Assembly (NCBI GenBank): GCA_963751595.1
Contig: CAVVVC010000004.1
Span: 73,262-137,261 of the forward strand
Direction: 5' to 3'
Length of the DNA stretch: 64,000 bases
Source: an uncultured Gammaproteobacteria bacterium
GTDB taxonomy: Bacteria > Pseudomonadota > Gammaproteobacteria > Pseudomonadales > JAHEGP01
Shown: one piece after another, positions 1 to 64,000 of the stretch
How the letters are laid out: each line of letters opens with the position of its first letter
How positions within the stretch are numbered: position 1 is the stretch's first letter
Translations under genes and position numbers: made by a program
The notes under the pieces: generated by a model
What the model saw: the letters and a program-made list of their open reading frames with translations, nothing else
Told to the model about the DNA's origin: nothing
Databases searched by the model: none

Positions 1-556
1 ACAGCTTTTTACACGCATTGATTGCTGCAGCAACGCTTTCACGACTCGGCTTCCCGGCGATGGCTGCCAGCAGCCACTGTCCTTCGTCCAGTTGAGCCAG
101 CCCTTTTTCGTGCTCCAGCAGCAAGCGAGCGACCCGATTTGGCCAAAACATGCGCCGGGTACCGATAAGCTCTGCCACTGCGAACAAATGCGCGGGCGTA
201 TTCAACTCCTGCAGAATCGGCAGAGCATATTGATAGTTGTCGCTCCAGCCATCGTCAAAGGTAATTGCGCAGGCTTTCATGGGTAGCGTTTTTCCATCCC
301 GCGCCCGGCGGTGCCATTCTGACAGAGGCATCGGCTCGAAAAACTCGGCTAGAGTTTTCAAGTGCTCCCGAAACGTGTCCGGTGTGACCACCATCCCCGG
401 TTCCTCGGCCGCGTAGCGCGGGTCGGTGGAGGGCAATACCCGGTGATACATGAGCACCCACAGACAGGGTTGGCGCTGCGGCAGCCGGTGACTGCCGAAA
501 GTTGCAGCCGTAGTTTGTATCAGCTGCTTGGCGAGAGCCTTGGGGTAGTTGGTCAT
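1..556 (-). CDS. polysaccharide deacetylase (NodB-type), partial: C-terminus runs off the left edge
   Basis: Own translation of the minus strand from the ATG (complement of 554-556) gives MTNYPKALAKQ...WVLMYHRVLP...MKACAITFDDGWSDNYQYALPILQELNTPAHLF. The frame is open to position 1, so it is absent from the ORF track, which lists only shadow ORFs here (92..286, 255..635, 362..628). YHR and ITFDDG blocks are NodB-homology hallmarks. Confidence 0.75.
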   Translation of the reverse strand, partial: MTNYPKALAKQLIQTTAATFGSHRLPQRQPCLWVLMYHRVLPSTDPRYAAEEPGMVVTPDTFREHLKTLAEFFEPMPLSEWHRRARDGKTLPMKACAITFDDGWSDNYQYALPILQELNTPAHLFAVAELIGTRRMFWPNRVARLLLEHEKGLAQLDEGQWLLAAIAGKPSRESVAAAINACKKL

Positions 557-790
557 CGGTCTGGGTCACAAATTGCTTGGGGTTGGGGTTGCATACAGTT
601 GCGCCAACGAGGTGGACAGGCGCTTTAACGAACACTAAAAGTCTATCAGATTATGCTGCTTTTACTGTAATCAGCGACTATTTTTATAAGGGTAGTCCTG
701 AAGGCTGAATCGTTTAAAAAGCAGTTTTTATGGCGTATCATGCGCCGCTCCCGATCGACCACTCTTTTTAAGGCAAAAATCCCAGGCGTT

Positions 791-1876
791 ATGAAGATTT
801 TGCACGCTATCGAGACATCCGGCCCGGGTGGTGCCGAAAACTTTCTGATCCGGATGGCACTGGCCCTGCGCCCGCAGGATGAGTCCAGCGTCCTGTTACT
901 GAAGCCCGGTTGGCTGCAGCAGCGCCTTATCGATCTGGAGATACCCGTGGTCGTTGAGCCACTGTCGAGAAGCTTCAACCCGCTTTGGCTCTATCGTGCG
1001 TTCAAGCTGGTGAAGGAACAGCAGATCGACGTCATTCACAGCCATGAGTTTGCAATGAATTCGCACCTGGCCCTGGTGGCAAAAGCCGCAGGTGTGCGAC
1101 ACGTCGCTACAGTGCATGGGAGAAAGTACTATGGCGACTCCAGTGCGAGAAGGGCTGTCTACCGGATGGTAGCCCGGTTATCCGGTCTCGTCGCAGTATC
1201 AGAGGACATTAAATCCTACCTTGTCGACTCGGTGGGCGTTGCCCCGGATCGAATCACCGTCATCCGAAACGGTATAGCTGTTGAAGACTATCAACAGAAT
1301 AGCGACGACCCGGCGCAAATAAGAAGCGACCTGGGGTGTTCGGAACGAGACTTTCTGATTTGCGCTATCGGTAACCTCTATCCAGTGAAAGGGCACTGTC
1401 ACCTGATACGTGCCATGGCAAGGCTCGTTCCCCAGCACCCCGAGTTGAAATTGGTCATTGCGGGCCGGGGGGGAGAACAAGCGGCACTGGAGCAACTGAT
1501 TGCTGAACTTCAGCTAACAAATCATGTCTCACTACTTGGGTTCAGAAACGATGTCCGTGAAATTTTGTTGGCGGCCGACCTTTTCGTCATGCCCTCCCTC
1601 TCTGAGGGGTTGCCGCTTTCACTTCTTGAAGCGATGGCGGCGAAAAAGCCTGTGATTGTGACAGACGTTGGTGGAATGCCTCAGGTAATCAAAAATGGCG
1701 TCATGGGTCTGGTCGTCCCGCCGGCTGACGACGACCAACTGGCCCGGGCAATAAATTCTATATTGACTGGCGGCAAGCGAAACGAGTACGTGGCAGCCGC
1801 GTTCGAGGAACTTGAAGCGTCTTATTCGATTGGAACGATGGTGGATGACTATCGTCGGCTTTACGGCACCGGATGA
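791..1876 (+). CDS. glycosyltransferase, GT4 / group 1 (GT-B fold)
   Basis: ORF 740..1876. The ATG at 791 gives a typical N-terminus, MKILHAIETSGPGGAENF. The C-terminal half carries the GT4-type block VMPSLSEGLPLSLLEAMAAKKPVIVTDVGG. Motif recognition only. Confidence 0.8.
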   Translation: MKILHAIETSGPGGAENFLIRMALALRPQDESSVLLLKPGWLQQRLIDLEIPVVVEPLSRSFNPLWLYRAFKLVKEQQIDVIHSHEFAMNSHLALVAKAAGVRHVATVHGRKYYGDSSARRAVYRMVARLSGLVAVSEDIKSYLVDSVGVAPDRITVIRNGIAVEDYQQNSDDPAQIRSDLGCSERDFLICAIGNLYPVKGHCHLIRAMARLVPQHPELKLVIAGRGGEQAALEQLIAELQLTNHVSLLGFRNDVREILLAADLFVMPSLSEGLPLSLLEAMAAKKPVIVTDVGGMPQVIKNGVMGLVVPPADDDQLARAINSILTGGKRNEYVAAAFEELEASYSIGTMVDDYRRLYGTG

Positions 1877-1964
1877 AAAGGGGCTGCTTGGATAGCTCGC
1901 GGCTGCCAAAAAACGGCGGGACAAAAACGCTCCGCGAGGGGCAAGAGCCTGGGCGTTATGACCC

Positions 1965-2189
1965 ATGGAAATGAGTTTGAAAATGAAGAATATGGGGTTT
2001 CTGATAGATGGTAATGGTCAGGTCACTATTGGACGCAGTGTTCCAGTCAGTTGCGCCACGATTGCCGTCAATGAAGACCAGTGTATGGCCATGTTGGTAA
2101 GGCGTGAAGGGGAGAGCTTCATGGATTTGCTTGCTAGATTTGATGCCGCCATCGAGAAGGCCCATAAAAACGAAATTTTTATTGACTAA
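1965..2189 (+). CDS. small hypothetical protein (74 aa or shorter)
   Basis: This is the only sizeable ORF in the 1877-2392 gap. No signal peptide and no family recognised. Start is uncertain (several in-frame Met codons). Confidence 0.35.
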   Translation: MEMSLKMKNMGFLIDGNGQVTIGRSVPVSCATIAVNEDQCMAMLVRREGESFMDLLARFDAAIEKAHKNEIFID

Positions 2190-2392
2190 GAAAAGGCAGC
2201 GGGGGCTACGCAACGCCATTTAAGGCGCGATGATTCTAGCGCGGTATTTGAGCGACCGACGCCGACCGCTGCCGCTTTGGGCGCGCAGTCAGAATTCAGA
2301 CCCCTCAATGTTGTATAATTTCACACAAAACCTATAGACAATAGATAGACGAAAAATTTTTGGCCTAAATCCAACTTTACCAAGAGAGTGCA

Positions 2393-3268
2393 ATGAAGCT
2401 ATCGAAAAAGATACCACTACTAATGGGAACGATTTGTTGCCTGGCTGTTACCTCCCATGTGTCGGCCTGGTCAATGCGTCAGGATTGCGAAGGTCCGCTG
2501 GGCGTTAAGGTTGATGGCATGTTCAAGGCCACAACCTACACGAATGAGCAGGTAAAGGCGGGGTCTACTAGTTGCAGGCTTGCGGTAAGAAAGGGCACCG
2601 TAGGTTGGGGCGAGTTTGGAGCGATGATGCTTTTCCCTGAGCCGCTTGTAAAAGGGCAGGAGCTATGGATCCGTCTCGACCTGTTTGTCCCTGAGGGTTT
2701 TGATTACACGGCTAATCCTCAACTGAAATTTATGCGGGTGCATACTCAAAGCAGAGCGGGTGAAAATTTTGGTTATCTCGATTTCCTCATTACTCCGGAT
2801 GGCCCAAGCCATTGGAGCAAAAAGCTGAACGGATTAACCGACGCACCTTTTTATTTTTATTACGAAACCGTCGTAAACCAGGAATACCCGGGAAGCTACG
2901 AAAAAGATCGTATTAAAAAGGGCCAGTGGGAGAGTTTCGAGATTTACTATTATCTTGACTCTGTTTCCACCGAAAACAACGGTAGGGGCCGTGTCAGGAT
3001 CTGGAAGAACGAAGAGCTATTGGCGGATCTTCCGAGTCAAACTACATTGAAAAACGCCGAGGCCGTGGCAAATTCGTTTTTATTGTTTACGTACTGGAAT
3101 GGCGGGTCACCTCAGGATCAGCATCTATACATAGACAATATCGTAATTACCTCAGATAGACCCTCAAACGTCGACGCTGCCGGATACAGCTTCATTGGGA
3201 AGGGGTCGGCGAAAGCGGAGTCCCCCAAGCCCATGGCGCCCAACAATATCAAAATCGGCTTCCGATGA
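2393..3268 (+). CDS. secreted protein, paralog of 5234..6082; tentatively polysaccharide-lyase-like / ConA-like jelly roll
   Basis: Signal peptide MKLSKKIPLLMGTICCLAVTSHVSA. It shares blocks with 5234..6082: KFMRVHT/KFIRFKG, RVRIWKNEELL/FVRVWFNDELV, LFTYWNGGSPQDQHLYIDNIVI/LFTYWNGGAPKDQHLWVDDIRI. The CDS is solid; the lyase-like label is from memory of similar architectures and is unverified. Confidence 0.6.
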   Translation: MKLSKKIPLLMGTICCLAVTSHVSAWSMRQDCEGPLGVKVDGMFKATTYTNEQVKAGSTSCRLAVRKGTVGWGEFGAMMLFPEPLVKGQELWIRLDLFVPEGFDYTANPQLKFMRVHTQSRAGENFGYLDFLITPDGPSHWSKKLNGLTDAPFYFYYETVVNQEYPGSYEKDRIKKGQWESFEIYYYLDSVSTENNGRGRVRIWKNEELLADLPSQTTLKNAEAVANSFLLFTYWNGGSPQDQHLYIDNIVITSDRPSNVDAAGYSFIGKGSAKAESPKPMAPNNIKIGFR

Positions 3269-3531
3269 GGCTCTGAAATTCAGCTGTAACTCGGGGGCCA
3301 AATCCTGAGCCTAGCCCGCTTCGCTCACCGATTTGGATTGGTCTGCCGGTAGAGACACATTTCAGGTGCTACGCCCGCGATTTTCGCCGTAGCTACATTG
3401 ATGGTGTATCCGCGAAGGCGACAGCCACGCATTTTCAGAGAGATCGGGGCCACCACGGTTACTTTCCGCAGCTTCAGGGCAAAGGCATTCACAGCCAGTG
3501 GGTCAATGGCTGCAAGACGTTTTTGAGCAGT

Positions 3532-5061
3532 GAGCCCTTACCCTGGCGGCACCCAGGCCGGATAGCGGTGAATGTTGCTCAAGATCTGGGCAAAGTCACT
3601 CGCATAGGGATAGGTTTGCGAGAATGACAGCCAAACCTTGCGTACGGTGATCTTGATTCGGGCGCCGATTTTCAACAGCTTCAGGCGGATGGTTGTACAT
3701 TGTGCCCTGGCGTGTTGGGTGCCTTGCAGCCCCATCCGGCGTAAGCCGTGCATCAACACGTACGCGAAGGAGGAGAAGTACAGCCGGAGTTGGTTGGCTC
3801 TCATCGTCGCTGTGCTGGTGCGGTCAGCAAACAGTCCCAGTTGCTGCTCCTTGATTCGGTTCTCCATCTCTCCGCGCGCACAGTAAAGCTTTTCATATAG
3901 GCGCTTGGCACCGGCCCGCCGCAGGGGGAGGTTGGTGACGACAAACCGCGGGTTTGCCTTGTTGGGGAGATACTCTGCCTTCCCCACCACCCGCCGTTCG
4001 CGGGACCAGCTTTTACGGGTCCGGTAACGGAAGTCGCGGAACCGGCGTGCCGCCTTGCCGGTGCGTTCGTGTTCCAACTTTGCCAGATGCATCTCCTGAC
4101 CCAGCGCACGGTTCAGTCGCTGATTACGGCCCAAGCCCAGCACATAGCTCACTTTGTTGTCTTCGCACCAGGCCATGATCGTGTCCCGGCAAAAACCGGA
4201 ATCGCCGCGGATGATGATCCGGGTCTTCGGCCAGTGTTCGCGGATCTGGGCCACGATGCGTTGCAGTTCCTCCACGCTACCAAGGGCACCGTCTCGATTC
4301 GAGGGGCGTAGTCGGGCACACAGCAGATGCTCACCACAGAAAATGTAGAGCGGCATGTAGCAGTAGCATTTGTAATAGCCGTGAAAGAACCGGCCTTCCT
4401 GGTGGCCATGGAGTGGATCGTCGGTGGCATCCAGGTCCAGCCAGATCTCCCGTGGTGGCTTCTCGTAGGACTCGACAAACACATTCACCAGCAGCCGATC
4501 CAGTGCCGCCGCGTCCGCTGCGACCTTCTTGTAGCGGTGCCCCGCCGCCGAGGCCGGGTCGCTGAGTTCCAATCGATTGAGGGTGCTGGAACCGGCCAGC
4601 GGATTGCCGCGATCCTGCTCCCGTTCGCGGTGTTCACCGGTCAAATCGGGTTTGCCGACCAGTAACGCCAACGCACTATCGGCACGAAGCACATCATGAT
4701 CGTTGAGATCCTCATAGCCCAGGGCCAGGCCATAGACCCGCTGCGCGACCAGAGAATGAGCGCTGTGCTCGATACTGTTGGAGTTGCGGTAATCGGTGAA
4801 GCAACGGGCCATCCGCTCCAGCAGACCTATCCGCTGATCAACCTCCCGCAGCAGCAGTCCACCACCGTCGGAAGTGATCCTGCCGCCGTCAAAACAACCC
4901 ACCACATCGCGGCGACCCAGAGCGTGAAATTCCAGTTGATTCGCAGTACACTCTGTCGACATGGGCCTTCTCTTCTGTTCGCTCGTAAAGTGTTGTTCGC
5001 ACTCACTTTATGCAACAAAGAAAGGCCTATTTCAATTCTATCGGTGAGATTTTCGGGCTAG
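3532..5061 (-). mobile_element. IS1380-family insertion sequence, copy 1 (apparently intact)
   Basis: Contains the intact 474-aa transposase. The right boundary is set by where identity to copy 2 stops (gagattttcggg at 5046-5057 and 9532-9543). The left boundary (~3532) is approximate. No clear terminal inverted repeats or target duplication could be confirmed by eye. Confidence 0.75.
3538..4962 (-). CDS. IS1380-family DDE transposase
   Basis: 474-aa ORF. The N-terminus ...FHALGRRDVVGCFDGGRITSDGGGLLLREVDQRIGLLERMARCF...AQRVYGLALGYEDLNDHD is the characteristic IS1380-family (DDE group 1) pattern. Confidence 0.9.
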   Translation of the reverse strand: MSTECTANQLEFHALGRRDVVGCFDGGRITSDGGGLLLREVDQRIGLLERMARCFTDYRNSNSIEHSAHSLVAQRVYGLALGYEDLNDHDVLRADSALALLVGKPDLTGEHREREQDRGNPLAGSSTLNRLELSDPASAAGHRYKKVAADAAALDRLLVNVFVESYEKPPREIWLDLDATDDPLHGHQEGRFFHGYYKCYCYMPLYIFCGEHLLCARLRPSNRDGALGSVEELQRIVAQIREHWPKTRIIIRGDSGFCRDTIMAWCEDNKVSYVLGLGRNQRLNRALGQEMHLAKLEHERTGKAARRFRDFRYRTRKSWSRERRVVGKAEYLPNKANPRFVVTNLPLRRAGAKRLYEKLYCARGEMENRIKEQQLGLFADRTSTATMRANQLRLYFSSFAYVLMHGLRRMGLQGTQHARAQCTTIRLKLLKIGARIKITVRKVWLSFSQTYPYASDFAQILSNIHRYPAWVPPG

Positions 5062-5233
5062 AAATCTCACTCCCAGAATTGAAAAAGGCCTTTCTAGACT
5101 CTCAAGGTTGTGATTACTGTAAATGGCGACTGCTTCTCAAGCTCCAAAGAATACGATGGCCGGCTTGGAAAGTCTGTCATACAATTTTGATATATAGATT
5201 TGTCTTATTTATACCTTTAGGTCTTGGAGTCCA

Positions 5234-6082
5234 ATGATTAACCGTATGTTTCTTTCAGCACTATTAGTTGCTGTTTTATTACCTTTAAAACCACACGCTT
5301 GGGAGCTAACTCGGAACTTCAATGCAGGGAAAATAGGTGACCATGCGGACCATGTGCCAGACGGTTTTGATGAGGCTGGCGGGCATAGTTATTATAGTGA
5401 TGAGCAGGTGGCCGAGGGTCGCGCTGCGGCTATCCTGAACACTGTAAGTGGCAGTTCCGGTTGGGCAACCTGGGGCGGCGTAATAAAGTTCCCCACGAAC
5501 CTCTATGCCGGCGATGAGTTGTGGTTTCAGGTATGGCTCTACGTGCCCTCTGATTTTCAGTTAACGACTGACCAAGGAAGCCTTAAATTTATTCGATTTA
5601 AAGGAAAGCGAGCAGATGGTAAAGGTGACGGAATGATAGACATTCAGTTGCGCGACCAAGGATCAGGAAAAGAAGCGTTCAGAATGATTAGAGAAGTAGC
5701 AACTGATGGCGGCTGGCACTATTTTGGCAATGCAAGCGATTTCAAGCGCGACAAGTGGCATAAGTTTAACGTCCATCTGGTAGTAGATCATATCGCGCAA
5801 AGCAATGGCGGTCGGAGCTTTGTACGTGTGTGGTTTAACGATGAGCTGGTGGTCGATGCCAAATCAATGCGCACTCTGGCATCTGAAGGCGCCTATCTAG
5901 ACTACCTGTATCTTTTTACCTACTGGAATGGCGGAGCACCAAAAGATCAGCATTTGTGGGTGGACGACATCCGCATTGCGTCTAAACAGCCAGAATGGGC
6001 AAATGGTTTTCCATCTGTTTCTGATTCTCGCCCACGCTCTCCAGCTGCAAAAGTAAGTTTTAGAGCCGGGGCTGGGGGCTGA
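5234..6082 (+). CDS. secreted protein, paralog of 2393..3268 (lyase-like, tentative)
   Basis: Signal peptide MINRMFLSALLVAVLLPLKPHA. Conserved blocks are shared with 2393..3268 (see that entry). Sequence looks AT-rich. Confidence 0.6.
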   Translation: MINRMFLSALLVAVLLPLKPHAWELTRNFNAGKIGDHADHVPDGFDEAGGHSYYSDEQVAEGRAAAILNTVSGSSGWATWGGVIKFPTNLYAGDELWFQVWLYVPSDFQLTTDQGSLKFIRFKGKRADGKGDGMIDIQLRDQGSGKEAFRMIREVATDGGWHYFGNASDFKRDKWHKFNVHLVVDHIAQSNGGRSFVRVWFNDELVVDAKSMRTLASEGAYLDYLYLFTYWNGGAPKDQHLWVDDIRIASKQPEWANGFPSVSDSRPRSPAAKVSFRAGAGG

Positions 6083-7074
6083 TGAAGCTCGAGGAGTCTA
6101 CAGGAAGAGAAAAAGGGGGCATTTTCATATCCTTTTTAATTCCTGCTCTCAATGAAAAACGTAACATTACCGAATGCATTAATCAGATAAGGCTATGTGT
6201 TCCGACAAACGTATCGTATGAGATAATCGTTGGCGATCACGGTTCAACTGACGATACAGCAAAGTTGGTGGATGCGGCGGGGGCAAAGGTGGTTTCTCAA
6301 GCGGGGGGGACTATAGCGTCGCTGCGGAATCATCTTGTACGTTCAGCGTTTGCGAGTATTGTGGTTTTTATTGACGCCGACATTAGGCTTACAGTTGAAT
6401 GGGGTGAAAATATTGAGGAAGCCTTGGTATTGCTTTCAAAAGCCCCACTAACTATCGTTGGGTCCCCATGTTATCCATCAGATGAAAAAAGTTTGTTGAA
6501 CAAATTTTGGTTCTACCCGATAGCTACCATGCCTAAAAAGTATATCGGCACTGGGCATATGATCTTTTCGAAAACTGCGTTTGATAGAGTTGGCGGCTTT
6601 GATCCCGCTCTCGCTTCGGGAGAAGATTGCGCTTTTTGCAATGCAGCACAAGAAGCGGGCTGCAGTCTAAAAGTAATTTCTGAGCTTACTGTAACGCATC
6701 TAGATTATCCAAAAACACTTGGAGAGTTCGTTAGGCGAGAAATCTGGCATGGCGTTGGGGATTTCAACTCAATTGGTTCCTTTTTTGCTTCCCGAGTAGC
6801 TCTTGTCTCAGTTGGATTTACCCTTCTTTGTCTTCTAACAATATTCTCAACTCTTTGCTGCTCCAACTTGCATGGTTATGGCTTAGGGCTGCTGGTATTG
6901 GTGCCGACGCTGCTTTCTTTTTATAAATTTCGTGATTTGGGAATGAGCAAGCGAATTCCCAATATCTTCTTGTGTTCGGTCTACTTGCTTTCTAGATCGC
7001 TTTCATTTTTTTATCGAGGTGCGCATAAGCGCATTTATAGTTCCAAATTAGCGAATAACACTGCTGTCCCATAA
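6082..7074 (+). CDS. glycosyltransferase family 2 with C-terminal membrane segments
   Basis: GT2 N-terminal pattern ISFLIPALNEKRNI...IVGDHGSTDDT...VFIDADI and an acidic SGEDCAF block. The hydrophobic C-terminus is VALVSVGFTLLCLLTIFSTLCC...LGLLVLVPTLLSFY. The start overlaps the stop of the upstream gene (ATGA). Confidence 0.8.
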   Translation: MKLEESTGREKGGIFISFLIPALNEKRNITECINQIRLCVPTNVSYEIIVGDHGSTDDTAKLVDAAGAKVVSQAGGTIASLRNHLVRSAFASIVVFIDADIRLTVEWGENIEEALVLLSKAPLTIVGSPCYPSDEKSLLNKFWFYPIATMPKKYIGTGHMIFSKTAFDRVGGFDPALASGEDCAFCNAAQEAGCSLKVISELTVTHLDYPKTLGEFVRREIWHGVGDFNSIGSFFASRVALVSVGFTLLCLLTIFSTLCCSNLHGYGLGLLVLVPTLLSFYKFRDLGMSKRIPNIFLCSVYLLSRSLSFFYRGAHKRIYSSKLANNTAVP

Positions 7075-7117
7075 ACGATGACTAAAAAAGGCTTGAAAAC
7101 CGACTTGTTTTGTTACA

Positions 7118-8019
7118 ATGAGATCGCCAAAAGTCATTGAAAAACAAGAAGGAGTGCAGACCTTGGCCCATAATAATACCGTGTTTTCTCAGTTGCTCAA
7201 ACTGGTCCCGAGACATGAATTTGAAACACTGGCGAATCAGCACCGTGTGGGACGACAACTACGCAAAATGAACCGCTGGTCGCAGTTTGTTTCCATGGCG
7301 CTTGCTCAACTGTCTGGATGTGCCAGCCACCGCGATGTGGTCGGCAACATCGCCGCTCAGAAAGCCAAGCTCTACCATCTTGGCATGGCCTCTGTCAGTC
7401 GTTCATCCTTGGCCAGAGTCAATGAAAGGCAACCCCGCTCGCTGTACGAAAATCTGTTCGCCAGATTTCTATCGCGATGCCAGGTTCTTGCACCTCTCGC
7501 CACGGCTTCCGGTTTAAAAACAAGCTGTATTCCCTTGACGCTTCCACTATTGACCTGTGCCTGAGCGTCTTCCCCTGAGCGAAGTTCCGCACAAAAAAAG
7601 CGCCGTCAAACTCCATGTCGGTCTCGACCATGATGGTCTTCTCCCGGCCTTCATGACTGACCATCACTGATGGCAAAACCCATGACATCATGGCCGCCAG
7701 AAGTTTAGAACTGCCGAAACACAGTATTGTTGTCTTCGACCGAGGCTATACGGATTACGCCTGGTATAAGCAATTGAATTCAAATGATATATTCTTCGTC
7801 ACCCGACAGCGTAAAAATGCCCGCTTTCGTGTTGCTGAACGTCGGTCCATCAATAAAGCCAAAGGACTGACCTCCGATCAAACCATTTACCTGGCCGGTA
7901 GCAAAGCCACCAATTGCCCGATAGCGCTGCGTCGTATTGGTTACAGGGATCCAGAAACCAGGATCCAGCATTTCTTCCTGACCAACAATTTTGGCTCTTT
8001 TGAATTTCGAGTGGGTTAA
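7118..8019 (+). pseudogene. IS4-family transposase, decayed and 3'-truncated
   Basis: The N-terminus AHNNTVFSQLLKLVPRHEFE...RWSQFVSMALAQLSG...RSSLARVNE (7118..7564) is IS4-type. The reading continues only by changing frame three times: HGFRFKNKLYSLDASTIDLCLSVFP*AKFRTKK, then KKSAVKLHVGLDHDGLLPAFMT, then TDGKTHDIMAARSLELPKHSIVVFDRGYTDYAWY...IFFVTRQRKNA. There is also one in-frame TGA. It ends where IS1380 copy 2 abuts. Confidence 0.85.
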
Positions 8020-9448
8020 GCAGCATGCGGATTGATGCTCTCCCTGTTGCTCAGGATCTGGGTAAAGTCACTCGCATAGGGATAGGTTTGCGAGAATGAC
8101 AGCCAAACCTTGCGTACGGTGATCTTGATTCGGGCGCCGATTTTCAACAGCTTCAGGCGGATAGTCGTACATTGTGCCCTGGCGTGTTGGGTGCCTTGCA
8201 GCCCCATCCGGCGTAAGCCGTGCATCAACACGTACGCGAAGGAGGAGAAGTACAGCCGGAGTTGGTTGGCTCTCATCGTCGCTGTGCTGGTGCGGTCAGC
8301 AAACAGTCCCAGTTGTTGTTCCTTTATGCGGTTTTCCATGTGGCCGGCGAGGTCTCACCGCGCGCACAGTAAAGCTTTTCATATAGGCGCTTGGCACCGG
8401 CCCGCCGCAGGGGGAGATTGGTGACGACAAACCGCGGGTTTGCCTTGTTGGGGAGATACTCTGCCTTCCCCACCACCCGCCGTTCGCGGGACCAGCTTTT
8501 ACGGGTCCGGTAACGGAAGTCGCGGAACCGGCGTGCCGCCTTGCCAGTGCGTTCGTGTTCCAACTTTGCCAGATGCATCTCCTGACCCAGCGCACGGTTC
8601 AGTCGCTGATTACGGCCCAAGCCCAGCACATAGCTCACTTTGTTGTCTTCGCACCAGGCCATGATCGTGTCCCGGCAAAAACCGGAATCGCCGCGGATGA
8701 TGATCCGGGTCTTCGGCCAGTGTTCGCGAATCTGGGCCACGATGCGTTGCAGTTCCTCCACGCTACCAAGGGCACCGTCTTGATTCGAGGGGCGTATTCG
8801 GGCACACAGCAGATGCTCACCACAGAAAATGTAGAGCGGCATGTAGCAGTAGCATTTGTAATAGCCGTGAAAGAACCGGCCTTCCTGGTGGCCATGGAGT
8901 GGATCGTCGGTGGCATCCAGGTCCAGCCAGATCTCCCGTGGTGGCTTCTCGTAGGACTCGACAAACACATTCACCAGCAGCCGATCCAGTGCCGCCGCGT
9001 CCGCTGCGATCTTCTTGTAGCGGTGCCCCGCCGCCGAGGCCAGTTCGCTGAGCTCCAATCGATTGAGGGTGCTGGAACCGGCCAGCGGATTGCCGCGATC
9101 CTGCTCCCGTTCGCGGTGTTCACCGGTCAAATCGGGTTTGCCGACCAGTAACGCCAACGCACTATCGGCACGAAGCACATCATGATCGTTGAGATCCTCA
9201 TAGCCCAGGGCCAGGCCATAGACCCGCTGCGCGACCAGAGAATGAGCGCTGTGCTCGATACTGTTGGGGTTGCGGTAATCGGTGAAGCAACGGGCCATCC
9301 GCTCCAGGAGACCTATCCGCTGATCAACCTCCCGCAGCAGCAGTCCACCACCGTCGGAAGTGATCCTGCCGCCGTCAAAACAACCCACCACATCGCGGCG
9401 ACCCAGTGCGTGAAATTCCAGTTGATTCGCGGTACACTCTGTTGGCAT
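8016..9448 (-). pseudogene. IS1380-family transposase, copy 2, disrupted
   Basis: Split into ORFs 8324..9448 (374 aa) and 8016..8339 (107 aa). Relative to copy 1, a 14-nt insertion (gtggccggcgaggt, ~8340-8353) shifts the frame. The C-terminal end diverges (..ILSNRESINPHAA versus ..ILSNIHRYPAWVPPG). The rest is near-identical to copy 1 by eye. Confidence 0.9.
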
Positions 9449-9547
9449 AGGCCTTCTCTTCTGTTCGCTCGTAAAGTGTTGTTCGCACTCACTTTATGCA
9501 ACAAAGAAAGGCCTATTTCAATTCTATCGGTGAGATTTTCGGGTTAG
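8040..9547 (-). mobile_element. IS1380-family element, copy 2 (defective; left end replaced or truncated)
   Basis: Nucleotide identity with copy 1 runs from about 8045 (gttgctcagg) to 9543-9547. It has the same orientation as copy 1. Confidence 0.8.
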
Positions 9548-9656
9548 TCACTGCACCGGGTTTCAATGCGTCGTCAGCTTTCTGAGCAGGGTCTAATTTA
9601 CGCTATCTCTCCAAATTATGTGGGTGGGGAAGCAAGCAGAAATACGGAATCGAGAA

Positions 9657-10676
9657 ATGAATAACGATCTATCTGTCAAAAGAGTTTTTGAGCTAGACGT
9701 TCTAAGATTTTTTGCCGCAATTGTAGTTGTAGTTTATCATCTGACTTACAGGCAAATTGATGGAGATTGGCTGTTCCCCGCAGTTGATGCTTTTAGCCGC
9801 TATGGATATCTTGGTGTAAACCTTTTCTTCCTAATCTCAGGGTTCGTCATAATTTGGAGCGCTGACGGCCGTTCACCAAAGCAATTCTTGATAAACAGAT
9901 TTTCAAGACTCTATCCAATTTTTTGGGTATCAATCGCAATCACTATAGTTGCTTTGTATTTTCTGCAAGGCATAACATTCGACTTTTACCGCATCTTTGC
10001 CAATATGACGATGGCCGCGGGATACTTAGGCGCGGACTATATCGACGATGTCTACTGGACGCTACAGATTGAACTCAAATTTTATTTTCTCGTTTTTTTG
10101 CTCATTGTGTTTCGACAGACTACTAACCTAGACCTTTGGCTTTCTATCTGGTTAGCTGGATCTGTCGCAGCAATCTTCTGGCCAGGTATTTCATTTCTAG
10201 TAATATATCCATACGGCCCATATTTTATTGCAGGTGCGACTTTCTATCTAGTATGGAAGAATAACCTGACAACTCAAAGATGTATTATACTTGCAATATG
10301 TTGGGCGCTATCAATATCCCAATCTATTGGAGCAGTTTCTAGTTTTATTGTCGAACCATCCACTTATAGTGCTCTTATCGCCCCCATCATCGTTAGTTGC
10401 TTTTACTTGGTACTACTAGGTATTGCTTTGGGACATGTAAAAATCGGAGAGAAGCGGTACCTATATATACTTGCAATGATGACCTATCCTTTGTACCTGC
10501 TTCACGACAAATTTGGAAAGGCTATCTACGACTCCATTGATACTGGAAAGTACCTATCACTCCTGATTGTATTGTTGGCTATTTTCGCCCTTTGCTACGC
10601 TTTGGCTATGTACGTTGACCGGCCGCTCAATACTCTATCGAAGCGCCTGCTTAAGCGACTATTTTCATACCCCTGA
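9657..10676 (+). CDS. acyltransferase family 3 (OafA/NolL-like membrane O-acyltransferase)
   Basis: ORF 9618..10676; the ATG at 9657 is preferred. The N-terminal pattern FELDVLRFFAAIVVVVYHL...GYLGVNLFFLISGFVI plus about 10 hydrophobic segments is typical of acyltransferase_3. Sequence looks AT-rich. Confidence 0.8.
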   Translation: MNNDLSVKRVFELDVLRFFAAIVVVVYHLTYRQIDGDWLFPAVDAFSRYGYLGVNLFFLISGFVIIWSADGRSPKQFLINRFSRLYPIFWVSIAITIVALYFLQGITFDFYRIFANMTMAAGYLGADYIDDVYWTLQIELKFYFLVFLLIVFRQTTNLDLWLSIWLAGSVAAIFWPGISFLVIYPYGPYFIAGATFYLVWKNNLTTQRCIILAICWALSISQSIGAVSSFIVEPSTYSALIAPIIVSCFYLVLLGIALGHVKIGEKRYLYILAMMTYPLYLLHDKFGKAIYDSIDTGKYLSLLIVLLAIFALCYALAMYVDRPLNTLSKRLLKRLFSYP

Positions 10677-10700
10677 ATTCGCAGTTTGAATGGCGGGATG

Positions 10701-11060
10701 TGAAGTGGTTCAATAGATGTGACCATCCCAGTTAACGAATAATATTCTGAAACTGGAGGATTGATGTGACGACACGAAAGACAATATTCAAGAGAATTCA
10801 AGCTGGACGCTATCAGCTTGGTATTGGAGCAGGGCTATTCACGCGCGGAGGCAGCTCGCAGTCTGGAGATTAACGCCAATATGCTGGGCCGCTGGATAAA
10901 GGAGCATGAAGGCGATGACGGCCAGGCATTTCCGGGTAATGGAAAACTGACTGCCGAGCAGGCGGAGATTCGCCGGTTGCGAGAGGAGAATCGTCGCCTG
11001 AAGATAGAGAAAGATGTATTAAAAAAAGCGACGGTCTTCTTCGCGCGAGAAACGAATTGA
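10701..11060 (+). mobile_element. IS3-family remnant (left end plus OrfA only)
   Basis: IS3-type terminus TGAAGTGG begins at 10701. The ATG at 10764 is followed immediately by an in-frame TGA. The frame then reads RHERQYSREFKLDAISLVLEQGYSRAEAARSLEINANMLGRWIKEH...LKKATVFFARE (HTH OrfA). No OrfB/DDE part follows. Confidence 0.75.
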
Positions 11061-11506
11061 GACCTCCTTTCCCTTCTCCCGCGTAAAGTCGACAGCAATA
11101 CGGTTAAGAGTAGCAAAGAATTGAGGTCCAGGGTGCGGGGACCCTTTTGACTGACGCAGATAAAACCGGGACGCTATGGTTACTGCGAACGGTACTGCGC
11201 TTTGTATCAGAAAAGCATGTGATGAAAATTGCTTTGGAGCGAAGCGTCCCATTCGAGACGCCCTCTTGGGCTCGCCTCCCGAGGGCAGCCGTGTCCTCCG
11301 ATAACCAATTGATCTGCATTTAAGCTGTAGAAGCTTCCTAGCAGTCTGTCGGACTTGACTGCGGCACGCGCTCGTACGTGAAGGCAAATACTATTTTCGA
11401 GGCCGAATACAAAATGACCCAACATAGCGCACCGAAAATAGTACAAATATTGACCACCTTGCAGGCTGGGCGCCCAAGTCCGACGGACTCCTAGGCTACT
11501 GGACTT

Positions 11507-12652
11507 CTATTTTTGCGTGTGCTTCGGAATGGGTGATCTAGCAAGCAATTGCTGCTCAACCTGGGTTGATTTCGTCATCGGATTGAATGGGTGGTGCTTT
11601 AATTTCAGGCAAGGCTTTTCGATAAAAAACCAGGAAAGCACCGCAACCACAACCGTAACGAGTAACGCCACAAGGCTCCAGAATATGCTTCCGGAGAAAC
11701 CAAGGTATATCAAGAAGTTGACCACGGGCATATGGTAGATGTAGATGCCATAGGAGAAATCGTTACCCCGCGTGATTCGCCGTGCCAGGTCAGGCTTGGA
11801 ATAGGCAGCAGAAAAAACCAGAGGAACCAGCAACAAATAAAATAGCGGGTCTATGTTGTTGCCGAAGTTGGCGTTATGCTGTGAAGCGAAATAGCCAATG
11901 ATTATGTATATGCCAAGCAGATATTTAAATTTCCCTGCCAGCAGCCTGTGGAAAAACTCGAAGTTCCGCTGGAAGAACATGCCAACGAGAAACATGTAAA
12001 ACCAGGGCGCAAACGATACGGATGCCAGCTTGTAGATCAGGTTCTCGCTGTAGCTCCCGTGCAGGTAACTGTAAGTGCGGTTGATTGCGAAGAATACGGC
12101 AATGACCAACAACAATTTGATATTGCCGGCTTTGTCGAGCCTCAGCACGAAATACAGCAACGGCACTATCACGTAGAATTGTAGCTCAACGGTAATCGTC
12201 CACAGGCTGCCGTTGAGCACCCCGTCGCCATAGCCGCGCATAAAGTCAGGATTATAAAACTGGAGAATGCTAGATTTCGCCAGGAAAAGCTGTAGCCAGG
12301 CTGAGAAGGGCTCATGCACGCTCGCCATGTACCCACTGATGAATATCAAAACGAAAGACAGGCACACAGCGGTTATCAGCCCCGGATAGACTCGCAATAT
12401 CCTGTTTGAAGCGTATTCACTGATGCGCGAGTTTGACTCAAACGAACGGGTAATCAGGTAGCCGCTGACGAAAAAGAAAATCGGGACGCCGGGGAAAATA
12501 TGCAGCAAAAAGAGTATTCGATCCCAAATTCCGGAGGCCTCCACGCCCATGATATGGAGCGCATGCAAGAGTGCTACCTGCGAGGCAGCAAAGAGGCGAA
12601 TCAGGTCGAAGTTGTTGTGCCGAAAACTTGGGATGGTGCGGGTTGGATTCAT
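11507..12652 (-). CDS. acyltransferase family 3 (membrane O-acyltransferase)
   Basis: 381 aa. Pattern NNFDLIRLFAASQVALLHAL...FFFVSGYLITRSF with many TM segments. This is a second, divergent acyltransferase_3 gene. Confidence 0.8.
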   Translation of the reverse strand: MNPTRTIPSFRHNNFDLIRLFAASQVALLHALHIMGVEASGIWDRILFLLHIFPGVPIFFFVSGYLITRSFESNSRISEYASNRILRVYPGLITAVCLSFVLIFISGYMASVHEPFSAWLQLFLAKSSILQFYNPDFMRGYGDGVLNGSLWTITVELQFYVIVPLLYFVLRLDKAGNIKLLLVIAVFFAINRTYSYLHGSYSENLIYKLASVSFAPWFYMFLVGMFFQRNFEFFHRLLAGKFKYLLGIYIIIGYFASQHNANFGNNIDPLFYLLLVPLVFSAAYSKPDLARRITRGNDFSYGIYIYHMPVVNFLIYLGFSGSIFWSLVALLVTVVVAVLSWFFIEKPCLKLKHHPFNPMTKSTQVEQQLLARSPIPKHTQK

Positions 12653-12800
12653 ATTGGGAGTGCTTGATTTCCAGATAGGGTGGGCTTATTGTCGGGGTAA
12701 ATCGTCCCAGCGACCATGCGTCTTGGCGGCTGATAGGGGCCCCCATTTACTGCCCCGCATAAATGACCGGGACAATCACTATACAGCTCGTATACCTGAG

Positions 12801-14093
12801 TCAAGCTTCTGATCCCAGGGGTGCGCGCGATGTGTCGAGTTTGTTCTGCACCGCAATTTCGCCTTCGACAGAGTTTTTCAGGCTCAGGGCAAACATGATC
12901 ATAAAGTATGTATAGGGGTAAAGAGCCACCGACATAAAAAATGCCCCGATAAAATAGACGATTTGAGCGACGTCCATGCCAATTGTAAACTGATACAGCC
13001 AAGGCTGCTCCTTATCAAGAGCCGACCCTCTCAAAAGGCGGCGGCTTTTTTTGTTTATCCTGAATACGATGAAGTACATCCAAAGGTAGGTAATCAGCCC
13101 GAGGTATCCCATCTCACTTGAAGCTTGTATCAGCGTGTTGTGGGCGACCTCCTTGCGTTGCCTAAACCCGCTGCCTTCAGGAATTTCATCCGCATAGTTG
13201 GCATGAAAATAGGATGGAAAAGCCTGAAAACCCACACCCAACCAGGGGTATTTTTGGGTCATTTCGATTCCTTTTTCCCAATACAGTAACCGCGATTGCG
13301 AAGTCGCGTCTTCCCCGGCTGAAGTAAAACGCTCCTTTTGTTCATCCGGCAGTAGTGAGTAACCGCCGTAGGCCAAGGCGCAAGCGATCAACAGGTATTT
13401 AAAATTGAGCTTGCCCTTGAAAAGGAAAAAGGTGCCAATCAAGAGAGCAAGTTGGGATCCTCTAGAGCTTGCGGCCAGCACCGTCATTACCGTGGTTAAC
13501 GGAAAAATATAGTAAACCTTCCTTATATGCCTGTTGCCGATCATGACCGATAAGCTCAAGATGGTTAGCATGGCCATCAGTAGCGAAAGCTCACCGGAAT
13601 TCTGAAAGAAGCCTGCTGGCCCGGAAATACCGAAATCCTGGAAGCCGAAGCCCCGCTGTACCCAGGTCCTTGCGCCGAAGAAGGAAATCTTGAACGTTGT
13701 CAGGAAGAACAGTATGAGGATTAGCTTCAGCTTTCGGGTGGAATTGATGCAGCTCGTAAAGCAGAGCGTCTCCAGCAACCAAATCAAGGGTATATCGACG
13801 TTCCTGAACGAAATTTCCGGGTATTCTGAATAGTAGGCTGACAGCAGGCAGACTATCGCGAAGGCCAGTATGGTGAAGTGTGGCAGCTGGAACTTCAGAG
13901 TCCCCTTGGCGGTGGCATACAACAGGCCGCTGATAATGAATAGCTGGGTCCAGGGGATAATGTCCAGCATCGGGAAGATTACGTGGGGCCTCAGGTAAGA
14001 AAAAATGATGTACCCCGCCACAATGTAAAAGCCCAGATCCTCACTGCGACAGTCCAGAAAATACTGTTTGAAGTCCAGATAGAGCTTTTTCAT
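12801..14093 (-). CDS. O-antigen ligase / Wzy-type polymerase-like membrane protein
   Basis: ORF 12801..14183; the internal start MKKLYLDF at 14093 is preferred. At least 10 hydrophobic segments. The central block LAASSRGSQLALLIGTFFLF and a large loop (..LYWEKGIEMTQKYPWLGVGFQAF..) resemble the Wzy_C / O-antigen ligase family. PEP-CTERM loci often contain such a ligase. Confidence 0.7.
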   Translation of the reverse strand: MKKLYLDFKQYFLDCRSEDLGFYIVAGYIIFSYLRPHVIFPMLDIIPWTQLFIISGLLYATAKGTLKFQLPHFTILAFAIVCLLSAYYSEYPEISFRNVDIPLIWLLETLCFTSCINSTRKLKLILILFFLTTFKISFFGARTWVQRGFGFQDFGISGPAGFFQNSGELSLLMAMLTILSLSVMIGNRHIRKVYYIFPLTTVMTVLAASSRGSQLALLIGTFFLFKGKLNFKYLLIACALAYGGYSLLPDEQKERFTSAGEDATSQSRLLYWEKGIEMTQKYPWLGVGFQAFPSYFHANYADEIPEGSGFRQRKEVAHNTLIQASSEMGYLGLITYLWMYFIVFRINKKSRRLLRGSALDKEQPWLYQFTIGMDVAQIVYFIGAFFMSVALYPYTYFMIMFALSLKNSVEGEIAVQNKLDTSRAPLGSEA

Positions 14094-14628
14094 AGTAAAT
14101 ACAGGTTTCTTTTGCAGTGGGGCATCATAGGGAGCGCGTTTCGTTGGGGAGATGGGCCGGTCTCGATGGGCTTGGTACACCATTTTGTGACATCTGGATT
14201 GCTGACCGCGGTGACATGCATGCTTGGTTCAGGGTTTTACTCTTCGTCTACGTTCAATTTCGGCATGTGCTAAAATCAAAGGCCTGGGTTTCGCTGAAGT
14301 CAGCGCCGATTCTGTGGGTCAAAGGTGAGCTTGTTGGTCTGTGGTAAGCGCTGAAGCCATTTCTTTACGCGCCCTGTACTCGCAAAACATGGACATTGGG
14401 CCCTCTGACAGGGGCTGGAGGGTCTGGTTACCCACAGCAATGGCAATCAACCCAACCACGCGGGTAAAGATCTGGAAAGGTAGAATTGCCCCAATTGCCT
14501 ATATTGTAGTTCGATTGCTTTTAAAGTGACAAAGAAATATGCGGCCTCTTCAGCTTGCATGGTCCGGTGTTCACTTTCAGGCAGGTGAGCTGGTGCCATG
14601 ATACGAGTAAACCGGGGAAAACGACGAA

Positions 14629-15798
14629 GTGGGAAATGTACTAGTTACAGACGGTAATCAGCGCGCCGCTCTGGCCGTGACGAGATCGCTTGGCCAGCGG
14701 GGGGTGAAGGTCGTCACGGCGGACTGCTGCAGTCCGACGCTGAGCTCCAGATCAAGATATTCCGCCGCGGCTGAAGTCTACTCAGACCCCAATGAGTTGA
14801 GCGGATTTCTCGCTTCAATACGGCGAATTGTCGAACGGCATCGAATCGCTACGATTATCCCGATTTCCGAGATAACGCTGTTCACCTTGCTGCAGCACAG
14901 GGAAGAGCTGGGGGATGTCGAAATTCCATTCGACAGCTATGAAAAGATATCCTTGTTGTCCGACAAAGCCAGGCTGGTCGAACTGTGTCAGGAAAAGGGC
15001 TTCCCCTGTCCGAAATCAGCCTACTTTGAGAATGGGGCTGCCGCCATGGAAGCCTATAGCGGTTTCGAATTCCCTGTAGTGCTGAAGCCCTACAAATCCA
15101 GGATATTTTCCAACGGCGCATGGATTTCAACGGGCGTGAAGTATGCTGCATCTGAAGCTGAGTTGCGCCAGCTATGCACCATGAGTCCGGTATTTGCTGG
15201 ATTCCCCTTCATGATACAGGAATACATTGAGGGCCATGGGCAAGGTATTTTCTTGCTATGTGATCATGGCAAGCGTATCGCGACTTTCTGTCACAAGCGC
15301 CTGCGGGAAAAGCCCCCCTCCGGCGGTGTCAGTGTTCTCTGCGAGAGTGTTGAGCCTCCGCAAGAGATGCTGGCGATTGCCAGTGATCTGTTGGCCTCGG
15401 TGGCGTGGCATGGGGTTGCCATGGTTGAGTTCAAGGTCAACGATGAGCGCGGGCCTTTTATCATGGAGGTCAACACGCGGTTCTGGGGTTCGCTGCAACT
15501 GGCGATAGACTCTGGTGTCGATTTTCCCTATCTATTGTATGAAATGTATGCGGGCGAACCGACAGCAGCAATCACAGAATTCAAGACAGGTCAGCGACTG
15601 CGTTGGCTGATTGGCGACCTTGATCGCCTTTACCTTGTGCTCAAATCTTCAGACTATTCGGTTTCCAAGAAATTGGCGGAAGTTCTTGCCTTTTTCGCCC
15701 TGTTTCGCAGGGGCCAGCGCTACGAAGTGAATCGCTTCGGGGATATCGGGCCGTCCGGGGAGGAGTTACGTCAGTATTTCGCGAGTTTCATTCGCTGA
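14629..15798 (+). CDS. ATP-grasp family enzyme
   Basis: 389 aa with a GTG start. N-terminus VLVTDGNQRAALAVTRSLGQRGVKVV. Central blocks FPVVLKP...MIQEYIEG...GVAMVEFK...FIMEVNTRFWGS match the ATP-grasp fold pattern. Confidence 0.75.
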   Translation: MGNVLVTDGNQRAALAVTRSLGQRGVKVVTADCCSPTLSSRSRYSAAAEVYSDPNELSGFLASIRRIVERHRIATIIPISEITLFTLLQHREELGDVEIPFDSYEKISLLSDKARLVELCQEKGFPCPKSAYFENGAAAMEAYSGFEFPVVLKPYKSRIFSNGAWISTGVKYAASEAELRQLCTMSPVFAGFPFMIQEYIEGHGQGIFLLCDHGKRIATFCHKRLREKPPSGGVSVLCESVEPPQEMLAIASDLLASVAWHGVAMVEFKVNDERGPFIMEVNTRFWGSLQLAIDSGVDFPYLLYEMYAGEPTAAITEFKTGQRLRWLIGDLDRLYLVLKSSDYSVSKKLAEVLAFFALFRRGQRYEVNRFGDIGPSGEELRQYFASFIR

Positions 15799-15800
15799 CG

Positions 15801-16499
15801 CTAATTATTGCCGCCAGCAGCGCCCTGTGCCTGTTTGATTTCGCTTCCGATGCGATAGATCGCCTGGTCGATTCTGTCGAAACAGCTGCCAAAGTATATG
15901 TCAGACCGGCAAATGGGATCCTGAATGAAGGGCGTGGGTGATCGGGACCAAACCCCGAGCAAGGTCAACTGGACCGGGAGCCCTCCCGGGTTATTACTTG
16001 CCAGGGCCTGTTCAATGGCTTGAATGTGCCCGGGTTCCACTGCTAAAACGAGGTCGTCGGCCTGTAACTCGATATTATAAATGGAGCGACAAACATGGGG
16101 TGTTAAATCAATGCCTCTTGCGCTGCCATTGCGAATTGCTTCCGTACTGGCTCCCTTGGTTTCATCGGCGTCGATTCCGTAGGAAATGCAATCGAAGCCA
16201 AGAGACCTGGCTTTGGCCTCACCGTAGGCGCTTCTGTTGATGTTTCCCAGACAAACAAATACAAGCCGATTGACCCTGCTCCAGTCGGGGTTGGCGTAAC
16301 GTCTGTACGCGCCAAGCCAGTAAAGCATTTTGTAATAGAGGGTCTTTACTGTTGCTTGCCGTCCACCCGTTTTTTCCAGAATCATCTTTGCTGCGGAAAC
16401 CTCTTGGTTGAGCGCTAAGGTAGGGGGGCTACCCTGTTCGCAGATTTGCGAAGACAGCCCGGTGCCAAGCTTATTCTTGGCTTTCACTGTTTTGGCCAA
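15801..16499 (-). CDS. low-molecular-weight phosphotyrosine phosphatase-like protein (start uncertain)
   Basis: The CX5R(S/T) P-loop LVFVCLGNINRSAYGE, followed by ...DLTPHVCRSI... The N-terminal ~80 aa of the 232-aa ORF may not be translated (internal Met codons are available). Confidence 0.65.
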   Translation of the reverse strand: MAKTVKAKNKLGTGLSSQICEQGSPPTLALNQEVSAAKMILEKTGGRQATVKTLYYKMLYWLGAYRRYANPDWSRVNRLVFVCLGNINRSAYGEAKARSLGFDCISYGIDADETKGASTEAIRNGSARGIDLTPHVCRSIYNIELQADDLVLAVEPGHIQAIEQALASNNPGGLPVQLTLLGVWSRSPTPFIQDPICRSDIYFGSCFDRIDQAIYRIGSEIKQAQGAAGGNN

Positions 16500-17076
16500 T
16501 GAATCGACGGGTGATCAAGTTGCATACGCGCGGCGGGTCCTGGGAGCTCTGGTGCATCGGGCACGCATTATATCGAGTTACGTCCGGGCGACAAATACGC
16601 CTGGTGAATCATTCCTGGTGCAACCCTATAATACATGGTTTGAGCATAGACTGTCGTGGGCAATTCAGCTGTGGAGACTTTCAAAAAGCCATCATCAATT
16701 GCAGCGTGCTTCGGTATGCGGTGGATTTCAGCCGGCGAGTAGCAGGTCTCCGATAGCCGTTTTTGAGCTTTCTAGCTTCGAGTTTTTGCGATCAGCGGCT
16801 GGCATTGCAAAGGGTTGATGTGCAATCAATATCACTGTTTGCACCCACGTTTTTTGTCTATTGTTATGAAATGAAACCAAAGACTAAACCTGCCAGCGCC
16901 TCCGGTGTGACGAGGGCACCAGCTACAACGATTGACTGTCATCATACTATTAAACGTGTTGGCGGTTGTTTTGGCGCACCCTCGGCTTTCATCCAAACCT
17001 TGGCCGCATCGATAGTACGAGTTTCGAAGTGGCGCGCGCAACCAGGCTCAAAGGCTTCACAATCCAGGAAATAGTA

Positions 17077-18249
17077 ATGCCAGACTTTTTAATAACGTAT
17101 CACGTGCCAGCGAACACGGGTTACGCGATCGAACCTCTTGAAATTACGTTTTTTGAGGTTGTTTCCCGCTTTCTCGAACGCAGTGGTTCAAATGGTAAAG
17201 TTCACCTGGGTTACAAAAATTACGACTTTGGCAAGCCCCGCTGGCTGGGAGATAAGGAGGTTCCGCTGCTCAAACTAAGCTATCGGACAATGTCCGAGCA
17301 GGAAAGCGCGAAGCTTGAGCAATACCTCAAGCGACACTCGATCAAGTATGTACTGGCCTTTGATCTATCGATCGGAACGAGGATTTGCGGCGCTTTTCGC
17401 CGCGGGGGGGTTCAGTCCATTTTTAGCTACAGAGGTGCGCCAGCAAGTGCAATCAATAGCGGAGTCAAGTTATTGCTGAGGCGAATCCAGGTAATGCTTA
17501 TACGCAATAAACCCACCATGAATATTTTCGAATCCTATGGGATGCAGTACACCGGCACCCATGGCAGCGGAATACCAGCGAGCGCCGCGCGTGTCGTGCG
17601 GCCCGGAATAGAGCTTGAAGCATTTACCCGGGCCGGCGAGGAAGACCACGTATACCGACAGTTTGATATACCGCGCTCCCGAAAGATTTTTTTCTACGCG
17701 GGGCATATGGAAGAGCGCAAGGGCGTCCATGTCATCATCAAGGCGGCCGCAGAATTGATCAACAAGCGTGGCCGAGATGACCTGCATTTTTTATTGTGCG
17801 GTGACCGGCAGGATGAAAAATCGATATTTGACAGTCTTTACAAAGGTACCGCAGCAGAGGGACACATAAGCTTTGGCGGTTATCGAGGCGACATACCACA
17901 ATTGCTCGCCGGCAGTTATGCCGGCATCATTGCCTCAACGGGTTGGGATTCCTTCACCTTCACCTCCATGGAAGTTGGTGCCTCCGGGCTTCCACTGATC
18001 GTGTCCGACCTCGTCGGGCTCAATGAGGCTGTGGTGGATCAAAAAACGGGCTTCCTTGTCAGGCCTGGGGATCACCTGCAACTTGCAGACAAGGTAGAAT
18101 ATCTTGCAGACAATGAAGCAGTCAGGGACCAAATGGGTCGATTCGCCTTCGAGCGAGTGCTTGAGGAGTTTACGGTGGAGGCTCAACGGGCGGCGTTGCT
18201 CGACGTAATTGAGAGCCATGTGGCCAGGCGAAGCGGTGGCTGCCGCTGA
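17077..18249 (+). CDS. glycosyltransferase, GT4 / group 1
   Basis: ORF 16966..18249; the ATG at 17077 (MPDFLITYHV) is preferred. The C-terminal GT4 block is GIIASTGWDSFTFTSMEVGASGLPLIVSDLVGLNEAVVDQKTGFLV. Confidence 0.75.
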   Translation: MPDFLITYHVPANTGYAIEPLEITFFEVVSRFLERSGSNGKVHLGYKNYDFGKPRWLGDKEVPLLKLSYRTMSEQESAKLEQYLKRHSIKYVLAFDLSIGTRICGAFRRGGVQSIFSYRGAPASAINSGVKLLLRRIQVMLIRNKPTMNIFESYGMQYTGTHGSGIPASAARVVRPGIELEAFTRAGEEDHVYRQFDIPRSRKIFFYAGHMEERKGVHVIIKAAAELINKRGRDDLHFLLCGDRQDEKSIFDSLYKGTAAEGHISFGGYRGDIPQLLAGSYAGIIASTGWDSFTFTSMEVGASGLPLIVSDLVGLNEAVVDQKTGFLVRPGDHLQLADKVEYLADNEAVRDQMGRFAFERVLEEFTVEAQRAALLDVIESHVARRSGGCR

Positions 18250-18342
18250 ACGCGTCAAAGCGTTCTATCTGATCAGGATTGTTCAACCTGCACTCGCTTC
18301 ACCCCTTTCTGTCGTTGGGCGCATCGCCCGGTACACCAGGCG

Positions 18343-20064
18343 TCAGTCTCCAATGTACGTCAAGGGATAAAGCCGAATATCTGCTCGATAGTAGTGGCCC
18401 AGATCTACCGGAGATCCAACGACGACCGCAGGGTTTTGCTGGATCGCAGCAAGCGAGGTCTGGTCATTCCATATGTCGCTGAACAGAAAGTAATCCGGTC
18501 TGATTTTCTCTATACCCTCGGCCCGGTTGATGGTCCAGTTGACATAGAGCGCGGGGATTCTCGACTCTGCGGCAAAAAACGGCGCCCAATCACCTGCCAC
18601 TGATTTGCCCGCAGCAACATGTCGCTGCAGATTCGAGCGCACGGCCTGTGAGTCGAAGGAAGGCGCGGCGAACTGGGTGCCCGTTATTGCCACGCTCATC
18701 GCAAGATAGCCAATAAGCGAAGCTGCAATGCAGGTTCTTAGTCGGTTTTCGCGCAGATAACCACGGCTTCGATAGAGTAGTCCAAGCACCAGCAGGGACA
18801 GTGCCGGAAAAGCCCAAAGCAATGTCTCTTTGCTCAACGCCGCATCTTCTCCGAATACTGGAGCCAACAGGTAGCTGTTTCCCACGCTCAGCAGCGACTG
18901 AATGATCATCACCCCAAGCAGGCCTATGGCGATGTGCTCCACCCTGGATAGTTCAGCCCGGTGTCGAAGCGGTAAGGGGCTTGTCTGCTGTCGATAAAAC
19001 CAGTCGGCGATGACCAGTATGGCAGCCGGCACGACAGGTACTGAATACCGGGGAGGGTTGTAGCCAAAAAGATTGAGCAAAACCGGTACCAGCACAACGG
19101 TGGCGACCAGGGCCAGCCTGAACAGATTGCGGCGCAGTATTTGGGAGTCCGTCGCAATGGTGTGAATGAGGCAGAGATATGCCGTTGTAATCAGCAGCGG
19201 TGATAGCTCGGCGACGTTGTTCCAGAGGATTACCTGGGGATGAGCAATGATTTCTGAGACTCCAGCGGCCACTCGCCGCATCCAGATTCCCCGGGCCAGA
19301 AAAAGGACGAAAAGTACCAGCAGTGCCAGAACGGCGACCAGAATCAGGTTCCTGCGCGTCCGGAACCTGGCGAAGCGTTCGTCAACGGCGAAAGCCAGGG
19401 CAATCATTGCGCACGCAGGGGCGACATAAACCAGACCGGACATTTTTATCGACAGCCCGGCTACCACGCCAACCCCAGCGAGAATGGCGATTGCCTGCAC
19501 ATGCTGGTGTGGCTTTACCAGTATCAGCAGGAACAGGCCTGCATAGGTGAACAGAATCAGGTTGATTTCGAACAGGGCCACGCGCGAAAAACTGAACAGG
19601 GCGGGATCGACCGCGAGCAGGGTAGCTGCCAGCAGGACCGCCCCGGGGCTTAGATGGCGACTCAACACCGCCACTGCCATTACCAGAAAGCAGGCAAAAA
19701 CAAGCACACTAACCAGGCGGGCACTGGCAAGCTCCAACCCCCAGGCCTTGAAAGCCAGATAGTAGCTTTGCTGGGTGAGCGGACTTCCCTTGCTCCAGCC
19801 GGGATAGTTGTCGTGAGGGTTCCAGTGGGTGTCGCCAAACAGGATGCGATTTCTCGCGTCCAGGGTTTTATAGCCCTCATCGATTTGCAGGCCAACGTCC
19901 TTGGGGATATACCAGCCCGGTGGGTCTGCATCAAGGTTTAGTGTGCGGCTACCAACGGCAACCAGAACGATGAGTATCAGCGCCAGCCAGATGCTTGAGC
20001 TGCCAAGCCGTGTCAAGCGATGAGCTGTGCTTTGATCGAGCTTTTGCACGCTAGTGGTATTCAT
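18343..20064 (-). CDS. polytopic membrane glycosyltransferase, ArnT/PMT-like (GT39/GT83-type), tentative
   Basis: 573 aa with about 12 hydrophobic segments. The first loop carries acidic residues (DADPPGWYIPKDVGLQIDEGYKTLDARN). The C-terminal ~110 aa is a soluble domain. It is adjacent to two polyprenyl-phosphate GT2 genes. Confidence 0.55.
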   Translation of the reverse strand: MNTTSVQKLDQSTAHRLTRLGSSSIWLALILIVLVAVGSRTLNLDADPPGWYIPKDVGLQIDEGYKTLDARNRILFGDTHWNPHDNYPGWSKGSPLTQQSYYLAFKAWGLELASARLVSVLVFACFLVMAVAVLSRHLSPGAVLLAATLLAVDPALFSFSRVALFEINLILFTYAGLFLLILVKPHQHVQAIAILAGVGVVAGLSIKMSGLVYVAPACAMIALAFAVDERFARFRTRRNLILVAVLALLVLFVLFLARGIWMRRVAAGVSEIIAHPQVILWNNVAELSPLLITTAYLCLIHTIATDSQILRRNLFRLALVATVVLVPVLLNLFGYNPPRYSVPVVPAAILVIADWFYRQQTSPLPLRHRAELSRVEHIAIGLLGVMIIQSLLSVGNSYLLAPVFGEDAALSKETLLWAFPALSLLVLGLLYRSRGYLRENRLRTCIAASLIGYLAMSVAITGTQFAAPSFDSQAVRSNLQRHVAAGKSVAGDWAPFFAAESRIPALYVNWTINRAEGIEKIRPDYFLFSDIWNDQTSLAAIQQNPAVVVGSPVDLGHYYRADIRLYPLTYIGD

Positions 20065-20306
20065 GTTGATTTCGCATGGGGGAGGAGATCCTGTAACGCC
20101 TACGTCCCAGTATAGGATGCTTGATGCAGGCCATCATGCCCAGGGTAGTCCCCGGTAAATGCCATCGATGCGCCTTGGCGGGTGTGCCTCGATCCAGGGT
20201 CCGGGGGCGGGAGTATAGCAAAACCTGTTGCGTCGAAAACCGGGTTTGCCGAGTGAACCTTTACCGCGGGTGGACGCTTGCCAGCGAGACTTTTTTACGG
20301 ACATCG

Positions 20307-21254
20307 CTAGTTAATGATTTCCCGAATTTTATACTCTTTTACTTCCTTTGAGTGGGTAAAGATGATGGTTTCCCCTACCAGGCCGATCGCGATTAATTGA
20401 ATTCCCAAAACGATGAATAGAGCACTTATCAATAACAGCGGGCGGTCTGCTGCACCGACACTGAAGAAAAACCGCTGAACAGTGACCAGCAGCAGGCCAA
20501 GGCTTCCAAAAAGGGCCGCACCGGTTCCTATCAGGCCGAAGAAGCGCAACGGCTTTTTGTTGAATTTTGTAAGGAAAACAATGGTTAGCAAGTCGAGCAA
20601 GCGCCGAATGTAGATGCCGGGCGAATAAATTCGGCTGTGGGCGTCTGCCTCGGCCTGGGGAATACTCACCTCGTGTACCCTGAAACCCTGACCGCTGGCA
20701 ATGACGGGCAAAAAGCGGTGCTGGTCGCCGTAGATGTTGAGTTCGATCAGCACCTCCTTACGTACCAGTCGAACACCACACCCTAGATCGCCGAACTCGA
20801 TGTCAGTCAGGAATCGGATGGTCGAGTTGAAGAGGCTGGCTTGCGCCTGGTTCAAGCCGGAGTCGATTCTGGGGTCTCTGTTGGCTACCACCATATCGTA
20901 ATCGGCTATAGGGTCGAAAAGGCTGCCGAGACAGTCTGAGCGCACCTGTTCATAGGGGGGCAGTATTAATATCAGGTCTCCCCTGGCGGTGCTGGTGCCG
21001 ACTTCTATGGCGGTTGCTTCGCCAAAGTCCTTGCTGAGCACGAGCATCGAGGTGTCCTGATCCTTGCTCACCAGTGGTCGCAACTGGGCGATGATGGGTT
21101 CTGAGCTCGGTACCAGGACAAAAATGTATTCGAATGTCCTGCCCGTCGCTTCCAGTGCGCGTCGGTACTTCTGGTAGGTATTGATAGTTTGCTCATGCCG
21201 TTCACAAATGGGTATGACAACGCTGACGTCGATGGCAGGGGTTTCGCTAGTCAC
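20307..21254 (-). CDS. glycosyltransferase family 2 with C-terminal TM helices
   Basis: 315 aa. N-terminus VSVVIPICERHEQ.... The C-terminal hydrophobic pair is FFGLIGTGAALFGSLGLLLV / LLLISALFIVLGIQLIAIGLVGE. The start overlaps the end of 21247..22248. Confidence 0.7.
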   Translation of the reverse strand: MTSETPAIDVSVVIPICERHEQTINTYQKYRRALEATGRTFEYIFVLVPSSEPIIAQLRPLVSKDQDTSMLVLSKDFGEATAIEVGTSTARGDLILILPPYEQVRSDCLGSLFDPIADYDMVVANRDPRIDSGLNQAQASLFNSTIRFLTDIEFGDLGCGVRLVRKEVLIELNIYGDQHRFLPVIASGQGFRVHEVSIPQAEADAHSRIYSPGIYIRRLLDLLTIVFLTKFNKKPLRFFGLIGTGAALFGSLGLLLVTVQRFFFSVGAADRPLLLISALFIVLGIQLIAIGLVGETIIFTHSKEVKEYKIREIIN

Positions 21255-22248
21255 TGGATGAATCCTTATTGGTAGCGGGTTGCTTTAAGCTTGCCTGGCC
21301 CCTGGGCGCTCCGGTGTCGCGGCGGTATAACGCCAGGCTGGATAATTGCAGGTCGCCTTTCTGGTAAGCGAATTCGCACAGCAGCCCCAGCCCCATCAGG
21401 AACAGGGCGAGTGACAAGAGAATAACGGACATACTGCTGAAAACGATCGACGGTTCCTGGAGCGCCAGGTTTCTCGAGGCTTTGTACAGGTAGAACATGG
21501 AAACAACAAAGGGGACCGCTGCCAATGACGCGAACCAGCGGGCTGGATGCTTCATGAGGGATAAAATCGTCTTTATCGTGAGCAGGTCGATCAGTACCTT
21601 GTAGACCCGGGAAAGACCGTATTTGGACTCACCGAACTGGCGTGCATGATGCTTGACCTTGACTTGCGCGACCCTGGCGCCGGACAACGACAGCAGGGCA
21701 GGAATAAATCGGTGCATCTCGTTGTAAAAAGGGGTGCTCTTCATGACGCTGGCTCGGTAGACCTTCAGCGAGCAGCCATTGTCTTTGATAGGAACGCCGG
21801 TGACCTTGCCAATCAGCCAGTTGGCTATTCGCGAGGGGATCTTGCGGGTGAGCAGTTTATCCTGCCTCTTGTGCCGCCAGCCCACCACGATGTCGTATCC
21901 TTCAGTGAGCTTGTCGAGCATCATGGGAATATCACTGGGGTCGTTTTGAAGGTCCCCATCCATGGTGATCAGGATGTCGCCCCGAGCGTTGTCGATACCC
22001 GCCGCCATCGCAGGCGTCTGGCCATAGTTGCGGCGAAAGTCGATGACCCGCAGGCGCAAATCAGTTTTCGCCAACTCCGCTGCGCGAGCGAACGTACTGT
22101 CTGAGCTGCCATCGTTGACGAATAACAGCTCATATTGGTAATCGCGACTGTTCATGGCCGCCGTGATTGCTTCATACAGCGGTTGTACACTGTCTTCCTC
22201 GTTGTAAAGCGGAACGATCACCGAGTGAAGTCTGGCTGGAGTTTGCAT
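21247..22248 (-). CDS. polyprenyl-phosphate glycosyltransferase, GT2 (GtrB/ArnC-like)
   Basis: Pattern SVIVPLYNEEDSV...LLFVNDGSSDST...FRRNYGQTPAMAAGIDNARGDILITMDGDLQNDPSDIP plus two C-terminal TM helices is the GtrB/ArnC pattern. Confidence 0.8.
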   Translation of the reverse strand: MQTPARLHSVIVPLYNEEDSVQPLYEAITAAMNSRDYQYELLFVNDGSSDSTFARAAELAKTDLRLRVIDFRRNYGQTPAMAAGIDNARGDILITMDGDLQNDPSDIPMMLDKLTEGYDIVVGWRHKRQDKLLTRKIPSRIANWLIGKVTGVPIKDNGCSLKVYRASVMKSTPFYNEMHRFIPALLSLSGARVAQVKVKHHARQFGESKYGLSRVYKVLIDLLTIKTILSLMKHPARWFASLAAVPFVVSMFYLYKASRNLALQEPSIVFSSMSVILLSLALFLMGLGLLCEFAYQKGDLQLSSLALYRRDTGAPRGQASLKQPATNKDSSSD

Positions 22249-22377
22249 CGGGGCTGGGCTGCGACTAAGGCTGCGAATAGGGATTTGCGGTCAGGATAAA
22301 AAAATCATAGTTCATGGTACAGCCTTCTACAATGGGGCGTTGGATGGGTTGCATCACTCACGATAGGTTGTTGCCGA

Positions 22378-24075
22378 TCACTGAGAAAAAAAGCGGCTGC
22401 GTCGGAAATTCGCGTCGATCATGTGCAGGTCGCCCACGTGATTGAAGGTATGTGTTCCAATGATTCTCGAGTCCCAGTGGGGTTCAATGCTGGAAACCGT
22501 CTCTTCCTGATAGTCGTCTGCTGTCAGTTGCTTGATTTCGCTGAGCATAAACCCATAGCCATAGCGGTACGAGGAATTTTGGCCCGGCCTGTAAAGCCCA
22601 TCGCCGTGCCTGAATAGCTTGCCGGCCGGGCGTGCTTTTCGGCAGTCTGAAACGATCGGGTTTTTGGGGTGGGGCTGCCAGTCATTACTCAGCAAGCTTG
22701 CTGAGCTGAATATACAGAGCTCGTCCGCCAGGGAAGCTCCCCGGGTCACCGTCACGGTAGCAAACATCCACCAGCGGTCATTTTGGCGATAGAGCGTTGC
22801 GTCTCCGGCCCGAATATCTTCCATCAGGTTCATGGTGAACTCCCAACGGTGGGGGAAATCAACGCACTTATACAACTCAACCGTGCGATTGCTCTGGGTT
22901 TCAGGAATCATGTAGTAGTCGTCTTCATGCTTGAAAACGAACGGGTAGGACAAGTGGTAGGGGCGCTCCAGAACGGGCCTCGGGGCCTGGTAATTGCCGG
23001 TCTCATCCATTTCTATGACAGAAATGAATCCCCTGTCGGTGCCGAAAATAAACTCCTCGATAAAAATGTAGTACCGACCATCCTTCTGAATAATGTGGGG
23101 ATCGGCGTAAAAACGGTCTTTCGGCGGGAAAATCTTCTTGTAGCGCCAAAGCGAAGACGAAAAGGAGTCCTTGATGTCATACATCAATATCCACTGGTTG
23201 ACGTAAAAGTTGTTGTAGTAAAGCGCAACCGTTTTCTCGATGACTTTACTCCAGAGTAGCTTGGCCATTTCGTAATTGGTGGGTGCAACGTAGAGGCGCT
23301 CGGAGTAGATCTCGGGGTGACGGTTGTCGTGCTGGACCTGTTTGAAAAACGCGTCCGGGCCGACATCGTAAAGCTCCTTTAGCTTGCGGGTCATGAAAGA
23401 CAGGGATTTCCACTTGTTACGGCTGCGGTTGTCCCTGACCGACATCGAGCTGGTGCTGGAGTAGGAGCGATACAGCACGGTGCCATTGTCCAGGTCTTCA
23501 TTGAGGATCTGCAGGATGGAGCCATTGACTGGCCAGCTCTCCAGGCTCTCCCATAGCCCCGGAGGCCCGCCGCGGTTTATGCGGTTGTCGCCATGATGAA
23601 AAGACCACACCCCGTATCGGGCAATAGTCAGGATGTCTCCGCGCAGGATACGAAAACCGCAGCGAATGAGCACATCCAGTTTATGCGAATCAATCTGTTC
23701 GATATCGCTGCTCTGGAAGCGGTCAGACCACTTTGTCTTGATGGGTTGGCAGGGAATCGTCGGAATATCACCCAACAAGTCCCCTGCACCGACTTTCTCA
23801 CTGGCATCGGGAACCGAATGCTTGCGATCGATGAGGAAAAAATACAACGTGTCCAACAGGCGTCCCATGGCGATGGAGGGCAGGCGCTTGTAGTTTCGCC
23901 TCAATTTTTCGGCAAAACTGCGTTCGACTGTTTTTTGCACCGAGTCGTTGACAATTACCAGCTTGACCTCGGCGTAGTCAGATTGCTGGATATTCTCGAT
24001 CATTTTATGTTGCCATGCAGACACTTTCTCGTTGTCATCAAGCAACAGTCCGATCCGCAGTTTGGCATTAGTCAT
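22378..24075 (-). CDS. two-domain hypothetical protein: formyltransferase-like N-domain plus beta-propeller-like C-domain
   Basis: 565 aa. The N-part DVLIRCGFRILRGDILTIARYGVWSFHHGDNRINRGGPPGLWE resembles the formyl-transferase fold. The C-part (YADPHIIQKDGRYYIFIEEF...YPFVFKHEDDYYMIPE...RWWMFATV) resembles a GH43-like / five-bladed propeller. Both assignments are tentative. Confidence 0.5.
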   Translation of the reverse strand: MTNAKLRIGLLLDDNEKVSAWQHKMIENIQQSDYAEVKLVIVNDSVQKTVERSFAEKLRRNYKRLPSIAMGRLLDTLYFFLIDRKHSVPDASEKVGAGDLLGDIPTIPCQPIKTKWSDRFQSSDIEQIDSHKLDVLIRCGFRILRGDILTIARYGVWSFHHGDNRINRGGPPGLWESLESWPVNGSILQILNEDLDNGTVLYRSYSSTSSMSVRDNRSRNKWKSLSFMTRKLKELYDVGPDAFFKQVQHDNRHPEIYSERLYVAPTNYEMAKLLWSKVIEKTVALYYNNFYVNQWILMYDIKDSFSSSLWRYKKIFPPKDRFYADPHIIQKDGRYYIFIEEFIFGTDRGFISVIEMDETGNYQAPRPVLERPYHLSYPFVFKHEDDYYMIPETQSNRTVELYKCVDFPHRWEFTMNLMEDIRAGDATLYRQNDRWWMFATVTVTRGASLADELCIFSSASLLSNDWQPHPKNPIVSDCRKARPAGKLFRHGDGLYRPGQNSSYRYGYGFMLSEIKQLTADDYQEETVSSIEPHWDSRIIGTHTFNHVGDLHMIDANFRRSRFFSQ

Positions 24076-24309
24076 TGATATCGTCAGCCCAATGGCAGCG
24101 AATCGCCACCATTCGTGTATTGGAGTTTTTTGCGACCCGTAGGGTGTCGCGTCGTTGATCGGTAGCGGACAACAGCTTCCCTGAGAGCAACCAGCGTGTC
24201 TGAAAAGGCGTTAGCCTAACCGAATATTATAGACAAGATAAGCAGTCACCGGGAATCCCCTGCGGGGTTTGCCTGGCCGAAAGTACTCCCCCATGTGAGG
24301 TAGCTTGAA

Positions 24310-25416
24310 TCAATGCGCTGCCAACGTTTGCCGATAGAGCTCCAGGTGCCCCCGCGCCATGGCACTGGATGAGAAGTGTTTCTGCAACTGGTGGCGGGCC
24401 AATTCGGCCTTGCGGGCGGCAGCCTCGGGCTGTCGGATGATGTCCTCAAGCGCTCCGGCAAATGATTCGATCTGCTGACGATCCAGCACGCAACCAAACT
24501 CACCGTCCCCGAGTAATTCGGGCAAGCCCCCAATTCGGTGCGTTACGATCAATGTCCGGTGCTTCATGGCTTCCAGCGCAACCATGGGCAGGCCTTCATG
24601 GTCTGAGCAGATGACCAGGATATCAAGGTCAGCGATGTGAGCCTCGGCATTGTCGACATGACCTTCGAACGTAAGCTGATCATCGATGCCAAGCTCTGTG
24701 GCGAGCTCCGTGAGTGCAGGGCGCAGCGGGCCGTCGCCTATTATCCTGAAACACGCTTTGCTGGCAGTATTCGGGCTGGATAGAACCCTCGCCGCTATGC
24801 GCAGGAACAGGTCGACGCGTTTCACCGGCGCCAGCCGGCCAACGATGCCAATGGCGAGGGGAGGTCGGAATTTATCTTCCTGATCCCATTCATCCGGGCC
24901 GGTATCGATACCGTTGGCAATGACGCAAACTTTTTTGGTGCCGAAACTTTTCCGCAGCTCGGCTGCCAGGGGCGCAGATACCGCGATAATGCTGCGCTGG
25001 AGCAGCCGCCCCGACAGGAAGTCGATATCGTGAATGGCTCGTTTCCGCAGGTTCAGGGCGCTGAAAGAATGCTCGCTGGCGCCATGCTGGGTTCGCACAC
25101 TGGGTATCCGATGCCGTGTGCCAACCAGGCTGCCGATGATGTTTTCCTTCGAGCGGTGTGTATGAATGATGTCAGGCCGGGTTTTCTCGACCCACAGGCT
25201 AACAGAGTGCATTAGCTGCAAGGTGTTCTGGCGAGACTCGTCCAGCACGAGTAATTCGACGTCGGCGTCGCGGAGCTTCTCCGCCAGGGCCCCCGGATTC
25301 AGGATTACCGCCGCAATACGCACCTGAGAAGATTGCTGCAGCGCCAAAATCAGTGTGTAAAGCGCTTTCTCTGCGCCGGCCCATAGGTCTCCGGAGGCAA
25401 TATGAAGTACTTTCAT
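24310..25416 (-). CDS. glycosyltransferase, GT4 / group 1
   Basis: 368 aa. N-terminus MKVLHIASGDLWAGAEK. C-terminal block ILVICSDHEGLPMVALEAMKHRTLIVTHRIGGLPELL. Confidence 0.8.
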   Translation of the reverse strand: MKVLHIASGDLWAGAEKALYTLILALQQSSQVRIAAVILNPGALAEKLRDADVELLVLDESRQNTLQLMHSVSLWVEKTRPDIIHTHRSKENIIGSLVGTRHRIPSVRTQHGASEHSFSALNLRKRAIHDIDFLSGRLLQRSIIAVSAPLAAELRKSFGTKKVCVIANGIDTGPDEWDQEDKFRPPLAIGIVGRLAPVKRVDLFLRIAARVLSSPNTASKACFRIIGDGPLRPALTELATELGIDDQLTFEGHVDNAEAHIADLDILVICSDHEGLPMVALEAMKHRTLIVTHRIGGLPELLGDGEFGCVLDRQQIESFAGALEDIIRQPEAAARKAELARHQLQKHFSSSAMARGHLELYRQTLAAH

Positions 25417-25565
25417 CGAGGCAGTAAGTTACCCATCAAGAAAATATAAGCTGCGGTGATACGTGCAACTGACCAGTTTAATGCCATAATTGGGGCTGTA
25501 TTATAGCTGCTATCGGTTGCGCGTAGCGGGCTATCCCCAGTGAATCTTGTGCCGCGAGTTTCCCT

Positions 25566-26699
25566 ATGAAACTGGTTTTCTGGCTGTTGGCAGTGGCGAC
25601 AGCCTACAGTTACTTTCTCTATGCCGCATTGCTCCAACTGCTGCCCAAACGACGTGCCTACACGGAATTGGAGGGCAGTGGGGATCTGCCGAAGGTTAGC
25701 CTGATCATTACCGCGTACAATGAAGCGTCCCGGATTACTGAAAAACTCGAGAACTCCCTGGCCCTGGACTATCCCCTGGAGTTGCTTGAAATCATCGTCG
25801 CATCGGATTGTTCCGAGGATGAGACTGACGCCATCGGCGAGGACTTTGCGCCGGGACGGGTCAGACTGGTCCGCGCTGATGAGCGCAAGGGCAAGGAATA
25901 CGCCCAATATTGCGCGATAAAGCAGGCGAAGGGCGAGATTCTGGTCTTTTCTGATGTCGCCACCAGCATTTCACCCGGGGCCATCCGCAGTCTGGTGGAC
26001 TATTTCCGTGACCCTCGAATTGGAGCCGTGTCCAGCGAAGATCATTTCGTCAGTCAGGATGGCAAAGTGGTTGGAGAGGGTGCCTACGTGCGGTATGAAA
26101 TGTGGTTACGCCGGCTGGAGTCCGACTGCGCCGGCCTGGTTGGTCTTAGCGGCTCCTTTTTTGCGGCTCGAGCCTCGGTCTGCCAGCAGTGGGACATTTA
26201 CTCGCCCAGTGACTTCAATACCGCGTTGAACTGCGCCAGGCAGGACCTGATTGCCGTCACCGCGCCAGACGTTCAAGGGCATTACAAGGATATTGTCGAG
26301 GCCAAGCGAGAGTACCAGCGCAAGGTGAGAACGGTACTGCGGGGTATGACGGCGCTGCTGCGGCACCCTGAAGTCCTGAGCTATCCGCGCTTTGGCATGT
26401 TTTCGATGCAACTGTGGAGTCACAAGATCATGCGCTGGGCGGTGCCCTGGTTGCTGATAGCCCTGCTGGTGGTTTCGTTCCTGCTCTGGAATGACGGGGC
26501 GGTCTACCGGATTGCACTGCTTGCCCAGTTGGGATTCTATGGTGTGGGCCTGATAGGCTGGTTGATTCCATCCACTCGAGAGGTTGGCCTGGTGAGAATG
26601 GTGTATTTCTTTCTCCTGGTTAATGTTGCCCTGGCCGAGGCTTTTATCAAGTTGCTTAGGGGTGAGCGCATCTACGTCTGGAAGCCTTCCCAGCGGTGA
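25566..26699 (+). CDS. membrane glycosyltransferase family 2 (processive-synthase-like)
   Basis: 377 aa. An N-terminal TM segment, then VSLIITAYNEASRI...IVASDCSEDETD...VFSDVAT...SSEDHF, then C-terminal TM helices. Confidence 0.75.
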   Translation: MKLVFWLLAVATAYSYFLYAALLQLLPKRRAYTELEGSGDLPKVSLIITAYNEASRITEKLENSLALDYPLELLEIIVASDCSEDETDAIGEDFAPGRVRLVRADERKGKEYAQYCAIKQAKGEILVFSDVATSISPGAIRSLVDYFRDPRIGAVSSEDHFVSQDGKVVGEGAYVRYEMWLRRLESDCAGLVGLSGSFFAARASVCQQWDIYSPSDFNTALNCARQDLIAVTAPDVQGHYKDIVEAKREYQRKVRTVLRGMTALLRHPEVLSYPRFGMFSMQLWSHKIMRWAVPWLLIALLVVSFLLWNDGAVYRIALLAQLGFYGVGLIGWLIPSTREVGLVRMVYFFLLVNVALAEAFIKLLRGERIYVWKPSQR

Positions 26700-27871
26700 C
26701 TCATTCGCACCTGCTTACCCATTGGCTTGCGGGACGCTTGTCCCCCGTCGGCGAGCCCATTGAACTGCAAGCCGGAACGCCGCCGGCCGACAGCCTGTTT
26801 CCCGATGCCTATACCGCTGTGCTATTGAATAGCGGCACAGCGGCGCTGGCTCTGGCGATGGCAATCGCGGCCGAAGCGAAGGAGACTCCGTCACCCCGGG
26901 TGCTATTGCCCGCTTACGGTTGCCCGGATTTACTCGCAGCAGCCTACTATGCGGGTTTGCAGCCAGTGCTGGTGGATATTCACGCTGATAGCCCACGCTA
27001 TCAGCAAGCGGCTTTGGAGGACGCAATTAATGCAGACACCGTGGCAATCGTCGCTGTCAATTTTGTCGGCATTGCCGAAGACCTGGCAAGAATGCGTGCC
27101 CTGTGCGATCGTCATGGATTGGTCCTGATCGAGGATGACGCCCAATACCTGCCGCTGGACAGTGCCGGGTCGAGCTACTCGGGTGACCTGGTCGTACATA
27201 GTTTTGGTCGGGGCAAGCCTGTCTCCCAGGTCGGTGGGGGCGCACTTTTGCAGCGCCAACCGCCAGGAGGCACCGCGTCTGCCAGGTTTGATCACTTGCC
27301 GCTGCAGCAACTCTCCGAGCGCAACTGGCGGCTCAAGGCGCGCCTTTTCAACCTGATCCTGCGTCCTCAGATCTATCAACTGCTTGCGCTGCTGCCGTTT
27401 TTACAGATCGGCGCCACGCGTTATCACGCGTTGGAGGGAATTGAGCGAATGGATGCCTGGCGTAACGCCTATCTGCATTGCAACGTCGAGCTCTATCGCA
27501 AGCGATTCCGGCAGTTGCAGCAGCGATTGGATGTGGCGCTGGAGGCATTGCCCGGGTCTACCTACACCAATTTGCCGCGTTCCCACCAATGTCTGGATCG
27601 ACCCCTGTTGCGGTATCCGGTACTGTGTCGCAGTGAAGCTCAGTGCAATGCATTGTTTTCGGCGCTTGAGGGTGAGGGCCTGGGCGCCTCACGCATGTAC
27701 CGACGGGCGTTGCCGCAGATAGACAATATTCCCCACCCCATTGTCGGCGAGTTCACCGGTGCTGAGGCATTCGCCAGTCGTCTGTTGACGTTGCCGCTGA
27801 CCAGCTTTGTAAACCAGAAAAGGTTTGACAGACTGCTGGAGTTGTTGCACAACTACAGCGACTTCAGCTGA
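26696..27871 (+). CDS. DegT/DnrJ/EryC1-type PLP aminotransferase-like protein
   Basis: 391 aa. Blocks LNSGTAALALAM...LIEDDAQYLP...VHSFGRGKPVSQVGGGALL (putative PLP Lys). The start overlaps the upstream stop. Confidence 0.65.
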   Translation: MTHSHLLTHWLAGRLSPVGEPIELQAGTPPADSLFPDAYTAVLLNSGTAALALAMAIAAEAKETPSPRVLLPAYGCPDLLAAAYYAGLQPVLVDIHADSPRYQQAALEDAINADTVAIVAVNFVGIAEDLARMRALCDRHGLVLIEDDAQYLPLDSAGSSYSGDLVVHSFGRGKPVSQVGGGALLQRQPPGGTASARFDHLPLQQLSERNWRLKARLFNLILRPQIYQLLALLPFLQIGATRYHALEGIERMDAWRNAYLHCNVELYRKRFRQLQQRLDVALEALPGSTYTNLPRSHQCLDRPLLRYPVLCRSEAQCNALFSALEGEGLGASRMYRRALPQIDNIPHPIVGEFTGAEAFASRLLTLPLTSFVNQKRFDRLLELLHNYSDFS

Positions 27872-27963
27872 TGCGTGGTTCGCCCAGTGGCCGGTCCCCA
27901 GGGATCGATTGGCAACATGCTGGCCGTGTTTCCCTCCCCAGGGTTTCGATCCAGATCCGGCAC

Positions 27964-30603
27964 TTAGCGGTTTCGTGCCTGCTCCAGATGCCCTTGAATC
28001 ACGGTTGACCCCGGCTCCAATTGCAACGCCCTGTCAAGCCAGTGAATTCCCTGTTCGACGTCCCCCCGGGCCAGGTAAGCCATCCCCAGCGTGTCCAGTA
28101 CCGCGGAATTGTCAGGGCTCAATTGCTCGGCCATTTGCGCCAGCTCAAGTGCCCTGGCCGCCTTATCATCCGCGTCAAGGTACAGCCAGGCGAGATTATT
28201 GAGCGCCGTGACATTGTCGGGTTCAGCCTCCAGCACCTGCTGGTAGAGTGCGATCGCCGTGGTCGGGTCAGACGCATTCTGGGCCTCGATGGCTTTTACC
28301 AGAACAAGTGCGGTATCGCCGGGTAGCTGGGTGGACCAGTCCTTCGTGAAGGTATCTGCCCGCTCCGGGTCGGTAGCCTTTAGCAGTCGAAAAATCTTGT
28401 TTGCGAGGGGGGAGCTGGCCTGTACGTTCCAGGCATCGAAGTAAGCATTCAGGGCGGCACCGGAGTCACTTTCGCTGTAGATATCCCCCAACAACTCGTG
28501 TCCACTGGCGGGGGCAATTTGCAACAACAGCTCGGCCGCTTCATGGGCAGCAACGGGGTTGCCGTCTCGCATTTCGATTTCCGCCAGTAACTGCAGCAAT
28601 GGCCTTGCATTGGGGAGCTGTGCCAGGCCCCGGGTGAGCTGTTTGCGGGCCAGCGTGAAATCGTTCGTCACCAGGGATGCCTCGGTCAGGTGCCGGTAGA
28701 CTTCCAGGGCAACGCCCTCGATGTAAGCTTGCCCCGGCTGGCGTTGTATAGCCTCCTCGATCAGCGTGGCGGCGGCCTCTGCCTGTTGGTTGCGCAACCG
28801 GTATTGCGCCATGATCGACAGTGCCATCCCGCTTTGGGGGCGTTTTTCGCTTAAGGTTTGCAGCTTCTGCAGCCCCCGATCGACGTCGCCCTGTGCCTCT
28901 GTGCTACTGATGCTGCCTTTGAGGGCGTCGATGGAGTCCGGGACGATATCGAGGACACGTGAGAAATAGTCTTCGGCGCTGCGGTATGCACCCTCGCTGT
29001 AAGCCAGGCGCGCCATTGCCATCCACGCACTGGCATCATTCGGGGAGATCTTGATAGCGCGCTGCAAATGCTTGCGGGCATCGTCGGGGCTACCGGCCAT
29101 GAGGCAAGCAAGTCCGGCGAGCGTCTGTGCATGACTCTCATCCGGGCTGGCCCTGGCTATTTCCTGAGCCAAAGTCAGAGTCTCTTCGATTTTGTTACTG
29201 CCAAGCAGGAGCTGGACAAGCGCCTCCTGAACGGCCGGGTCGAGGGGGTCAGTTTCATAAGCCAGCCTTGCCTGTTCAAGCGCCTGTGGCAGCAAACCCT
29301 GTCGCTGGTAGAAGGTTAGCATGGCCAGTCGCAGGCGGTTGTTGTTCGGGTCTATCTGCAGCGACTTTTCGATGAAACTGATACCGGCAAGGTCCTGGCG
29401 GGCAAGCTTGGCAAGGCCAAAGAGCCCCAGCAGCGTGGCGTTGTCCCGGCGGGTTTGAAGCTCAGGCTCGAGGATCTCCAGAACCTGGTCAATCTCATTG
29501 AGTTGAAACTTGGCGCTCAGCAGCAGCTCCAGCGCAGAGCTGTTGGCGGTTTCCGGATCGATGTGGGCCATGAGCAGAGCGGCGGCCTGGGACACATCGC
29601 CCTGCATGTAGCTAACGATACCCAGCAGGGTGCCGGCAAAACTATCGCCGCCATTTTCCAGCACCTGCTTGAGTACCTCGCTGGCCTCGTGCAGCCTGCC
29701 GTCCTCGATCAGTTGGATACTTCGCTCGATGAGGGTTTTATTGGCGGAATATTCCGGAAGCTGTTGAGCCAGGGTTCGCTGATAAGCGGCGGCTTCGTCA
29801 GTGCGTCCGTGCAGGGTCAAGGCTCGTGCCATTAGCTGCAGCGCCTCGATTCGCTCGGGCAACATAATATCGGTTTCGGGGAGCTGGCCAAGTAGCTCAG
29901 TCAGTGATCCCTCTGCCTGCTCGTATTTGCCCCGTTGGACGCCAATGCCTGCTGCCAGAAGCCGGGCTTCAGCATTGAGGGGGCCGGTTGGATCCAGCAT
30001 TGGCTCAAGGGTTGCCAGGGCCGCCTGGGAATTGCCTTCCAACAAACTCACCCGCGCCAGTTCGACAATGACTCGGTCGCGGATCGGCCCGGCCGCCGCC
30101 TTTTGCAGAGCCGAGCGTGCGCCTTCCAGCTCACCCAGGCCCATCAGGGCTTGACCCAGGTAGAGCTGGTAGAGAAGACCTTGCTGGGGGCTGTTAGCGG
30201 CCGTGTCGCTGGCGAGCAGCAAATCCCGTGCCGAACGATACTTGCCCAGGCCATTGAGCGCCCGGGCTTGTTCCAGGGTTAGCGCGGGATGGTTTTTGTC
30301 CGGTGCCTTTGCCGCGGCCTCCACGGCACTGCGAAAGTACCCCAGCTGGTTGTAGAGGGAGACCATCAGGAGATGGGGAGCCATCTGCGATGGTGCGGCC
30401 CGGACCGCGTTTTGAGCCTGGATCAGTGCCGCCCTGAACTGTCCCTGCTCACGGTACTCCTGCGCGCTCTCCAGCTGTCGGGCAGCCTGCTCGGTGGCAG
30501 ATTGACCGCATGCAGTCAGCAGTAATGCGACTGCAAGGGTAAGCAGAGCGATTGGGCTCGAATGGTTGCGCTGCTGCGGTAGTTGTTGCCTGGCAATGGA
30601 CAT
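27964..30603 (-). CDS. prsT: PEP-CTERM system TPR-repeat lipoprotein
   Basis: 879 aa. Lipobox LLLTACGQ. TPR-like repeats run end to end. It lies immediately downstream of prsK-prsR, the arrangement described for the PEP-CTERM/EpsH system. Confidence 0.8.
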   Translation of the reverse strand: MSIARQQLPQQRNHSSPIALLTLAVALLLTACGQSATEQAARQLESAQEYREQGQFRAALIQAQNAVRAAPSQMAPHLLMVSLYNQLGYFRSAVEAAAKAPDKNHPALTLEQARALNGLGKYRSARDLLLASDTAANSPQQGLLYQLYLGQALMGLGELEGARSALQKAAAGPIRDRVIVELARVSLLEGNSQAALATLEPMLDPTGPLNAEARLLAAGIGVQRGKYEQAEGSLTELLGQLPETDIMLPERIEALQLMARALTLHGRTDEAAAYQRTLAQQLPEYSANKTLIERSIQLIEDGRLHEASEVLKQVLENGGDSFAGTLLGIVSYMQGDVSQAAALLMAHIDPETANSSALELLLSAKFQLNEIDQVLEILEPELQTRRDNATLLGLFGLAKLARQDLAGISFIEKSLQIDPNNNRLRLAMLTFYQRQGLLPQALEQARLAYETDPLDPAVQEALVQLLLGSNKIEETLTLAQEIARASPDESHAQTLAGLACLMAGSPDDARKHLQRAIKISPNDASAWMAMARLAYSEGAYRSAEDYFSRVLDIVPDSIDALKGSISSTEAQGDVDRGLQKLQTLSEKRPQSGMALSIMAQYRLRNQQAEAAATLIEEAIQRQPGQAYIEGVALEVYRHLTEASLVTNDFTLARKQLTRGLAQLPNARPLLQLLAEIEMRDGNPVAAHEAAELLLQIAPASGHELLGDIYSESDSGAALNAYFDAWNVQASSPLANKIFRLLKATDPERADTFTKDWSTQLPGDTALVLVKAIEAQNASDPTTAIALYQQVLEAEPDNVTALNNLAWLYLDADDKAARALELAQMAEQLSPDNSAVLDTLGMAYLARGDVEQGIHWLDRALQLEPGSTVIQGHLEQARNR

Positions 30604-30644
30604 TGGTCTCCCCGCTGGGCTTTAGCTCGCTGTCGCCGCAGGGT

Positions 30645-32015
30645 CTACTCGGCCTCGAGCTGAATTTCGTATTTCTTCACCAGGTCGTACAGGGTGGGTC
30701 GGGTAATGCCCAGCAGTTTTGCGGCGACCGTGATATTACCGCCGGCGAAGGCCAGGGCCTTGTTGATAGCGGCCTTCTCTGCATCGAAGCGCACCTGGCG
30801 CAGGTTGATCGATAGCCCGTCCGTTTGATCGAGGCCCAGATCTTCGGCACTTACCATTTTTTCGTTGCACATGATGACCGCGCGGCGGATTTTGTTTTCC
30901 ATTTCGCGGATATTGCCCGGCCAGGGGTAAGACTCGAGGGCGGCTGCGGCTTCCGGCGTAAACCCTTTCAGTGACTTGGAGTGCTCGGCGCAGAATTTTT
31001 GCAGGAGATGGCGCGACAAAAGTGTGCGATCCCCCTGGCGCTCCCGAAGCGGCGGAATGTTTATGACGATTTCACTGATTCGATAGAACAGGTCCTCGCG
31101 GAAGGTTCCCTCTGCCACCATCTCCTCAAGGGGTTTATTGGTCGCGCACACAACCCTGACATCGACCGCAATCAGTTCCCGCCCGCCCAGTCGTTCTATT
31201 TCCCGCTCCTGCAGAAAGCGCAATAATTTTGCCTGCAGAGCCAGGGGCATATCGCCAATTTCATCGAGAAACAGCGTGCCGCCATCGGCGGATTCTACTT
31301 TGCCAATGGTTCGCTTGGTGGCACCGGTGAAGGCACCGCGCTCATATCCGAACAGCTCGCTCTCCATCAGGTTTTCCGGTACAGCGGCACAATTGATGGC
31401 GACGAAACGTTTTTCGGCGCGGGGGCTCAGGCGATGAATTGCCTTCGCGAGTACTTCCTTGCCGGTTCCGCTATCCCCGAGCAGCAGGCAACTGACGGTG
31501 GTAGGGGCGATTTTTTCAAGGGTGGCGCAAATCCGCAGCATCGCACCGTCTGATGCAATAATGCCCTCGAGGGGGGATTTGTGTTCAAGTTGCATGCGCC
31601 GATGCTGTTCTTCGAGTTCGTAGATTCGAAAGGCGCGTCTGACCAAGAGATCGAGGGTATCGGTGTTCACCGGTTTTTCATAAAAATCATAAGCGCCCAT
31701 TGCGATGGCCCGGATCGCATTTTCGGTTTCATGGTGTCCGGTTACGACCACTATTTTTGTGGCGGGGGCTATTTCAAGGATCTCGCGGACTGTGGCAAAA
31801 CCCTCTTCGACACCTTCCTCGTCGGGCGGTAGCCCGAGATCCTGTAACACAACGCAGGGTTCTTCCCGCCTTACCGCGGCTATGGCACTGTCCCGGTCCC
31901 CCGCCAGGGCGACATCATACTGGTCGAAATGCCAGCGCAATTGGCTTTGCAGGCCAATGTCATCCTCTACGATTAACAACTTGGGTTTGGCGTCGCTATT
32001 GCTAGTGGTCGTCAT
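30645..32015 (-). CDS. prsR: sigma-54-dependent response regulator (NtrC/AtoC class), PEP-CTERM-associated
   Basis: 456 aa. Receiver domain (LLIVEDD...VLQDLGLPP), AAA+ domain with Walker A GDSGTGKE and the sigma-54 contact motif ESELFGYERGAFTGA, and a C-terminal Fis-type HTH (GNITVAAKLLGITRPTLYDLVKKY). Confidence 0.85.
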   Translation of the reverse strand: MTTTSNSDAKPKLLIVEDDIGLQSQLRWHFDQYDVALAGDRDSAIAAVRREEPCVVLQDLGLPPDEEGVEEGFATVREILEIAPATKIVVVTGHHETENAIRAIAMGAYDFYEKPVNTDTLDLLVRRAFRIYELEEQHRRMQLEHKSPLEGIIASDGAMLRICATLEKIAPTTVSCLLLGDSGTGKEVLAKAIHRLSPRAEKRFVAINCAAVPENLMESELFGYERGAFTGATKRTIGKVESADGGTLFLDEIGDMPLALQAKLLRFLQEREIERLGGRELIAVDVRVVCATNKPLEEMVAEGTFREDLFYRISEIVINIPPLRERQGDRTLLSRHLLQKFCAEHSKSLKGFTPEAAAALESYPWPGNIREMENKIRRAVIMCNEKMVSAEDLGLDQTDGLSINLRQVRFDAEKAAINKALAFAGGNITVAAKLLGITRPTLYDLVKKYEIQLEAE

Positions 32016-32020
32016 AAGAA

Positions 32021-34063
32021 TTAGGCCGCTTCCTGCTTTGACGCGATCAGTGGGATGGTGATGCAGATCGTGGTGCCGATCCCGGGCTCGCTCGAGACTT
32101 GCATGTCCCCGCCAATGGCTAGAATGTATTCCCGGGCCTGATAGACACCGATGCCCATGCCCTTGCCCGACTTTGTAGTGTCGAAAGGCTTGAAGAGCCG
32201 CCCTTTGACGAATTCCGCGCTCATACCTTCACCGTTGTCTTCAACTTCAATCACGGCCAGATTCTGGCGCTGCTCAAGTCGCACATCGATGAAGCCGCCG
32301 TCCGAGGTGGCATCCTGGGCGTTTTTGATCAGGTGGGAAAGTATCATCACAAGATTGTCATGATCGGCCTTCGCTTTCAAGCCCCTGGCCTCTAGCCGCA
32401 GTATCGGGGCGGGTTTGAGATCACCGCATTTTTTGATGACTTCGATGAGTGCCTGTTCCAGGTTTGTGCTCTTTGGCGGGATAGGCTCCTTGCGCTGCAT
32501 TTTGCCGAGCAGGTTGTTCATCCGCTTGACGGAGTTTTCGATGGTATTGATCATATCCTCTACAAACGCCGGGTTTTCCTTATGCTTGGCCGCATTTTCA
32601 ACCACCAGCGCTTGTTGGGCGATGAGGTTTTTCAGGTCGTGCATAATGAAGGCCGTGAGTTTGTTGTAGGCTTCGAATTGGCGAGACTGGGCGAGTAATT
32701 CGGCCGCCTGGTGTCGAGCCAGGTAGCTGGCCAACTGGCGGCCAACCGTTTTTAGAAGGTCCAGATCTTCCCAGGTCAGGTCACCCGAGTCGCTGCCCCT
32801 GACAAGACCAATGAATCCGAGCAGGTACTCTTCGTTGAAGAGTGGCACGATGATCCAGAGATTGTCGATATTGCTTGCCCAGCCGGGTATAAGCTGGTCT
32901 TCCGCATAGTCGCCCCCCGATTCAAATATCCATTCACGTTCGATCATGGTTTTGATGAAGGCAGAATCCGCCGGCTCGCTCGCTCCGGCGGGAAGACCCA
33001 TCGGGTAGGAAGCCTCCGCATCGAACTGATTCTCGTGGCGCAACCAGAGTATGCCGCCGGGGCTGTTGAAAACAGCACTCATCGCCTTGATCGCGCGTTG
33101 CTGCATATCATCTTCCCCGTAGGGTCGAGACAGCCGGTCAATCAACTTCAACCATTCCACGCGATAGTCGTATTTGTGACTGAAGAAGTTCTTGTTGATA
33201 AAAACCAGCGCCGAGGCCCGCAGACTTGGAACCGTGCTGATGATGACCAGGCCGATGATACCCGTGAAGGTGAGTACCTGTTGCAGTGCCGCGCCCCAGT
33301 TTTCACCGTACACCTTGATGTAGTAGCCCACGGTTGACATCAGGAACAACAGAACCCCGGCCCCAAGCAAACCGGTGGTGTAAAAGACCATGTTGCGGGA
33401 AAAGCTTACCTGGGGTGCGCTGTCAGTTTTCGCGAGGGTAACAATGAGAAACACACCCGCGATGCTGTAGATTGCGCCGCGAGCATTCCAGCTATCAGCG
33501 GGTGTTGTCTGGAATACCAGCATCTGCGAAAACAGGTACAAATCATAAATGAAGAGTGCCCCGAGCCCCAGGGCGAAGAACTTGATGGAGTGGCGGACCT
33601 TGACGCTCAGGTTCCGATACAACTGCTCCAGCAGTACCACTCCCAACACCGCCAGCAACAAGTTGGACCAGGTGATCATCGTACTGGCGTAGACCGCTGT
33701 CCTGGGCTGGTGCAATACCGTTTCCAGCACCGCAAACGCAATAATCGCCAAGATGAGGCCAGCACACAAAAATGCCATCCATTTGGGCAAATGGGTGCCA
33801 GTGAACGTGTGCACCATCCCGAAAATTGCCCAATACCAGAAGGTGTAGAACAGCAGATCGAAACAGAACAGTATCAGGGGAGAGGTGTTATAGTGGGCCT
33901 GGACCAGAACGGCCCCCATCCGTAGCGATGTGACGAGCGCAGCGATTGCCAGTGTGGCAGGATAATGGCGGCGGTAGCTCGGCGATGCCAGCTGCCAGAA
34001 CAAGATGAAAAAAGCGATGGCACCGGCGAACGAATTCAGATAATTAACGCCGAAATCCCACAT
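32021..34063 (-). CDS. prsK: sensor histidine kinase with polytopic N-terminal domain, PEP-CTERM-associated
   Basis: 680 aa. About 8-10 N-terminal TM segments, a GAF-like middle, an H-box FIMHDLKNLIAQ and an ATPase domain (..DNGEGMS..GKGMGIGVYQ..). It is directly upstream of prsR. Confidence 0.8.
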   Translation of the reverse strand: MWDFGVNYLNSFAGAIAFFILFWQLASPSYRRHYPATLAIAALVTSLRMGAVLVQAHYNTSPLILFCFDLLFYTFWYWAIFGMVHTFTGTHLPKWMAFLCAGLILAIIAFAVLETVLHQPRTAVYASTMITWSNLLLAVLGVVLLEQLYRNLSVKVRHSIKFFALGLGALFIYDLYLFSQMLVFQTTPADSWNARGAIYSIAGVFLIVTLAKTDSAPQVSFSRNMVFYTTGLLGAGVLLFLMSTVGYYIKVYGENWGAALQQVLTFTGIIGLVIISTVPSLRASALVFINKNFFSHKYDYRVEWLKLIDRLSRPYGEDDMQQRAIKAMSAVFNSPGGILWLRHENQFDAEASYPMGLPAGASEPADSAFIKTMIEREWIFESGGDYAEDQLIPGWASNIDNLWIIVPLFNEEYLLGFIGLVRGSDSGDLTWEDLDLLKTVGRQLASYLARHQAAELLAQSRQFEAYNKLTAFIMHDLKNLIAQQALVVENAAKHKENPAFVEDMINTIENSVKRMNNLLGKMQRKEPIPPKSTNLEQALIEVIKKCGDLKPAPILRLEARGLKAKADHDNLVMILSHLIKNAQDATSDGGFIDVRLEQRQNLAVIEVEDNGEGMSAEFVKGRLFKPFDTTKSGKGMGIGVYQAREYILAIGGDMQVSSEPGIGTTICITIPLIASKQEAA

Positions 34064-34090
34064 AAACTAACCGATGGTTGCCGCGCCAGG

Positions 34091-36355
34091 CTAGGTGGCG
34101 GTTGGACCCATTTCCTTTAGATTGCCGGCAATCTTGCTGAATGCCCGGTCAAAGAGCGGGCGATTGTCAAGAATGTAGGCGCGCTTGTTTTGCAGGTCCA
34201 GGGCCAAGTCCTTGCGTTTCTTCTCCAGTGTCTTAAAGCCGAAGCGATTGACGAAAACGTAGCTATCGTTCGCTTCCAGCTTGGCTGACAGTTTGCAGCG
34301 CAATCCCTTCCCCGACGCTTCATTGGTGAATACCAGCCACTGACCCGGTTGCAGGTTCTCGGCCTTGCGAATGAATTCGTAGGTAATGCGTTTAAGCTTA
34401 GCCTGCTGCCGCTCGACCGCAGACATTTCTTTCCAGCTTTTTTGCTCTTCCGCCTCGGTCAGGGCCGCTTTTTGCTCCGGCTTGAGGGGGTCGTAATGCA
34501 CCTCCTCAATTCGTCCGCGTGTCAGCGAATCGTGGATCTGGTCGACAACCGTGATAATGGCCTCCATATCGGATTCATTGGCCACGGTTTTGCAAAGGCC
34601 CTTGCGCAGATTCTGGCGCAGGCCAGGGAGTAGCTTGATGCGGCGGTTTTTGGACTTCTCATCAGTATGGTTGCGAACGCTCCAGATGAGGTCGTCGATC
34701 AGTTGCAATACCTCCAGCCACTCGGCGCTGTTGTCACCATGTTTCAGGTAGGTGAGCAACATAACCTTTTGCCATTCCTGCACCAAGAACCTTGTGATCG
34801 GCTCCGGGAGCAGGGCGTCCTTCAGGCGTTTGCGTAACTCCAGTTGGACTTTGGAGCGCGCTGCCTGGGTCTTTGCCTGCCCGGAGGCCATTTCCTTGGC
34901 CCGCTTCTCGATACGCTGGGCTTTTTGGTGCTGCTTGCTGGCTACTTCCTGCAGCTTGACTCGCATGGATTCGAATAGTTCACGATCAGCATGGGGCTGA
35001 TCGTGAACGGTTTGGATGATTTCCTCGATGGTCGCAACAATAGCGTCCTTGTGGTCGGGGTGGGTGTCATCGAAGCCCACGCCCAGCCGGGCAATCTCAT
35101 TGATGAGCATCCGCGCCGGGTGACGCTGGGTGTTGAAAAAATCGGCGTCGCGCAGGGCCAGCTTCAGTATAGGAAGCTGGAGTTTGCCGATCAACGCCTG
35201 AAAAGACATCGGCATGTTGGGGTCGCTGAGCGCGAAGTCAAAAAACATGGCCACGAGGTTGATGACATCCTCGTCGGGTGTTTCCAGCGCGTGATCCGGA
35301 GTGCCCGATGCATCCATCGACGCCATGATGTTTTCAATCGCGCTGCGGATGTCCAGGGTTTGTTGGTGAAGGATCTCCTCGTAGCTGATCGATGCCTGCA
35401 ACTCGGCCAGCAGGCGCACCAGCTCGTCCTGGCTGACGACGGGACCGGAGCGAGCGCTGTAGCGGGGGATGAACCCCTGTGGGCGGATATTTCTGCTTCG
35501 CAGACCACTGAGCAGCGAGCTCAAATCGGGCAGTCGATAGCTGGTGTCGCCGGCGGTGTTGTAGTCATCGAAGCCGGCGGGAATTTCCGGCCCGGACGGC
35601 TCCGGTTCACGATTCTCGGGCGGTGGTCGCCGGCTGGGCTTGTTGGGGCGCGGGGCCGATGCCTGTTTTTTTATCGTGCTTCGGATTTCTGGCAGTACGC
35701 CGTTCTTGATCAGCAGCTCGTTGATGCCGTCGTAGGTAGCGGGTAATTTGCCGACGACTTCGATGTCGAACGCTTTCAGGAGAACGATACGCGCCTTGAT
35801 TTGCAGCTCAAGATGCAGCGTTGCCAGCTTGAATGCACTGCAGATCGCATCGGGGCTGAGGGGGTTGTTCTGGTCATTGATCAGGTGGCCGGGCAGCAGC
35901 TTTTCCAGCCGACACTTGAGGTGGTAGATCGCTTCCTGGTTGTGGGCCCGCGACTTGGTCACCATCGACGAGAGGGCGACGTCCTGTTCCACCTCATCGG
36001 TCTCGACCAGGCTGAAGTTTTCCCGTTTGAGCTTTTCGGGAGCGGGGGGGACGTCGGGCTGACGCGACAGGAGTTTATTGAACAGTTCGGTGATATTGGC
36101 ACGGAAGCGGCTTTTGATTCCGCTGGCGCCGCTGCGGATCTCCCGCATGGAGTCAAAATAGATGGTTTGTTCGTTGTTGGAGCGCGCGCCGATGGAAAGG
36201 TCGTAGAGGGCGTCGTTGGCGTGCGTTAGCGTTCGTTCTATCTGCGAATCGAACTGGGAGAGGGCGTGGTCGCGTACCTGCTGCAATAAGACCGGCATCC
36301 CTCGATGGGTGGATTGCAGCTTTGCCGAGAGGTTGCCTTTTAAGTCACGACTCAT
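34091..36355 (-). CDS. DUF1631-like large cytoplasmic protein
   Basis: 754 aa with no signal peptide. The block FFNTQRHPARMLINEIARLG and overall size resemble the DUF1631 family as I recall it. Unverified. Confidence 0.5.
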   Translation of the reverse strand: MSRDLKGNLSAKLQSTHRGMPVLLQQVRDHALSQFDSQIERTLTHANDALYDLSIGARSNNEQTIYFDSMREIRSGASGIKSRFRANITELFNKLLSRQPDVPPAPEKLKRENFSLVETDEVEQDVALSSMVTKSRAHNQEAIYHLKCRLEKLLPGHLINDQNNPLSPDAICSAFKLATLHLELQIKARIVLLKAFDIEVVGKLPATYDGINELLIKNGVLPEIRSTIKKQASAPRPNKPSRRPPPENREPEPSGPEIPAGFDDYNTAGDTSYRLPDLSSLLSGLRSRNIRPQGFIPRYSARSGPVVSQDELVRLLAELQASISYEEILHQQTLDIRSAIENIMASMDASGTPDHALETPDEDVINLVAMFFDFALSDPNMPMSFQALIGKLQLPILKLALRDADFFNTQRHPARMLINEIARLGVGFDDTHPDHKDAIVATIEEIIQTVHDQPHADRELFESMRVKLQEVASKQHQKAQRIEKRAKEMASGQAKTQAARSKVQLELRKRLKDALLPEPITRFLVQEWQKVMLLTYLKHGDNSAEWLEVLQLIDDLIWSVRNHTDEKSKNRRIKLLPGLRQNLRKGLCKTVANESDMEAIITVVDQIHDSLTRGRIEEVHYDPLKPEQKAALTEAEEQKSWKEMSAVERQQAKLKRITYEFIRKAENLQPGQWLVFTNEASGKGLRCKLSAKLEANDSYVFVNRFGFKTLEKKRKDLALDLQNKRAYILDNRPLFDRAFSKIAGNLKEMGPTAT

Positions 36356-36544
36356 GAGACCGGACCTGCGCTAGGTTTGGGTCCAACATCGATTTGTAGA
36401 TTATTGATTTATATCAAGATATTAACCGACAGTCTACGCTGGACCAGTGCCGGCCATTCTAGCAAGTTTAACGGTTTAGTAAAATGTGAATTATGGTGCT
36501 CGAAAGCGGGGACGGCTGCTGCCGTGTACCCCGCAGGTGATGGC

Positions 36545-37147
36545 TCAGGACAGGGTGATGCCGACCCACTCGGAGGGATTGCTGGTGAGCCCCTGGGTGT
36601 CGACGGCGATGACCCGAAAACTGTAGTAGCCCGGCGGCAATTCCAGCGCCTTGCTTGCCTGCTGGCCACCTTCAACGTATTCCTGCTCAACCAGGCCCGG
36701 TTTGCCTTTCTGGGTGTATTCGATTATGAACCCGTCCAGCTCATTGGCCCCGAGAAGCTGGCCGTTTTCCCGCTGCATCGGTATGGTCCATTCAAGAGTT
36801 ACCGACTGATAACGTACCGGGTCTGCCGGCTCGGGGCGGGATTCGGGCTGAGCCGTATACATGGGTTGCTCTTTGCTGGCGGGCTGCTTAACCGGCTGGG
36901 CAGGGGGCTGTTCCTGCACCACCTGCTGCTCGGCTGGCGGGCTGGCGACCACTTTTTTGGCGGACTCCTCCGGCTCTGGCAGCGCCTGGGCTTTTTTCTC
37001 CGGTATAGTCCAGCCGGCGAGGACATTCGCGGTGCTATCGGCAGGCGCGGTGCTTGCCGTATTGCTGCCCGAACGGCAGGCCGAAAGTGAAAATGCAATC
37101 GATAGAATGATGAGCGTTCGTAGCATGGCAGTTTTTCCCGGTATCAA
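36545..37147 (-). CDS. lipoprotein with C-terminal FN3-like domain
   Basis: Lipobox SIAFSLSAC, a Pro/Glu/Gln-rich linker, then TLEWTIP...GFIIEYTQ...YYSFRVIAVDTQGLTSNPSEW (fibronectin-III pattern). The start may be the internal Met at 37126. Confidence 0.7.
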   Translation of the reverse strand: MIPGKTAMLRTLIILSIAFSLSACRSGSNTASTAPADSTANVLAGWTIPEKKAQALPEPEESAKKVVASPPAEQQVVQEQPPAQPVKQPASKEQPMYTAQPESRPEPADPVRYQSVTLEWTIPMQRENGQLLGANELDGFIIEYTQKGKPGLVEQEYVEGGQQASKALELPPGYYSFRVIAVDTQGLTSNPSEWVGITLS

Positions 37148-37285
37148 TATTATGCGGCATTGATCCAGAGTTTAGTTAAGCGCCGATACCCCTGGGCCGG
37201 GTTGGCAGATTGGGGTATGGATACTGTGACCAAAATCACCGCATATATGCAGGGTTGTGATCGGTTTCACAGCGAGGGGTTCGGC

Positions 37286-38248
37286 TCAGGTATCCCTGTC
37301 GACGGCCAGCTCGAGCAGGCGCAACAGCTCATTTTGCATTCCCGCGCACGGTAATCGTTGCAGTGCCTCCAGCGCCGCGTTGCTGTGGTGCAGCGCGGCG
37401 GCGCGGGTGTATTCAAGCGCGTCGGTCTGGTTTATCAGAGCCATGACCGCTGCGATACTCGCGGCACTTTTCCCGGCAATCGCCGTGCGCACAATGGCGG
37501 CGTCTGCGGAAGATGCGACTTGCATGACGCGAATCAGCGGCAGGGTTGGTTTGCCCTCGGCCAGGTCGTCGCCAACATGCTTGCCCATTTGCTCGGCTTT
37601 ACCGCTGTAATCGAGCACATCGTCGATCAACTGAAATGCCATGCCCAGGTGGTAGCCGTATTGCTTGCAGGCTGTCACGCTATCGGGATCGAGGTCAGAA
37701 AGCAGGGCTGCGCCTTCGGTGGCCGCCTGGAAAAGCGCGGCCGTTTTGCGCTTGATGACTTCGAAGTAAGCCTCTTCCGTCGTGTCCGGTTCGCCAGCAT
37801 TTTCGAGCTGCAGAACCTCACCCTCGGCGATCAGGTTGGTTGTGTCTGCCATCAGCCGCATGATATCCAGGTTGCCAATGCGGACCATGAGCTGGAATGC
37901 CCGGGAATAAATAAAGTCGCCCACCAGCACGCTGGGCGCATTTCCCCACTTGGCATTCGCAGTTTCCCGGCCCCGGCGAAGGGTCGAAACATCTACCACG
38001 TCATCATGAAGCAGGGTTGCGGTGTGAATAAACTCGATGACCGCGGAGAACTGGCGATGGCGCGGGCTAATTTTTCCGATCGCTCCGGCCATTAATAGCA
38101 CCAGCAGTGGGCGGATGCGTTTGCCGCCGGCATCGACGATGTATTGGCCGATGCTTTCCACCAGCCCCACATCAGAGTGCAGCTCCTGTATGATGAGCGT
38201 GTTAACGGCTTCGAAGTCGTCAGCGACGGATTGGCGAATAGCTTGCAT
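37286..38248 (-). CDS. ispB: octaprenyl diphosphate synthase
   Basis: 320 aa. First and second Asp-rich motifs LLHDDVVD and LIDDVLD. Lies divergent from rplU, as in many gammaproteobacteria. Confidence 0.9.
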   Translation of the reverse strand: MQAIRQSVADDFEAVNTLIIQELHSDVGLVESIGQYIVDAGGKRIRPLLVLLMAGAIGKISPRHRQFSAVIEFIHTATLLHDDVVDVSTLRRGRETANAKWGNAPSVLVGDFIYSRAFQLMVRIGNLDIMRLMADTTNLIAEGEVLQLENAGEPDTTEEAYFEVIKRKTAALFQAATEGAALLSDLDPDSVTACKQYGYHLGMAFQLIDDVLDYSGKAEQMGKHVGDDLAEGKPTLPLIRVMQVASSADAAIVRTAIAGKSAASIAAVMALINQTDALEYTRAAALHHSNAALEALQRLPCAGMQNELLRLLELAVDRDT

Positions 38249-38503
38249 GGGTGAGTGCCGGGTATTGAAACAGCAGCGGGCATGCTAGGTGCCGTGCCGC
38301 ACAGTGTCAAGGCTGCACAGGGGGGCGATAGCCCTAAAAATGGCTGTGCTGGCAGGCTTGCCCCGTCGTTTGTATTTCATTATAATTCGCGCCCCTGGAA
38401 GAGGCTCGGGATTTGTCCCACGGGCGCGGCTTGCGGGCTGTAAGAGACGAACTGTTACCAACGAACCAAACAAGCGAGCCGGGCTAGGCATCTGGAGAAA
38501 CGT

Positions 38504-38815
38504 ATGTACGCTGTAATTGAAAGTGGTGGTAAGCAACACCGGGTTCAGGAGGGCGAAATCCTGAAGCTGGAAAAGATTGAGCTGGGCACCGGTGAGAAAG
38601 TAGAATTCAACAAGGTCATGCTGGTGGGTGAAGGCGACAGCGTAAAAGTCGGCCAGCCCCTGGTAGAGGGTGCTGTCGTCACCGGCGAGGTGCTGTCGCA
38701 GGGGCGTCACGACAAGATTCACATCATCAAGTTCAAGCGCCGCAAGCACCATATGAAGCGCGCCGGGCACAGGCAATGGTATACCGAAGTGAAAATCACC
38801 GGTATCAGCGGTTAA
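38504..38815 (+). CDS. rplU: 50S ribosomal protein L21
   Basis: [25 protein letters not shown]...; 103 aa. Confidence 0.95.
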
Positions 38816-38832
38816 TAGCGGGGGAATAGGCA

Positions 38833-39090
38833 ATGGCTCACAAGAAAGCAGGTGGTAGTACTCGCAACGGACGCGACTCGGAGTCCAAACGATTGGGCGT
38901 GAAGCGTTACGGTGGTCAGAAAGTGGCGGCGGGATCTATTATCGTGCGTCAGCGGGGTACTCATTTTCACCCGGGTGAGAACGTGGGTTGCGGCAAGGAC
39001 CACACCCTGTTTGCGAAGGCGGACGGCGTGGTCGAATTCACCGTGAAAGGCCCCAAGCAGCGCAAGTTCGTCAATATCGTGGCAGCCTGA
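38833..39090 (+). CDS. rpmA: 50S ribosomal protein L27
   Basis: [29 protein letters not shown]...; 85 aa. Confidence 0.95.
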
Positions 39091-39137
39091 ATTCCCGGCT
39101 ATGCAACGCTGGCGCTGAGATATTAGCTGTCAGATTA

Positions 39138-39166
39138 AAAGCCCTGTCCTGCGACAGGGCTTTTTT
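39138..39166 (+). terminator. Rho-independent terminator after rpmA
   Basis: Stem gccctgtc (39141-39148), loop ctgc, stem gacagggc (39153-39160), followed by TTTTTT (39161-39166). Confidence 0.8.
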
Positions 39167-39367
39167 AATTCGGCTGTATTAACTTTATGCGCGAAAAGAC
39201 AGTTTAGTGCGTGAAACAACAGATTAGGACACAGCTTGTCTGTTAATACTTTAAGATACTTCCTCAACGTGCTGAATTAAAAGCATTTATGCTCGGCTGG
39301 AAATGATCGGTCCGAGTGTCACCAGCGCATGGCTGAGCCCGTTGTGGTGCGGGCGCGGCACGGCTAG

Positions 39368-40570
<1,203 letters not shown>

Positions 40571-40573
40571 GCA

Positions 40574-41701
40574 ATGGACGCGGGCCGCGACTATTTGCAG
40601 AAAACCCGCCGCTGGGTCATCAAGATCGGCAGCGCCCTGCTCACCGCCGACGGCCAGGGTTTGGACAAGTCCGCCATCGACACCTGGGTGGCGCAAATAG
40701 CCAGCCTGCGGCAGCAGGGCATCGAGGTGGTGCTGGTATCATCGGGAGCCGTGGCCGCTGGCCTGTCGCGCCTCGGTTGGTCGCGGCGGCCCCAGGCGAT
40801 TCACGACCTGCAGGCCGCCGCCGCGGTGGGGCAGATGGGCCTGATTCAAACCTGGGAAACGGCCTTTGCCCACCACCGGTTGCACACCGCGCAAATCCTG
40901 CTGGTACACGACGATTTGTCCAACCGCCAGCGCTACCTTAACGCCCGCCGCACCTTGCAAACGCTGTTGGGGCTGGGCGTCATTCCTGTGGTCAACGAAA
41001 ACGATACGGTTGCCACTGACGAAATCCGTTTTGGCGACAACGATACCCTGGGTGGTGTGGTGGCCAACCTGATCGATGCCGATCTGCTGGTTATCCTTAC
41101 CGACCAGCCCGGCCTGTTCGAGCAGGACCCCCGCCATTTTCCCGGGGCAACCCTGATCGCCCAGGCCAGGGCCGGCGATACCCGGCTGGATGCCTACGCC
41201 CGCGGGCCTGCGGGGTCGCTGGGGCGCGGCGGTATGCTCACCAAGCTGAGAGCGGCGCGGCTGGCAGCCCGTTCCGGTGCCCATACCGTTATCGCCGGTG
41301 GGCGCGAGCCCGGCGTGCTAGTGGATATTGCTGCCGGCAAAAGGGTGGGAACCTGGTTGCAGGCCGAGCAGCGGCCGGTTGCCGCGCGCAAGCGCTGGCT
41401 TGAGAGTCACCTGCAAATACGCGGTGTGTTGCACCTCGACGACGGTGCGGCCAGGGTGGTGACCCAGTCCGGCCGCAGTCTGTTACCTGTTGGTGTGGTC
41501 AAAGTCGAGGGCCGATTTGGCCGTGGCGAGATGGTGTCCTGTGTCGACCCCTCGGGGGTGGAAATAGCCCGGGGCCTTGTAAACTACGATGCCGACGAGG
41601 CGCGGCAGATAGCCGGGGTGGGGAGCGGGCTTATCGCCCAGGTGTTGGGTTATCACGATGATGATGAAATGATACACCGGGATAACCTGGTGCTGTTGTA
41701 G
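40574..41701 (+). CDS. proB: glutamate 5-kinase
   Basis: 375 aa. [12 protein letters not shown]...[11 protein letters not shown]...[22 protein letters not shown]... with a C-terminal PUA-like region. Confidence 0.9.
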
Positions 41702-41750
41702 TTATAGTCAGGAACCGCAAGCGCGTAATGATCAAAAGGGCTTTAACGAA

Positions 41751-41783
41751 AAAGGGGAGGCCATAATCCTGGCCTCCCCTTTA
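41751..41783. terminator. bidirectional hairpin terminator between proB (+) and the PEP-CTERM gene (-)
   Basis: The 10-bp stem aggggaggcc (41753-41762) pairs with ggcctcccct (41771-41780). On the minus strand it is followed by TTTTT, so it is strongest for the minus-strand gene. Confidence 0.75.
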
Positions 41784-41813
41784 CAGGTTTGCTCGCTAAA
41801 GCTCAGCCCGAAT

Positions 41814-42392
41814 TCAGCCTGCCTTGCAACGCCGCGCCAGGCCACCCAATCCCAGCAGGGCCGAGCCGAACAACCACACCGCGGCGGGCAGGGGAACTTC
41901 CGATACCGTCTGGGCAGAGAAGGTCAGGCCGGTTTCGTTAAATACGAAACTGCCCGGGGTGTCGTCAAAGCCAAGCAGGGTGAGGGTTCCCGTCGCTACA
42001 ATCTCCAGCAGGCCGGCATCGGTTTGTGACGCGGTGCCACTGCCGAGGATAAAGCTGGCCAGCGGGGCACTGCTGACATTCCACAATGTCGCCCCGGAGG
42101 CCGGCGCTGTGATAGCTCCCGTGGCATCCCAGGATATCGGGTTGGCGAAGGTTGCTGCTGAACCAGTGGGGACAAGTCCGGCAAAGTCGTCTGTTGTCAC
42201 GGCCACCTGGGCGAAGGTAATAGCCAGGTCGCCTGCTCCGCTGTCGGGCAGGTTGCCGCTGGTGGAACTTGTTCCAAAAAAGGCAATAGTGCTGCCTGCG
42301 CTGATCTGTGCCGCCGATGCCAGCGATGCACACAGCAACAGGCCGAGTCCAAAGGCGATCTGTTTTGCTTGTCGAATCCTTGTGTTGATCAT
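41814..42392 (-). CDS. PEP-CTERM (VPLPA-type) sorting-domain protein
   Basis: Signal peptide ...LLLCASLASAAQ, a Gly/Ser/Thr/Ala-rich body, and the C-terminus VSEVPLPAAVWLFGSALLGLGGLARRCKAG (motif, TM helix, basic tail). Confidence 0.85.
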   Translation of the reverse strand: MINTRIRQAKQIAFGLGLLLCASLASAAQISAGSTIAFFGTSSTSGNLPDSGAGDLAITFAQVAVTTDDFAGLVPTGSAATFANPISWDATGAITAPASGATLWNVSSAPLASFILGSGTASQTDAGLLEIVATGTLTLLGFDDTPGSFVFNETGLTFSAQTVSEVPLPAAVWLFGSALLGLGGLARRCKAG

Positions 42393-42608
42393 GCTTTCAC
42401 TCCCTGGTGATTATTGCCCCCGCGTTTTGACCGCGGAGTTTGTATTATTCCGTGTAGCGTCTAGCGTAAGTGCCTCACGCAGTTATCCCGCCGTCGTTCG
42501 TGCAGGTGCCCTGTGCGGTTGATGCTACAGGTGCAGCCTCACATATCATCGACTAGTTGTTGTTGCTACAGCCGCACAAACAGACAGCCTGGTTGGACGT
42601 CAGGCTCC

Positions 42609-43259
42609 TTACGCAGCAGCCTGGTTACGTCGACGGGCAACCCCGGCCAGACCCACCAACCCGGTGCCAAACAACCATACGGCGGCGGGTAAGGGCACTT
42701 CCTGCACGTCGAGGGTTGCGCCGGTGTAGCTAACATTGCCAACCTCTAAGCCGGCGCCATCAAACCAGGGGTCGGAAATTGCGTTGATCCCAAGAGTAAG
42801 AGGGGACGTTCCAAGGGCGGCGTCCGCCAGCACGCTAAACTGCAAGTCGTATACATCAAACAGGGTTCCCGCCGAGTCGCACCCAAAATTCAATGTACAT
42901 GTGGTCCATGTAACGTTTAGCGACCCTGCAACTTCATCTATGTTTACGACGTTAAATCCAGCGTCACCGCTGTTGTTCAGGAATTGGTTCAGCTGAATAG
43001 TTCTTATGCCTATGGCGACATTGCTCGGTGGTGCGTTTAGCGCCAGCCGCGTGGGGTCCCAGGTCAATTCGAAGCCTCCCCCGGCGGAACCTCCCTCTGC
43101 CGTGAAGTTGGCCGAAACTGAAGCATTGATGGTTGACCCCGGCACGCCTACCAGCGGATCCGGGTTGACAAAAATGTCGGCGGCATTGACACCGGTCGCC
43201 ATCAGGAAACCTGATACTCCGATCAATGTGCTTCTTATGCTGTTTTTCATCTTATTCAC
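42609..43259 (-). CDS. PEP-CTERM (VPLPA-type) sorting-domain protein
   Basis: Signal peptide ...GVSGFLMATGVNAADI and C-terminus VQEVPLPAAVWLFGTGLVGLAGVARRRNQAAA. Confidence 0.85.
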   Translation of the reverse strand: MNKMKNSIRSTLIGVSGFLMATGVNAADIFVNPDPLVGVPGSTINASVSANFTAEGGSAGGGFELTWDPTRLALNAPPSNVAIGIRTIQLNQFLNNSGDAGFNVVNIDEVAGSLNVTWTTCTLNFGCDSAGTLFDVYDLQFSVLADAALGTSPLTLGINAISDPWFDGAGLEVGNVSYTGATLDVQEVPLPAAVWLFGTGLVGLAGVARRRNQAAA

Positions 43260-43428
43260 TCCTTGGTAATTCTCGAAAGAACCGTTGTGTTATGCCACTT
43301 ACTTTTTTATTTGAGCGCGTCCTGCGCCCGAACCCTTTCTTTTTGCCGTAAGGCCATCATTGCTAACGGCGCCCCAAGCAAACTATCGCAAGACCCCCTT
43401 TCGAAATTGGGCGCTTACCGTAAAGTGA

Positions 43429-43444
43429 AGCAAGTACCGTGCCA
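43429..43444 (-). promoter_or_regulatory. sigma-54 promoter (-24/-12) for PEP-CTERM gene 42609..43259
   Basis: The minus strand reads TGGCAC-GGTAC-TTGCT, a full match to TGGCAC-N5-TTGCW. It lies ~170 nt upstream of the ATG at 43259. Confidence 0.75.
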
Positions 43445-43508
43445 GCATGCACTTTTACTCTGTTTCTCGGTCACTTAGCGATCGCTTTCAGGCCCTAAAA
43501 CAGGGGGC

Positions 43509-43628
43509 TGTATAGAATCTCGACACCTTTACAATTCCAATTTTTTTGCTGGGTGTATTAAATGCGTATTTAAATCATAAGGTTATGTGGCGAGCGGGCT
43601 GTAATCATCACTGTAAAAAATTTCGACA
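43509..43628. promoter_or_regulatory. two copies of a 17-bp TGT-N11-ACA motif (candidate enhancer-binding-protein sites), module copy 1
   Basis: TGTATAGAATCTCGACA (43509-43525) and TGTAAAAAATTTCGACA (43612-43628). They lie 65 and 168 bp upstream of the minus-strand sigma-54 element. The same pair recurs at 48729-48848. Confidence 0.55.
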
Positions 43629-43738
43629 ATCCTGAGTGGGTGTGCTACCAACCTGCGTGTTCCCGCTCGTTGGGCATTCTAAAGTCAGGATTTATGTGTC
43701 TCGATTCTGCGTAGCCGACAACGCCATCAGCCCACAGC

Positions 43739-44430
43739 GTGCGGATTGGAAGTCAGGAATCAACCAAAAAGCAATGGACGCTGCCAAAGTGATGGAGAGC
43801 TGACCAACCGGGCTATGCCTGCAGAGGTCGGTGTCAAACGACCTTCATGGGGTATTGGCTGAAGACCGTTGTCGTGATCGTTGCGGGACAAGGAGTGGCC
43901 CCTGTGGTGCGTCAAATTCAAATCGATAAGCCGGGTACACGCGAATTATCTGGAGGGCGCCGAAACTGACAAGGAGGCATTAACGATCCCGTGAAGTGTG
44001 ATCGGCACCAGGTTACCGGACGAGCGGTGTCCGGCATAGAGGCGGCGCGAGTTCGATTCAGGCGCTTTGGTGGAACTGGGTGAACTTGGGATCGTGATGT
44101 CAAGTGAGGCTGTCGAGTGAAGAAAAGCGGGCAGGAAGTACCGTGCACGACCCGCGGAGGGGCCGAGCTGTGCAAGCGATAAAGCATCTGTAATAGATGT
44201 GGAGCAAAGGGATCGGATTGTTTCAATCGCATCTATGGCCAAATCCGGTGGGGGTGAACGACTGATACTCGCGAAACCCCTTATTATTTGCAATCAGCTG
44301 GCAGGGGAGCCGTACCGGCGTGTTAAGGCCAATCGAGGAGCGGCAGGAATCGACGCGTCAACAGTCGAGAAATTCGACCCGGACCGCAATAGGCATCACC
44401 ACCGGGTCTGGAGTCCTGGCCTTTGACTGC
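43739..44430 (+). mobile_element. group II intron fragment (5' RNA domains plus first ~50 codons of the reverse transcriptase), 3'-truncated
   Basis: It begins with GTGCG at 43739, exactly where homology between the two regulatory-module copies breaks. ORF 44199..44426 contains ...EPYRRVKANRGAAGIDASTVEKFD..., the canonical N-terminus of intron-encoded RT/maturases. No RT core, domain V or domain VI follows. Confidence 0.7.
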
Positions 44431-44456
44431 GGCCAAAATCTCCTGGCGGCTCTTCG

Positions 44457-44490
44457 GGCGTGAGCTAAATCCCGGCTCACGCCGCTTTTG
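44457..44490 (+). terminator. terminator-like hairpin followed by a C10 tract
   Basis: The perfect 9-bp stem ggcgtgagc (44457-44465) pairs with gctcacgcc (44475-44483), followed by gcttttg and then cccccccccc (44491-44500). Confidence 0.45.
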
Positions 44491-44673
44491 CCCCCCCCCC
44501 TTTCTTTTTCAGCCGTCCATCGTTTCGATCAACGGGAGAGGTAAGCGGGGAGCTGCCCAAGAATAGCTATTCAAACCTGATAATCCAGCTAACTGTTTTT
44601 TTAAAGCTACGAGGGGGTGCCTGCTTCGGTAATCGAATCCGCTTTCAAGCAATCACTGAATTATCCCGCGCTG

Positions 44674-44690
44674 TGTCGGTATTTTTTACA
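44674..44690. promoter_or_regulatory. third (inverted) copy of the TGT-N11-ACA motif, module copy 1
   Basis: TGTCGGTATTTTTTACA lies 77-93 bp upstream of the plus-strand sigma-54 element. The identical 17-mer occurs at 49245-49261. Confidence 0.55.
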
Positions 44691-44766
44691 TATCACGAGG
44701 CCGTCAGGTAGTTGGGCTTGCTTGAGTCGGTGCTAAGTTGTTGTGCTACCAATTTTTTTATCACGC

Positions 44767-44782
44767 TGGCACGGCGCTTGCA
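44767..44782 (+). promoter_or_regulatory. sigma-54 promoter (-24/-12), operon A
   Basis: TGGCAC-GGCGC-TTGCA is a perfect consensus match. Confidence 0.8.
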
Positions 44783-44989
44783 GTTAAGCTCCATGTCAAG
44801 CAACTTGCTGCTCAGAATAAATTTCAATCATAAAGCGAGCGATCAATGATGCTTCTGTTGTGCGTTCAAATTATCCATCCAACCAGTAGGCATAGGCGTC
44901 TCTCCCCTTGGTGTGGCGATTGCAGTGTTGCTTTGACTGTTCGCTTTTGTCAGAGCTTGATTCAGGGGCGTTGTCGCTAGTCGGCTTCA

Positions 44990-45203
44990 GCAAGGTTTGC
45001 GATGCTGACTTCGATGGCAGACTCACCGAGACCTAGACGATTTCGGCCGAATCAGGAGCGTATTCGGTAGCCCGGTATCGGGTGGAATACCTTATGAAGA
45101 TGCAGATCATGCCGATTTAGATGATGGCGGCGCGGTTGACCTCGACGACCACTTTTCGATATGTCAGGGCTCAACTTGGGTGTACACGGTCCCTCAGGGT
45201 TGA
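44990..45203 (+). pseudogene. relic of the 3' end of a tagged paralog (degenerate copy of 47440..47661)
   Basis: Nucleotide blocks align with the end of gene 46417..47661: tgcgatgc, tcaggagcgYattcgg, ccttatg, gatcatgcMgattt, ggttRacctc, ttttcRatat, ggtccctcRgggttga. One frame reads DADHADLDDGGAVDLDDHFSI..., compared with DHADFTGDGVVNLSDFSIFR in the intact gene. It is broken by stops and indels. Confidence 0.65.
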
Positions 45204-45470
45204 GACCGAAAAAGCGGATACACGGTCCGCTGTGGCGATAGCCAACACAAGTTGTAAGGCGAGGAACACGGCGGTGAGGAAGCTGAATCAGGAACACACA
45301 GGGAGAACATGACGGCGGAGGTGTCACCAATCGAAGCTCGGGTATTGTTACCCGTGGCAAGCGCACCGTGAATAACAACTATCGTTTTCGCAAACGATAT
45401 AGAGACGACAAAGGTAACAGCACAAAACCCGGTCCAATTGAAATCTGACGTTAATGAGGTGGAAAATAAA

Positions 45471-46388
45471 ATGAAAATACCATTCCCTAACACTTGGTCT
45501 TGCAAGCGTTTCACTCTTTGCAAGCGACAGGCTGTCTCGCTGCTTGCTATTCCCCTGTTATGCCACAGTGTCTATGGCCAGGCGGCCGTGTTACTGCTGG
45601 AGGGTCCCATTAGCGCTTTGACTGATGATGGTGACGGCACGGGGAGCATTACCGTAATGGGGGTCACTGTCGACATTCCTGTCGGGACGCCCATTACCAC
45701 GCCGACAGCCTCGCTGGGTATCACGGCTGCCGCCAACCCTTCGGTTCTACCCGGTCGAACCCAGGCCGGCTTTGTTGGTGGTACGGCCATTATCGAGGGC
45801 AGCGGTGATCTTGCTGGCGGCTACAGCGCAGACTCGGTGTTTCTGGAGCCCGCCGAGAATATTCTGGGTGCCGCAACCACTTCACTGCCGGGTGAATCCC
45901 TGCAAGTAGCCGGTGTAGCACTGAGCCCCACCGGCGATGCGCGCATTCCGAATGGCCCCTTCACCAATGTTTTCGGCTTCGAAGTAGACCCCGACAGTGT
46001 GCCTCAGGGTTCTGGTGTTGTCTCTGAGGGCTATCTGTCCAATGATGGCAGCGGGGTGATGAATTACTTCGCGATTGAAGTCGATGGTGGCACTCTGGTC
46101 AATGCTGGCATCACCGAGGTCAGTATCTCCCGGGCGCAGTGCCAGGAAGATCCGGGGAACCCGATTGAGCTGCGAGTACAAGGAGCGGTCCATGATTTCG
46201 CCCCGAGCGATGTAAGCATTACCGATGGCGGGTCGCAGGTGCCCTTCGGCACCGTGACACCCGTCGCAGATGTTGCTCCCTTCGGCGTCTATTCCTTTGT
46301 TTTGAGGGGTGATGCCGCCTTTACAGTCTGTCCAACCAGTGTCTCGGCGACCTTTAATGGCGTAACCACTACCGCGGCGGTGAACTAA
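45471..46388 (+). CDS. secreted protein, unknown family A (untagged paralog)
   Basis: ORF 45438..46388. The ATG at 45471 follows the RBS gaggtgg. The N-terminus is hydrophobic. It aligns with 46417..47661 through LLLEGPISA..GSITVMGVTVDIP.GT.ITTPTA..PGRTQAGF.GGTAII...EPAENILGA...FGFEVDP...TEVS..RAQC..IELRV.G.VHD...FGTVT.VADV.PFGVY and ends (..TTTAAVN) where the neighbour's tag begins. Confidence 0.8.
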   Translation: MKIPFPNTWSCKRFTLCKRQAVSLLAIPLLCHSVYGQAAVLLLEGPISALTDDGDGTGSITVMGVTVDIPVGTPITTPTASLGITAAANPSVLPGRTQAGFVGGTAIIEGSGDLAGGYSADSVFLEPAENILGAATTSLPGESLQVAGVALSPTGDARIPNGPFTNVFGFEVDPDSVPQGSGVVSEGYLSNDGSGVMNYFAIEVDGGTLVNAGITEVSISRAQCQEDPGNPIELRVQGAVHDFAPSDVSITDGGSQVPFGTVTPVADVAPFGVYSFVLRGDAAFTVCPTSVSATFNGVTTTAAVN

Positions 46389-46416
46389 CAAGGGCATAGA
46401 CCCGGAGGTAATACGA

Positions 46417-47661
46417 ATGAAACACCTGACATCAGTTTTTCTGGGAAAAAATCGTCTGCAGCTGGCAGCGGGGATCACATTTATGGTGCTGAGTTTTCCA
46501 GCTAGCGCCGTGCCTCTGTTGTTGGAGGGGCCGATCAGCGCCATATCGGCAAACCCCGATGGCTCTGGCAGCATTACCGTACTGGGGGTTGTCGTCGACA
46601 TTCCGGCGGGAACCAGCATTACTACGCCGACTGCGACCCTTAGCATGAACCAGGCAGTCAACACCACCCCGCTACCCGGGCGTACACAGCCTGGGTTTAT
46701 TGGTGGCACAGCCATTATTGCAGGCACCTCGGTGGCGAGCGTCAATACCGCAGATAGCCTGTTTATGGAACCCGCTGAAAATATCCTCGGGGCCGATGTG
46801 ACTTCGACTCCCCCCGATGCCATTGCAATCGCCGGCGTCCCGATGGTGCCCATCTCTGATGTTCGCCTGCTCGCCGGCCCAGTGACCAATGACTTTGGCT
46901 TCGAGGTCGATCCTGCCACAGTGCCCAGCGGCGTTGACGCGGTCGCTGAGGGGTACTTTTCCAACGATGGCTCCGGTGCGTTCCAGTACTTCGCTCTAAC
47001 AGCCTCGGGAGGCGATATCCTCAACCCAGGCGTTACCGAAGTAAGCGTTATCCGTGCCCAGTGCAGGGCAGGGGCCACGCCCGCCGATCCCATTGAACTG
47101 CGAGTGCTGGGCGGCGTGCATGACCCCGCCGGTGGCACGGTCACCATCAGGGACTGGGGACCAACCACATTCGGTACGGTGACGGCCGTCGCTGATGTGC
47201 CGCCCTTTGGAGTCTACGACTTTCGAGTGCGAACCGGCTTCACTGTGTGCCCGTCCAGTGTAACCGTGGAGTTCAGCGGTGCATCCACAGTGGCCGCGGT
47301 AGCGGGCGGTTCGCCCGATGTTGATGGCGATGGCGTGCGCGATGACGTGGACAATTGCGTCGATGTGGCCAATGGGCCGCTTATCCCCGATGCCGGTGGT
47401 TTTATCCAACGCGATACCGACGCGGATGGTTTTGGCAATATCTGCGATGCGGATCTCAGCCAGGACGGTACAACAGTAGTGAACCTCAGTGACTACGCCT
47501 TGTTCAGGAGCGCATTCGGCGATACCGCACCGGGCACGGAGCCTTATGGGCCAGTGGATCATGCAGATTTTACTGGAGACGGAGTGGTTAACCTCTCCGA
47601 TTTTTCAATATTCCGGGCGCAATTTGGCGGTGAGCCTGGTCCCTCGGGGTTGAATCCGTAA
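46417..47661 (+). CDS. secreted protein, unknown family A, with C-terminal TSP3/dockerin-like module
   Basis: 414 aa. Signal peptide ...MVLSFPASA. It is a paralog of 45471..46388. The last 119 aa (47302..47658) are the shared module: DVDGDGVRDDVDNC...DTDADGFGNICDADLSQDG..VNLSDYALFRSAFG...ADFTGDGVVNLSDFSIFRAQFGGEPGPSGLNP. Confidence 0.85.
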   Translation: MKHLTSVFLGKNRLQLAAGITFMVLSFPASAVPLLLEGPISAISANPDGSGSITVLGVVVDIPAGTSITTPTATLSMNQAVNTTPLPGRTQPGFIGGTAIIAGTSVASVNTADSLFMEPAENILGADVTSTPPDAIAIAGVPMVPISDVRLLAGPVTNDFGFEVDPATVPSGVDAVAEGYFSNDGSGAFQYFALTASGGDILNPGVTEVSVIRAQCRAGATPADPIELRVLGGVHDPAGGTVTIRDWGPTTFGTVTAVADVPPFGVYDFRVRTGFTVCPSSVTVEFSGASTVAAVAGGSPDVDGDGVRDDVDNCVDVANGPLIPDAGGFIQRDTDADGFGNICDADLSQDGTTVVNLSDYALFRSAFGDTAPGTEPYGPVDHADFTGDGVVNLSDFSIFRAQFGGEPGPSGLNP

Positions 47662-48544
47662 GGTCAGGCAAGGCGATGCTGTGCAGTCAGGTATCTCAAG
47701 ATGCACCGCACGAAGCAGCGGCGGAAGTGTCTTGAATCAGGGCCACGGTGAATACACCCTGTACCGCTTCAGCCCATGATGGGCTGGTAGCGAGATATCG
47801 TGGCACGGCGCCGGCAATCAGCCGTAGGAGAAAATCGATAAGAGCATTGAAAACAGAGGCAAACATAAAGGTGTGTCTGTATCGCCAATCCAGCGGGGGC
47901 TGCGTAGCCGCTAATTGTGACAGGTGGTCCCGCCTGACAATGCCTTCGCTGCTCTTGCCAGCTTTGGTTCCACAGGCTTTACAGGCGGGAGTCAGGGGAG
48001 AATAAATACGGGGCCTGGGTTTCTAACAGGTAAAAGCGCCACACTTTAATGAGCTCAAGGCGTTGGTGCATGCCACCAGGCATCATCCTGTAGTGTATTC
48101 CTGGTCCTCGAGCGCGATACCGACATAGCGCCCAGGCGCTGGAAATGGATAGCGACGATGTATTCGATTGCCTCCCGCAGCAGGGCTGAAAAGCCTTTGC
48201 ATTACAGATCCTGCCCCCGATGAGGATAGTCTGGGTGGTCCTTCGTTGCTGGACTTCATCCCGCAGCTAGTAGCTAGCCGGCCGCGTTCCAAGCCAAGCC
48301 TAAATTTGACGCGCTTTCACGGGTTTTGCTCGGGGCGGCCTGTGCCGTCGAGGAAGCGGCTGGCTTTCTGTTGGCCGGCTGGGAGGAATTAGGCTGACAG
48401 CGTTGAAGCGCAGGGGAGGCCAGGAATCAGCGGCGAAATGGGCTGGAATTAGCGAGAGAAACTCAGCGATGGCGCGCAGTACTATGCCAGCATGCTTTTA
48501 CAACGTTTACGGACGCATAAAGAATGCTAGGAGGCGCTTTAGTT

Positions 48545-48713
48545 GGAATGGCACTTACTTAAGGAGAAGGGCATAGGATTTTCGAAGCGCCGCTCCGAGT
48601 GTCTACCCCGTCAGAACACGCTGTAAACCCGCCCCTGGGGGCTCTGCGCCGACATCCCTGTCGGCGAAGGTCCTGCCGATAGACACCCGAATCGGCTTAA
48701 GTCAGTGCCATTC
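48545..48713. mobile_element. MITE-like palindromic element (169 bp) inserted in regulatory-module copy 2
   Basis: The terminal inverted repeats are ggaatggcacttacttaag (48545-48563) and cttaagtcagtgccattc (48696-48713), matching at 17 of 18 positions. The flanking 9-bp direct repeats are gctttagtt and gctttcgtt. The interior is an imperfect long palindrome (for example cgccgaca-tccc-tgtcggcg). The element is absent from the homologous site in copy 1 (tcgctttcagg, ~43484). Confidence 0.65.
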
Positions 48714-48728
48714 GCTTTCGTTGGTTAC

Positions 48729-48848
48729 TGTATAAAATCTCCACACCCCTATAAATACAAGGGCTTTAATGACTTAATAAATTACTTCAATAAATCATCG
48801 GGTTATGTCAATAACAGGTGCCAATCATAACTGTAAAAAGTTTCGACA
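48729..48848. promoter_or_regulatory. two copies of the TGT-N11-ACA motif, module copy 2
   Basis: TGTATAAAATCTCCACA (48729-48745) and TGTAAAAAGTTTCGACA (48832-48848), with the same spacing as in copy 1. Confidence 0.5.
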
Positions 48849-49244
48849 ACACTCACTTAATGTGCTGACAACCTACCCCGTCCAGTCCGTGACCATTCTA
48901 AATCTGTGCTTACCCAATCGATTCCGCGCAGCTGAAAAAGGTATCAGCGTCCAAAGAACCGCCGATGTGTTGCCAGCGGGCGGTGGTAAAACCGGTGTCA
49001 TTATTATTCACGGGGCGTGGCACAAGCAGCCTGACTGGCAGCGATATCATCCTTAAATTTCCGGCATTTTCGATCAGCAAAGCTGGAAATTACGATTCAC
49101 TACAATCTTGATGCCGAGGGTCTTATCCAAAAATAGCTATACAGAATCTATGGAATGTAACTCGCTATTTTATAGGTGCGAGTGGGGTGCTTGCCTCGGC
49201 AAACCTATCCAGCTTTCGAAGAACCACTGAGACATTTCGTTGAG

Positions 49245-49261
49245 TGTCGGTATTTTTTACA
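49245..49261. promoter_or_regulatory. inverted TGT-N11-ACA motif, module copy 2
   Basis: TGTCGGTATTTTTTACA, identical to 44674-44690. It lies 78-94 bp upstream of the sigma-54 element at 49339. Confidence 0.55.
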
Positions 49262-49338
49262 TATTACCGGGGGACAAGGTCGATGCGCTAGCAATGGCTT
49301 GCGCCAAGCTCTTGTTTTACTAACTTTTATGCCACCGA

Positions 49339-49354
49339 TGGCATGCCCCTTGCA
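49339..49354 (+). promoter_or_regulatory. sigma-54 promoter (-24/-12), operon B
   Basis: TGGCAT-GCCCC-TTGCA lies ~270 nt upstream of the ATG at 49625. Confidence 0.75.
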
Positions 49355-49624
49355 AGAGCACTAGCACCAGGCGTCTTGCTGCTCAATATATTAATCATAA
49401 AGTGAGCGACCCACGATGTACCGATACGTCGAAGATAGAAACCTAACCAGAAGGCACTGTTGCGCCTCGTCGCCGTGGCGCAATGCAAGCCGTGCCGCTT
49501 CGACGGCTCGTGTGTTTGAAGGCACCTCAAGTGCTGTGCTGCTTTTCAATGCGACTCCCCCAGCGAGGCCGCCAGTGCATTTGGCATAGTTAATCATCAT
49601 CCAAAAAAACATGAGGACTCAGGG

Positions 49625-52207
49625 ATGAAATTGAAAACCAGGCAGGGTCTACCCGGCCCAACGACGTTATTACACTGCAGCTATACGACTTTGTTGGTCA
49701 GTCTGCTTGGATACTCGCTTCCAAGCGTCGCCCAGGCACCACCGCCATTTCCGGCGCTTGCCACCATCGCCGTTCCCCAGCCCCTCGACCTCAACCAGTT
49801 TGTTAGCAATCAGTTCGCGGCGGAGGCACTGGGTAAGGCGCTGTTCTGGGATATGCAACTGGGAAGCGACGGGGTGCAGGCCTGTGCCAGTTGCCACTTT
49901 CATGCCGGGGCAGACAATCGCACGGTGAACCAGATCAACCCGGGAACCCTGGGCAATGACGACCAGTTTGGTAACAATCGGCTCGGGTTGTTGGAACCGG
50001 CCCCGGGTGCGGTGCGGCTGAACCAGGAACTCACCCCGGCGCATTTCCCTCTGCACAAACTGAGAAACCAGCATGCCGTCGGCGAGCCGGGGAACAATGA
50101 GAGCAATGTGGTGGTTGACAACAACGACGTAGTGTCTTCCCAGGGCGTTGTGCTCATGGACTTCGTCGATATTCAAATCGGTAATCCGGTTGATATCGGC
50201 GCTGCGGTGGTTGATCCGGTTTTCAATGTCAACGGCACTAACGTCCGCCGGGTCGAGCCTCGTAATACCCCGACGGTCATCAACGCGGTATTCAATTTCG
50301 AGAATTTCCACGACGGTCGCGCCAATAATATTTTCAATGGCAATAACCCGTTTGGACCCGCTGACCCCAGGCCCCACCTGCTGAATAATGAAACCGGTAC
50401 GCTGGTTCCGGAGGAGCTGCGGCTGCGCCACTCCTCGCTGGCTTCCCAGGCAGTGGGACCACCGCTGAGCGATTTCGAAATGTCGTGGCGCGGTCGGACC
50501 TGGCCCAAGGTGGGCAAGAAAATGCTCAGCCTGGAGCCGCTGGCCCAGCAGGCGGTGTCTCCGGATGATAGTCGCCTGGGCAACGTGGCCGACACTTCCG
50601 ATGGAGCAGGATTAATCCCCACAGTCTCCTATGCTTCCTTGATCCAGTCAGCCTTCCCGGCAAAATACTGGAATAATACCACCGAGAAGGTGGTCTACGA
50701 TGCCAGTGGCGATCCCAGCTTTTTGCCTGGTCCCGCGGATCCTCTAAATACTAACGAATACACCCAAATGGAGGCCAACTTCTCCTTCTTCTTCGGTATC
50801 GCCCTGCAAATGTACCAGGCCACGCTCGTTGCCAGCGCTTCCAAGGTGGACAAGTTCATCGACGGCAGTGGCGCACTCACCAACGAAGAACAGCTGGGTA
50901 TGGATGTGTTCGCCAACGACGGCAACTGTCTGGCCTGCCATGGCGGCGGCACCTTGATGGATGTTGATACCGCACTTATCCAGGGCGTCGACCCGACCGG
51001 TAACCCCGTCCTTTTCGATCAGAATCCCTTGTTCGCCAATGAGTTCATGCAGATCGCCACGGGTTTTGGCCTCTATGATAACGGCTTTCACAATACCGGG
51101 GTGCGCCCCACGGGTAACCCGGCAGCGCAGGCATTTGATTATCTGGCTGTCAATGAAGACGTGGGGCGGGGCGGTATGACAGGTCTCGGAGGAGGCCTCA
51201 CTGAGGTTTCCCTGTCGAAGGGTATTCTGGGCTTGCAGAATACCGGCGGCCCTACACTGCAAATGCCCGGGCTGGCGCCATTGCCCGGCTATATGGCCGA
51301 ATGGGTGCCGCCACTGCCACTGGGTTTCTTACCCAATGACACCAACCCAATACCGGGGAGGGTCACCAACTTCGGTGCCTTCAAAACGCCTGGCTTGCGC
51401 AATATCGCGCTGCAGGGTCCCTACATGCATAACGGTGGCCTGTCGACCCTGCGCCAGGTGGTCGACTTCTACGTGCGCGGTGGCGACTTCCCTTTGACCA
51501 ATGCCCATAACTTCGATTCCGAGGGCATGACGGTACTGCCCTTGTTGCGCGACACCGGCGCGGTGCCCGGGCAGCCGACACCGGAACAACTGCGAGACGC
51601 ACTGGTGCAGTTTATGGTGGCCTTGACCGACTCCCGGGTGGCCAACGAGGAGGCACCCTTCGATCATCCGGAGTTGTTCGTACCCATTACCGGCACTGCG
51701 CCAGTTACCCCCGGTACCCGCGCGCTGCTGCTGGCAGACACTACCAATTTCCGCCAGGTCCCGGCTGTAGGCAGTGACGGTCGCAATGCGCTGTTCCTGC
51801 CCCCGCTAGGTACCTTTCTGGGTCTGAACCCCCGTAGCGCCAGCATTGTTGCCGATGCTGACCTCGATTTGATTGCCGACAACCTCGACAACTGCGAGGA
51901 CGATGCCAACCCCTTGCAGGAAGATGGCGAAGGGGATGGCGCGGGTGATGCCTGCGATAACTGTGTTGCCGTGGCCAATGCCGATCAGCGCGATACCGAT
52001 GGCGATGGCTTCGGCAATATCTGCGATGCGGACCTGAACAACGACGGCAACACCAACCTGACCGACTTTGGCCTTTTTCGAACTTCTTTCGGTGCGAGCT
52101 CGCCGTTAAGTCCGGCAGAAGAAAATGCGGATTTGAACGGCGATGGCACGGTGAACCTGAGCGACTTTGGCTTATTTCGGAGTATGTTCGGCCAACCACC
52201 GGGGTAA
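49625..52207 (+). CDS. di-haem cytochrome c peroxidase / MauG-family protein with C-terminal TSP3/dockerin-like module
   Basis: 860 aa with a signal peptide. Two CxxCH sites (ACASCHFHAG and NCLACHGGG). Family blocks LGKALFWDMQLGSDG and FKTPGLRNIALQGPYMHNGGLSTLRQVVDFY. The last 118 aa (51851..52204) are the shared module. Confidence 0.85.
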   Translation: MKLKTRQGLPGPTTLLHCSYTTLLVSLLGYSLPSVAQAPPPFPALATIAVPQPLDLNQFVSNQFAAEALGKALFWDMQLGSDGVQACASCHFHAGADNRTVNQINPGTLGNDDQFGNNRLGLLEPAPGAVRLNQELTPAHFPLHKLRNQHAVGEPGNNESNVVVDNNDVVSSQGVVLMDFVDIQIGNPVDIGAAVVDPVFNVNGTNVRRVEPRNTPTVINAVFNFENFHDGRANNIFNGNNPFGPADPRPHLLNNETGTLVPEELRLRHSSLASQAVGPPLSDFEMSWRGRTWPKVGKKMLSLEPLAQQAVSPDDSRLGNVADTSDGAGLIPTVSYASLIQSAFPAKYWNNTTEKVVYDASGDPSFLPGPADPLNTNEYTQMEANFSFFFGIALQMYQATLVASASKVDKFIDGSGALTNEEQLGMDVFANDGNCLACHGGGTLMDVDTALIQGVDPTGNPVLFDQNPLFANEFMQIATGFGLYDNGFHNTGVRPTGNPAAQAFDYLAVNEDVGRGGMTGLGGGLTEVSLSKGILGLQNTGGPTLQMPGLAPLPGYMAEWVPPLPLGFLPNDTNPIPGRVTNFGAFKTPGLRNIALQGPYMHNGGLSTLRQVVDFYVRGGDFPLTNAHNFDSEGMTVLPLLRDTGAVPGQPTPEQLRDALVQFMVALTDSRVANEEAPFDHPELFVPITGTAPVTPGTRALLLADTTNFRQVPAVGSDGRNALFLPPLGTFLGLNPRSASIVADADLDLIADNLDNCEDDANPLQEDGEGDGAGDACDNCVAVANADQRDTDGDGFGNICDADLNNDGNTNLTDFGLFRTSFGASSPLSPAEENADLNGDGTVNLSDFGLFRSMFGQPPG

Positions 52208-52248
52208 TAGCGCGCTGCTGTGAAGACAGAAAAACAAGGATAATAAAA

Positions 52249-53484
52249 ATGAAACTTTCTGAAAACGCTGCGTCTCATTGTCCCCGAGCGGGGGGCGCAG
52301 CAAAGGCGGTGTTACTGGCTGTTCTTCTCGCTGCAGGCCCCGCCCAGGCGGTGCTGGTGGATTTCGGCCCCATTGATCCTTCGCACGGTTACCCTCTGTG
52401 GTACCGCGGCGCAGATGGTCTTGGCCTTGAATTGTGCCTCAGCGAGGCCGCCGCCAATGCTGCTATTCCGGGTAACCTGCTTTGTCTGCTGGATCCAGGT
52501 GAAAGGCAGGAGCCAGGCAATCCGTTCATATCCTACCCGGATAATTTCTGGCCGGAGGTGTTCTGGACCCGGGTAGATGCAGAAACGCCCACAGCTTTGG
52601 GTAGTGCATTGTTGGTAACGGCCTTGGAGGGGGCATTTTTCAATGAGGAACCGGTCGCCGGCGAAAATATCAGCTTTGCCCGCATTCGCGTTCGTATCGA
52701 CAACCCGGTCGCGGGCGCAGACCTTAAGGTCACCCATCCTTATGGGGTATTGACCTTTGAGAATCAACCTGCGGGCCTGCGGGCCATCAATTTTACCAGC
52801 GATGTCGGAATACAGGCCACACCACCGCCGCCCAGCGACTATACCGGAGCACTGGGTGGCAGCATCGGACCTTTCCTGCGCTGGACCGCTCCGGACTTCC
52901 CGGTACTGGATCAGAATGGTGTCGCTTACATTGGCGATCCCAATATTCCCCATACCGTGACGGGCAGCCCGCTGGGCACCAACTTTTTCAGAGTTGAAGG
53001 GCCAGTGGGGTTAGGCAGCCCCGGCGCGCCCAACCTCTGTGCCGACCCGCTATTGGGTGACGATCCGACGGATTTCACCGATTGTATCGAGACCGACCTG
53101 TTTGTGGGTTCCGGGAAAATTGCTGATTCCGACGCCGATGGCAGCCAGGACCATGCCGACAATTGTCCCGCTGTAGCTAACCCGGGACAGCAAGATAACG
53201 ACCGCGACGGGCTGGGCAATGCCTGCGATAACTGCATTGATGTAGCCAACGCCGACCAGCGCAATACTGGCGCCAACCCGGCTTTTGGCAACATGTGTGA
53301 TGCCGATCTCGACAATAACGGTGTGGTAAATTTGGCCGATTATAGCCTGTTCAGGTCGGAGTTTGGGTCAGTAGAGCCTTTGAGCGCGGCGCAAGAGAAC
53401 GCAGACTTCGACGGTGACGGCAATGTCAATCTCGGCGACTTCAACCGCCTGAGGACAATGTTCGGAAAGGCCCCGGGGCCATGA
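52249..53484 (+). CDS. secreted protein, unknown family B, tagged
   Basis: 411 aa with a signal peptide ..LLAAGPAQA. Family-B blocks: GYPLWYRGADGLGLELC, FARIRVRIDNPVAGADLKVTHPYGVLTF, IGPFLRWT, HTVTGSPLGTNFFRVEGP, DLFVGSGKI. The last 120 aa (53122..53481) are the shared module. Confidence 0.85.
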   Translation: MKLSENAASHCPRAGGAAKAVLLAVLLAAGPAQAVLVDFGPIDPSHGYPLWYRGADGLGLELCLSEAAANAAIPGNLLCLLDPGERQEPGNPFISYPDNFWPEVFWTRVDAETPTALGSALLVTALEGAFFNEEPVAGENISFARIRVRIDNPVAGADLKVTHPYGVLTFENQPAGLRAINFTSDVGIQATPPPPSDYTGALGGSIGPFLRWTAPDFPVLDQNGVAYIGDPNIPHTVTGSPLGTNFFRVEGPVGLGSPGAPNLCADPLLGDDPTDFTDCIETDLFVGSGKIADSDADGSQDHADNCPAVANPGQQDNDRDGLGNACDNCIDVANADQRNTGANPAFGNMCDADLDNNGVVNLADYSLFRSEFGSVEPLSAAQENADFDGDGNVNLGDFNRLRTMFGKAPGP

Positions 53485-53566
53485 AGGACGCAGCACCGAT
53501 ACCAGCCAGACACATTGGGCCGTTTTGGTCTAGGAACAAAATATTTCAGGTTGCGGAGAATATAAG

Positions 53567-54865
53567 ATGAAAACGTTCAGACTATGGCTAGTGTCAAGTA
53601 CGCTGCTGATTGGCTTGGCACAGACCGGCTTGGCTGCCTGCCCCGCCGATGGCGCCAAGCCCATGAATATAGGGCCCCACTCCGCGCAGACCACGTTTCC
53701 GCTCTGGGTGCAGGACTCCGAGGGGTTGGCGCTGGAGATTTGCCCGGGAACTGATGCGGTTAACTGCATCTCGGTACCACCCTTCACCGCGGCCGATTTC
53801 CCCGGCGACCCGGATGCCGCCGCAAAAGCCGCGTTATCGCAACAGATAGGGTTTGGCGACGAGGGTTTCTGGGCCTCTGCGGAAACCAGCATTGCTTTAC
53901 CCGGCGGTGGGCAGGCTTTGCTGGTGTCCGCGGTTGAAGCCGCCTTCCTGCCGGATTTTGCCCCCGGAAACCAGGTTCCTTTCACCCGACTGCGTCTTCG
54001 CATCGACATCCCGCAGGACGGCACCTATATCGTCACCCATCCCTGGGGCCAGATCACTTACGACATCGTCGGCGCCGCCAATAGCGGGGATATCAACGAC
54101 TCCTTCGATATTCCCTTCGCGGCGGACCAGGTTGGCTACCAGGGTCGCATCGGCCCCGTCCTGACTTGGGACACTTTTCCCGACGATCCACTCCTCAGTG
54201 GTGGCGCTTACATCGGTACATTGGCCGTAGATCGCCCGGTGAAGGGTAGCCCCTGCGGCACCAATTATTTTCGTATCGAGGGCCCGAACATTGGTGGGAA
54301 CGGCATCGATTTTATCCAAACCGACCTGTTTACAGTCACCGGTAAAGTGTACACCGGCGCGTTACCGACACCGCTGGAGGTCAGTCAGGTGAGCTACAGC
54401 CGCGCTGCCAGTGGCAGGGTCAATGTGTTCGCCGAGGCGCCCACTCAGGCAACCGTGAGTTTTAGTGGTGGAGGTGATCTGCCCGCCGGTCAACTGCCCA
54501 TGACAGGAGACGGCAGCGGTCGCTTTTTTGGCAGTGTGGCGCTGGCACCGGGGGCGACACTACCGGCCGAGGTGACCGTCACGGCAAGCAATGCTGCGGT
54601 AGGCGCCCAACCGGCCGAGACCGTCAACCCCCTGGTTGACCTGGTTACCATTTCCCGGGCGGAATTTGATTACGCGACCGGTGATCTGACCATTGAGGCC
54701 CACTCCAGCGACGAGGTCGCGCCACCCGTGCTGTCCGCCCTGGGGCAAAACCTTAGCAACGGCGTGTTGAGCACCAATTTGATCGTTGCCCCGCCGACGG
54801 TGACCGTAAGTTCGTCTGCGGGCGGTTCCGCCACCATCCCAGTGACAGTGATTCACACCCCATAA
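53567..54865 (+). CDS. secreted protein, unknown family B, untagged
   Basis: 432 aa with a signal peptide ..IGLAQTGLAA. Blocks: FPLWVQDSEGLALEIC, FTRLRLRIDIPQDGTYIVTHPWGQITY, IGPVLTWDT, VKGSPCGTNYFRIEGP, DLFTVTGKVY. It ends VTVSSSAGGSATIPVTVIHTP, at the position where the next gene (..VTVSSSAGGLATSLVAVVNSADEDGDG..) continues into the module. Confidence 0.85.
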   Translation: MKTFRLWLVSSTLLIGLAQTGLAACPADGAKPMNIGPHSAQTTFPLWVQDSEGLALEICPGTDAVNCISVPPFTAADFPGDPDAAAKAALSQQIGFGDEGFWASAETSIALPGGGQALLVSAVEAAFLPDFAPGNQVPFTRLRLRIDIPQDGTYIVTHPWGQITYDIVGAANSGDINDSFDIPFAADQVGYQGRIGPVLTWDTFPDDPLLSGGAYIGTLAVDRPVKGSPCGTNYFRIEGPNIGGNGIDFIQTDLFTVTGKVYTGALPTPLEVSQVSYSRAASGRVNVFAEAPTQATVSFSGGGDLPAGQLPMTGDGSGRFFGSVALAPGATLPAEVTVTASNAAVGAQPAETVNPLVDLVTISRAEFDYATGDLTIEAHSSDEVAPPVLSALGQNLSNGVLSTNLIVAPPTVTVSSSAGGSATIPVTVIHTP

Positions 54866-54886
54866 GCGCAGCCGGAGACTGATAGA

Positions 54887-56614
54887 ATGAACAATAAAAT
54901 AGACAAAACCATGGTCCCGGTCTTGCTTGGTTTGCTCTTGAGCTCGACCACCAGCAATGCTGCGGATTTTTTTGCCGGCCCGCCGAACCCCAACAACGGT
55001 TTCTCGGAATACTTGACCGACGCCAATGGGCTTGAGTTAGAACTGTGCCTCGACCCCGCCTTCTGCCTTTTCGACCCTTTAGATCCGACCAACGATTTTT
55101 CAAATCAGATCGGCTTTGGTGCGGAAGGCTTCTGGTGGCTGGCCGAACCCGACACATCCGGCTTCCCGGGTACCATCGGGGCCACGCTGGTGCTTGCTGC
55201 CGAGGCCGCATTTGCCGCGGAAGTTCCCATTGATGGCGACCAGTTCCCCTTCACCCGGTTGCGCATTCGCCTGGATCTCCCGGTGCCAGGGATCTACCGC
55301 GTAACCGAGCCTTATGGGGTACACATTTACACCGTCACTGCCGTGGGTGCGGGCCTCGAGGTCAACGAAAGCTTCGACGTGCAGTTTAACCAGGGCACCA
55401 TCGATGACCAGGGCAATGTGACGGAAGCCGTCAACACCTATGGCGGCCCCTGGCTAACCTGGGATACCTACCCCAATGATGCTGCACTGGAAAACACCGG
55501 TGACGGGGTCGCGGATTTCATTGGTGACGGTGCCACCCCGCATGCGGTTATCGGTAGCCCCGCTGGCAACAACTTCTTCAAAATCGAGGCGTTTTCGGAC
55601 GCAGCCTTGACCGTCCCCTTGAACACCTTCGACCCAGGTGATGGCGATGACGATGGCAGTGCCAACAGTGTCACGGCCAGCCTGTTTACCGTGGTGGGTA
55701 AAGTCTACGACGGTCGACTCGCCACGGCAATGAGCGCCGAGCGCCTTACCTACTCGCGGGATGCCGGCGGTACCGGGCAGGTCGATGTATTCACCCGGGG
55801 CGCTGCGACCGCTAGCGTGACAGCTGCGGGCGGTCCCAATCTGGGCGGGCCTTTCAGCTTACTTGCGGATCAGGGCAACTTCTTTTTGAGCCAGCAGTTG
55901 ACGCCCAACGCGGTGGCATTGCCCTCTTCGGTAAACATTGAGGCAACCGATACGACCGCTGATCCGACCCGCTTGATTCAATCGCTGTCGGATTTCGTGA
56001 GCATTACGCGTGCGGAATATGACCTGGGAGCTTCGCCTCCGGCCCTGACCATCGAGGCTGCATCGAGCGATGCCCTGACTCCGCCGGTGCTCACGATCGT
56101 CGAGCTGGATCAGCCGCTGACTGCGGGCAGTGCAGTTATCACTGAAACGGCGGCGGGCGACCCGATCGCACCGCCTGCCTTGGTTACGGTGAGCTCCTCC
56201 GCCGGCGGACTTGCGACCAGCCTGGTGGCGGTGGTTAATTCAGCTGATGAGGACGGCGACGGCGTGTCTGATGACCTGGACAATTGCCCGCAGACTCCCA
56301 ACTCGGGGCAGGCGGATACCGACGCGGATAGTATTGGCAACGCCTGCGATAACTGCCTGCAAGTTGCCAACACCGACCAGCGTGATACCAATGATGATGG
56401 CTTCGGTAATGCCTGTGATGCAGACCTTGACAACAGCGGAGTCGTCAACTTGGCCGACTTTCAATTGTTTCGAGGCGTTTTTGGAGAGTCGCCATTGAGT
56501 CAACTTGGAGACGATGCCGATTTTGATGGCGACGGTAATGTTAATTTGGGAGATTACGGCAAGTTCAGAAGCGTGTTTGGGCAAAAACCCGGTCCATCAT
56601 GCTGTGCGCCTTAA
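54887..56614 (+). CDS. secreted protein, unknown family B, tagged
   Basis: 575 aa with a signal peptide ..LLSSTTSNAA. Blocks: FSEYLTDANGLELELC, FTRLRIRLDLPVPGIYRVTEPYGVHIY, GGPWLTWDT, HAVIGSPAGNNFFKIEAF, SLFTVVGKVY. The last 124 aa (56240..56611) are the shared module. Confidence 0.85.
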   Translation: MNNKIDKTMVPVLLGLLLSSTTSNAADFFAGPPNPNNGFSEYLTDANGLELELCLDPAFCLFDPLDPTNDFSNQIGFGAEGFWWLAEPDTSGFPGTIGATLVLAAEAAFAAEVPIDGDQFPFTRLRIRLDLPVPGIYRVTEPYGVHIYTVTAVGAGLEVNESFDVQFNQGTIDDQGNVTEAVNTYGGPWLTWDTYPNDAALENTGDGVADFIGDGATPHAVIGSPAGNNFFKIEAFSDAALTVPLNTFDPGDGDDDGSANSVTASLFTVVGKVYDGRLATAMSAERLTYSRDAGGTGQVDVFTRGAATASVTAAGGPNLGGPFSLLADQGNFFLSQQLTPNAVALPSSVNIEATDTTADPTRLIQSLSDFVSITRAEYDLGASPPALTIEAASSDALTPPVLTIVELDQPLTAGSAVITETAAGDPIAPPALVTVSSSAGGLATSLVAVVNSADEDGDGVSDDLDNCPQTPNSGQADTDADSIGNACDNCLQVANTDQRDTNDDGFGNACDADLDNSGVVNLADFQLFRGVFGESPLSQLGDDADFDGDGNVNLGDYGKFRSVFGQKPGPSCCAP

Positions 56615-56759
56615 CCCAAGGGCATGGGCAAGGATGCCCGTTGCGAAGAAAGGTGTCGGTCGGCAACAAATAATGGAATGAAAGGCCGAAAGGGATTGGT
56701 TGTTTCAGCAAGGCTGAGTACAAAGGCATGATCTGTAAAACAGATCGGGAGACAGGAAA

Positions 56760-59700
56760 ATGAAATCCAGAAAAACAAGATCGATAACTAAGTCGGTGCG
56801 AACCGCAAAAATGGCGGGCCTATTGGGCTTGGCTGGCCTTTCGCAGACGGCCACAGCCGCCGTCAACATACCCTCGGACATGCCCGCCAGTCCACTATTT
56901 GGCGCGCAGTCCTTTGCCCAGCAAATGCTGCGTTTCGAAGAGTTCGAGGTGCGCTTGATGCCGGCGCCCGGAGCCGACCAGACGAGAACATTCGATCCGC
57001 CCAATACCTGTGACGGCAGGCCGAACCCCTCCGCTATGGAGAGCCTGCTCGACGCGCCCCTGTGGCCAGATCCAACCATAGAGGCCAATACCAGTCTGCC
57101 CAACCCCTGGGCCGGGGCTATCGATAGCTGTATCCCGGGGGTCATTCCCAGCGGGGGCGCGATAGAGGGCAGGCCGCCGGGCGTGAGTTTCTCCCACCAG
57201 CGTTATGATGAGTTCCCCCCCGCGGTATACGCCCAGAGCATGATGGGCGCTGCCCGCGCCGGCACCGGTCGCCTGGATGATGCACAAAGCCACGGCTACG
57301 CAGTGGGTGAGTTCGCACCTGGCGGGCTATACCACAACACCACGGGCGCCTTCGGTGGTACCTCCAATGGCACTACCGCCGGCATTGAAATCAAATTTCA
57401 CCCCTCCATGCCGGCGCAGGATCCAAACCGGCTGTGGACCTTCGGCGATGGTACGCTGCCACCGAAACTACTGAGGGCCCGCTATGGCCAGCCGATTCTG
57501 TTTCGCCATTACAATGCCTTGCCCATCAACGTTGGCGCCAACGACGGCTTTGGCGAGCACACGATCACTACCCACCAGCACAATGGCCATAACCCCGGTG
57601 AGGTCGACGGCTTTGCCGGTGCCTACTTCTTCCCTGGACAGTTCTACGACTATCGCTGGCCCATGGTACTGGCGGGTTACGACAGCATCAACGCGGATGC
57701 GCGGGATCCCCGTGCCTCTACTCCGTGCTCAGCGGGCGAGGTGCTGATGATTGCCGACCCCAATACCGGCACAACCAAGCCCAAGACCTGCGACCCCGAA
57801 ACGCTAACGGTCAATATTCCGGGCGACTGGCGCGAGACCATGAGTACGCTCTGGTTCCATGACCACATGATCGACCGCACCTCGGAGAACGTCTACAAGG
57901 GCAACGCGGCGATGATGAACTACTACAGTGGCATCGATCGCGGCAAGGAAGGCTTTCGCTGCGATTATGCTGACACCCCCGAGCAGGATAATGTCAATCT
58001 GTGCTTCCCCAGCGGAACCGCCCTGGACTGGGGGAACCGCGATTACGATATCCAGTTGCTGATTGCCGCCAAGGCCTGGAATCAAAGTGGTCAGTTAGAC
58101 ATGGCGCTGGGCCTCAATGAAGATGGTTTCCTGGGAGACAGAATGACGGTTAACTGGCTGTACGAGCCGTATCTCGAGGTGCGTCCCCGCCGCTACCGCT
58201 TCCGGGTGCTCAACGGTGCCGTGGCGCGCTTCTTCAAGTTCGCTATTGTCGAGCAGGTGCAGGGTGGTGGTGGAACGTTCCAGGGCCCTCCGGGCTCTGG
58301 CGTGTCCTACAATCGGGTGCCGTACTTCATGGTTGCCAACGACGGCAACATCATGGAATATGCTGTTCCCTTTGGCCCGGGCAACCCCAATGGGGTCGAC
58401 CCGGATCTGCCGATTCAGTCAATTGCCGAAAGGTTCGATATTATCATTGACTTCGCCGGCAAGGCCGCGGGCACCAAGCTGTACATGGTAAACACCCTGG
58501 GGCATGACAATGGCCGTGGCCCCAAAGGTGTGGAGCCGCTCGCCAATATCCTCAATGGCACCTTCAGTCCAGAAATCCAACCCGGCTGCAATGACAACAA
58601 CTGCTGGTCAGACGACCCCACGCTGAGGCCCTTCCTGGAATTCCGGGTAGGCGCCTCTAACGGAGAGCCGGATTTGAGCATGGACCCCAACCTGTACGTC
58701 GCGACGGAGTTTGGTGGAGGGGGTAAAACCATGATTCCCCTGGTGCAATTTACCCAGGCGGAGCTCGATGGGGCCATCCATCGTACCTTCGACTTCACCC
58801 GGGGAGGTAATCCTGGAGAAGCAACCGATGGTCGCCAGACGCCTTGGGGTATCGTTACCGACGACGAGCCAGAAACTGGTGCTTGTTTAGATGATCCAAT
58901 CGCGAATCCGGGCACATGCTCCCGCACCGCCGACGTGAACCGGGTGTCGGCGGCCCCGGAAACCATCGGTGGCGGCGTCGAGATCTGGCACATCAGAAAT
59001 GGTGGCGGCGGCTGGGGCCACCCGGTGCATATCCACTTTGAAGAGGGCCAGTACCTGAACCGCGACGGAGCCATCCCGCCCCCCTGGGAGGTCGGCGCGC
59101 GCAAGGATATGTATCGCGTATCGGGTCTTGACGATCCCGGTAGCAGCTCGAATATCTCAGTTGCAATTCGCTTTCGCGAGTTTGCCGGTACCTACGTGGA
59201 GCACTGCCACAATACTACCCACGAAGACAAAGCCATGCTGCTGCGCTGGGATAACGAAATGCCGGGGCAAACGGTGCGCATACCGACACCGTTGCCGACC
59301 TGGGACGGCGTGGGCTATATCAGTGCCCTCAACCCACAGCCGTTTACCGACGCTACAGCAGTGGTGGAGTTACCAACCATCAAGACCGGTAACGTGGCAA
59401 TGGCGGCGGCTTCTGACCTGGACGGCGATGGCATTCTGGATAGCGTCGACAACTGTGTCATAGTCCCGAATCCGGGGCAGGAGGATGTGCTGGATATAGG
59501 TGGACCTGATGGCGTTGGCGATGCCTGCGATAATTGCCAACTGCTTGCCAACCCGGACCAGCTTGATACCAACGCCGACGGCTTTGGCAACGCCTGCGAT
59601 GCGGATCTCAACGGCGACGGCCAGGTGAACTTGGCTGACTTTGCTGAGTTCAGGGCGTCGTTCGGCACGAGCGGGAAAGATGCAGACCTCAATGGCGATG

Positions 59701-59780
59701 GCTTTGTGAATCTCAGTGACTTTTCATTGTTCAGAGCCAGGTTTGGAAGCGTTCCGGGACCGTCGGCAGGCAACCCGTAG
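56760..59780 (+). CDS. large multicopper oxidase with C-terminal TSP3/dockerin-like module
   Basis: 1006 aa with a Sec-type signal peptide. The four Cu-ligand motifs are HQHNGHN, LWFHDHM, HPVHIHFEEG and HCHNTTHEDKAMLL (CotA/bilirubin-oxidase-like HCHxxxHED..M). The last 123 aa (59409..59777) are the shared module. Confidence 0.9.
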   Translation: MKSRKTRSITKSVRTAKMAGLLGLAGLSQTATAAVNIPSDMPASPLFGAQSFAQQMLRFEEFEVRLMPAPGADQTRTFDPPNTCDGRPNPSAMESLLDAPLWPDPTIEANTSLPNPWAGAIDSCIPGVIPSGGAIEGRPPGVSFSHQRYDEFPPAVYAQSMMGAARAGTGRLDDAQSHGYAVGEFAPGGLYHNTTGAFGGTSNGTTAGIEIKFHPSMPAQDPNRLWTFGDGTLPPKLLRARYGQPILFRHYNALPINVGANDGFGEHTITTHQHNGHNPGEVDGFAGAYFFPGQFYDYRWPMVLAGYDSINADARDPRASTPCSAGEVLMIADPNTGTTKPKTCDPETLTVNIPGDWRETMSTLWFHDHMIDRTSENVYKGNAAMMNYYSGIDRGKEGFRCDYADTPEQDNVNLCFPSGTALDWGNRDYDIQLLIAAKAWNQSGQLDMALGLNEDGFLGDRMTVNWLYEPYLEVRPRRYRFRVLNGAVARFFKFAIVEQVQGGGGTFQGPPGSGVSYNRVPYFMVANDGNIMEYAVPFGPGNPNGVDPDLPIQSIAERFDIIIDFAGKAAGTKLYMVNTLGHDNGRGPKGVEPLANILNGTFSPEIQPGCNDNNCWSDDPTLRPFLEFRVGASNGEPDLSMDPNLYVATEFGGGGKTMIPLVQFTQAELDGAIHRTFDFTRGGNPGEATDGRQTPWGIVTDDEPETGACLDDPIANPGTCSRTADVNRVSAAPETIGGGVEIWHIRNGGGGWGHPVHIHFEEGQYLNRDGAIPPPWEVGARKDMYRVSGLDDPGSSSNISVAIRFREFAGTYVEHCHNTTHEDKAMLLRWDNEMPGQTVRIPTPLPTWDGVGYISALNPQPFTDATAVVELPTIKTGNVAMAAASDLDGDGILDSVDNCVIVPNPGQEDVLDIGGPDGVGDACDNCQLLANPDQLDTNADGFGNACDADLNGDGQVNLADFAEFRASFGTSGKDADLNGDGFVNLSDFSLFRARFGSVPGPSAGNP

Positions 59781-59907
59781 CGCCCCGCGGACCTGATGCA
59801 CTGGCGCGGTTTCATAGCCTGAAGCCGCGCCAATGTTAGTGGTGCTAGCTATTGGCTGTAAACCAGGTTGCTGGAACTAACCCGCTAAATGAAATTCAAG
59901 TAAGGGG

Positions 59908-60999
59908 TTGTATATGCATTGTTCTCGAAATACCGCCGGATTACCTCGAGCTGCTGCTGTCATCCTCCTGTTGATCGCTGCGATGTATCTCGCAACGGTC
60001 AATTTGGCCTGGGCGAAACCGGAGTTCCCCAACGTGGTGCTGATCAACCAGGACGGAGAGCCCCTGCGCTTTTACGATGACGTCATCAAGGGAAAGGTGG
60101 TGTCGATCAACTTCATGTTTACCAGTTGTGGCGATGCTTGCCCCCTGGAGACAGCCAAGTTGCGCACGGTGCAAAAGATGCTGGGGGAGCACTCCGGCAA
60201 AGACGTGTACATGTACTCCATCACTGTGGATCCCGATCGCGATACACCCGAGGTGCTCAAGGCCTATATGCAGAAATTCGACGTTGCCCCTGGCTGGCAG
60301 TTTCTCACGGGAGACAAGGAAGACATCGACCGGGTTCGGGACGCACTGGGCATGTTGAGTGAAAACGAGCAGGAGCTTAGCGACCATGTCATCAATTTTG
60401 TGCTGGGTAATGAGGAGACGGGGCAATGGTTTCGACGCACACCCTTCGATATACCCGAGGCACTGGTTTCGGTGTTACTTGGTCGCCTCCAGCAGCACCG
60501 CCTGACGGCTTCTTCTGCCGCCGTGTTCCCGAGTTACGCCGAGAGCAAGCCTCTGCCGGCTGCCAGCCCGGGTGAGGACCTCTACAACACGCGCTGCACC
60601 GCTTGCCACAGCATCGGCGGAGGCGACAAATTGGGGCCCGATCTGTTGGGTGTTGTTGCCCGGCGTGATCACCAGTGGCTGGTTCGCTGGTTGCAGGAAC
60701 CCGATGTCATGCTGGAGGAAAAAGATACCCTGGCGATGGAGCTATTCGCCCAGTACGGCAATGTGCCAATGCCTAATGTGCAACTCACTGAGCAACAGGC
60801 GCTTGACCTGATCCAGTACATGCAGACCGAAACCGAGAGGGTGGCCGCAGCCAACCGTGCCCGGGTTCCGGCAGACAGCCTTGATGGCATTGTAACGTCG
60901 CCCCGGGAGCAACCCGGCGCTCCACCAAGCTCCACCGCCGACGACGTAGTGCCGGATCAGGCGCGCCTGGAAACTTCACCGGCGGGAGACGCTCAATAG
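59908..60999 (+). CDS. SCO1/SenC-type copper chaperone fused to a c-type cytochrome domain
   Basis: 363 aa (TTG at 59908 or ATG at 59914) with an N-terminal anchor or signal. The thioredoxin-like domain has the CxxxC motif FMFTSCGDACPLE and a downstream His (SDHVINF). The C-terminal domain has CTACHSIGGGDKLGPDL and a distal Met (NVPMPNV). Confidence 0.8.
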   Translation: MYMHCSRNTAGLPRAAAVILLLIAAMYLATVNLAWAKPEFPNVVLINQDGEPLRFYDDVIKGKVVSINFMFTSCGDACPLETAKLRTVQKMLGEHSGKDVYMYSITVDPDRDTPEVLKAYMQKFDVAPGWQFLTGDKEDIDRVRDALGMLSENEQELSDHVINFVLGNEETGQWFRRTPFDIPEALVSVLLGRLQQHRLTASSAAVFPSYAESKPLPAASPGEDLYNTRCTACHSIGGGDKLGPDLLGVVARRDHQWLVRWLQEPDVMLEEKDTLAMELFAQYGNVPMPNVQLTEQQALDLIQYMQTETERVAAANRARVPADSLDGIVTSPREQPGAPPSSTADDVVPDQARLETSPAGDAQ

Positions 61000-61020
61000 G
61001 TCAGTACGGAGGGCAAAACC

Positions 61021-61797
61021 GTGCCAACGAATATCAAGAACAGGAAACTTGCTGCCGCGTTTTTTACCGTGTTGTGTCTTTTGCCCCGCACTTTGGCCCA
61101 GGCGGCCAATATCGACCAGCTTGACGATTTTGAGGACAATACCCTGCAGGGCTGGGCGATGGGAGTCCCTACAGTTACAGAGAACTTCATGAGCATCGTC
61201 GCCGATGGCGGGCCTGATGGCGTCGGCGATTCCTATCTTGCGGTACGGTCTGACAGCTCGATTATCCGAGGAGGTGGTCAGCGGTTGACATTTTTTAACC
61301 GACAGCAGTGGGCCGGAAATTACACCGCCGCGGGCATTACTGCGATCGCCATGGATCTGAAGAATTTCAGCACCGACCAGGTTCTTAATATGCGCCTCGC
61401 CGTCAATGGCGGCTTCGGCAGCGCCTCAACGGGTGGTGTAACCGGTGGCGTTTTTATCAGCAACTCCATCAGCAGATTGGAGGTTGGTAGCGGCTGGACC
61501 CGGGCGGTGTTTTCGTTATTGCCCGACGACCTGATAGCCATCAGCGGCGGCATTGGCGGCAACACCACCGGCAACGATGTGGCGGCAACCCTGGCAAACG
61601 TTCAGGAGCTGCGCCTGCTGAATAGCGAGACAGATAGCTGGAGCGGTCTTACCGTTACCGCCAGCGTTGGTGTCGACAACGTCCATGTAGTGCCATTGCC
61701 GCCGGCTTTTGCTATGTTCGGTTCGGCCTTGATGGCGCTCGTGGCGTTCCTGCTGGGGCGGAAAAACTGGTTTTTTGGAAGGAACAGCGGTGATTAG
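61021..61797 (+). CDS. PEP-CTERM sorting-domain protein
   Basis: 258 aa. The GTG start lies 21 nt after the SCO gene, behind the RBS ggaggg. Signal peptide ..LPRTLAQA. C-terminus VHVVPLPPAFAMFGSALMALVAFLLGRKN.... Confidence 0.75.
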   Translation: MPTNIKNRKLAAAFFTVLCLLPRTLAQAANIDQLDDFEDNTLQGWAMGVPTVTENFMSIVADGGPDGVGDSYLAVRSDSSIIRGGGQRLTFFNRQQWAGNYTAAGITAIAMDLKNFSTDQVLNMRLAVNGGFGSASTGGVTGGVFISNSISRLEVGSGWTRAVFSLLPDDLIAISGGIGGNTTGNDVAATLANVQELRLLNSETDSWSGLTVTASVGVDNVHVVPLPPAFAMFGSALMALVAFLLGRKNWFFGRNSGD

Positions 61798-61841
61798 ACC
61801 ACCCTGGTTCAGCAATTGGTCGCAAGAGGAAACAGCATAAA

Positions 61842-62261
61842 ATGAAGTGTCGCTCCGTAGTATTGGTTTCTCTGTTAGCACTGTCACCCGTTGTCTTCGC
61901 GCACGAAAATGCCAGCGCATCGAAGGCGGCAGTCAGCGCACAGCCGATGCAGCCGGCGAGTGAATCCGGTGCTGAAAAAGCTGTCTCGAACATGCCCAAA
62001 CCCAGTGAAGCCGAGGCGATAGAGGCCGCGGTAGCCTACCTGACCCGAGACGGAAGGTTGACCGTGGAGGAGACCGAGTTCCTCGCATGGGGCACCTACA
62101 GTGAACAATACGTTTACTGGCCGATGAAACTACGCATGCGTTATAAACGCGAGGGTGGAGAAAAGCTGAGGACGAACGACTACGCACTAAAAGTTTTCAA
62201 GGCAGCCAATGGTGATTGGCAAGCCGCACAATATTATGCCTGGCGTGCAGACTTCAAATAG
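61842..62261 (+). CDS. small secreted hypothetical protein
   Basis: 139 aa with a signal peptide MKCRSVVLVSLLALSPVVFA. No family recognised. Confidence 0.6.
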   Translation: MKCRSVVLVSLLALSPVVFAHENASASKAAVSAQPMQPASESGAEKAVSNMPKPSEAEAIEAAVAYLTRDGRLTVEETEFLAWGTYSEQYVYWPMKLRMRYKREGGEKLRTNDYALKVFKAANGDWQAAQYYAWRADFK

Positions 62262-62483
62262 CCTTCGGAGAAAGCCGAACAACCGGGTCGCGAACACGTC
62301 AGCGTGGGTAACAGGGCATTCACGTTGCCGCCGCCGATGCAGAGAACCTCAGGCTATACCTTCAAAGCCGCGGCGCGCGAGCCTCGGCCTTACTTCAGGG
62401 AAAGGATAATAAAGGGAAGGATAGGTGCAAGCGGTCGACAGGATCTTGTTTAATCCCTGTCGGGTCCGCAGCAGCCGGTAAGA

Positions 62484-62747
62484 TCAGGCCATCGCTTTAA
62501 CTTGCGCGTTCAATCGGCTCTTGTGCCGTGACGCCTTGTTTTTGTGCAAAATGCCCTTGTCGGCCATACGGTCGATAACCGGCACAGCCTCGGCATAGGC
62601 TTTCTGTGCTGCTGCCTTGTCGCCGCTGGCGGTGGCCGCATTCACTTTCTTGATGTAGGTACGCACCATGGAGCTCAAGCTCGCATTATGGCGGCGACGA
62701 GCTTCTGCCTGGCGTGCGCGCTTTTTTGCCTGGGGTGAGTTTGCCAC
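62484..62747 (-). CDS. rpsT: 30S ribosomal protein S20
   Basis: [35 protein letters not shown]...; 87 aa. Confidence 0.95.
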
Positions 62748-62779
62748 GGGTATTCCTCGGTCAATAAATTGGAGGGCGG

Positions 62780-62808
62780 ATTATTCCGATTTGCTCCCGG
62801 CTTGTCAA
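62780..62808 (-). promoter_or_regulatory. sigma-70-type promoter for rpsT
   Basis: The minus strand reads TTGACA (62808-62803), a 17-nt spacer, then AATAAT (62785-62780). The -10 element lies ~33 nt upstream of the rpsT ATG. Confidence 0.55.
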
Positions 62809-62999
62809 TATCCCTGGAAGATTCCCTGCAATGACGGCCCAGCGATCCTGCGCCGGGGTCGCGGCGCGAGGGCCGGCGAGCGCCGAAGGGGCCTTGGCTG
62901 CGCTGGAGCAAGCAGCGGCGTCATTTCAGTACGAGATCCATCAATCGGCCACACCAAACCCGGGGCGACGTCGCGAATGGGCCTAGTGTCCCGATGCGG

Positions 63000-63374
63000 C
63001 TATCCCCACCACCGCTGCCAGGCAATCATGCCCCACACCAGCAGTACCGTCATATTACTGATAAACACCAGCGCAGAGCCGAGGTCTTTTGCCTGTCCCG
63101 AAAGCGGGTGTTGTTCGGGGCTGATCCTGTCGACGATGGACTCGATTGCCGTGTTTATGAGTTCTGCGAACACCACCATGATGCAACTGAGCAGTAGCAG
63201 CAGGATCTCCACGGTGGTCTGGCCCAGCCAAAAGGCTGCAGGAAAAAGCACCAGGGCCAGCAGCATTTCCTGACGAAAAGCCTCTTCCTGTTGCCACGCG
63301 GCGCGAAAACCCTGAAAGGAGAATACCGTGGCGGCAATTAGCCGCTTTACCCCCCGGTTGCCGGGTTTGCTCAT
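63000..63374 (-). CDS. dgkA: diacylglycerol kinase
   Basis: ORF 63000..63443; the internal start MSKPGNRGVKRLI at 63374 is preferred. Blocks FRQEMLLALVL...VVFAELINTAIESIVDRISPEQHPLSGQAKDLGSALV match the DgkA pattern. Confidence 0.85.
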   Translation of the reverse strand: MSKPGNRGVKRLIAATVFSFQGFRAAWQQEEAFRQEMLLALVLFPAAFWLGQTTVEILLLLLSCIMVVFAELINTAIESIVDRISPEQHPLSGQAKDLGSALVFISNMTVLLVWGMIAWQRWWG

Positions 63375-63524
63375 GCAGGCTTTGTTGCCGGGCTTCTGAT
63401 CGCGGCCGTTGCCGCCGCCGGCTTGGGTGGGGGAGAAGTTCATAGGCTCAGTTCCGTCAATGCAGTTTGCGTGGGTTGGATGCGCAGTTTAGCCTGCGGC
63501 ACTGCCGGGCCGACAGGCATTTGC

Positions 63525-63863
63525 CTATTCTTTTTCGTTGCAGGCTTGCCTCGCCGCTGCGAGTTGCCGCGTGTGGCAACTGACCCGGGCGGTGTGGCTG
63601 ACACACCAATCCCGGCGATTGTCCCACGCGGTCAGGCTGCGAATCTGGCCGTTGGAACAGCGCACGGTGTAGATCGAGTATTGCTTACCCTCGCCGGAGT
63701 TGGCATCGCCCTCGAACTGTATTCGGGTTGGTGTCGCCGCGTACCCCGCCGGTGCCCAGGGCAAGAGCAGTGTGGCGGCCAGCCAGGGTAATGTCGCCCC
63801 AACAATCGAAAACCAGGGGCGCGATGGCACCCGGCTGTCCGCAGGGGCGCCGTGCCAGCGCAT
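63525..63863 (-). CDS. small secreted hypothetical protein
   Basis: ORF 63525..63887. The Met at 63863 avoids overlap with the upstream gene's stop. Signal-like LPWLAATLLLPWAPAGYAA. Cys-containing mature part. Confidence 0.45.
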   Translation of the reverse strand: MRWHGAPADSRVPSRPWFSIVGATLPWLAATLLLPWAPAGYAATPTRIQFEGDANSGEGKQYSIYTVRCSNGQIRSLTAWDNRRDWCVSHTARVSCHTRQLAAARQACNEKE

Positions 63864-63873
63864 TGCCCCCCGC

Positions 63874-64000
63874 CTAGTCGTTGGCAACGGTCGGGGGAAA
63901 GTTTTCGAACATCTTGGTCAGCGCCTTGCGCAGGTCCTGCTCTTTATCCGCCGGGCTGGAGGATTCTTCCAGCCGACTGTCGAGGGTGCCACGCCAAACC
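63874..64000 (-). CDS. C-terminal end of an unidentified protein (5' part beyond right edge)
   Basis: Own translation of the minus strand gives ..VWRGTLDSRLEESSSPADKEQDLRKALTKMFENFPPTVAND*, with the stop at 63874-63876. The frame is open to the window edge. Confidence 0.4.
   Translation of the reverse strand, partial: VWRGTLDSRLEESSSPADKEQDLRKALTKMFENFPPTVAND

Follow-up and report, generated by a model that had tools for sequence, protein, structure and literature searches.

Genes and features at the locus

In the 64-kb stretch of DNA analyzed here (the window), genes for secreted proteins lie next to two intergenic regions that contain 17-bp boxes, and a prsK/prsR/prsT locus (27964-34063, minus strand) is found 11 kb from these boxes. 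The genes and gene remnants are as follows:

27964-30603, minus strand: prsT (TIGR02917, 299.8 bits, just below the cut-off of 312.2)
30645-32015, minus strand: prsR (TIGR02915, 680 bits; cut-off 502.6)
32021-34063, minus strand: prsK (TIGR02916, 627 bits; cut-off 300)
42609-43250, minus strand: VPLPA/PEP-CTERM protein gene (TIGR03370, 33.4 bits; cut-off 25.35), predicted target of the copy-1 minus promoter
44983-45297, plus strand: relic of a TSP3/dockerin-type C-terminus with downstream sequence, a deletion scar between leader and gene A
45471-46388, plus strand: gene A, secreted, paralog of B
46417-47661, plus strand: gene B, secreted, with TSP3 and dockerin-like repeats
49625-52207, plus strand: MauG/MbnH-like di-haem peroxidase, first gene of the predicted target operon 49625-60999
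within 49625-60999, plus strand: proteins of 411, 432, and 575 aa, same operon
56760-59780, plus strand: multicopper oxidase, same operon
59908-60999, plus strand: SCO1/SenC-cytochrome c, same operon

The VPLPA/PEP-CTERM gene probably starts with the ATG at 43250, and its C-terminus, EVPLPAAVWLFGTGLVGLAGVARRR, is common to its orthologs. Genes A and B carry no PEP-CTERM tail, and the predicted targets of both plus-strand promoters fall outside the PEP-CTERM class. Among the proteins of the window, only PrsR has the GAFTGA signature, in agreement with an earlier statement that it is the sole enhancer-binding protein there.

A control region present twice

The preliminary description of this DNA proposed that a regulatory module of ~1 kb occurs twice. 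BLASTN of both intergenic regions confirmed this, aligning the non-coding pair 43433-44943 (copy 1) and 48478-49510 (copy 2) at about 60-69% identity, with E values down to 4e-36, in three collinear blocks:

Block 1, 43433-43496 with 48478-48538: 69% identity
Block 2, 43508-43731 with 48728-48948: 66% identity, E 3e-23
Block 3, 44557-44943 with 49127-49510: 66% identity, E 4e-36

Every 17-mer (six) and every perfect sigma-54 promoter (three) of the window lies in one of these two regions. Judging from the alignment, the middle of the module is its variable part. A palindrome described earlier, GAATAGCTATTC, is present at 44561-44572 and is conserved in none of the orthologs compared. Each copy also contains an insertion:

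43732-44555, plus strand: lineage-specific insert in the variable middle of copy 1, with a truncated group II intron inside
48546-48713, no strand assigned: 168-bp MITE-like insertion with 18-bp terminal inverted repeats, between the dead promoter of copy 2 and its boxes

Neither copy 2 nor the sister contig L129 has anything that corresponds to the copy-1 insert. Its identification as an intron holds for the 5' part, which begins with GTGCG at 43739 and runs through a reverse-transcriptase N-terminus to about 44400; a terminator-like hairpin follows at ~44457-44495. The match to RF01999 is weak (E 0.043; 23.5 bits, below the gathering score of 36), but a Cupriavidus plasmid carries a bona fide intron homologous to this DNA, and 49 aa of the reverse-transcriptase N-terminus were matched at E 1e-8. 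Domain V/VI (RF00029) gave no match in the insert. Compared with a complete group II intron (domains I-VI plus a full reverse-transcriptase ORF), only 5' parts are left; the element is a truncated fragment, not a whole intron.

The 168-bp insertion is plausibly a MITE, as had been suggested. L129 lacks it, and a 12-nt overlap at the junction there fits a target-site duplication. A search for a second copy found none.

Boxes and sigma-54 promoters

A 17-mer scan and a search for the sigma-54 consensus placed the following elements, listed together with the leaders that they precede:

43429-43444, minus strand: sigma-54 promoter TGGCACGGTACTTGCT, copy 1, perfect consensus match
43509-43525, minus strand: proximal predicted PrsR box TGTCGAGATTCTATACA, 64 nt upstream of the copy-1 minus promoter
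43573-43585, plus strand: candidate IHF-like site AATCATAAGGTTA, between the minus-side boxes, one mismatch to WATCAANNNNTTR
43612-43628, minus strand: distal predicted PrsR box TGTCGAAATTTTTTACA, its start 103 bp from that of the proximal box
44674-44690, plus strand: copy-1 predicted PrsR box TGTCGGTATTTTTTACA, assigned to the plus promoter
44767-44782, plus strand: sigma-54 promoter TGGCACGGCGCTTGCA, copy 1, 76 nt past the box, perfect consensus
44783-44980, plus strand: what is left of the conserved leader, its first ~180-200 nt, aligning with the leaders of copy 2, L129, L120, L121, and L130
48475-48490, minus strand: sigma-54 promoter of copy 2 (TGGCATAGTAC-TGCG), judged dead, -12 GC register lost
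48729-48745, minus strand: copy-2 predicted PrsR box TGTGGAGATTTTATACA
48832-48848, minus strand: copy-2 predicted PrsR box TGTCGAAACTTTTTACA, 103 bp from the box at 48729-48745
49245-49261, plus strand: copy-2 predicted PrsR box TGTCGGTATTTTTTACA, assigned to the plus promoter
49339-49354, plus strand: sigma-54 promoter TGGCATGCCCCTTGCA, copy 2, 77 nt past the box, perfect consensus
49355-49624, plus strand: ~270-nt leader with conserved blocks and a 57-codon upstream ORF (49416-49589; ribosome-binding site GAGGACTCAGGGATG)

With at most one mismatch, TGTANANAANNNCSACA matched six times in 64 kb against 0.37 expected, and none of 100 shuffles reached six; no further 17-mers appeared in the window at up to four mismatches. 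The six occurrences lie where they had been reported. Oriented toward the promoter, the 17-mer reads TGTCGnnAtTtTtTACA, and all six instances follow the pattern TGTCG...T(T/A)TACA, ending in TTTACA (4/6) or TATACA (2/6). The direct pair, described as about 100 bp apart, is spaced by exactly 103 bp in both window copies. At the plus-side box, reported as an inverted 17-mer shared by both copies upstream of a plus-strand sigma-54 element, GTGTCGGTATTTTTTACA is indeed 100% identical between them, and also in L120 and L121. The claimed triplication stands insofar as each copy has three boxes; the region is better described as divergent, with two boxes belonging to the minus promoter and one to the plus promoter. 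At the IHF-like site, the block AAATCA...TTATG is kept in orthologs.

Perfect matches to TGGCAY-N5-TTGCW occur at only three sites in the window. As described before, these are the copy-1 minus element and both plus elements, with a degenerate minus element in copy 2. The copy-1 minus promoter is identical at 16/16 positions in the first L129 copy and at 15/16 in L120, and TGGCA and TTGC of the plus promoters are invariant in nine of nine aligned module copies. The fourth element departs from the -24 GG/-12 GC consensus that the three others match, no gene lies downstream of it, and a search of 47662-48472 for a PEP-CTERM relic found none. In the second L129 copy, the minus promoter has its -24 GG deleted, a lesion independent of the -12 loss in the window. 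On these sequence features, we judge the copy-2 minus promoter to be dead.

The 17-mer as a probable PEP-CTERM box

Haft et al. 2006 (BMC Biol 4:29; PMC1569441) described a 17-nt motif 1, ending in TTTACA and sometimes repeated, upstream of proteobacterial PEP-CTERM genes, with a spacer of 62.8 +/- 10.6 nt (range 32-92) to a -24/-12 sigma-54 motif 2. The phylogenetic profile of motif 1 matched PrsK, PrsR, and PrsT, and motif 1 is the predicted PrsR site; leaders were 23-221 nt long, and a few sites lay upstream of non-PEP-CTERM genes. Our 17-mer, its spacers (64 and 76-77 nt), and the sigma-54 consensus fit this description, so that the earlier view of the 17-mers as enhancer-binding-protein sites at sigma-54 promoters agrees with a published motif, spacer, and PrsKRT profile. 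Further likenesses are the repetition of the box, the long intergenic regions, a genome that also carries prsK, prsR, and prsT, and the PEP-CTERM-class gene predicted to be driven by the copy-1 minus promoter, which lies ~170 nt from it, inside the reported range. Unlike the region described by Haft et al., the present one is bidirectional, with 2 + 1 boxes, and is duplicated as a whole. Its two plus promoters precede multi-gene operons of secreted enzymes that are not PEP-CTERM proteins, and their leaders (~270 nt in copy 2, before the MauG operon; ~690 nt in copy 1, before genes A-B) exceed the reported maximum of 221 nt.

A box-N60-90-promoter scan, with one genome per species, returned at least 119 loci, most of them followed by PEP-CTERM proteins; a crude pick of the first ORF gave a PEP-CTERM tail in 62 of 117. 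The spacers in 119 other loci peak at 62-64, 73-75, and 84-87 nt, indicating helical phasing, and the 76-77 nt of the plus side falls between these peaks.

Genetic evidence from Zoogloea and Aquincola (PMC9012009, PMC9850573) shows a PEP-CTERM gene there to depend on RpoN and PrsK/PrsR. The pepA gene of Zoogloea resiniphila and Aquincola tertiaricarbonis is sigma-54-dependent, with its start mapped downstream of TGGCAC/CTGCTT and a predicted enhancer upstream (Gao et al. 2018 via PMC9012009; PMC9850573), a promoter arrangement like ours. The pepA promoters are betaproteobacterial, serve single genes, and were studied genetically, whereas the present region belongs to an uncultured gammaproteobacterium, as the names of homologs indicate. 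The papers searched give no footprint or binding data for the predicted PrsR enhancer, which a 2023 paper still calls "previously predicted".

We infer from these sequence comparisons that PrsR binds the boxes. The best explanation overall, which we consider quite probable, is that both copies are divergent sigma-54 control regions that depend on PrsR and are instances of the PEP-CTERM box. The motif and its regulatory logic were already predicted in 2006, and this is not a new kind of system; what is new is that targets lie outside the PEP-CTERM class, that an enhancer is probably shared, and that the duplication recurs. PrsK/PrsR are thereby indicated to co-regulate PEP-CTERM matrix proteins and a secreted peroxidase/multicopper oxidase/copper-chaperone operon, a hint that oxidative chemistry may take place in the matrix of exopolysaccharide.

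Related contigs and history of the duplication

The same architecture was found on related metagenomic contigs, once in L120 and L121, twice in L129 and L130, and also in L131; its occurrence once or twice on such contigs shows that the duplication is real. An assembly artefact as the source of the duplication was considered and is excluded by L129, which has the two-module order of the window at 72-79% DNA identity. L120, L121, L129, and L130 have the same proximal box with a minus-side spacer of 64-65 nt, and on the plus side eight copies have a spacer of 76-77 nt. Of the seven copies that carry a pair of left boxes, six (both window copies, L120, L121, and both L129 copies) have them 103 bp apart; in copy 1 of L130 the distance is 126 bp. 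Nine homologous copies offer well-resolved natural variation on a predicted PrsR enhancer, with invariant boxes, invariant spacings of 64, 76-77, and mostly 103 bp, and one promoter that decayed while its boxes stayed, a source of concrete constructs for footprints and reporter assays.

L121 carries a single module, and its genes run in the order MauG-435-577-A-B-CuOx, which places A/B inside the MauG operon, and the MauG-operon gene set is common to L121, L129, and L130. In copy 1 of the window, the leader homology stops at the start of the pseudogene relic. Part of this relic (45052-45297) aligns with 47504-47746 (BLASTN 64%, E 4e-17), and it matches the C-terminus of gene B with a disrupted frame (BLASTX E 2e-5). 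Comparison of these gene orders indicates that the duplication goes with a split of the MauG-like peroxidase/multicopper oxidase/SCO1 operon and is a by-product of operon rearrangement: module and operon were presumably duplicated together, and redundant genes were later lost in the window genome and its sister L129. The ancestral module would have had, on its minus side, a pair of boxes 103 bp apart, lying 64 nt upstream of a promoter that served a VPLPA/PEP-CTERM gene, and, on its plus side, a single box 76-77 nt upstream of another promoter, which served a long-leader operon for secreted, dockerin/TSP3-tagged enzymes (MauG-like peroxidase, A/B, multicopper oxidase, and SCO1). Copy 1 would now serve the PEP-CTERM gene on its left and, beyond the deletion scar, genes A-B on its right, with copy 2 driving the rest of the operon. 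The locus appears to be a clear case of one operon becoming two co-regulated operons through promoter-region duplication.

Predicted mechanism and alternative explanations

The mechanism that we propose is modelled on that of the NtrC family in general. The sensor kinase PrsK would phosphorylate PrsR, whose dimers would bind the 17-bp TGT-N11-ACA boxes and assemble into an ATPase ring. DNA looping, probably aided by the conserved IHF-like site centred near -55, would bring the ring to sigma-54 RNA polymerase in the closed complex at -24/-12; the ring would open this complex, and transcription would start.

The left boxes of copy 2 match those of copy 1 at 31/34 positions in the window and 33/34 in L129, whereas their flanks reach 56-60% (P between 9e-6 and 7e-7), even though different lesions destroyed the minus promoter of copy 2 in the window and in L129. 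Their retention beside a dead promoter suggests that the left boxes also feed the plus promoter and that the three copy-2 boxes probably work jointly, as a single enhancer cluster of that promoter. Copy 2 could also be a neutral leftover of segmental duplication in which only the plus box and promoter work, the left boxes being kept by gene conversion and not by selection. The dead minus promoter suits this idea, and the L129 copies, 78% alike compared with 57% for the two window copies, carry the same G-to-A change in both plus-side boxes, which suggests copy-to-copy conversion. However, conversion would even out the flanks as well, and these stand at 56-60% next to boxes at 91-97%; nor was the adjoining 16-bp promoter protected. 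We regard neutral retention as unlikely and favor a common enhancer cluster.

That the 17-mers are bound by another sigma-54 activator or DNA-binding protein encoded outside the window, with PrsR a mere neighbor, appears very unlikely. The plus-strand targets do lack PEP-CTERM tails, and the visible genome amounts to 64 kb; yet box and sigma-54 promoter mostly precede PEP-CTERM genes across proteobacteria (at least 119 loci), the profile of the motif matched PrsK, PrsR, and PrsT (PMC1569441), copy 1 is predicted to drive a VPLPA/PEP-CTERM gene from the same type of box, and PrsR is the only GAFTGA protein of the window. A different proposal makes the sequence downstream of the plus promoters the main functional feature, which would exert post-initiation control either as a structured RNA or through translation of an upstream ORF. 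Nine module copies share conserved leader blocks, ~180 nt are kept even where the copies now precede different genes, and five of five MauG-proximal leaders have an open upstream ORF of 57-59 codons that starts and stops at the same positions. On the other side, the leaders have no Rfam match, no excess folding energy (z-scores -0.46 and +0.32), and no covariation (RNAalifold term unfavorable, +4.08); substitutions in the closest pair show no third-codon-position excess (11/10/11), and other reading frames of this GC-rich sequence are also largely open. As the main feature we find the leader quite improbable; leader control would be an add-on to the PrsR-dependent control region, not a replacement for it.

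A broader reading that joins these elements is tentative and, in our view, somewhat doubtful. The PrsR regulon would reach matrix-tethered oxidative enzymes (di-haem peroxidase, multicopper oxidase, and copper chaperone), and the module would repeatedly seed operon fission by tandem duplication of module and operon, complementary gene loss, and partial homogenization by gene conversion. All three boxes would form one bidirectional enhancer, and the ~270-nt leader, which is conserved and whose upstream ORF is always open, could be a new post-transcriptional control element.

Comparison with other sigma-54 systems

In Escherichia coli, a cluster of sites for the enhancer-binding protein ZraR lies between the two divergent sigma-54 promoters of zraP-zraSR. 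The layout is like that of the present region; the regulator and the site sequence differ, and here the divergent promoters are 0.8-1.3 kb apart around a variable middle, with box sharing deduced from conservation. The NifA upstream activator sequence, TGT-N10-ACA, is likewise a TGT...ACA dyad about 80-200 bp upstream of a sigma-54 promoter, often with an IHF site in between. Unlike the NifA site, the predicted PrsR box, TGT-N11-ACA, has asymmetric halves (TGTCG/TTACA) and a T-rich core, and PrsR is an activator of the response-regulator type, whereas NifA is of the GAF type.

A Probable Divergent 2 + 1 Control Module of the PEP-CTERM Box Type

BLASTN of the two intergenic regions aligned copy 1 with copy 2 in three collinear blocks of 66-69% identity, in agreement with the duplicated module proposed in the preliminary description. 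The blocks pair 43433-43496 with 48478-48538 (69%), 43508-43731 with 48728-48948 (66%, E 3e-23), and 44557-44943 with 49127-49510 (66%, E 4e-36). The 17-mer, here called the box, turned up six times in 64 kb, where 0.37 hits were expected; all six lie inside the two copies, and a scan relaxed to four mismatches added none. When read towards their own promoters, all six boxes have one orientation and share the consensus TGTCGnnAtTtTtTACA. Perfect TGGCAY-N5-TTGCW elements occur in the window at 43429-43444 (minus strand), 44767-44782 (plus strand), and 49339-49354 (plus strand). The module is a divergent control region with 2 + 1 boxes, arranged as follows.

42609-43250, minus strand: VPLPA/PEP-CTERM gene, the minus-side target of copy 1
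43444-43429, minus strand: copy-1 minus promoter, with a 64-nt spacer to the box at 43509-43525
43612-43628, minus strand: second minus-side box of copy 1, 103 bp beyond the first (43509-43525)
Both copies, plus strand: plus-side box GTGTCGGTATTTTTTACA, separated from the promoter by 76 nt in copy 1 and 77 nt in copy 2, then a long leader

The stretch from the plus-side box to its promoter contains a conserved GCCAAGTTGTTGTTTTA block, centred near -55. On the opposite strand it departs from the IHF consensus at one position, and as an IHF-like site it could bend the DNA there.

A control system of this kind was already described in 2006. Haft et al. (PMC1569441) reported a 17-nt "motif 1" in front of PEP-CTERM genes in proteobacteria; it ends in TTTACA, is repeated in some cases, and precedes a sigma-54 -24/-12 motif by 62.8 +/- 10.6 nt. 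Its phylogenetic profile pointed to PrsK, PrsR, and PrsT. All three are encoded in the window: PrsR (TIGR02915, 680 bits against a cut-off of 502.6), PrsK (TIGR02916, 627 bits), and PrsT (TIGR02917, 299.8 bits, slightly below cut-off). The only GAFTGA signature on six-frame translation belongs to PrsR, in line with its earlier designation as the sole enhancer-binding protein in the window. Later genetic work in Zoogloea and Aquincola agrees with PrsR/sigma-54 control (PMC9012009, PMC9850573), and no demonstration of direct PrsR binding to the box was found in the literature searched. The reading of the 17-mers as predicted PrsR sites at sigma-54 promoters is supported by its agreement with the published prediction and the later genetics. 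Judged from sequence, each copy is probably a divergent PrsR-dependent sigma-54 control region of the PEP-CTERM box type. The additions that the window and its relatives make to the known system are modest: a divergent 2 + 1 architecture conserved across relatives, enzyme operons outside the PEP-CTERM class as targets, recurrent module duplication with operon fission, and evidence of boxes outliving one of their promoters.

A search for TGTCGNNAYTTTTTACA-N60-90-TGGCAYN5TTGC in one genome per species gave at least 119 loci, spread over the alpha-, beta-, gamma-, and deltaproteobacteria. Among the matches listed, the first downstream ORF, picked crudely, had a PEP-CTERM tail in 62 of 117, box-to-TGGCA spacers were quantised at 62-64, 73-75, and 84-87 nt (a phasing of ~11 bp), and extra boxes often stood ~102-113 bp, or about twice that, further upstream. 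These quantised spacers and extra-box distances indicate face-of-helix constraints. The 76-77-nt plus-side spacer of the window's module family falls between the peaks. Two scans of metagenome collections with module-specific patterns returned no matches.

Conservation of the Module in Related Contigs

Starting from homologs of gene A and the peroxidase, we reached related metagenomic contigs that carry the module.

Related contigs: peroxidase amino acid identity to the window, modules, and layout
L121: 85%; 1 module; proB, PEP-CTERM genes (minus strand), module, MauG-435-577-A-B-CuOx-SCO1
L120: 79%; 1 module; module, MauG-A-B-...
L129: 91%; 2 modules; the window's layout, 72-79% DNA identity
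L130: 86%; 2 modules, one before CuOx-SCO1 and one before MauG
L131: 71%; at least 1 module; ...CuOx-SCO1-263-177-module-MauG

Across module copies, the boxes and the minus-side spacer (64-65 nt) are nearly invariant, as is the 103-bp distance between boxes, with one L130 copy at 126 bp as the exception. The plus-side spacer likewise holds at 76-77 nt (85 nt in L131), and the plus promoter keeps TGGCA and TTGC nearly unchanged, reading TGGCAC in eight of nine aligned copies and TGGCAT in window copy 2. The earlier proposal of a ~1-kb module holds for its two ends only. The middle, 396 to 1045 bp long, is unalignable between orthologs, so conservation of the full 1 kb as one unit was rejected. 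The palindrome GAATAGCTATTC was rejected as an operator because it is not conserved in L120, L121, L129, or L130. The module is thus better described as two conserved ends around a variable spacer.

Upstream regions of the more distant relatives L122, L124, and L125 are AT-rich. No clear box was found upstream in L124 or L125. In L122, the region 4500-5160 upstream of the peroxidase holds four variant repeats, TGTCGGnTTTTnTTAC (TGTCGG-N-TTTT-TTAC), and a sigma-54-like TGGCATGATGTCTGCT; it may be a diverged version of the control region.

Insertions in the Two Copies

The intron insert previously assigned to copy 1 was recovered. Copy 2 lacks it, and so does the sister contig L129, where 426 nt of unrelated sequence take its place.

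43732-44555: insert with a 5' group II intron fragment (GTGCG at 43739; weak RF01999 match at 43795-43906)
To about 44400: reverse-transcriptase N-terminus (...RVKANRGAAGIDASTVEKF...) in the intron fragment
About 44457-44495: terminator-like hairpin GGCGTGAGC...GCTCACGCC followed by TTTT

What stands of the MITE proposed in copy 2 is a 168-bp insertion at 48546-48713 with 18-bp terminal inverted repeats, missing from L129; its designation as a MITE is qualified by the finding of no other copy in the window or the retrieved loci. An imperfect ~10-12-bp repeat flanks it (GCTTTAGTTG / GCTTTCGTTG), and the L129 junction at this site shows a 12-nt overlap. The part of the window with polysaccharide genes also holds two IS1380-family transposase genes (3538-4962 and 8324-9448), one of which seems to be shorter.

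Origin of the Duplication

An assembly artefact and a mobile promoter cassette were both rejected as the source of the two copies: L129 comes from an independent metagenome and shows the two-copy layout as well, and the single-copy relatives carry their module at the same syntenic site. In the simplest history, module and operon would have been duplicated together in tandem, and redundant genes then lost. This history draws on the gene order of L121, with its single operon, on the permuted orders of L130 and L131, and on a relic in the window:

44983-45297, between the copy-1 leader and gene A: decayed TSP3/dockerin-type C-terminus (GFSKVCDADFDGR...DLDDFGRIRSVFG...) and ~85 nt of downstream sequence

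The relic resembles the 3' end of gene B most closely (47504-47746, 64%) and looks like a deletion scar in which the leader (~+180) was fused to the end of a gene that once preceded A. To the left of copy 2 (47662-48472), blastn, tblastx, and tblastn found no relic of a PEP-CTERM gene, and no recognisable relic of any kind was found there. The right half of copy 1 resembles that of copy 2 (62%) more than either resembles L120 (54%). On the left, copy 1 matches L120 better (71%) than it matches copy 2 (60%), which indicates that the left half of copy 2 has drifted. These half-by-half identities fit duplication followed by loss.

The L129 copies (1652-2140 and 6040-6540) are 78% identical to each other, compared with 70.6% and 68.4% to their positional window counterparts, and both L129 plus-side boxes carry an identical G-to-A change (TGTCGATATTTTTTACA); together these features suggest gene conversion between them. 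The module lies at 1829-2483 and 9224-9490 in L130 and at 9679-9796 in L131. Its position before another sub-operon (CuOx-SCO1, L130) or at the junction of a permuted order (L131) argues that duplication and rearrangement of the locus are recurrent.

Boxes That Outlive Their Promoter

The copy-2 minus sigma-54 element is degenerate, as first described: its -12 register is lost in the window. In L129, a different lesion destroyed the same promoter, an 8-nt deletion that removes the -24 GG, and the -12 reads TTAA. No gene lies downstream of it. The two copy-2 left boxes nevertheless match those of copy 1 at 31 of 34 positions in the window and 33 of 34 in L129, against 56-60% identity in their flanks (P from 9e-6 to 7e-7 for the box excess). 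By this measure of conservation, selection has preserved the copy-2 left boxes and not their promoter. The likely reason is that the left boxes also serve the plus promoter, which stands ~500 bp from them; the three boxes would then act as one enhancer cluster.

Elsewhere, 47801-47816 (TGGCACGGCGCCGGCA) shares 14 of its 16 positions with the plus promoter of copy 1. It has neither a -12 TTGC nor a nearby box, no promoter-like site occurs at the L129 equivalent, and it is probably a chance match.

Leader and Plus-side Target Genes

The leader of the peroxidase gene spans about 270 nt, from the plus promoter to the start codon. It contains several conserved blocks, and the first ~180 nt are kept even in copies that now precede other genes. 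A structured RNA or riboswitch was rejected for want of support: the leaders had no Rfam match, their folding z-scores were ordinary (-0.46 and +0.32), and five orthologous leaders showed no covariation, the term being unfavourable. In each of the five peroxidase-proximal leaders an upstream ORF of 57-59 codons stays open; it has a conserved ATG and a stop ~35 nt before the peroxidase start, and in L130 it carries a gene call.

Upstream ORF: window 49416-49589; L129 6332-6505; L120 2764-2940; L121 3953-4132; L130 9558-9734

We did not accept it as a small protein gene, as substitutions are even over codon positions (11/10/11 in the closest pair, no third-position excess) and the other reading frames of the leader are also mostly open.

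The plus-side genes do not encode PEP-CTERM proteins. A and B are paralogs whose shared domain has no Pfam family, and copy 2 precedes an operon:

49625-60999: MauG/MbnH-like di-haem peroxidase, three further proteins, multicopper oxidase, SCO1/SenC-cytochrome c

Several proteins in 49625-60999 and 45471-47661 are without a known family. The plus-side genes could point to extracellular metal or oxidative chemistry. Most of their proteins end in TSP3 and dockerin-like calcium-binding repeats, a shared C-terminal module that finishes in ...FG..PGPSGLNP and weakly matches the NCBIfam "GC-type dockerin" model. This module may serve them as a common anchoring tag distinct from PEP-CTERM.

Follow-up and report, generated by a model that had tools for sequence, protein, structure and literature searches.

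A multicopper oxidase locus resembling the McoA system, with a putative MauG-type haem enzyme and unnamed secreted families, in an uncultured gammaproteobacterium

The locus described here, which lies in a window of 64,000 nucleotides from an uncultured gammaproteobacterium, has in our judgement a slightly better than even chance of encoding an extracellular, probably surface- or matrix-bound, metal-oxidising apparatus built around a McoA-type multicopper oxidase (MCO), with Mn(II) as the likeliest substrate. Among the candidate roles offered by a first-pass annotation, namely oxidation of Mn(II), Fe(II) or phenolics and cross-linking of EPS, that of Mn(II) is the best supported. The same annotation knew of no described system with this composition; for the core this does not hold, because the large MCO, the downstream SCO1 gene and the sigma-54 promoter with an upstream element match the McoA system of Pseudomonas putida GB-1 and its relatives, in which genetic evidence gives McoA a role in Mn(II) oxidation (PMC11409713, PMC11930936). 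What appears to be new beyond this core is the MauG-type enzyme, the secreted families A and B, the shared tail and the PEP-CTERM protein encoded in the operon, for none of which was a description found in the literature.

Gene content and conservation

Every open reading frame listed by the first-pass annotation was recovered in place by the ORF and translation check (Table 1), and the two paralog families, copper motifs, haems, tails and two sigma-54 promoters are likewise real and non-random. The eight genes that had been counted are all on the plus strand, but the unit is larger: it comprises ten consecutive plus-strand genes, and a conserved 139-aa gene downstream of the PEP-CTERM gene takes its end to 62261. 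All products carry an N-terminal signal or anchor sequence in translation, as had been claimed for the eight. No PEP-CTERM HMM scores over threshold for the ninth product; its orthologs terminate in a canonical VPLPPALALFGSGLVxLxxRRRK signal. Both terminal genes are conserved members of the cluster: orthologs of the ninth follow the SCO gene in L001, L002, L008-L013, L015 and L024 (46-81% identity), and those of the tenth are in the equivalent place in L001, L002, L008, L009, L011-L013 and L024 (38-71% identity).

Table 1. Features of the locus and its surroundings (positions within the window)
Feature	Position	Strand	Evidence or remark
A1, family A, secreted all-beta, 305 aa, without tail	45471..46388	+	AF2 pLDDT 90.9
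A2, family A paralog, 414 aa, TSP3/dockerin-like tail	46417..47661	+	Pfam, tblastn
Putative MauG-type di-haem enzyme, 860 aa (735-aa core plus tail)	49625..52207	+	CCP_MauG, motifs
B1, family B N-domain directly followed by tail, 411 aa	52249..53484	+	Pfam, tblastn
B2, family B N-domain and two Ig-like domains, 432 aa, without tail	53567..54865	+	AF2 pLDDT 88.4
B3, family B N-domain, two Ig-like domains and tail, 575 aa	54887..56614	+	Pfam, tblastn
Putative McoA-type MCO, 1006 aa, four Cu motifs and tail	56760..59780	+	Cu-oxidase_2 (Pfam), motifs
SCO1/SenC chaperone (CGDAC)-cytochrome c (CTACH) fusion, 363 aa	59908..60999	+	Pfam, motifs
258-aa secreted protein, VPLP/PEP-CTERM-like C-terminal signal, candidate anchor	61021..61797	+	orthologs
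139-aa secreted protein, unknown family, last gene of unit	61842..62261	+	orthologs
VPLPA/PEP-CTERM gene	41814..42392	-	between proB and cluster
VPLPA/PEP-CTERM gene	42609..43259	-	between proB and cluster; third sigma-54 promoter upstream
PrsR, sigma-54 enhancer-binding protein	30645..32015	-	NCBIfam TIGR02915, 680 bits
PrsK	32021..34063		NCBIfam TIGR02916, 627 bits
PrsT	27964..30603		NCBIfam TIGR02917, 300 bits
Sigma-54 promoter P1, TGGCACGGCGCTTGCA, before A1-A2 operon	44767..44782	+	strict pattern match
Sigma-54 promoter P2, TGGCATGCCCCTTGCA, before main operon	49339..49354	+	strict pattern match
Third sigma-54 promoter, TGGCACGGTACTTGCT, ~170 nt upstream of 42609..43259	43429..43444	-	strict pattern match
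21-nt element GTGTCGGTATTTTTTACATAT, with internal TGT-N11-ACA	44673..44693	+	94 nt upstream of P1 -24
21-nt element GTGTCGGTATTTTTTACATAT, second copy	49244..49264	+	95 nt upstream of P2
Palindrome AATAGCTATT	44562..44571	+	~230 nt upstream of P1; conserved in P1/P2 alignment
Counterpart of palindrome on P2 side, AATAGCTAT	49142..49150

The co-localisation of these genes in other genomes had been set beforehand as a check, and the order di-haem enzyme, unknown secreted proteins, MCO, SCO1-cytochrome c, PEP-CTERM protein and 139-aa protein recurs in many uncultured Gammaproteobacteria; Methylomonas sp. LL1 possesses the same core set in a rearranged form. In the closest genome (L008), this same operon also contains A1 and A2, which follow B3 and precede the MCO. 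The middle slot is variable among relatives, being occupied by B, by A or by two unrelated families (647 aa and 757 aa in L001). As far as gene order can tell, the cluster genes are one conserved functional neighbourhood.

The common C-terminal module noticed at first pass was borne out by tblastn with the MCO tail over the whole window, which retrieved exactly five copies of ~120 aa (48-59% identity), all within the cluster (A2, the di-haem protein, B1, B3 and the MCO). TSP_3 and/or Dockerin_1 matches support these copies, with Dockerin_1 above the gathering threshold in three of the proteins, and the tail is putatively a Ca-binding, TSP3/dockerin-like module. The arrangement is reminiscent of the cellulosome, in which one C-terminal Ca-binding dockerin-like module is likewise carried by several secreted enzymes of one locus; unlike there, TSP3 repeats precede the module, the host is Gram-negative with PEP-CTERM sorting, no cohesin-like partner was detected in the window, and binding of a partner by the tail is putative.

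The oxidase core and described manganese oxidase systems

The MCO contains all four copper motifs attributed to it (HQHNG at 272, HDH at 367, HPVHIH at 754 and HCHNTTHEDKAM at 815) and shares 48% identity over 879 aa with an MCO of P. mucoides (L057), which is flanked by two histidine kinases and followed by a SCO1-cytochrome c gene. This corresponds to the mnxS1-mcoA-SCO1-mnxS2 layout reported for the Mn-oxidising Pseudomonas strains MS-1 and DSV-1 (PMC11409713), and by this synteny the L057 oxidase is probably McoA. "Manganese oxidase" is also the JGI name of a 53%-identical homolog (P0076). On sequence grounds the window oxidase is classed as McoA-type, and it gives no match to the MnxG model NF041487. 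MCOs are promiscuous in substrate, and because of this the specificity of the enzyme is not secure at 48% identity. The annotated SCO1-cytochrome c fusion was confirmed by matches to SCO1-SenC (88.5 bits) and Cytochrom_C, with CGDAC at 74 and CTACH at 230; it is 43% identical to its L057 counterpart, and in one homolog (P0072) the MCO and the SCO1-cytochrome c are naturally fused. As judged from its family, the protein would deliver copper, and perhaps electrons, to the oxidase outside the cytoplasm.

The likeness to the McoA operon thus extends to the size of the MCO (~940-1000 aa), its four copper motifs, the identity over the full core, the SCO1-cytochrome c gene immediately downstream and the promoter arrangement, and family B genes adjoin a mcoA-type MCO in several Pseudomonas genomes. 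The differences are the tail on the window MCO, its place in a set of ten genes that also encodes a MauG-type enzyme, family A, three B proteins, a PEP-CTERM protein and the 139-aa protein, the absence of MnxS and MnxR near the cluster, and the host. The Pseudomonas MnxG operon, comprising mnxG, a lactonase-type beta-propeller, two SCO1 proteins, a cytochrome c-binding protein and SurA, has SCO1 chaperones, a c-type cytochrome and sigma-54 control in common with the window locus; family B lies divergently upstream of mnxG in four Pseudomonas loci (L052, L055, L061 and L078) and adjoins it in other orientations in several other phyla. By contrast, MnxG is about 1970 aa long, as against 1006 aa, and the beta-propeller and SurA genes are absent from the window, whereas in L001 they are present 8 kb away. 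In the Mof operon of Leptothrix discophora, mofA encodes an MCO, mofB an FKBP and mofC a cytochrome c, and the Rubrivivax homolog includes a copper chaperone (PMC8218464). As described, this operon shares with the window an extracellular candidate Mn-oxidase MCO, a c-type cytochrome and a copper chaperone, but no FKBP gene is present at the window locus; a family B pair occurs in a Leptothrix MAG (L028), with no MCO within 10 kb.

The di-haem enzyme and families A and B

Annotation of the di-haem protein as a CCP/MauG-type enzyme is supported by a CCP_MauG match (E = 5e-19) and by two CxxCH motifs (CASCH at 87 and CLACH at 435). Tyr616, which is invariant in orthologs, aligns with MauG Tyr294, the MbnH Tyr and NeCcP Met258 (PMC11892367), and the enzyme would by this His-Tyr E-haem signature be MauG-type. 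It shares two c-haems with MauG, MbnH and BthA, and its closest solved structure (6E1C, E = 1.5e-18) and closest curated model (TIGR04039, 95.6 bits) are both MbnH; however, it scores far under the MbnH and MauG equivalog cut-offs, its core of 735 aa has large insertions and is roughly double the usual 350-390 aa, and it carries a tail. Known MauG-type enzymes act on a protein encoded nearby (PMC11951088). As in the MauG/MbnH systems (substrates preMADH and MbnP; also MopE and CorA), adjacent genes in the window encode secreted beta-rich proteins, although these are dissimilar to MbnP, MopE and CorA. More distant members (~40% identity) of this subfamily of large di-haem enzymes often stand alone in unrelated contexts, which weakens the case for an enzyme that specifically matures family B.

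Paralogy within the two families held on comparison: A1 and A2 are 55% identical, and the N-domains of B1, B2 and B3, each of ~250 aa, are 35-48% identical. Neither family A nor family B matches any entry in Pfam, NCBIfam or PDB. Both families are all-beta; Foldseek with the B2 AF2 model returned only generic Ig matches, and no recognisable catalytic or metal-binding fold emerged from Foldseek or profile searches. Family B, which comprises about 2,000 clusters at 50% identity, conserves mainly Asp, Glu, Arg and Tyr across 144 aligned sequences, with an invariant carboxylate/Arg cluster (D50, E99, E124, D181, R141, R143), a near-invariant Y154 and a disulfide (C59-C67); the invariant charged residues E99, E124, R141 and R143 and the disulfide suggest a specific binding or active site. 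Positions 47 and 102 are W or Y, H158 is His in 129/144, and there is no conserved Met. In family A no Trp, His, Met or Cys is invariant.

A large MCO was found within 10 kb of family B in 31 of 79 genome loci, 18 being McoA-type and 13 MnxG-type, as in Pseudomonas sp. 10-1B, where the neighbouring MnxG scores 3775 bits against NF041487 (cut-off 3100). These loci include MAGs labelled Nitrospirae, Acidobacteriota, Anaerolineae and Gemmatimonadales as well as isolates and MAGs of Actinomycetota, and the association of family B with two Mn-oxidase types across several phyla is far above chance. It is not strict, because no MCO lies within 10 kb of many of the family B pairs in Pseudomonas.

The kinship with MbnH raises the alternative, which we regard as unlikely, of a copper acquisition or handling module of the MopE, CorA-CorB or MbnP-MbnH kind, in which the MauG-type enzyme would install a kynurenine-type copper site in secreted beta-sandwich partners (B or A), the partners would catch extracellular copper, SCO1 would relay it and the MCO would be a cuprous oxidase or copper sink. 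The Tyr signature, the nearby targets of known MauG-type enzymes, the encoded copper chaperone and the presence of all or part of the cluster in methanotrophs (Methylomonas LL1, L003; Methylobacter, L021-L023; Methylomicrobium, L018) agree with such a module. However, MbnP depends on a conserved WxW Trp, whereas the aromatic positions of family B vary between W and Y; with a single mostly conserved His and no Met in family B, and none of these residues invariant in family A, the conservation patterns argue against it. Moreover, the NCBIfam MbnP models match neither family, A and B profiles retrieve no MbnP, MopE or CorA PDB chain even at E <= 10, and the strongest genomic partner of family B is mnxG or mcoA rather than mbn or cor genes.

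It is equally improbable, in our estimate, that A, B and the other middle genes are non-catalytic adhesin or matrix "cargo" that is merely co-regulated, with the di-haem enzyme as a general extracellular peroxide scavenger. The variable filling of the middle slot, the Ig-like, cadherin or Big_9 domains of B proteins, their curlin-repeat neighbours in Pseudomonas and the solitary distant di-haem homologs would fit this reading, but it leaves the invariant residues and disulfide of the B N-domain and the link to two Mn-oxidase types unexplained, and peroxidase activity is reported to be poor in MauG-type enzymes (PMC11892367).

Promoters, genomic setting and proposed function

A strict sigma-54 pattern (TGGCAY-N5-TTGCW) matches the window three times, as against 0.17 expected, and none of 100 shuffles reached three. 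Two matches, P1 and P2, precede the two operons as annotated; the third may belong to the same regulon. The identical 17-mer noted upstream of both is a genuine shared element but is 21 nt long, its two exact copies comparing with none expected by exact-match count in the window. It is a candidate activator (UAS) or IHF-region site, and it is retained at the same 94-nt spacing in the L008 ortholog promoter. The P1 and P2 regions are a duplication, aligning over ~450 bp at 76% identity on both sides of the promoter, and the first ~200 nt of the ~680-nt P1 leader are paralogous to the P2 leader; the palindrome conserved in this alignment is a candidate distal activator site. The di-haem gene of L008, L010 and L012 has an orthologous sigma-54 site before it, and in these genomes and L015 sigma-54 sites are also found ahead of the di-haem, B and MCO genes. 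The P. putida GB-1 promoters PmnxG and PmcoA resemble each other in structure, both being of the IHF/sigma-54 type (PMC11930936), and Mn oxidation requires rpoN and the sigma-54 activator MnxR (PMC11930936, PMC11409713). No MnxS or MnxR homolog is encoded in the window, and PrsR, its sole sigma-54 enhancer-binding protein, is a candidate activator of the cluster.

This gene setting bears on a further alternative, to which we give little credence, that the set oxidises organic matter under PrsK/PrsR, either cross-linking or remodelling an EPS/PEP-CTERM matrix or attacking phenolics or humics. An XrtA-type EPS locus with PrsK, PrsR, PrsT and two VPLPA/PEP-CTERM genes adjoins the cluster, the third sigma-54 promoter precedes one of these genes, a conserved PEP-CTERM-like protein is among the operon's own products, and laccase activity is common among MCOs. 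The link to the neighbouring EPS locus made at first pass is nevertheless circumstantial, since relatives carry the cluster elsewhere, beside rpoA and rplQ in L002 and beside a PAS kinase with a LuxR-type regulator in L003. In addition, the 21-nt element is absent from the PEP-CTERM gene promoter, the nearest characterised relatives of the MCO are Mn oxidases, and family B tracks mnxG or mcoA in organisms without a PEP-CTERM link.

Under the preferred reading as a metal-oxidising apparatus, one sigma-54 activator would turn on the whole set together. The MCO would oxidise Mn(II) to Mn(III/IV), by analogy with GB-1 McoA, and SCO1-cytochrome c would supply it with copper, perhaps also electrons, outside the cytoplasm. 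The MauG-type enzyme may use H2O2 for the oxidative maturation of a partner (family B, family A or the MCO) or, alternatively, may remove H2O2 and so prevent Mn(III/IV) from being reduced again. The A and B proteins could be partners without catalytic activity that, for instance, bind metal or act as a template for the oxide; the tail would collect five proteins at the cell surface or EPS, and the PEP-CTERM protein of the operon may serve as an anchor. The locus would thus be a relative of the McoA system to which a MauG-type haem enzyme and unnamed secreted families have been added.

Gene content and conservation of the oxidase locus

The locus is arranged as an operon of two paralogs of a family termed A here (A1 and A2), and a main operon that encodes a di-haem enzyme, three tandem paralogs of a second family (B1, B2, and B3), a multicopper oxidase (MCO), and a fusion of SCO1/SenC to cytochrome c. 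The gene coordinates of the first-pass annotation agree with the ORF listing, and all eight genes that it counted are real; the list was incomplete, in that the gene of the 139-aa secreted protein that closes the set was left out. Searches of Pfam and NCBIfam matched the proteins to the families CCP_MauG, Cu-oxidase_2, SCO1-SenC, Cytochrom_C, TSP_3, and Dockerin_1. The proposed paralogy also holds: A1 and A2 are 55% identical, and an N-terminal domain of ~250 aa is common to B1, B2, and B3. Intergenic gaps in the main operon are 21-145 nt (127 nt between the MCO and SCO genes), and the distance from A2 to the di-haem gene is 1963 nt. The ~1.4 kb from the A operon to the duplicated promoter region contains no long ORF and no Rfam match, its small ORFs lack family matches, and it shows no similarity to any fetched locus; an Rfam scan of the whole window returned zero RNA families.

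Features of the oxidase locus and the EPS region in the window
Feature	Position	Strand	Assignment
Secreted protein	2393-3268	+	weak polysaccharide-lyase (PF14099) similarity
Transposase-like ORF, 474 aa	3538-4962	-	
Secreted protein, paralog of 2393-3268	5234-6082	+	weak polysaccharide-lyase (PF14099) similarity
Transposase-like ORF, 374 aa	8324-9448	-	near-identical to the 474-aa ORF, C-terminus divergent
PrsT-PrsR-PrsK	27964-34063	-	XrtA/PEP-CTERM TPR lipoprotein, regulator, kinase; complete set
VPLPA/PEP-CTERM gene	42609-43259	-	weakly similar to flocculation protein PepA
Third sigma-54 site	43429-43444	-	perfect -24/-12
P1, promoter of the A1-A2 operon	44767	+	sigma-54 consensus
P1 leader, ~680 nt	44792-45470		
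A1	45471-46388	+	family A
A2	46417-47661	+	family A, with tail
Region without long ORF, ~1.4 kb	47662-49100		
P2, promoter of the main operon	49339	+	sigma-54 consensus
Di-haem enzyme, 860 aa	49625-52207	+	CCP_MauG (Pfam)
B1	52249-53484	+	family B
B2	53567-54865	+	family B
B3	54887-56614	+	family B
MCO, 1006 aa	56760-59780	+	Cu-oxidase_2, four Cu motifs
SCO1-cytochrome c fusion	59908-60999	+	SCO1-SenC, Cytochrom_C
PEP-CTERM-like protein, 258 aa	61021-61797	+	VPLP-type C-terminus
Secreted protein, 139 aa	61842-62261	+	final gene of set

The neighbourhood is conserved in other genomes, and the same components recur around MCO homologs elsewhere, as in L001, L002, L003, and L008. In L001 (MCO 74% identical; this and the next two identities are hit-table values), the order is di-haem enzyme, two unknown genes, MCO, SCO-cytochrome c, a ~250-aa gene, and a ~160-aa gene; L002 (64%) has the same order, and Methylomonas sp. 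LL1 (L003, 56%) carries these components in two divergent operons. The 258-aa PEP-CTERM-like and 139-aa proteins are conserved terminal members of the set, as mapped by tblastn. In the closest species (L008), the order is di-haem enzyme, B2, B3, A1, A2, MCO, SCO, PEP, and 139-aa gene behind one sigma-54 promoter; thus, the separate A1-A2 operon of the window, with its duplicated promoter, results from a local rearrangement within a single functional unit. Occupancy of the middle slot differs between genomes: it holds family B, family A, or two unrelated families (the L001 genes of 647 aa and 757 aa, ruled out as divergent family B by hhalign). Genes for SurA and a lactonase-type beta-propeller, which are mnxG-operon accessories, lie 8 kb from the cluster in L001 (21002-23090, minus strand), and an MnxG-type oxidase may likewise be encoded nearby in this organism.

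The multicopper oxidase core and its sigma-54 promoters

All four predicted Cu motifs of the MCO are present (HQHNG at 272, HDH at 367, HPVHIH at 754, and HCHNTTHEDKAM at 815), and the protein matches Cu-oxidase_2 with 31.6 bits (Pfam). The SCO fusion matches PF02630 (SCO1-SenC, a thioredoxin-like domain) with 88.5 bits and carries both a CxxxC motif (CGDAC at 74) and a CxxCH motif. A homolog search with the MCO returned >4,700 matches, and a 53%-identical member of the family is labelled ‘manganese oxidase’ by JGI. In the JGI metagenome protein P0072 (1310 aa), MCO, SCO1, and cytochrome c are naturally fused in a single chain, which supports a direct functional link between the MCO and SCO genes of the window.

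The first-pass annotation could name no described system of this composition; the core of the cluster, by contrast, matches a McoA-type system. An MCO of 942 aa from P. mucoides (L057) shares 48% identity over 879 aa with that of the window (746 bits) and is followed by a SCO1-cytochrome c protein 43% identical to the window's, the pair being located between two histidine kinases. In the Mn-oxidising Pseudomonas strains MS-1 and DSV-1, the mcoA-SCO1 pair likewise lies between mnxS1 and mnxS2; mcoA and SCO1 make up the conserved core of this operon, and rpoN is required for Mn oxidation (PMC11409713). The PmnxG and PmcoA promoters have similar IHF/sigma-54 structures and are Mn-induced (PMC11930936). 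The window shares with the McoA system the Cu motifs, full-length MCO homology, a downstream SCO1 gene, and predicted sigma-54 sites, and the SCO partner in Pseudomonas is likewise fused to cytochrome c; on these grounds the core is assigned to the McoA type, an identity drawn from the synteny of the P. mucoides comparator with the layout in later papers. By contrast, the MCO gives no match to the curated MnxG equivalog (NF041487).

As had been proposed, predicted sigma-54 elements of consensus sequence precede both operons (P1 and P2). The strict pattern TGGCAY-N5-TTGCW occurs three times in the 64 kb, as against 0.17 expected. An exact upstream element common to both promoters also exists; its true length is 21 nt rather than the 17 nt first reported, and it sits 94-95 nt upstream of the -24 element in each case. 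The two promoter regions are paralogous over ~450 bp, including ~200 nt of leader, and the leader of P1 is unusually long. The orthologous promoter of L008, the closest genome, retains the 21-mer at unchanged spacing. In two more distant relatives (L010 and L015), sigma-54 sites lie ahead of the di-haem, B, and MCO genes, and a palindrome, approximately CCCTCCCAAAATGGGAGGG, stands twice in front of every sigma-54 promoter of the cluster (for example, L015 4720-5035, 9500-9815, and 13435-13750). This palindrome is probably a dedicated activator site, distinct from the 21-mer of the window. Since L010 and L015 keep the sigma-54 sites with a different upstream element, sigma-54 control of the cluster appears to be conserved while the activator site is variable. 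A scan for sigma-70 promoters and terminators gave no excess over shuffled sequence.

A sigma-54 activator would turn on the whole apparatus as one unit. No gene for MnxS1, MnxS2, or MnxR adjoins the cluster in the 64-kb window, and the candidate is PrsR, the only sigma-54 activator encoded there, a PEP-CTERM/EPS-linked regulator that adjoins the kinase PrsK and the TPR lipoprotein PrsT. Oxidation of organic compounds or of the matrix under PrsR is a less probable rival to Mn(II) oxidation. The third sigma-54 site, upstream of the VPLPA/PEP-CTERM gene, lacks the 21-mer of P1 and P2. Glycosyltransferase, acyltransferase, and O-antigen-ligase-like EPS genes lie upstream of the PrsT-PrsR-PrsK set. 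Elsewhere in the EPS region, the pair of transposase-like ORFs suggests recent IS activity, and a second pair of genes encodes the lyase-like secreted proteins.

The di-haem enzyme, families A and B, and the shared tail

The di-haem CCP/MauG type proposed for the enzyme at the head of the main operon is borne out by CASCH at 87, CLACH at 435, and a PF03150 match of 69.8 bits. In both PDB and NCBIfam, MbnH is the top match, ahead of canonical CcPs and MauG. In HMMER alignments, Tyr616 corresponds to MauG residue 294, to the MbnH Tyr, and to Met258 of the Nitrosomonas enzyme NeCcP, and nine orthologs share it without exception. MauG-type enzymes differ from canonical peroxidases in that their E-haem is ligated by His-Tyr and not by His-Met, and they use H2O2 to reach a bis-Fe(IV) state and oxidize protein substrates (PMC11892367). 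The enzyme is accordingly assigned by signature to the MauG type, because Tyr616 takes the position of the distal E-haem ligand in the alignment. It is approximately twice the usual size, and it scores far under the cut-offs of both the MbnH equivalog (TIGR04039; 95.6 bits, cut-off 362.85) and the MauG equivalog (TIGR03791; 72.2 bits, cut-off 443.85). A metagenome scan centred on the enzyme found at least 497 relatives. Those with ≥57% identity mostly keep MCO, B, 647, or 757 neighbours; those at ~40% identity are often solitary and in unrelated surroundings, with several still beside B, 757-like, or MCO genes.

It is plausible that the di-haem enzyme matures a protein encoded nearby. The MbnH-MbnP pair and the related MopE and CorA cases (summarised in PMC11951088) offer another rival, copper acquisition of the MbnPH/MopE kind, to which the MbnH-like best matches are favourable. 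Families A and B were rejected as kynurenine copper proteins of the MbnP/MopE/CorA kind: there is no such PDB profile match at E ≤ 10, and their conserved columns contain neither the WxW Trp nor a His/Met ligand motif. Copper acquisition is less probable than Mn(II) oxidation. No relevant paper connecting MauG to an MCO and to Mn oxidation emerged from a literature search.

PDB sequence and profile searches with families A and B gave nothing significant (best E = 0.25 and 0.81), and a relationship of the two families to each other was ruled out by hhalign. Family A is small (53 matches) and is modelled as all-beta (pLDDT 91), with no detectable relatives among known structures, the fold comparison of A and B covering the top 50 Foldseek matches. 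Close members travel with the cluster and lie inside the operon in L008, and several come from contigs equal in length to those of MCO matches; distant homologs (Rhodocyclaceae, Geminicoccus) show no MCO linkage. For B2, no relative was found in Pfam, NCBIfam, or PDB by sequence and profile searches, and the AF2 model (pLDDT 88) places two Ig-like domains after an N-terminal beta-sandwich. Family B is large and unnamed: an exhaustive HMM search gave 2,073 cluster representatives at E ≤ 1e-10 (~2,000 clusters at 50% identity). Its N-domain also occurs in ~2-4 copies within giant proteins, such as P0333 (3066 aa) and P0386 (2998 aa), so that it acts like a mobile domain of extracellular proteins and not solely as a protein by itself. 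Across 144 N-domains, C59, C67, E99, E124, R141, and R143 are invariant, D50, D181, and Y154 are near-invariant, and H158 is present in 129, which suggests a defined carboxylate-rich binding or active site.

A scan of one genome per species identified 253 family B relatives, and a large MCO lies within 10 kb of family B in 31 of 79 fetched loci (18 McoA-type and 13 MnxG-type). Such large MCOs occur an estimated once or twice per genome, so this association is far above chance. In Pseudomonas sp. 10-1B (L061), a B pair (463 aa and 779 aa, the longer protein with Big_9/cadherin domains) lies divergently to the gene of a 1969-aa protein. This protein scores 3775 bits against the MnxG equivalog NF041487 (cut-off 3100), and the lactonase-type beta-propeller known from the mnxG operon comes next. 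The pair lies beside mcoA-SCO1 in five other Pseudomonas loci (L036, L038, L054, L057, and L073). Family B further adjoins MnxG-type operons in a Nitrospirota MAG retrieved by protein look-up (L005) and, among the scan loci, in MAGs labelled Nitrospirae, Acidobacteriota, Anaerolineae, and Gemmatimonadales, in Actinomycetota (isolates and MAGs), and in a Thiodiazotropha symbiont. Many Pseudomonas B pairs nevertheless stand alone, with no nearby MCO. Merely co-regulated adhesin cargo is a further, less probable reading, against which the association with both oxidase types speaks. A curlin-repeat (Curlin_rpt) protein follows the tandem B pair in L057 (12775-14223) and in L070 (14058-15440); a secretin gene lies near the pair in L057, as do T2SS genes (GspL, GspM) in L004.

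In a hyper-oxidising mutant of P. resinovorans MOB-513, a tandem ‘Glycoprotein gp2’ pair (PRES513_05617/05618) is up together with Mn oxidases, and the pair is down in algR and pilC non-oxidising mutants (PMC13631088). The type strain of this species carries a family B pair (L070 9869-13522), and PRES513_05617/05618 may be that pair. Beyond this proteomics study, the literature search found nothing relevant on mnxG with cadherin or on genes neighbouring the GB-1 locus; an association of family B with Mn-oxidase loci also appears not to have been reported so far.

The shared Asp-rich tail (~120 aa) occurs in exactly the five copies first counted, all within the cluster. Two or three TSP3 repeats open it and two dockerin-like EF-hand loops close it, and Dockerin_1 is above gathering for the di-haem enzyme (27.4), B1 (27.9), and the MCO (31.1) and below gathering for A2 and B3. 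Such a common Ca-binding tail would gather the proteins at the cell surface or in the EPS. No cohesin or other domain was detected in the three PEP-CTERM proteins and the 139-aa protein of the window. The 258-aa product has no PEP-CTERM HMM match at E ≤ 1, yet it contains the motif VPLPPAFAMFGSALMALVAFLLGRK, and its orthologs end in VPLPPALALFGSGLVxLxxRRRK.

A predicted extracellular Mn(II) oxidase apparatus

The best-supported reading is that the locus encodes an extracellular McoA-type oxidase apparatus with Mn(II) as its most likely substrate. The apparatus would comprise, besides the oxidase, a copper chaperone that bears a cytochrome, a helper enzyme of the MauG type, beta-proteins as non-catalytic partners, and the common tail. 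Mn oxidase loci built on an MCO, with SCO1 and under sigma-54 control, are of a known kind, and the central oxidase is unsurprising; no description of the gene composition of the cluster was found in the literature search. It is tempting to speculate about an ‘oxidosome’, although as a whole we consider this picture rather unlikely: family B would be an unrecognised, phylum-spanning partner of MnxG- and McoA-type Mn(II) oxidases, the giant MauG-type enzyme would oxidatively mature family B or the oxidase in this lineage, and the set would be assembled extracellularly via the Ca-binding tail on a PEP-CTERM-anchored scaffold, nucleating Mn oxide at the surface.

Bacterial Mn(II) oxidation drives the cycling of Mn, trace metals, and carbon in the environment. 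Most knowledge of its machinery comes from a few MCOs and peroxidases, and little is understood of its accessory factors, of the route of export, or of how the oxide is localised. Family B is a concrete candidate accessory family beside mnxG- and McoA-type genes in Proteobacteria, Nitrospirota, Actinomycetota, and others, and it is directly testable in tractable Pseudomonas Mn oxidisers, whose B genes are found as a pair beside mcoA or upstream of and divergent from mnxG. The locus may also offer a new substrate context for MauG-type protein-oxidising haem enzymes, and the shared tail would represent an assembly principle for extracellular redox enzymes of Gram-negative bacteria. Even if the substrate of the MCO were not Mn, the cluster would still define an extracellular oxidoreductase module that is conserved and unnamed and that occurs commonly in metagenomes of soil and sediment.

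Follow-up and report, generated by a model that had tools for sequence, protein, structure and literature searches.

Among the closest described systems, Ruminococcus flavefaciens ScaE is a single-cohesin protein anchored by sortase through an LPXTG signal, and OlpA, OlpC and SdbA of Clostridium thermocellum are SLH-anchored cohesins. Anaerobic methanotrophic (ANME) genomes are rich in both cohesin and dockerin domains, for which an adhesion role has been proposed (PMC5244752). The part of the same review that cites Peer et al. (2009) describes many dockerin-like modules in public collections that have no obvious cohesin. Two loose ends meet in the window analysed here, that is, the whole 64-kb stretch of DNA: the roles of non-cellulosomal dockerins and cohesins, and the purpose of exosortase/PEP-CTERM cargo. 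The relatives of the source organism are uncultured Gammaproteobacteria MAGs.

Organisation of the tagged cluster

A tag of about 120 amino acids was observed in five segments on the + strand, each closing the 3' end of one long ORF: 47302–47658 (family A), 51851–52204 (di-haem enzyme), 53122–53481 and 56240–56611 (family B) and 59409–59777 (multicopper oxidase, MCO). These are the positions at which the first-pass annotation had placed it. That annotation had counted three unrelated scaffolds; the portability of the tag across unrelated proteins stands, while the scaffolds number four, namely family A, family B, an MbnH/MauG-like di-haem enzyme (first described as a peroxidase) and the MCO.

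Family A comprises an untagged protein of 316 aa (45438..46388, +) and its tagged paralogue in the next gene (46417..47661, +; tag HMM E=1e-42, with the match running to the stop codon). The di-haem enzyme (49625..52207, +) matched CCP_MauG at E=5e-19 and the tag HMM at E=1e-56; its top NCBIfam match, below cut-off, was the MbnH family, and its best PDB match was 6e1c, ‘Di-heme enzyme’. Family B, an uncharacterised family, is represented by two tagged proteins (52249..53484, recognised by Pfam, alignment and the tag HMM, and 54887..56614, tag HMM E=5e-61; both +) and an untagged protein of 432 aa between them (53567..54865, +). Outside the tag, families A and B had no Pfam, NCBIfam or PDB match. 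An MbnP-like copper-protein reading of family B, considered because the family adjoins the MbnH-like enzyme, was dropped when no MbnP-type model matched. In relatives of family B, the C-terminal module is absent or consists of TSP3–dockerin, cadherin/Big_9 or PF22352. The MCO (1006 aa, 56760..59780, +; Cu-oxidase_2) had bilirubin-oxidase and CotA-type PDB matches at E=1e-21. It is followed by an untagged SCO1/SenC copper chaperone–cytochrome c fusion (59908..60999, +; Pfam SCO1-SenC and Cytochrom_C), which is conserved with the cluster and adjoins the tagged MCO in locus L086 too. By inspection, Sec-type N-terminal signal peptides were identified on all five tagged proteins. Rfam gave no match in the window, even when its two ORF-poor stretches were searched with a permissive threshold, and promoter and terminator scans of the window showed no excess over shuffled sequence.

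The tags are 53–60% identical to the first copy (protein alignment of 138 columns, 42 invariant). At the DNA level, their mean column identity is 66%, with differences throughout their length, so that the tags are old paralogues and not recent duplicates; recent gene conversion as the source of the similarity was ruled out on the same grounds. When 11,807 six-frame ORFs were searched with the five-copy tag HMM, the window ORFs scored E=1e-42 to 5e-61, so that chance resemblance is excluded. A sixth, decayed tag was also identified as a frameshifted remnant at about 44926–45170 (+), within the ORF-poor stretch 43260–45437. It was matched by the tag HMM in ORF 45009–45200 (E=3.8e-4) and by tblastn of the di-haem enzyme and MCO tags at 45024–45149 and 44926–45018, and its translation reads ‘...GFSKVCDADFDG’, then ‘DLDDFGRIRSVFG...DADHADLDDGGAVDLDD’ in another frame.

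Composition, fold and distribution of the tag

Each tag runs from one or two TSP3 calcium repeats through a dockerin to a PPGPS tail, a composition proposed from the letters alone and borne out by Pfam, profile searches and the predicted fold. Pfam TSP_3 and Dockerin_1 were found in 5/5 tagged proteins. TSP_3 (PF02412, gathering threshold 25 bits) scored 26.4 to 35.1 in four of the five tags and 20.5 in that of the di-haem enzyme, and the DxDxDGxxDxxDNC motif with paired cysteines of type-3 repeats is present. Dockerin_1 (PF00404, 22.9 bits) passed its threshold in three tags (27.4, 27.9 and 31.1) and fell below it in two (18.7 and 17.0). A profile of the five tags matched COMP (E=3e-45), the type-3 repeats of thrombospondin-2 (E=1e-34) and also solved dockerins, 2y3n_B among them (E=3e-8). 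The 12-residue calcium loop D-x-[DN]-x-[DN]-G-x-[IV]-[DN]-x-x-D was observed in both dockerin segments of all five tags and in the consensus of 138 copies; its canonical form, D-x-N-x-D-G-x-V-N-x-x-D, is kept in both segments, with a near-identical consensus over these copies.

AF2 modelled the MCO tag with a pLDDT of 92.6 and a pTM of 0.79, placing helices at residues 75–84 and 102–111. The best Foldseek match of this model was dockerin 2y3n_B (E=9e-5, TM 0.79, rmsd 2.4, 41% identity), followed by more than 15 further dockerin chains, and TSP-2/COMP repeats also matched at rmsd 1.9–2.4. In the model, the C-terminal half of the tag is a dockerin fold with duplicated segments. This helical fold contrasts with the ~80-aa beta-sandwich of the T9SS CTD. 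As already noted in the first-pass annotation, the sequences of the five copies are unlike PEP-CTERM, with neither a transmembrane helix nor a basic tail, and none of the five has the features of a PEP-CTERM, GlyGly-CTERM, LPXTG or T9SS CTD sorting signal.

Of 136 homologous ORFs, 117 carry the tag at the C-terminus, 15 at the N-terminus and 4 internally, the N-terminal copies lying straight after the signal peptide and upstream of the catalytic domain. The cargo elsewhere is highly diverse (proteases, glycosidases, lipases, nucleases and dehydrogenases), and in other genomes the tag is also carried by lone hydrolases, apart from the oxidase set of the window. Because the cargo is so different and the tag is N-terminal in 15 of the 136 homologues, its behaviour fits a docking domain rather than a C-terminal sorting signal. 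The earlier suggestion of a sorting, anchoring or assembly tag is thus narrowed: anchoring or assembly fits all the evidence, whereas sorting conflicts with the N-terminal copies. A generic repeat that is not enriched in the cluster or the lineage, which the first-pass annotation had named as a refutation, does not describe the module either, as single MAGs with 7 to at least 12 tagged loci occur among the 80 best matches.

The five proteins end, each directly before the stop codon, in ...QPPG, ...APGP, ...PGPSGLNP, ...PGPSCCAP and ...PGPSAGNP. These C-termini agree with the (P)PG(PS) ending described previously, but the motif is not a terminal one. Since the rest of the protein comes after PPGPS in the N-terminal copies, we read PPGPS as a marker of the module boundary. 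In tag homologues, PGP is most often followed by 5 residues.

A candidate cohesin receptor

No cohesin-like partner had been recognised in the window at first pass; ORF 42609–43259 (− strand) overturns this. Its product of 216 aa, the candidate receptor, combines a signal peptide with a single cohesin domain (about residues 27–185, ~42705–43181) and a VPLPA/PEP-CTERM anchor (residues 188–211, ~42627–42698). Pfam on this single protein returned PEP-CTERM only, with no match to Cohesin (PF00963) even at E<=10, and for this reason the cohesin call is based on the profile of the family together with the predicted fold. Cohesin matches in Pfam occur in 3 of the 25 family members (best E=1.4e-4), and the only phmmer matches of the protein in PDB were the A. 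cellulolyticus ScaB cohesin structures 5nrk_A/5nrm_A. Searched against PDB, the 25-sequence family profile had solved cohesins as all of its top 12 matches (3l8q_A, 6.7e-7; 1tyj_A, 1.5e-4; 2y3n_A, 1.6e-4), and it also retrieves multi-cohesin scaffoldins. The AF2 model (pLDDT 82.2) has the beta-sandwich fold of cohesins, and its best 50 Foldseek matches in PDB were all cohesins, with E down to 1e-9 and TM up to 0.77. On profile and model together, the protein is classed as a cohesin domain protein.

Its tail, VPLPAAVWLFGTGLVGLAGVARRR, scored 33.4 bits with the VPLPA-CTERM model TIGR03370 (cut-off 25.35) and displays the motif, a transmembrane helix and a basic tail. Such an ending is general in this family of ~200-aa proteins (3,618 cluster representatives at E<=1e-10): 149 of the 156 top representatives finish in [VIL]P.P[AGSP] followed by a basic tail. 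A second VPLPA-CTERM protein of 192 aa (41814..42392, −; TIGR03370 28.3 bits against 25.35) matched neither cohesin HMM and is not cohesin-like. The XrtA/PEP-CTERM regulators PrsT, PrsR and PrsK (27964..34063, −) are located 10 kb upstream of the candidate cohesin gene. PrsK (TIGR02916) scored 626.8 bits against a cut-off of 300, PrsR (TIGR02915) 680.4 against 502.6, and PrsT (TIGR02917) 299.8, just under its cut-off of 312.2. Within the 64-kb window, no gene for the exosortase itself was detected.

Genomic linkage of tag and cohesin

On the tag side, 80 genome loci were picked by tag match, and a cohesin gene lies directly beside a tagged gene in 6 of them (L047, L061, L076, L075, L042 and L016; distance <=600 nt). 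These are all of the cohesin-like ORFs that the first cohesin HMM detects in the 80 loci; a broader cohesin HMM adds two or three tandem copies, in L047 and L042. The cohesin-like ORFs of the six loci each end in a PEP-CTERM-type tail, and the loci belong to Gamma- and Betaproteobacteria, Methylomonas and one spirochaete MAG. In the remaining 74, the 10-kb surroundings lack a cohesin gene, and therefore any pairing there must act in trans; the tag-rich MAGs SGMAG-18 and SGMAG-48 had no cohesin in the loci sampled. An adjacency of 6/80 is roughly what would be expected at a presumed ratio, within a genome, of one cohesin gene per 10–15 tagged genes.

On the cohesin side, 6/6 contigs with cohesin homologues (32–79% identity) carry 1–4 ORFs with the tag at a distance of at most 10 kb. 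Synteny extends to the whole cluster in L081, L082 and L083, and it is maintained despite about 60% protein divergence of the cohesin. As a control, 80 VPLPA-CTERM loci (530 kb) were used; they came from a metagenome scan in which the PAAVWLFG anchor motif was the only part of the cohesin alignment that served as a seed, and so represent generic VPLPA-CTERM loci. A cohesin gene was present in 6 of these 80, and 3/3 full-tag ORFs in the set lay directly beside one (Fisher p=9e-4). Full tags numbered 0 in 498 kb around non-cohesin VPLPA-CTERM genes versus 3 in 32 kb around cohesin ones.

Proposed mechanism and alternative explanations

From the folds and homologies shown for tag and cohesin, the anchor signal and linkage from either direction, we consider it likely that the locus encodes a non-cellulosomal, exosortase-anchored cohesin–dockerin display system; we infer the physical binding, its calcium dependence, the exosortase processing, the passage of the cargo across the outer membrane and the final location of the tagged proteins and the cohesin. 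Enzymes are probably held at the cell surface or in the slime layer of this Gram-negative bacterium, by analogy with the cellulases of cellulosome bacteria. The tag would be a docking domain, ‘T3-Doc’, made up of a calcium-loaded TSP3 stalk, a two-segment dockerin and the PPGPS boundary. Tagged proteins would be exported by Sec, and the tag would fold only outside the cytoplasm, where calcium is available. The two near-identical dockerin segments would then bind the single cohesin domain of the candidate receptor. Because the cohesin carries a VPLPA/PEP-CTERM signal, the XrtA exosortase would be expected to process it and fix it to the cell surface or the exopolysaccharide matrix. One socket would accept many plugs: here it would tether the MCO, the MbnH-like enzyme and families A and B as a copper/haem oxidase set, and elsewhere proteases, glycosidases, lipases, nucleases and dehydrogenases.

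The tag could instead be a self-sufficient calcium-dependent matrix-binding or stabilising domain, in which calcium bridges the TSP3/EF-hand loops to acidic exopolysaccharide or the tag stiffens and protects the enzymes, with the cohesin-like PEP-CTERM neighbour as a co-regulated matrix protein and no receptor. We regard this as unlikely, though the most credible of the alternatives. A linkage specific to cohesin-bearing PEP-CTERM genes, as in the control set, and a synteny that survives the divergence of the cohesin both argue against it, as does a C-terminal half that is specifically a dockerin fold with duplicated segments. It would, however, accommodate the richness of the tag in calcium ligands, the EPS locus and PrsKRT that adjoin the cluster, and the many tag loci with no adjacent cohesin, and the exchange of the tag for cadherin-like/Big_9 adhesion modules in relatives of family B suggests a general adhesion role.

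It is very improbable that the dockerins bind each other or domains of the tagged proteins (e.g. families A and B), assembling a soluble oxidase complex of several enzymes in which the PEP-CTERM cohesin has no part. Such a complex would suit the way in which paralogues with and without the tag alternate in the cluster in families A and B, and the retention of the MCO, di-haem enzyme, SCO1–cytochrome c, family A and family B as a conserved set in related loci; against it, neither cohesin HMM detected a second cohesin-like domain in the window, and in other genomes lone hydrolases carry the tag apart from the oxidase set. Least probable of all is a secretion or sorting signal for T2SS, a T1SS-like machine or, with PGPS as its site of action, an unknown sortase-like enzyme, after which the tag is removed: the usual position at the extreme C-terminus, most often 5 residues after PGP, the many unrelated exoproteins that carry it and the calcium repeats that precede C-terminal signals in T1SS substrates would agree with this, but 15/136 tags are N-terminal, after a Sec signal peptide and before the catalytic domain, each of the five window proteins carries a Sec-type signal peptide, the tag is without transmembrane segment or basic tail, and no dedicated transporter is conserved beside it in the loci compared.

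If the cohesin–dockerin pairing is true, it would explain how Gram-negative sediment and soil bacteria retain oxidases, proteases and glycosidases on the surface or in the biofilm matrix against diffusion loss, and matrix-bound enzymes would become predictable from sequence alone. It would also provide a compact calcium-switchable plug–socket pair (about 120 aa + 160 aa) for Gram-negative surface display, and at this locus it would imply a tethered extracellular copper/haem oxidase set. A broader reading, offered tentatively and rated a little short of an even chance, is a widespread, undescribed display system of environmental Gram-negative bacteria, in which PEP-CTERM cohesins, fixed by the exosortase to the cell surface or the exopolysaccharide, capture any TSP3–dockerin exoenzyme and turn slime into a programmable enzyme scaffold, here an extracellular ‘oxidosome’ of copper and haem enzymes. 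PEP-CTERM proteins and non-cellulosomal dockerins would thereby acquire a defined function open to experiment.

Comparison with known systems

Like type I/II dockerins (PF00404, including X-dockerin), the tag has two ~22-residue calcium-loop-plus-helix segments, and its fold matches dockerins 2y3n_B, 4u3s_B and 2ozn_B. The near-identity of the segments would be compatible with a dual binding mode. Unlike these dockerins, the tag always has at least one disulfide-type TSP3 repeat before it and a conserved PPGPS..P tail after it. The TSP3 part may, by analogy, take the stabilising role of the X module; the strongly conserved tail is without parallel in classical dockerins and plays no part in the proposed mechanism.

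With thrombospondin and COMP, the tag shares the D-x-D-x-D-G-x-x-D-x-x-D-N-C calcium ‘wire’ with paired cysteines, at 46–48% identity to TSP-2/COMP over ~70 columns. Among bacterial TSP3 proteins (OmpA-family, MtsC and PA1041-type anchors), the NCBIfam MtsC and PA1041 models match the tag partially, and the tagged proteins miss all full-length NCBIfam TSP3-protein family cut-offs by a wide margin. In contrast to both groups, the tag has one or two repeats fused to a dockerin and no OmpA or MYXO-CTERM context. The curated NCBIfam model NF041540, ‘GC-type dockerin domain-anchored protein’, for which we found no literature, describes a C-terminal dockerin-like anchor on assorted secreted proteins; with a cut-off of 29, it scored 29.6 on the MCO tag and 20 on the di-haem enzyme tag and did not match the other three.

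The NagH/NagJ toxin complexes of Clostridium perfringens and archaeal/ANME proteins likewise represent cohesin–dockerin modules outside cellulose degradation, and 2ozn_B and 2jh2_A are among the fold matches of the window models. Those systems have neither PEP-CTERM anchors nor TSP3-fused dockerins, and most non-cellulosomal modules have no assigned partner or function. The candidate receptor resembles ScaE, the Olp proteins and SdbA in being a small protein of the cell surface that combines a single cohesin with a C-terminal envelope anchor and would receive dockerin proteins, and its model matches cohesins including 3ul4_A, 4dh2 and 5lxv_A. Its anchor differs, being a Gram-negative VPLPA/PEP-CTERM exosortase signal and not LPXTG or SLH. 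Compared with a cellulosome, the window system has no scaffoldin and no CBM, a single cohesin, and a cargo of oxidoreductases and unknown families instead of cellulases; it would work like a cellulosome but is not one.

Gene cluster organization and tagged proteins

ORF calling identified a co-directional gene run at 45.4-61 kb of the window, in which five proteins carry a C-terminal TSP3-dockerin module (T3-Doc, the tag). The run comprises an untagged (45438-46388) and a tagged (46417-47661) protein of family A, a tagged di-haem enzyme of 860 aa (49625-52207), a tagged (52249-53484), an untagged (53567-54865) and a second tagged (54887-56614) protein of family B, a tagged multicopper oxidase (MCO) of 1006 aa (56760-59780), and an SCO1-cytochrome c fusion (59908-60999). 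In PDB searches, the nearest relatives of the MCO were bilirubin oxidase and CotA, and the nearest match of the di-haem enzyme was MbnH (6e1c). Family B is uncharacterised; its relatives end with no tail, with the T3-Doc tag, or with cadherin/Big_9 tails.

In families A and B, an untagged paralogue (45438-46388 and 53567-54865, respectively) directly adjoins the tagged ones, an arrangement kept in three related loci (L081-L083). These families may form hetero-oligomers with only one subunit tethered. Untagged family B proteins of ~432 aa were also observed in cultured Pseudomonas (P0501, P0510; Pseudomonas sp. BN515, P. taiwanensis), which would offer a tractable host for studying family B function. 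Downstream of the run, 61021-61797 encodes a 258-aa secreted protein whose C-terminal end, VPLPPAFAMFGSALMALVAFLLGRKNWFFGRNSGD, resembles a PEP-CTERM tail; no match was found in Pfam or NCBIfam, PEP-CTERM models included. An anchor-like protein is likewise located 3' of the SCO1 gene in L086.

Two ORF-poor stretches were observed. The first (43260-45437, 2.2 kb) lies between a cohesin gene and family A and contains a decayed sixth T3-Doc module, a frameshifted remnant at ~44926-45170. A short ORF in it (44199-44426) starts with RVKANRGAAGIDASTVEKF, which may correspond to the amino-terminal end of a group II intron reverse transcriptase, and a tagged gene may have been destroyed here by a mobile element. 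The second (47662-49624, 1.96 kb), between tagged family A and the tagged di-haem enzyme, contains no ORF of ≥100 aa, no Rfam match at E≤0.1 and no cluster-gene remnant detectable by tblastn. A gap of equal size in L081 (4212-6073) and L082 (4217-6076) can be aligned with it over most of its length, with a ~170-nt insertion in the window at ~48560-48730. L083 has a different gene order and no counterpart of this gap.

Sequence and predicted fold of the module

The five C-terminal segments share 42 invariant columns, with 53-60% identity to the first copy, and TSP_3 and Dockerin_1 were matched by Pfam in all five proteins. A profile built from the five copies retrieved from the PDB the type-3 repeats of COMP (E=3e-45) and thrombospondin-2 (E=1e-34), as well as solved dockerins (E down to 3e-8). 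The shared module described in the first-pass annotation was thus borne out by alignment, Pfam and PDB profile matches. Since mean column identity at the DNA level is 66%, with differences scattered throughout, the tags are ancient paralogues, maintained by selection at the protein level. The AlphaFold2 model of the MCO tag, generated from an alignment of 80 sequences (mean pLDDT 92.6, pTM 0.79), contains helices at residues 75-84 and 102-111. Its top Foldseek match in the PDB is the dockerin 2y3n_B, with 41% identity and a target TM of 0.79. The thrombospondin-2 and COMP type-3 repeat wires rank next (rmsd 1.9-2.4, 46-48% identity).

A consensus derived from 138 copies (window plus related loci) defines the module core as a single TSP3 unit (DxDxDGxxDxxDNC....N.DQ.DTDGDGFGNxCD), two near-identical dockerin segments (DADLNNDG.VN..DLGL.R..F and DADFNGDG.VN..DLG..R..F), each with a canonical calcium loop, and a PPGPS tail, the commonest length past PGP being 5 residues. 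Among 136 ORFs bearing a near-complete module, it lies no more than 30 residues from the stop codon in 117. It is internal in 4 others, and in the remaining 15 it directly follows the signal peptide and precedes PPGPS and, further on, the catalytic domain. N-terminal modules in L003, L004, L014, L016 (10286-11566), L020, L023, L034, L037, L050, L051, L052 and L069 precede lipase-like, M23-like peptidase, beta-helix, MCO, PQQ-type dehydrogenase and cytochrome c-like cargo. Because the module is position-independent, has no transmembrane helix and adopts a predicted dockerin fold, we interpret it as a binding module rather than a signal read at the C-terminus.

A cohesin protein with an exosortase anchor signal

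A candidate receptor of 216 aa is encoded divergently, 2.2 kb upstream of the cluster (42609-43259, minus strand). Its C-terminal end, VPLPAAVWLFGTGLVGLAGVARRR, scores 33.4 bits against the VPLPA-CTERM model of NCBIfam (cut-off 25.35). With phmmer, its sole PDB matches, 5nrk_A/5nrm_A (the ScaB cohesin of A. cellulolyticus), are weak (E=0.49) and cover the whole domain. A family profile built from 25 full-length homologues, 3 of which reach Pfam Cohesin, places 12 solved cohesins at the head of the PDB list (3l8q_A, E=6.7e-7). In the AlphaFold2 model (pLDDT 82.2), all of the best 50 Foldseek PDB matches are cohesins (best E 1e-9, highest TM 0.77). Taken together, the matches, the fold and the VPLPA-CTERM signal therefore indicate a product with three parts: signal peptide, single cohesin and exosortase anchor. 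The first-pass annotation had read the module as a sorting, anchoring or assembly tag and recognised no cohesin-like partner in the window; the anchoring reading stands, and the lack of a partner is overturned by 42609-43259, a cohesin by family profile and predicted fold.

Genes for PrsK and PrsR (above equivalog cut-offs) and PrsT (slightly below) were found 10 kb upstream. These proteins are regulators of the XrtA/PEP-CTERM system, and a glycosyltransferase-rich EPS locus adjoins them. This exosortase-type locus (1-34063) encodes, with PrsT/PrsR/PrsK, many GT2/GT4 glycosyltransferases, a polysaccharide lyase, an O-antigen-ligase-like protein (PEP_O_lig_1) and a DegT aminotransferase. Two DDE transposase genes belonging to one family interrupt it, the first full length (3538-4962) and the second truncated (8324-9448).

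Linkage of modules and cohesin genes

Scanning one genome per species with the module yielded 80 best loci, mostly from uncultured Gammaproteobacteria; many came from the same MAG (SGMAG-18, SGMAG-48 and SRP268394_co1_214, with at least 12, 11 and 9, respectively). A cohesin-body HMM built without the PEP-CTERM region detected cohesin-like ORFs in six of them (L047, L061, L076, L075, L042 and L016), representing Gamma- and Betaproteobacteria, Methylomonas and one spirochaete MAG. All six ORFs end in a PEP-CTERM-type tail and lie <600 nt from a tagged gene. Starting instead from the cohesin, all six contigs with homologues (32-79% identity) contain 1-4 tagged ORFs within 10 kb. The entire oxidase cluster is syntenic in L081, L082 and L083, and the flanks of L083 likewise share genes with the window (ProB, Obg, L27, L21, IspB, DUF1631, PrsK).

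As a control, a metagenome scan seeded solely on the anchor motif gave 80 generic VPLPA-CTERM loci (530 kb), of which 6 include a cohesin-like gene. Full modules number just three in this set (L096, L111, L133), each directly beside such a gene, and none occurs in the 498 kb that surround anchor proteins other than cohesins (Fisher p=9e-4). The three module-less cohesin loci are contigs of only 1.3-4.3 kb. Co-occurrence of the tag with a candidate cohesin-like receptor, an analysis already proposed on first reading, was found from the module, cohesin and control sides. In L111 (7236-8414), L047 (5656-6783) and L042 (5982-8877), two to three single-cohesin PEP-CTERM genes stand in tandem beside a tagged gene, which suggests cohesin paralogues, possibly of differing specificity.

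Breadth of both families

A search of 1.84 billion clusters (50% identity) retrieved 3,618 representatives of the cohesin-anchor family at E≤1e-10. The 150 highest-ranked matches are almost all ~190-220 aa long, and 149 of the 156 top members end in [VIL]P.P[AGSP] and a basic tail. The profile additionally recovers multi-cohesin scaffoldins (P0301, P0334 and P0373), confirming homology with classical systems. These scaffoldin-like proteins (1295, 1898 and 673 aa, respectively) have 4-8 cohesin repeats, with a classical dockerin internal in P0334 and terminal in P0373. For the module, a word-filtered search returned 1,468 proteins at E≤1e-5; the few with an organism name are mostly from uncultured Gammaproteobacteria, Thiogranum included. 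The highly varied cargo in related loci encompasses peptidases (PA-domain, M14, S8, C25, M4), GH16, secretory lipase, Exo_endo_phos, glucose/sorbosone dehydrogenase, FG-GAP, BNR and di-haem peroxidases.

Proposed mechanism and comparison with known systems

Both folds, the anchor signal and the two-way genomic linkage make cohesin-dockerin tethering through an exosortase anchor the likeliest mechanism, one that we regard as probable. Tagged proteins, whose signal peptides were read by eye, would be exported by Sec. The module would then fold with calcium and bind the cohesin, perhaps in two symmetric orientations because its dockerin segments are near-identical. After processing by the exosortase, the cohesin would be attached to the envelope or EPS. 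The TSP3 unit may serve as a rigid stalk or stabilise the dockerin in the manner of an X-module.

According to PMC5244752, which cites Peer et al. 2009 on this point, non-cellulosomal cohesin and dockerin modules are widespread, with function unassigned. Saccharophagus degradans, a gammaproteobacterium, has been described as carrying dockerin-like and cohesin-like ORFs without tested pairing (PMC2386152). Our full-text literature search, covering few subscription journals, returned no paper joining cohesin, dockerin and PEP-CTERM and no match for GC-type dockerin; dockerin and exosortase appeared together only in an ANME review, where the terms are unrelated.

The likeness to the cellulosome is functional and concerns the anchoring end; the window system cannot be called a cellulosome, since it has neither scaffoldin nor CBM nor cellulase cargo. 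Its closest analogues carry one cohesin and are attached through sortase (ScaE) or SLH modules (OlpA, OlpC). With its exosortase anchor, TSP3-fused dockerin and non-cellulolytic cargo, the system is best described as a variant of the known cohesin-dockerin kind, in which the predicted partners would bind one another.
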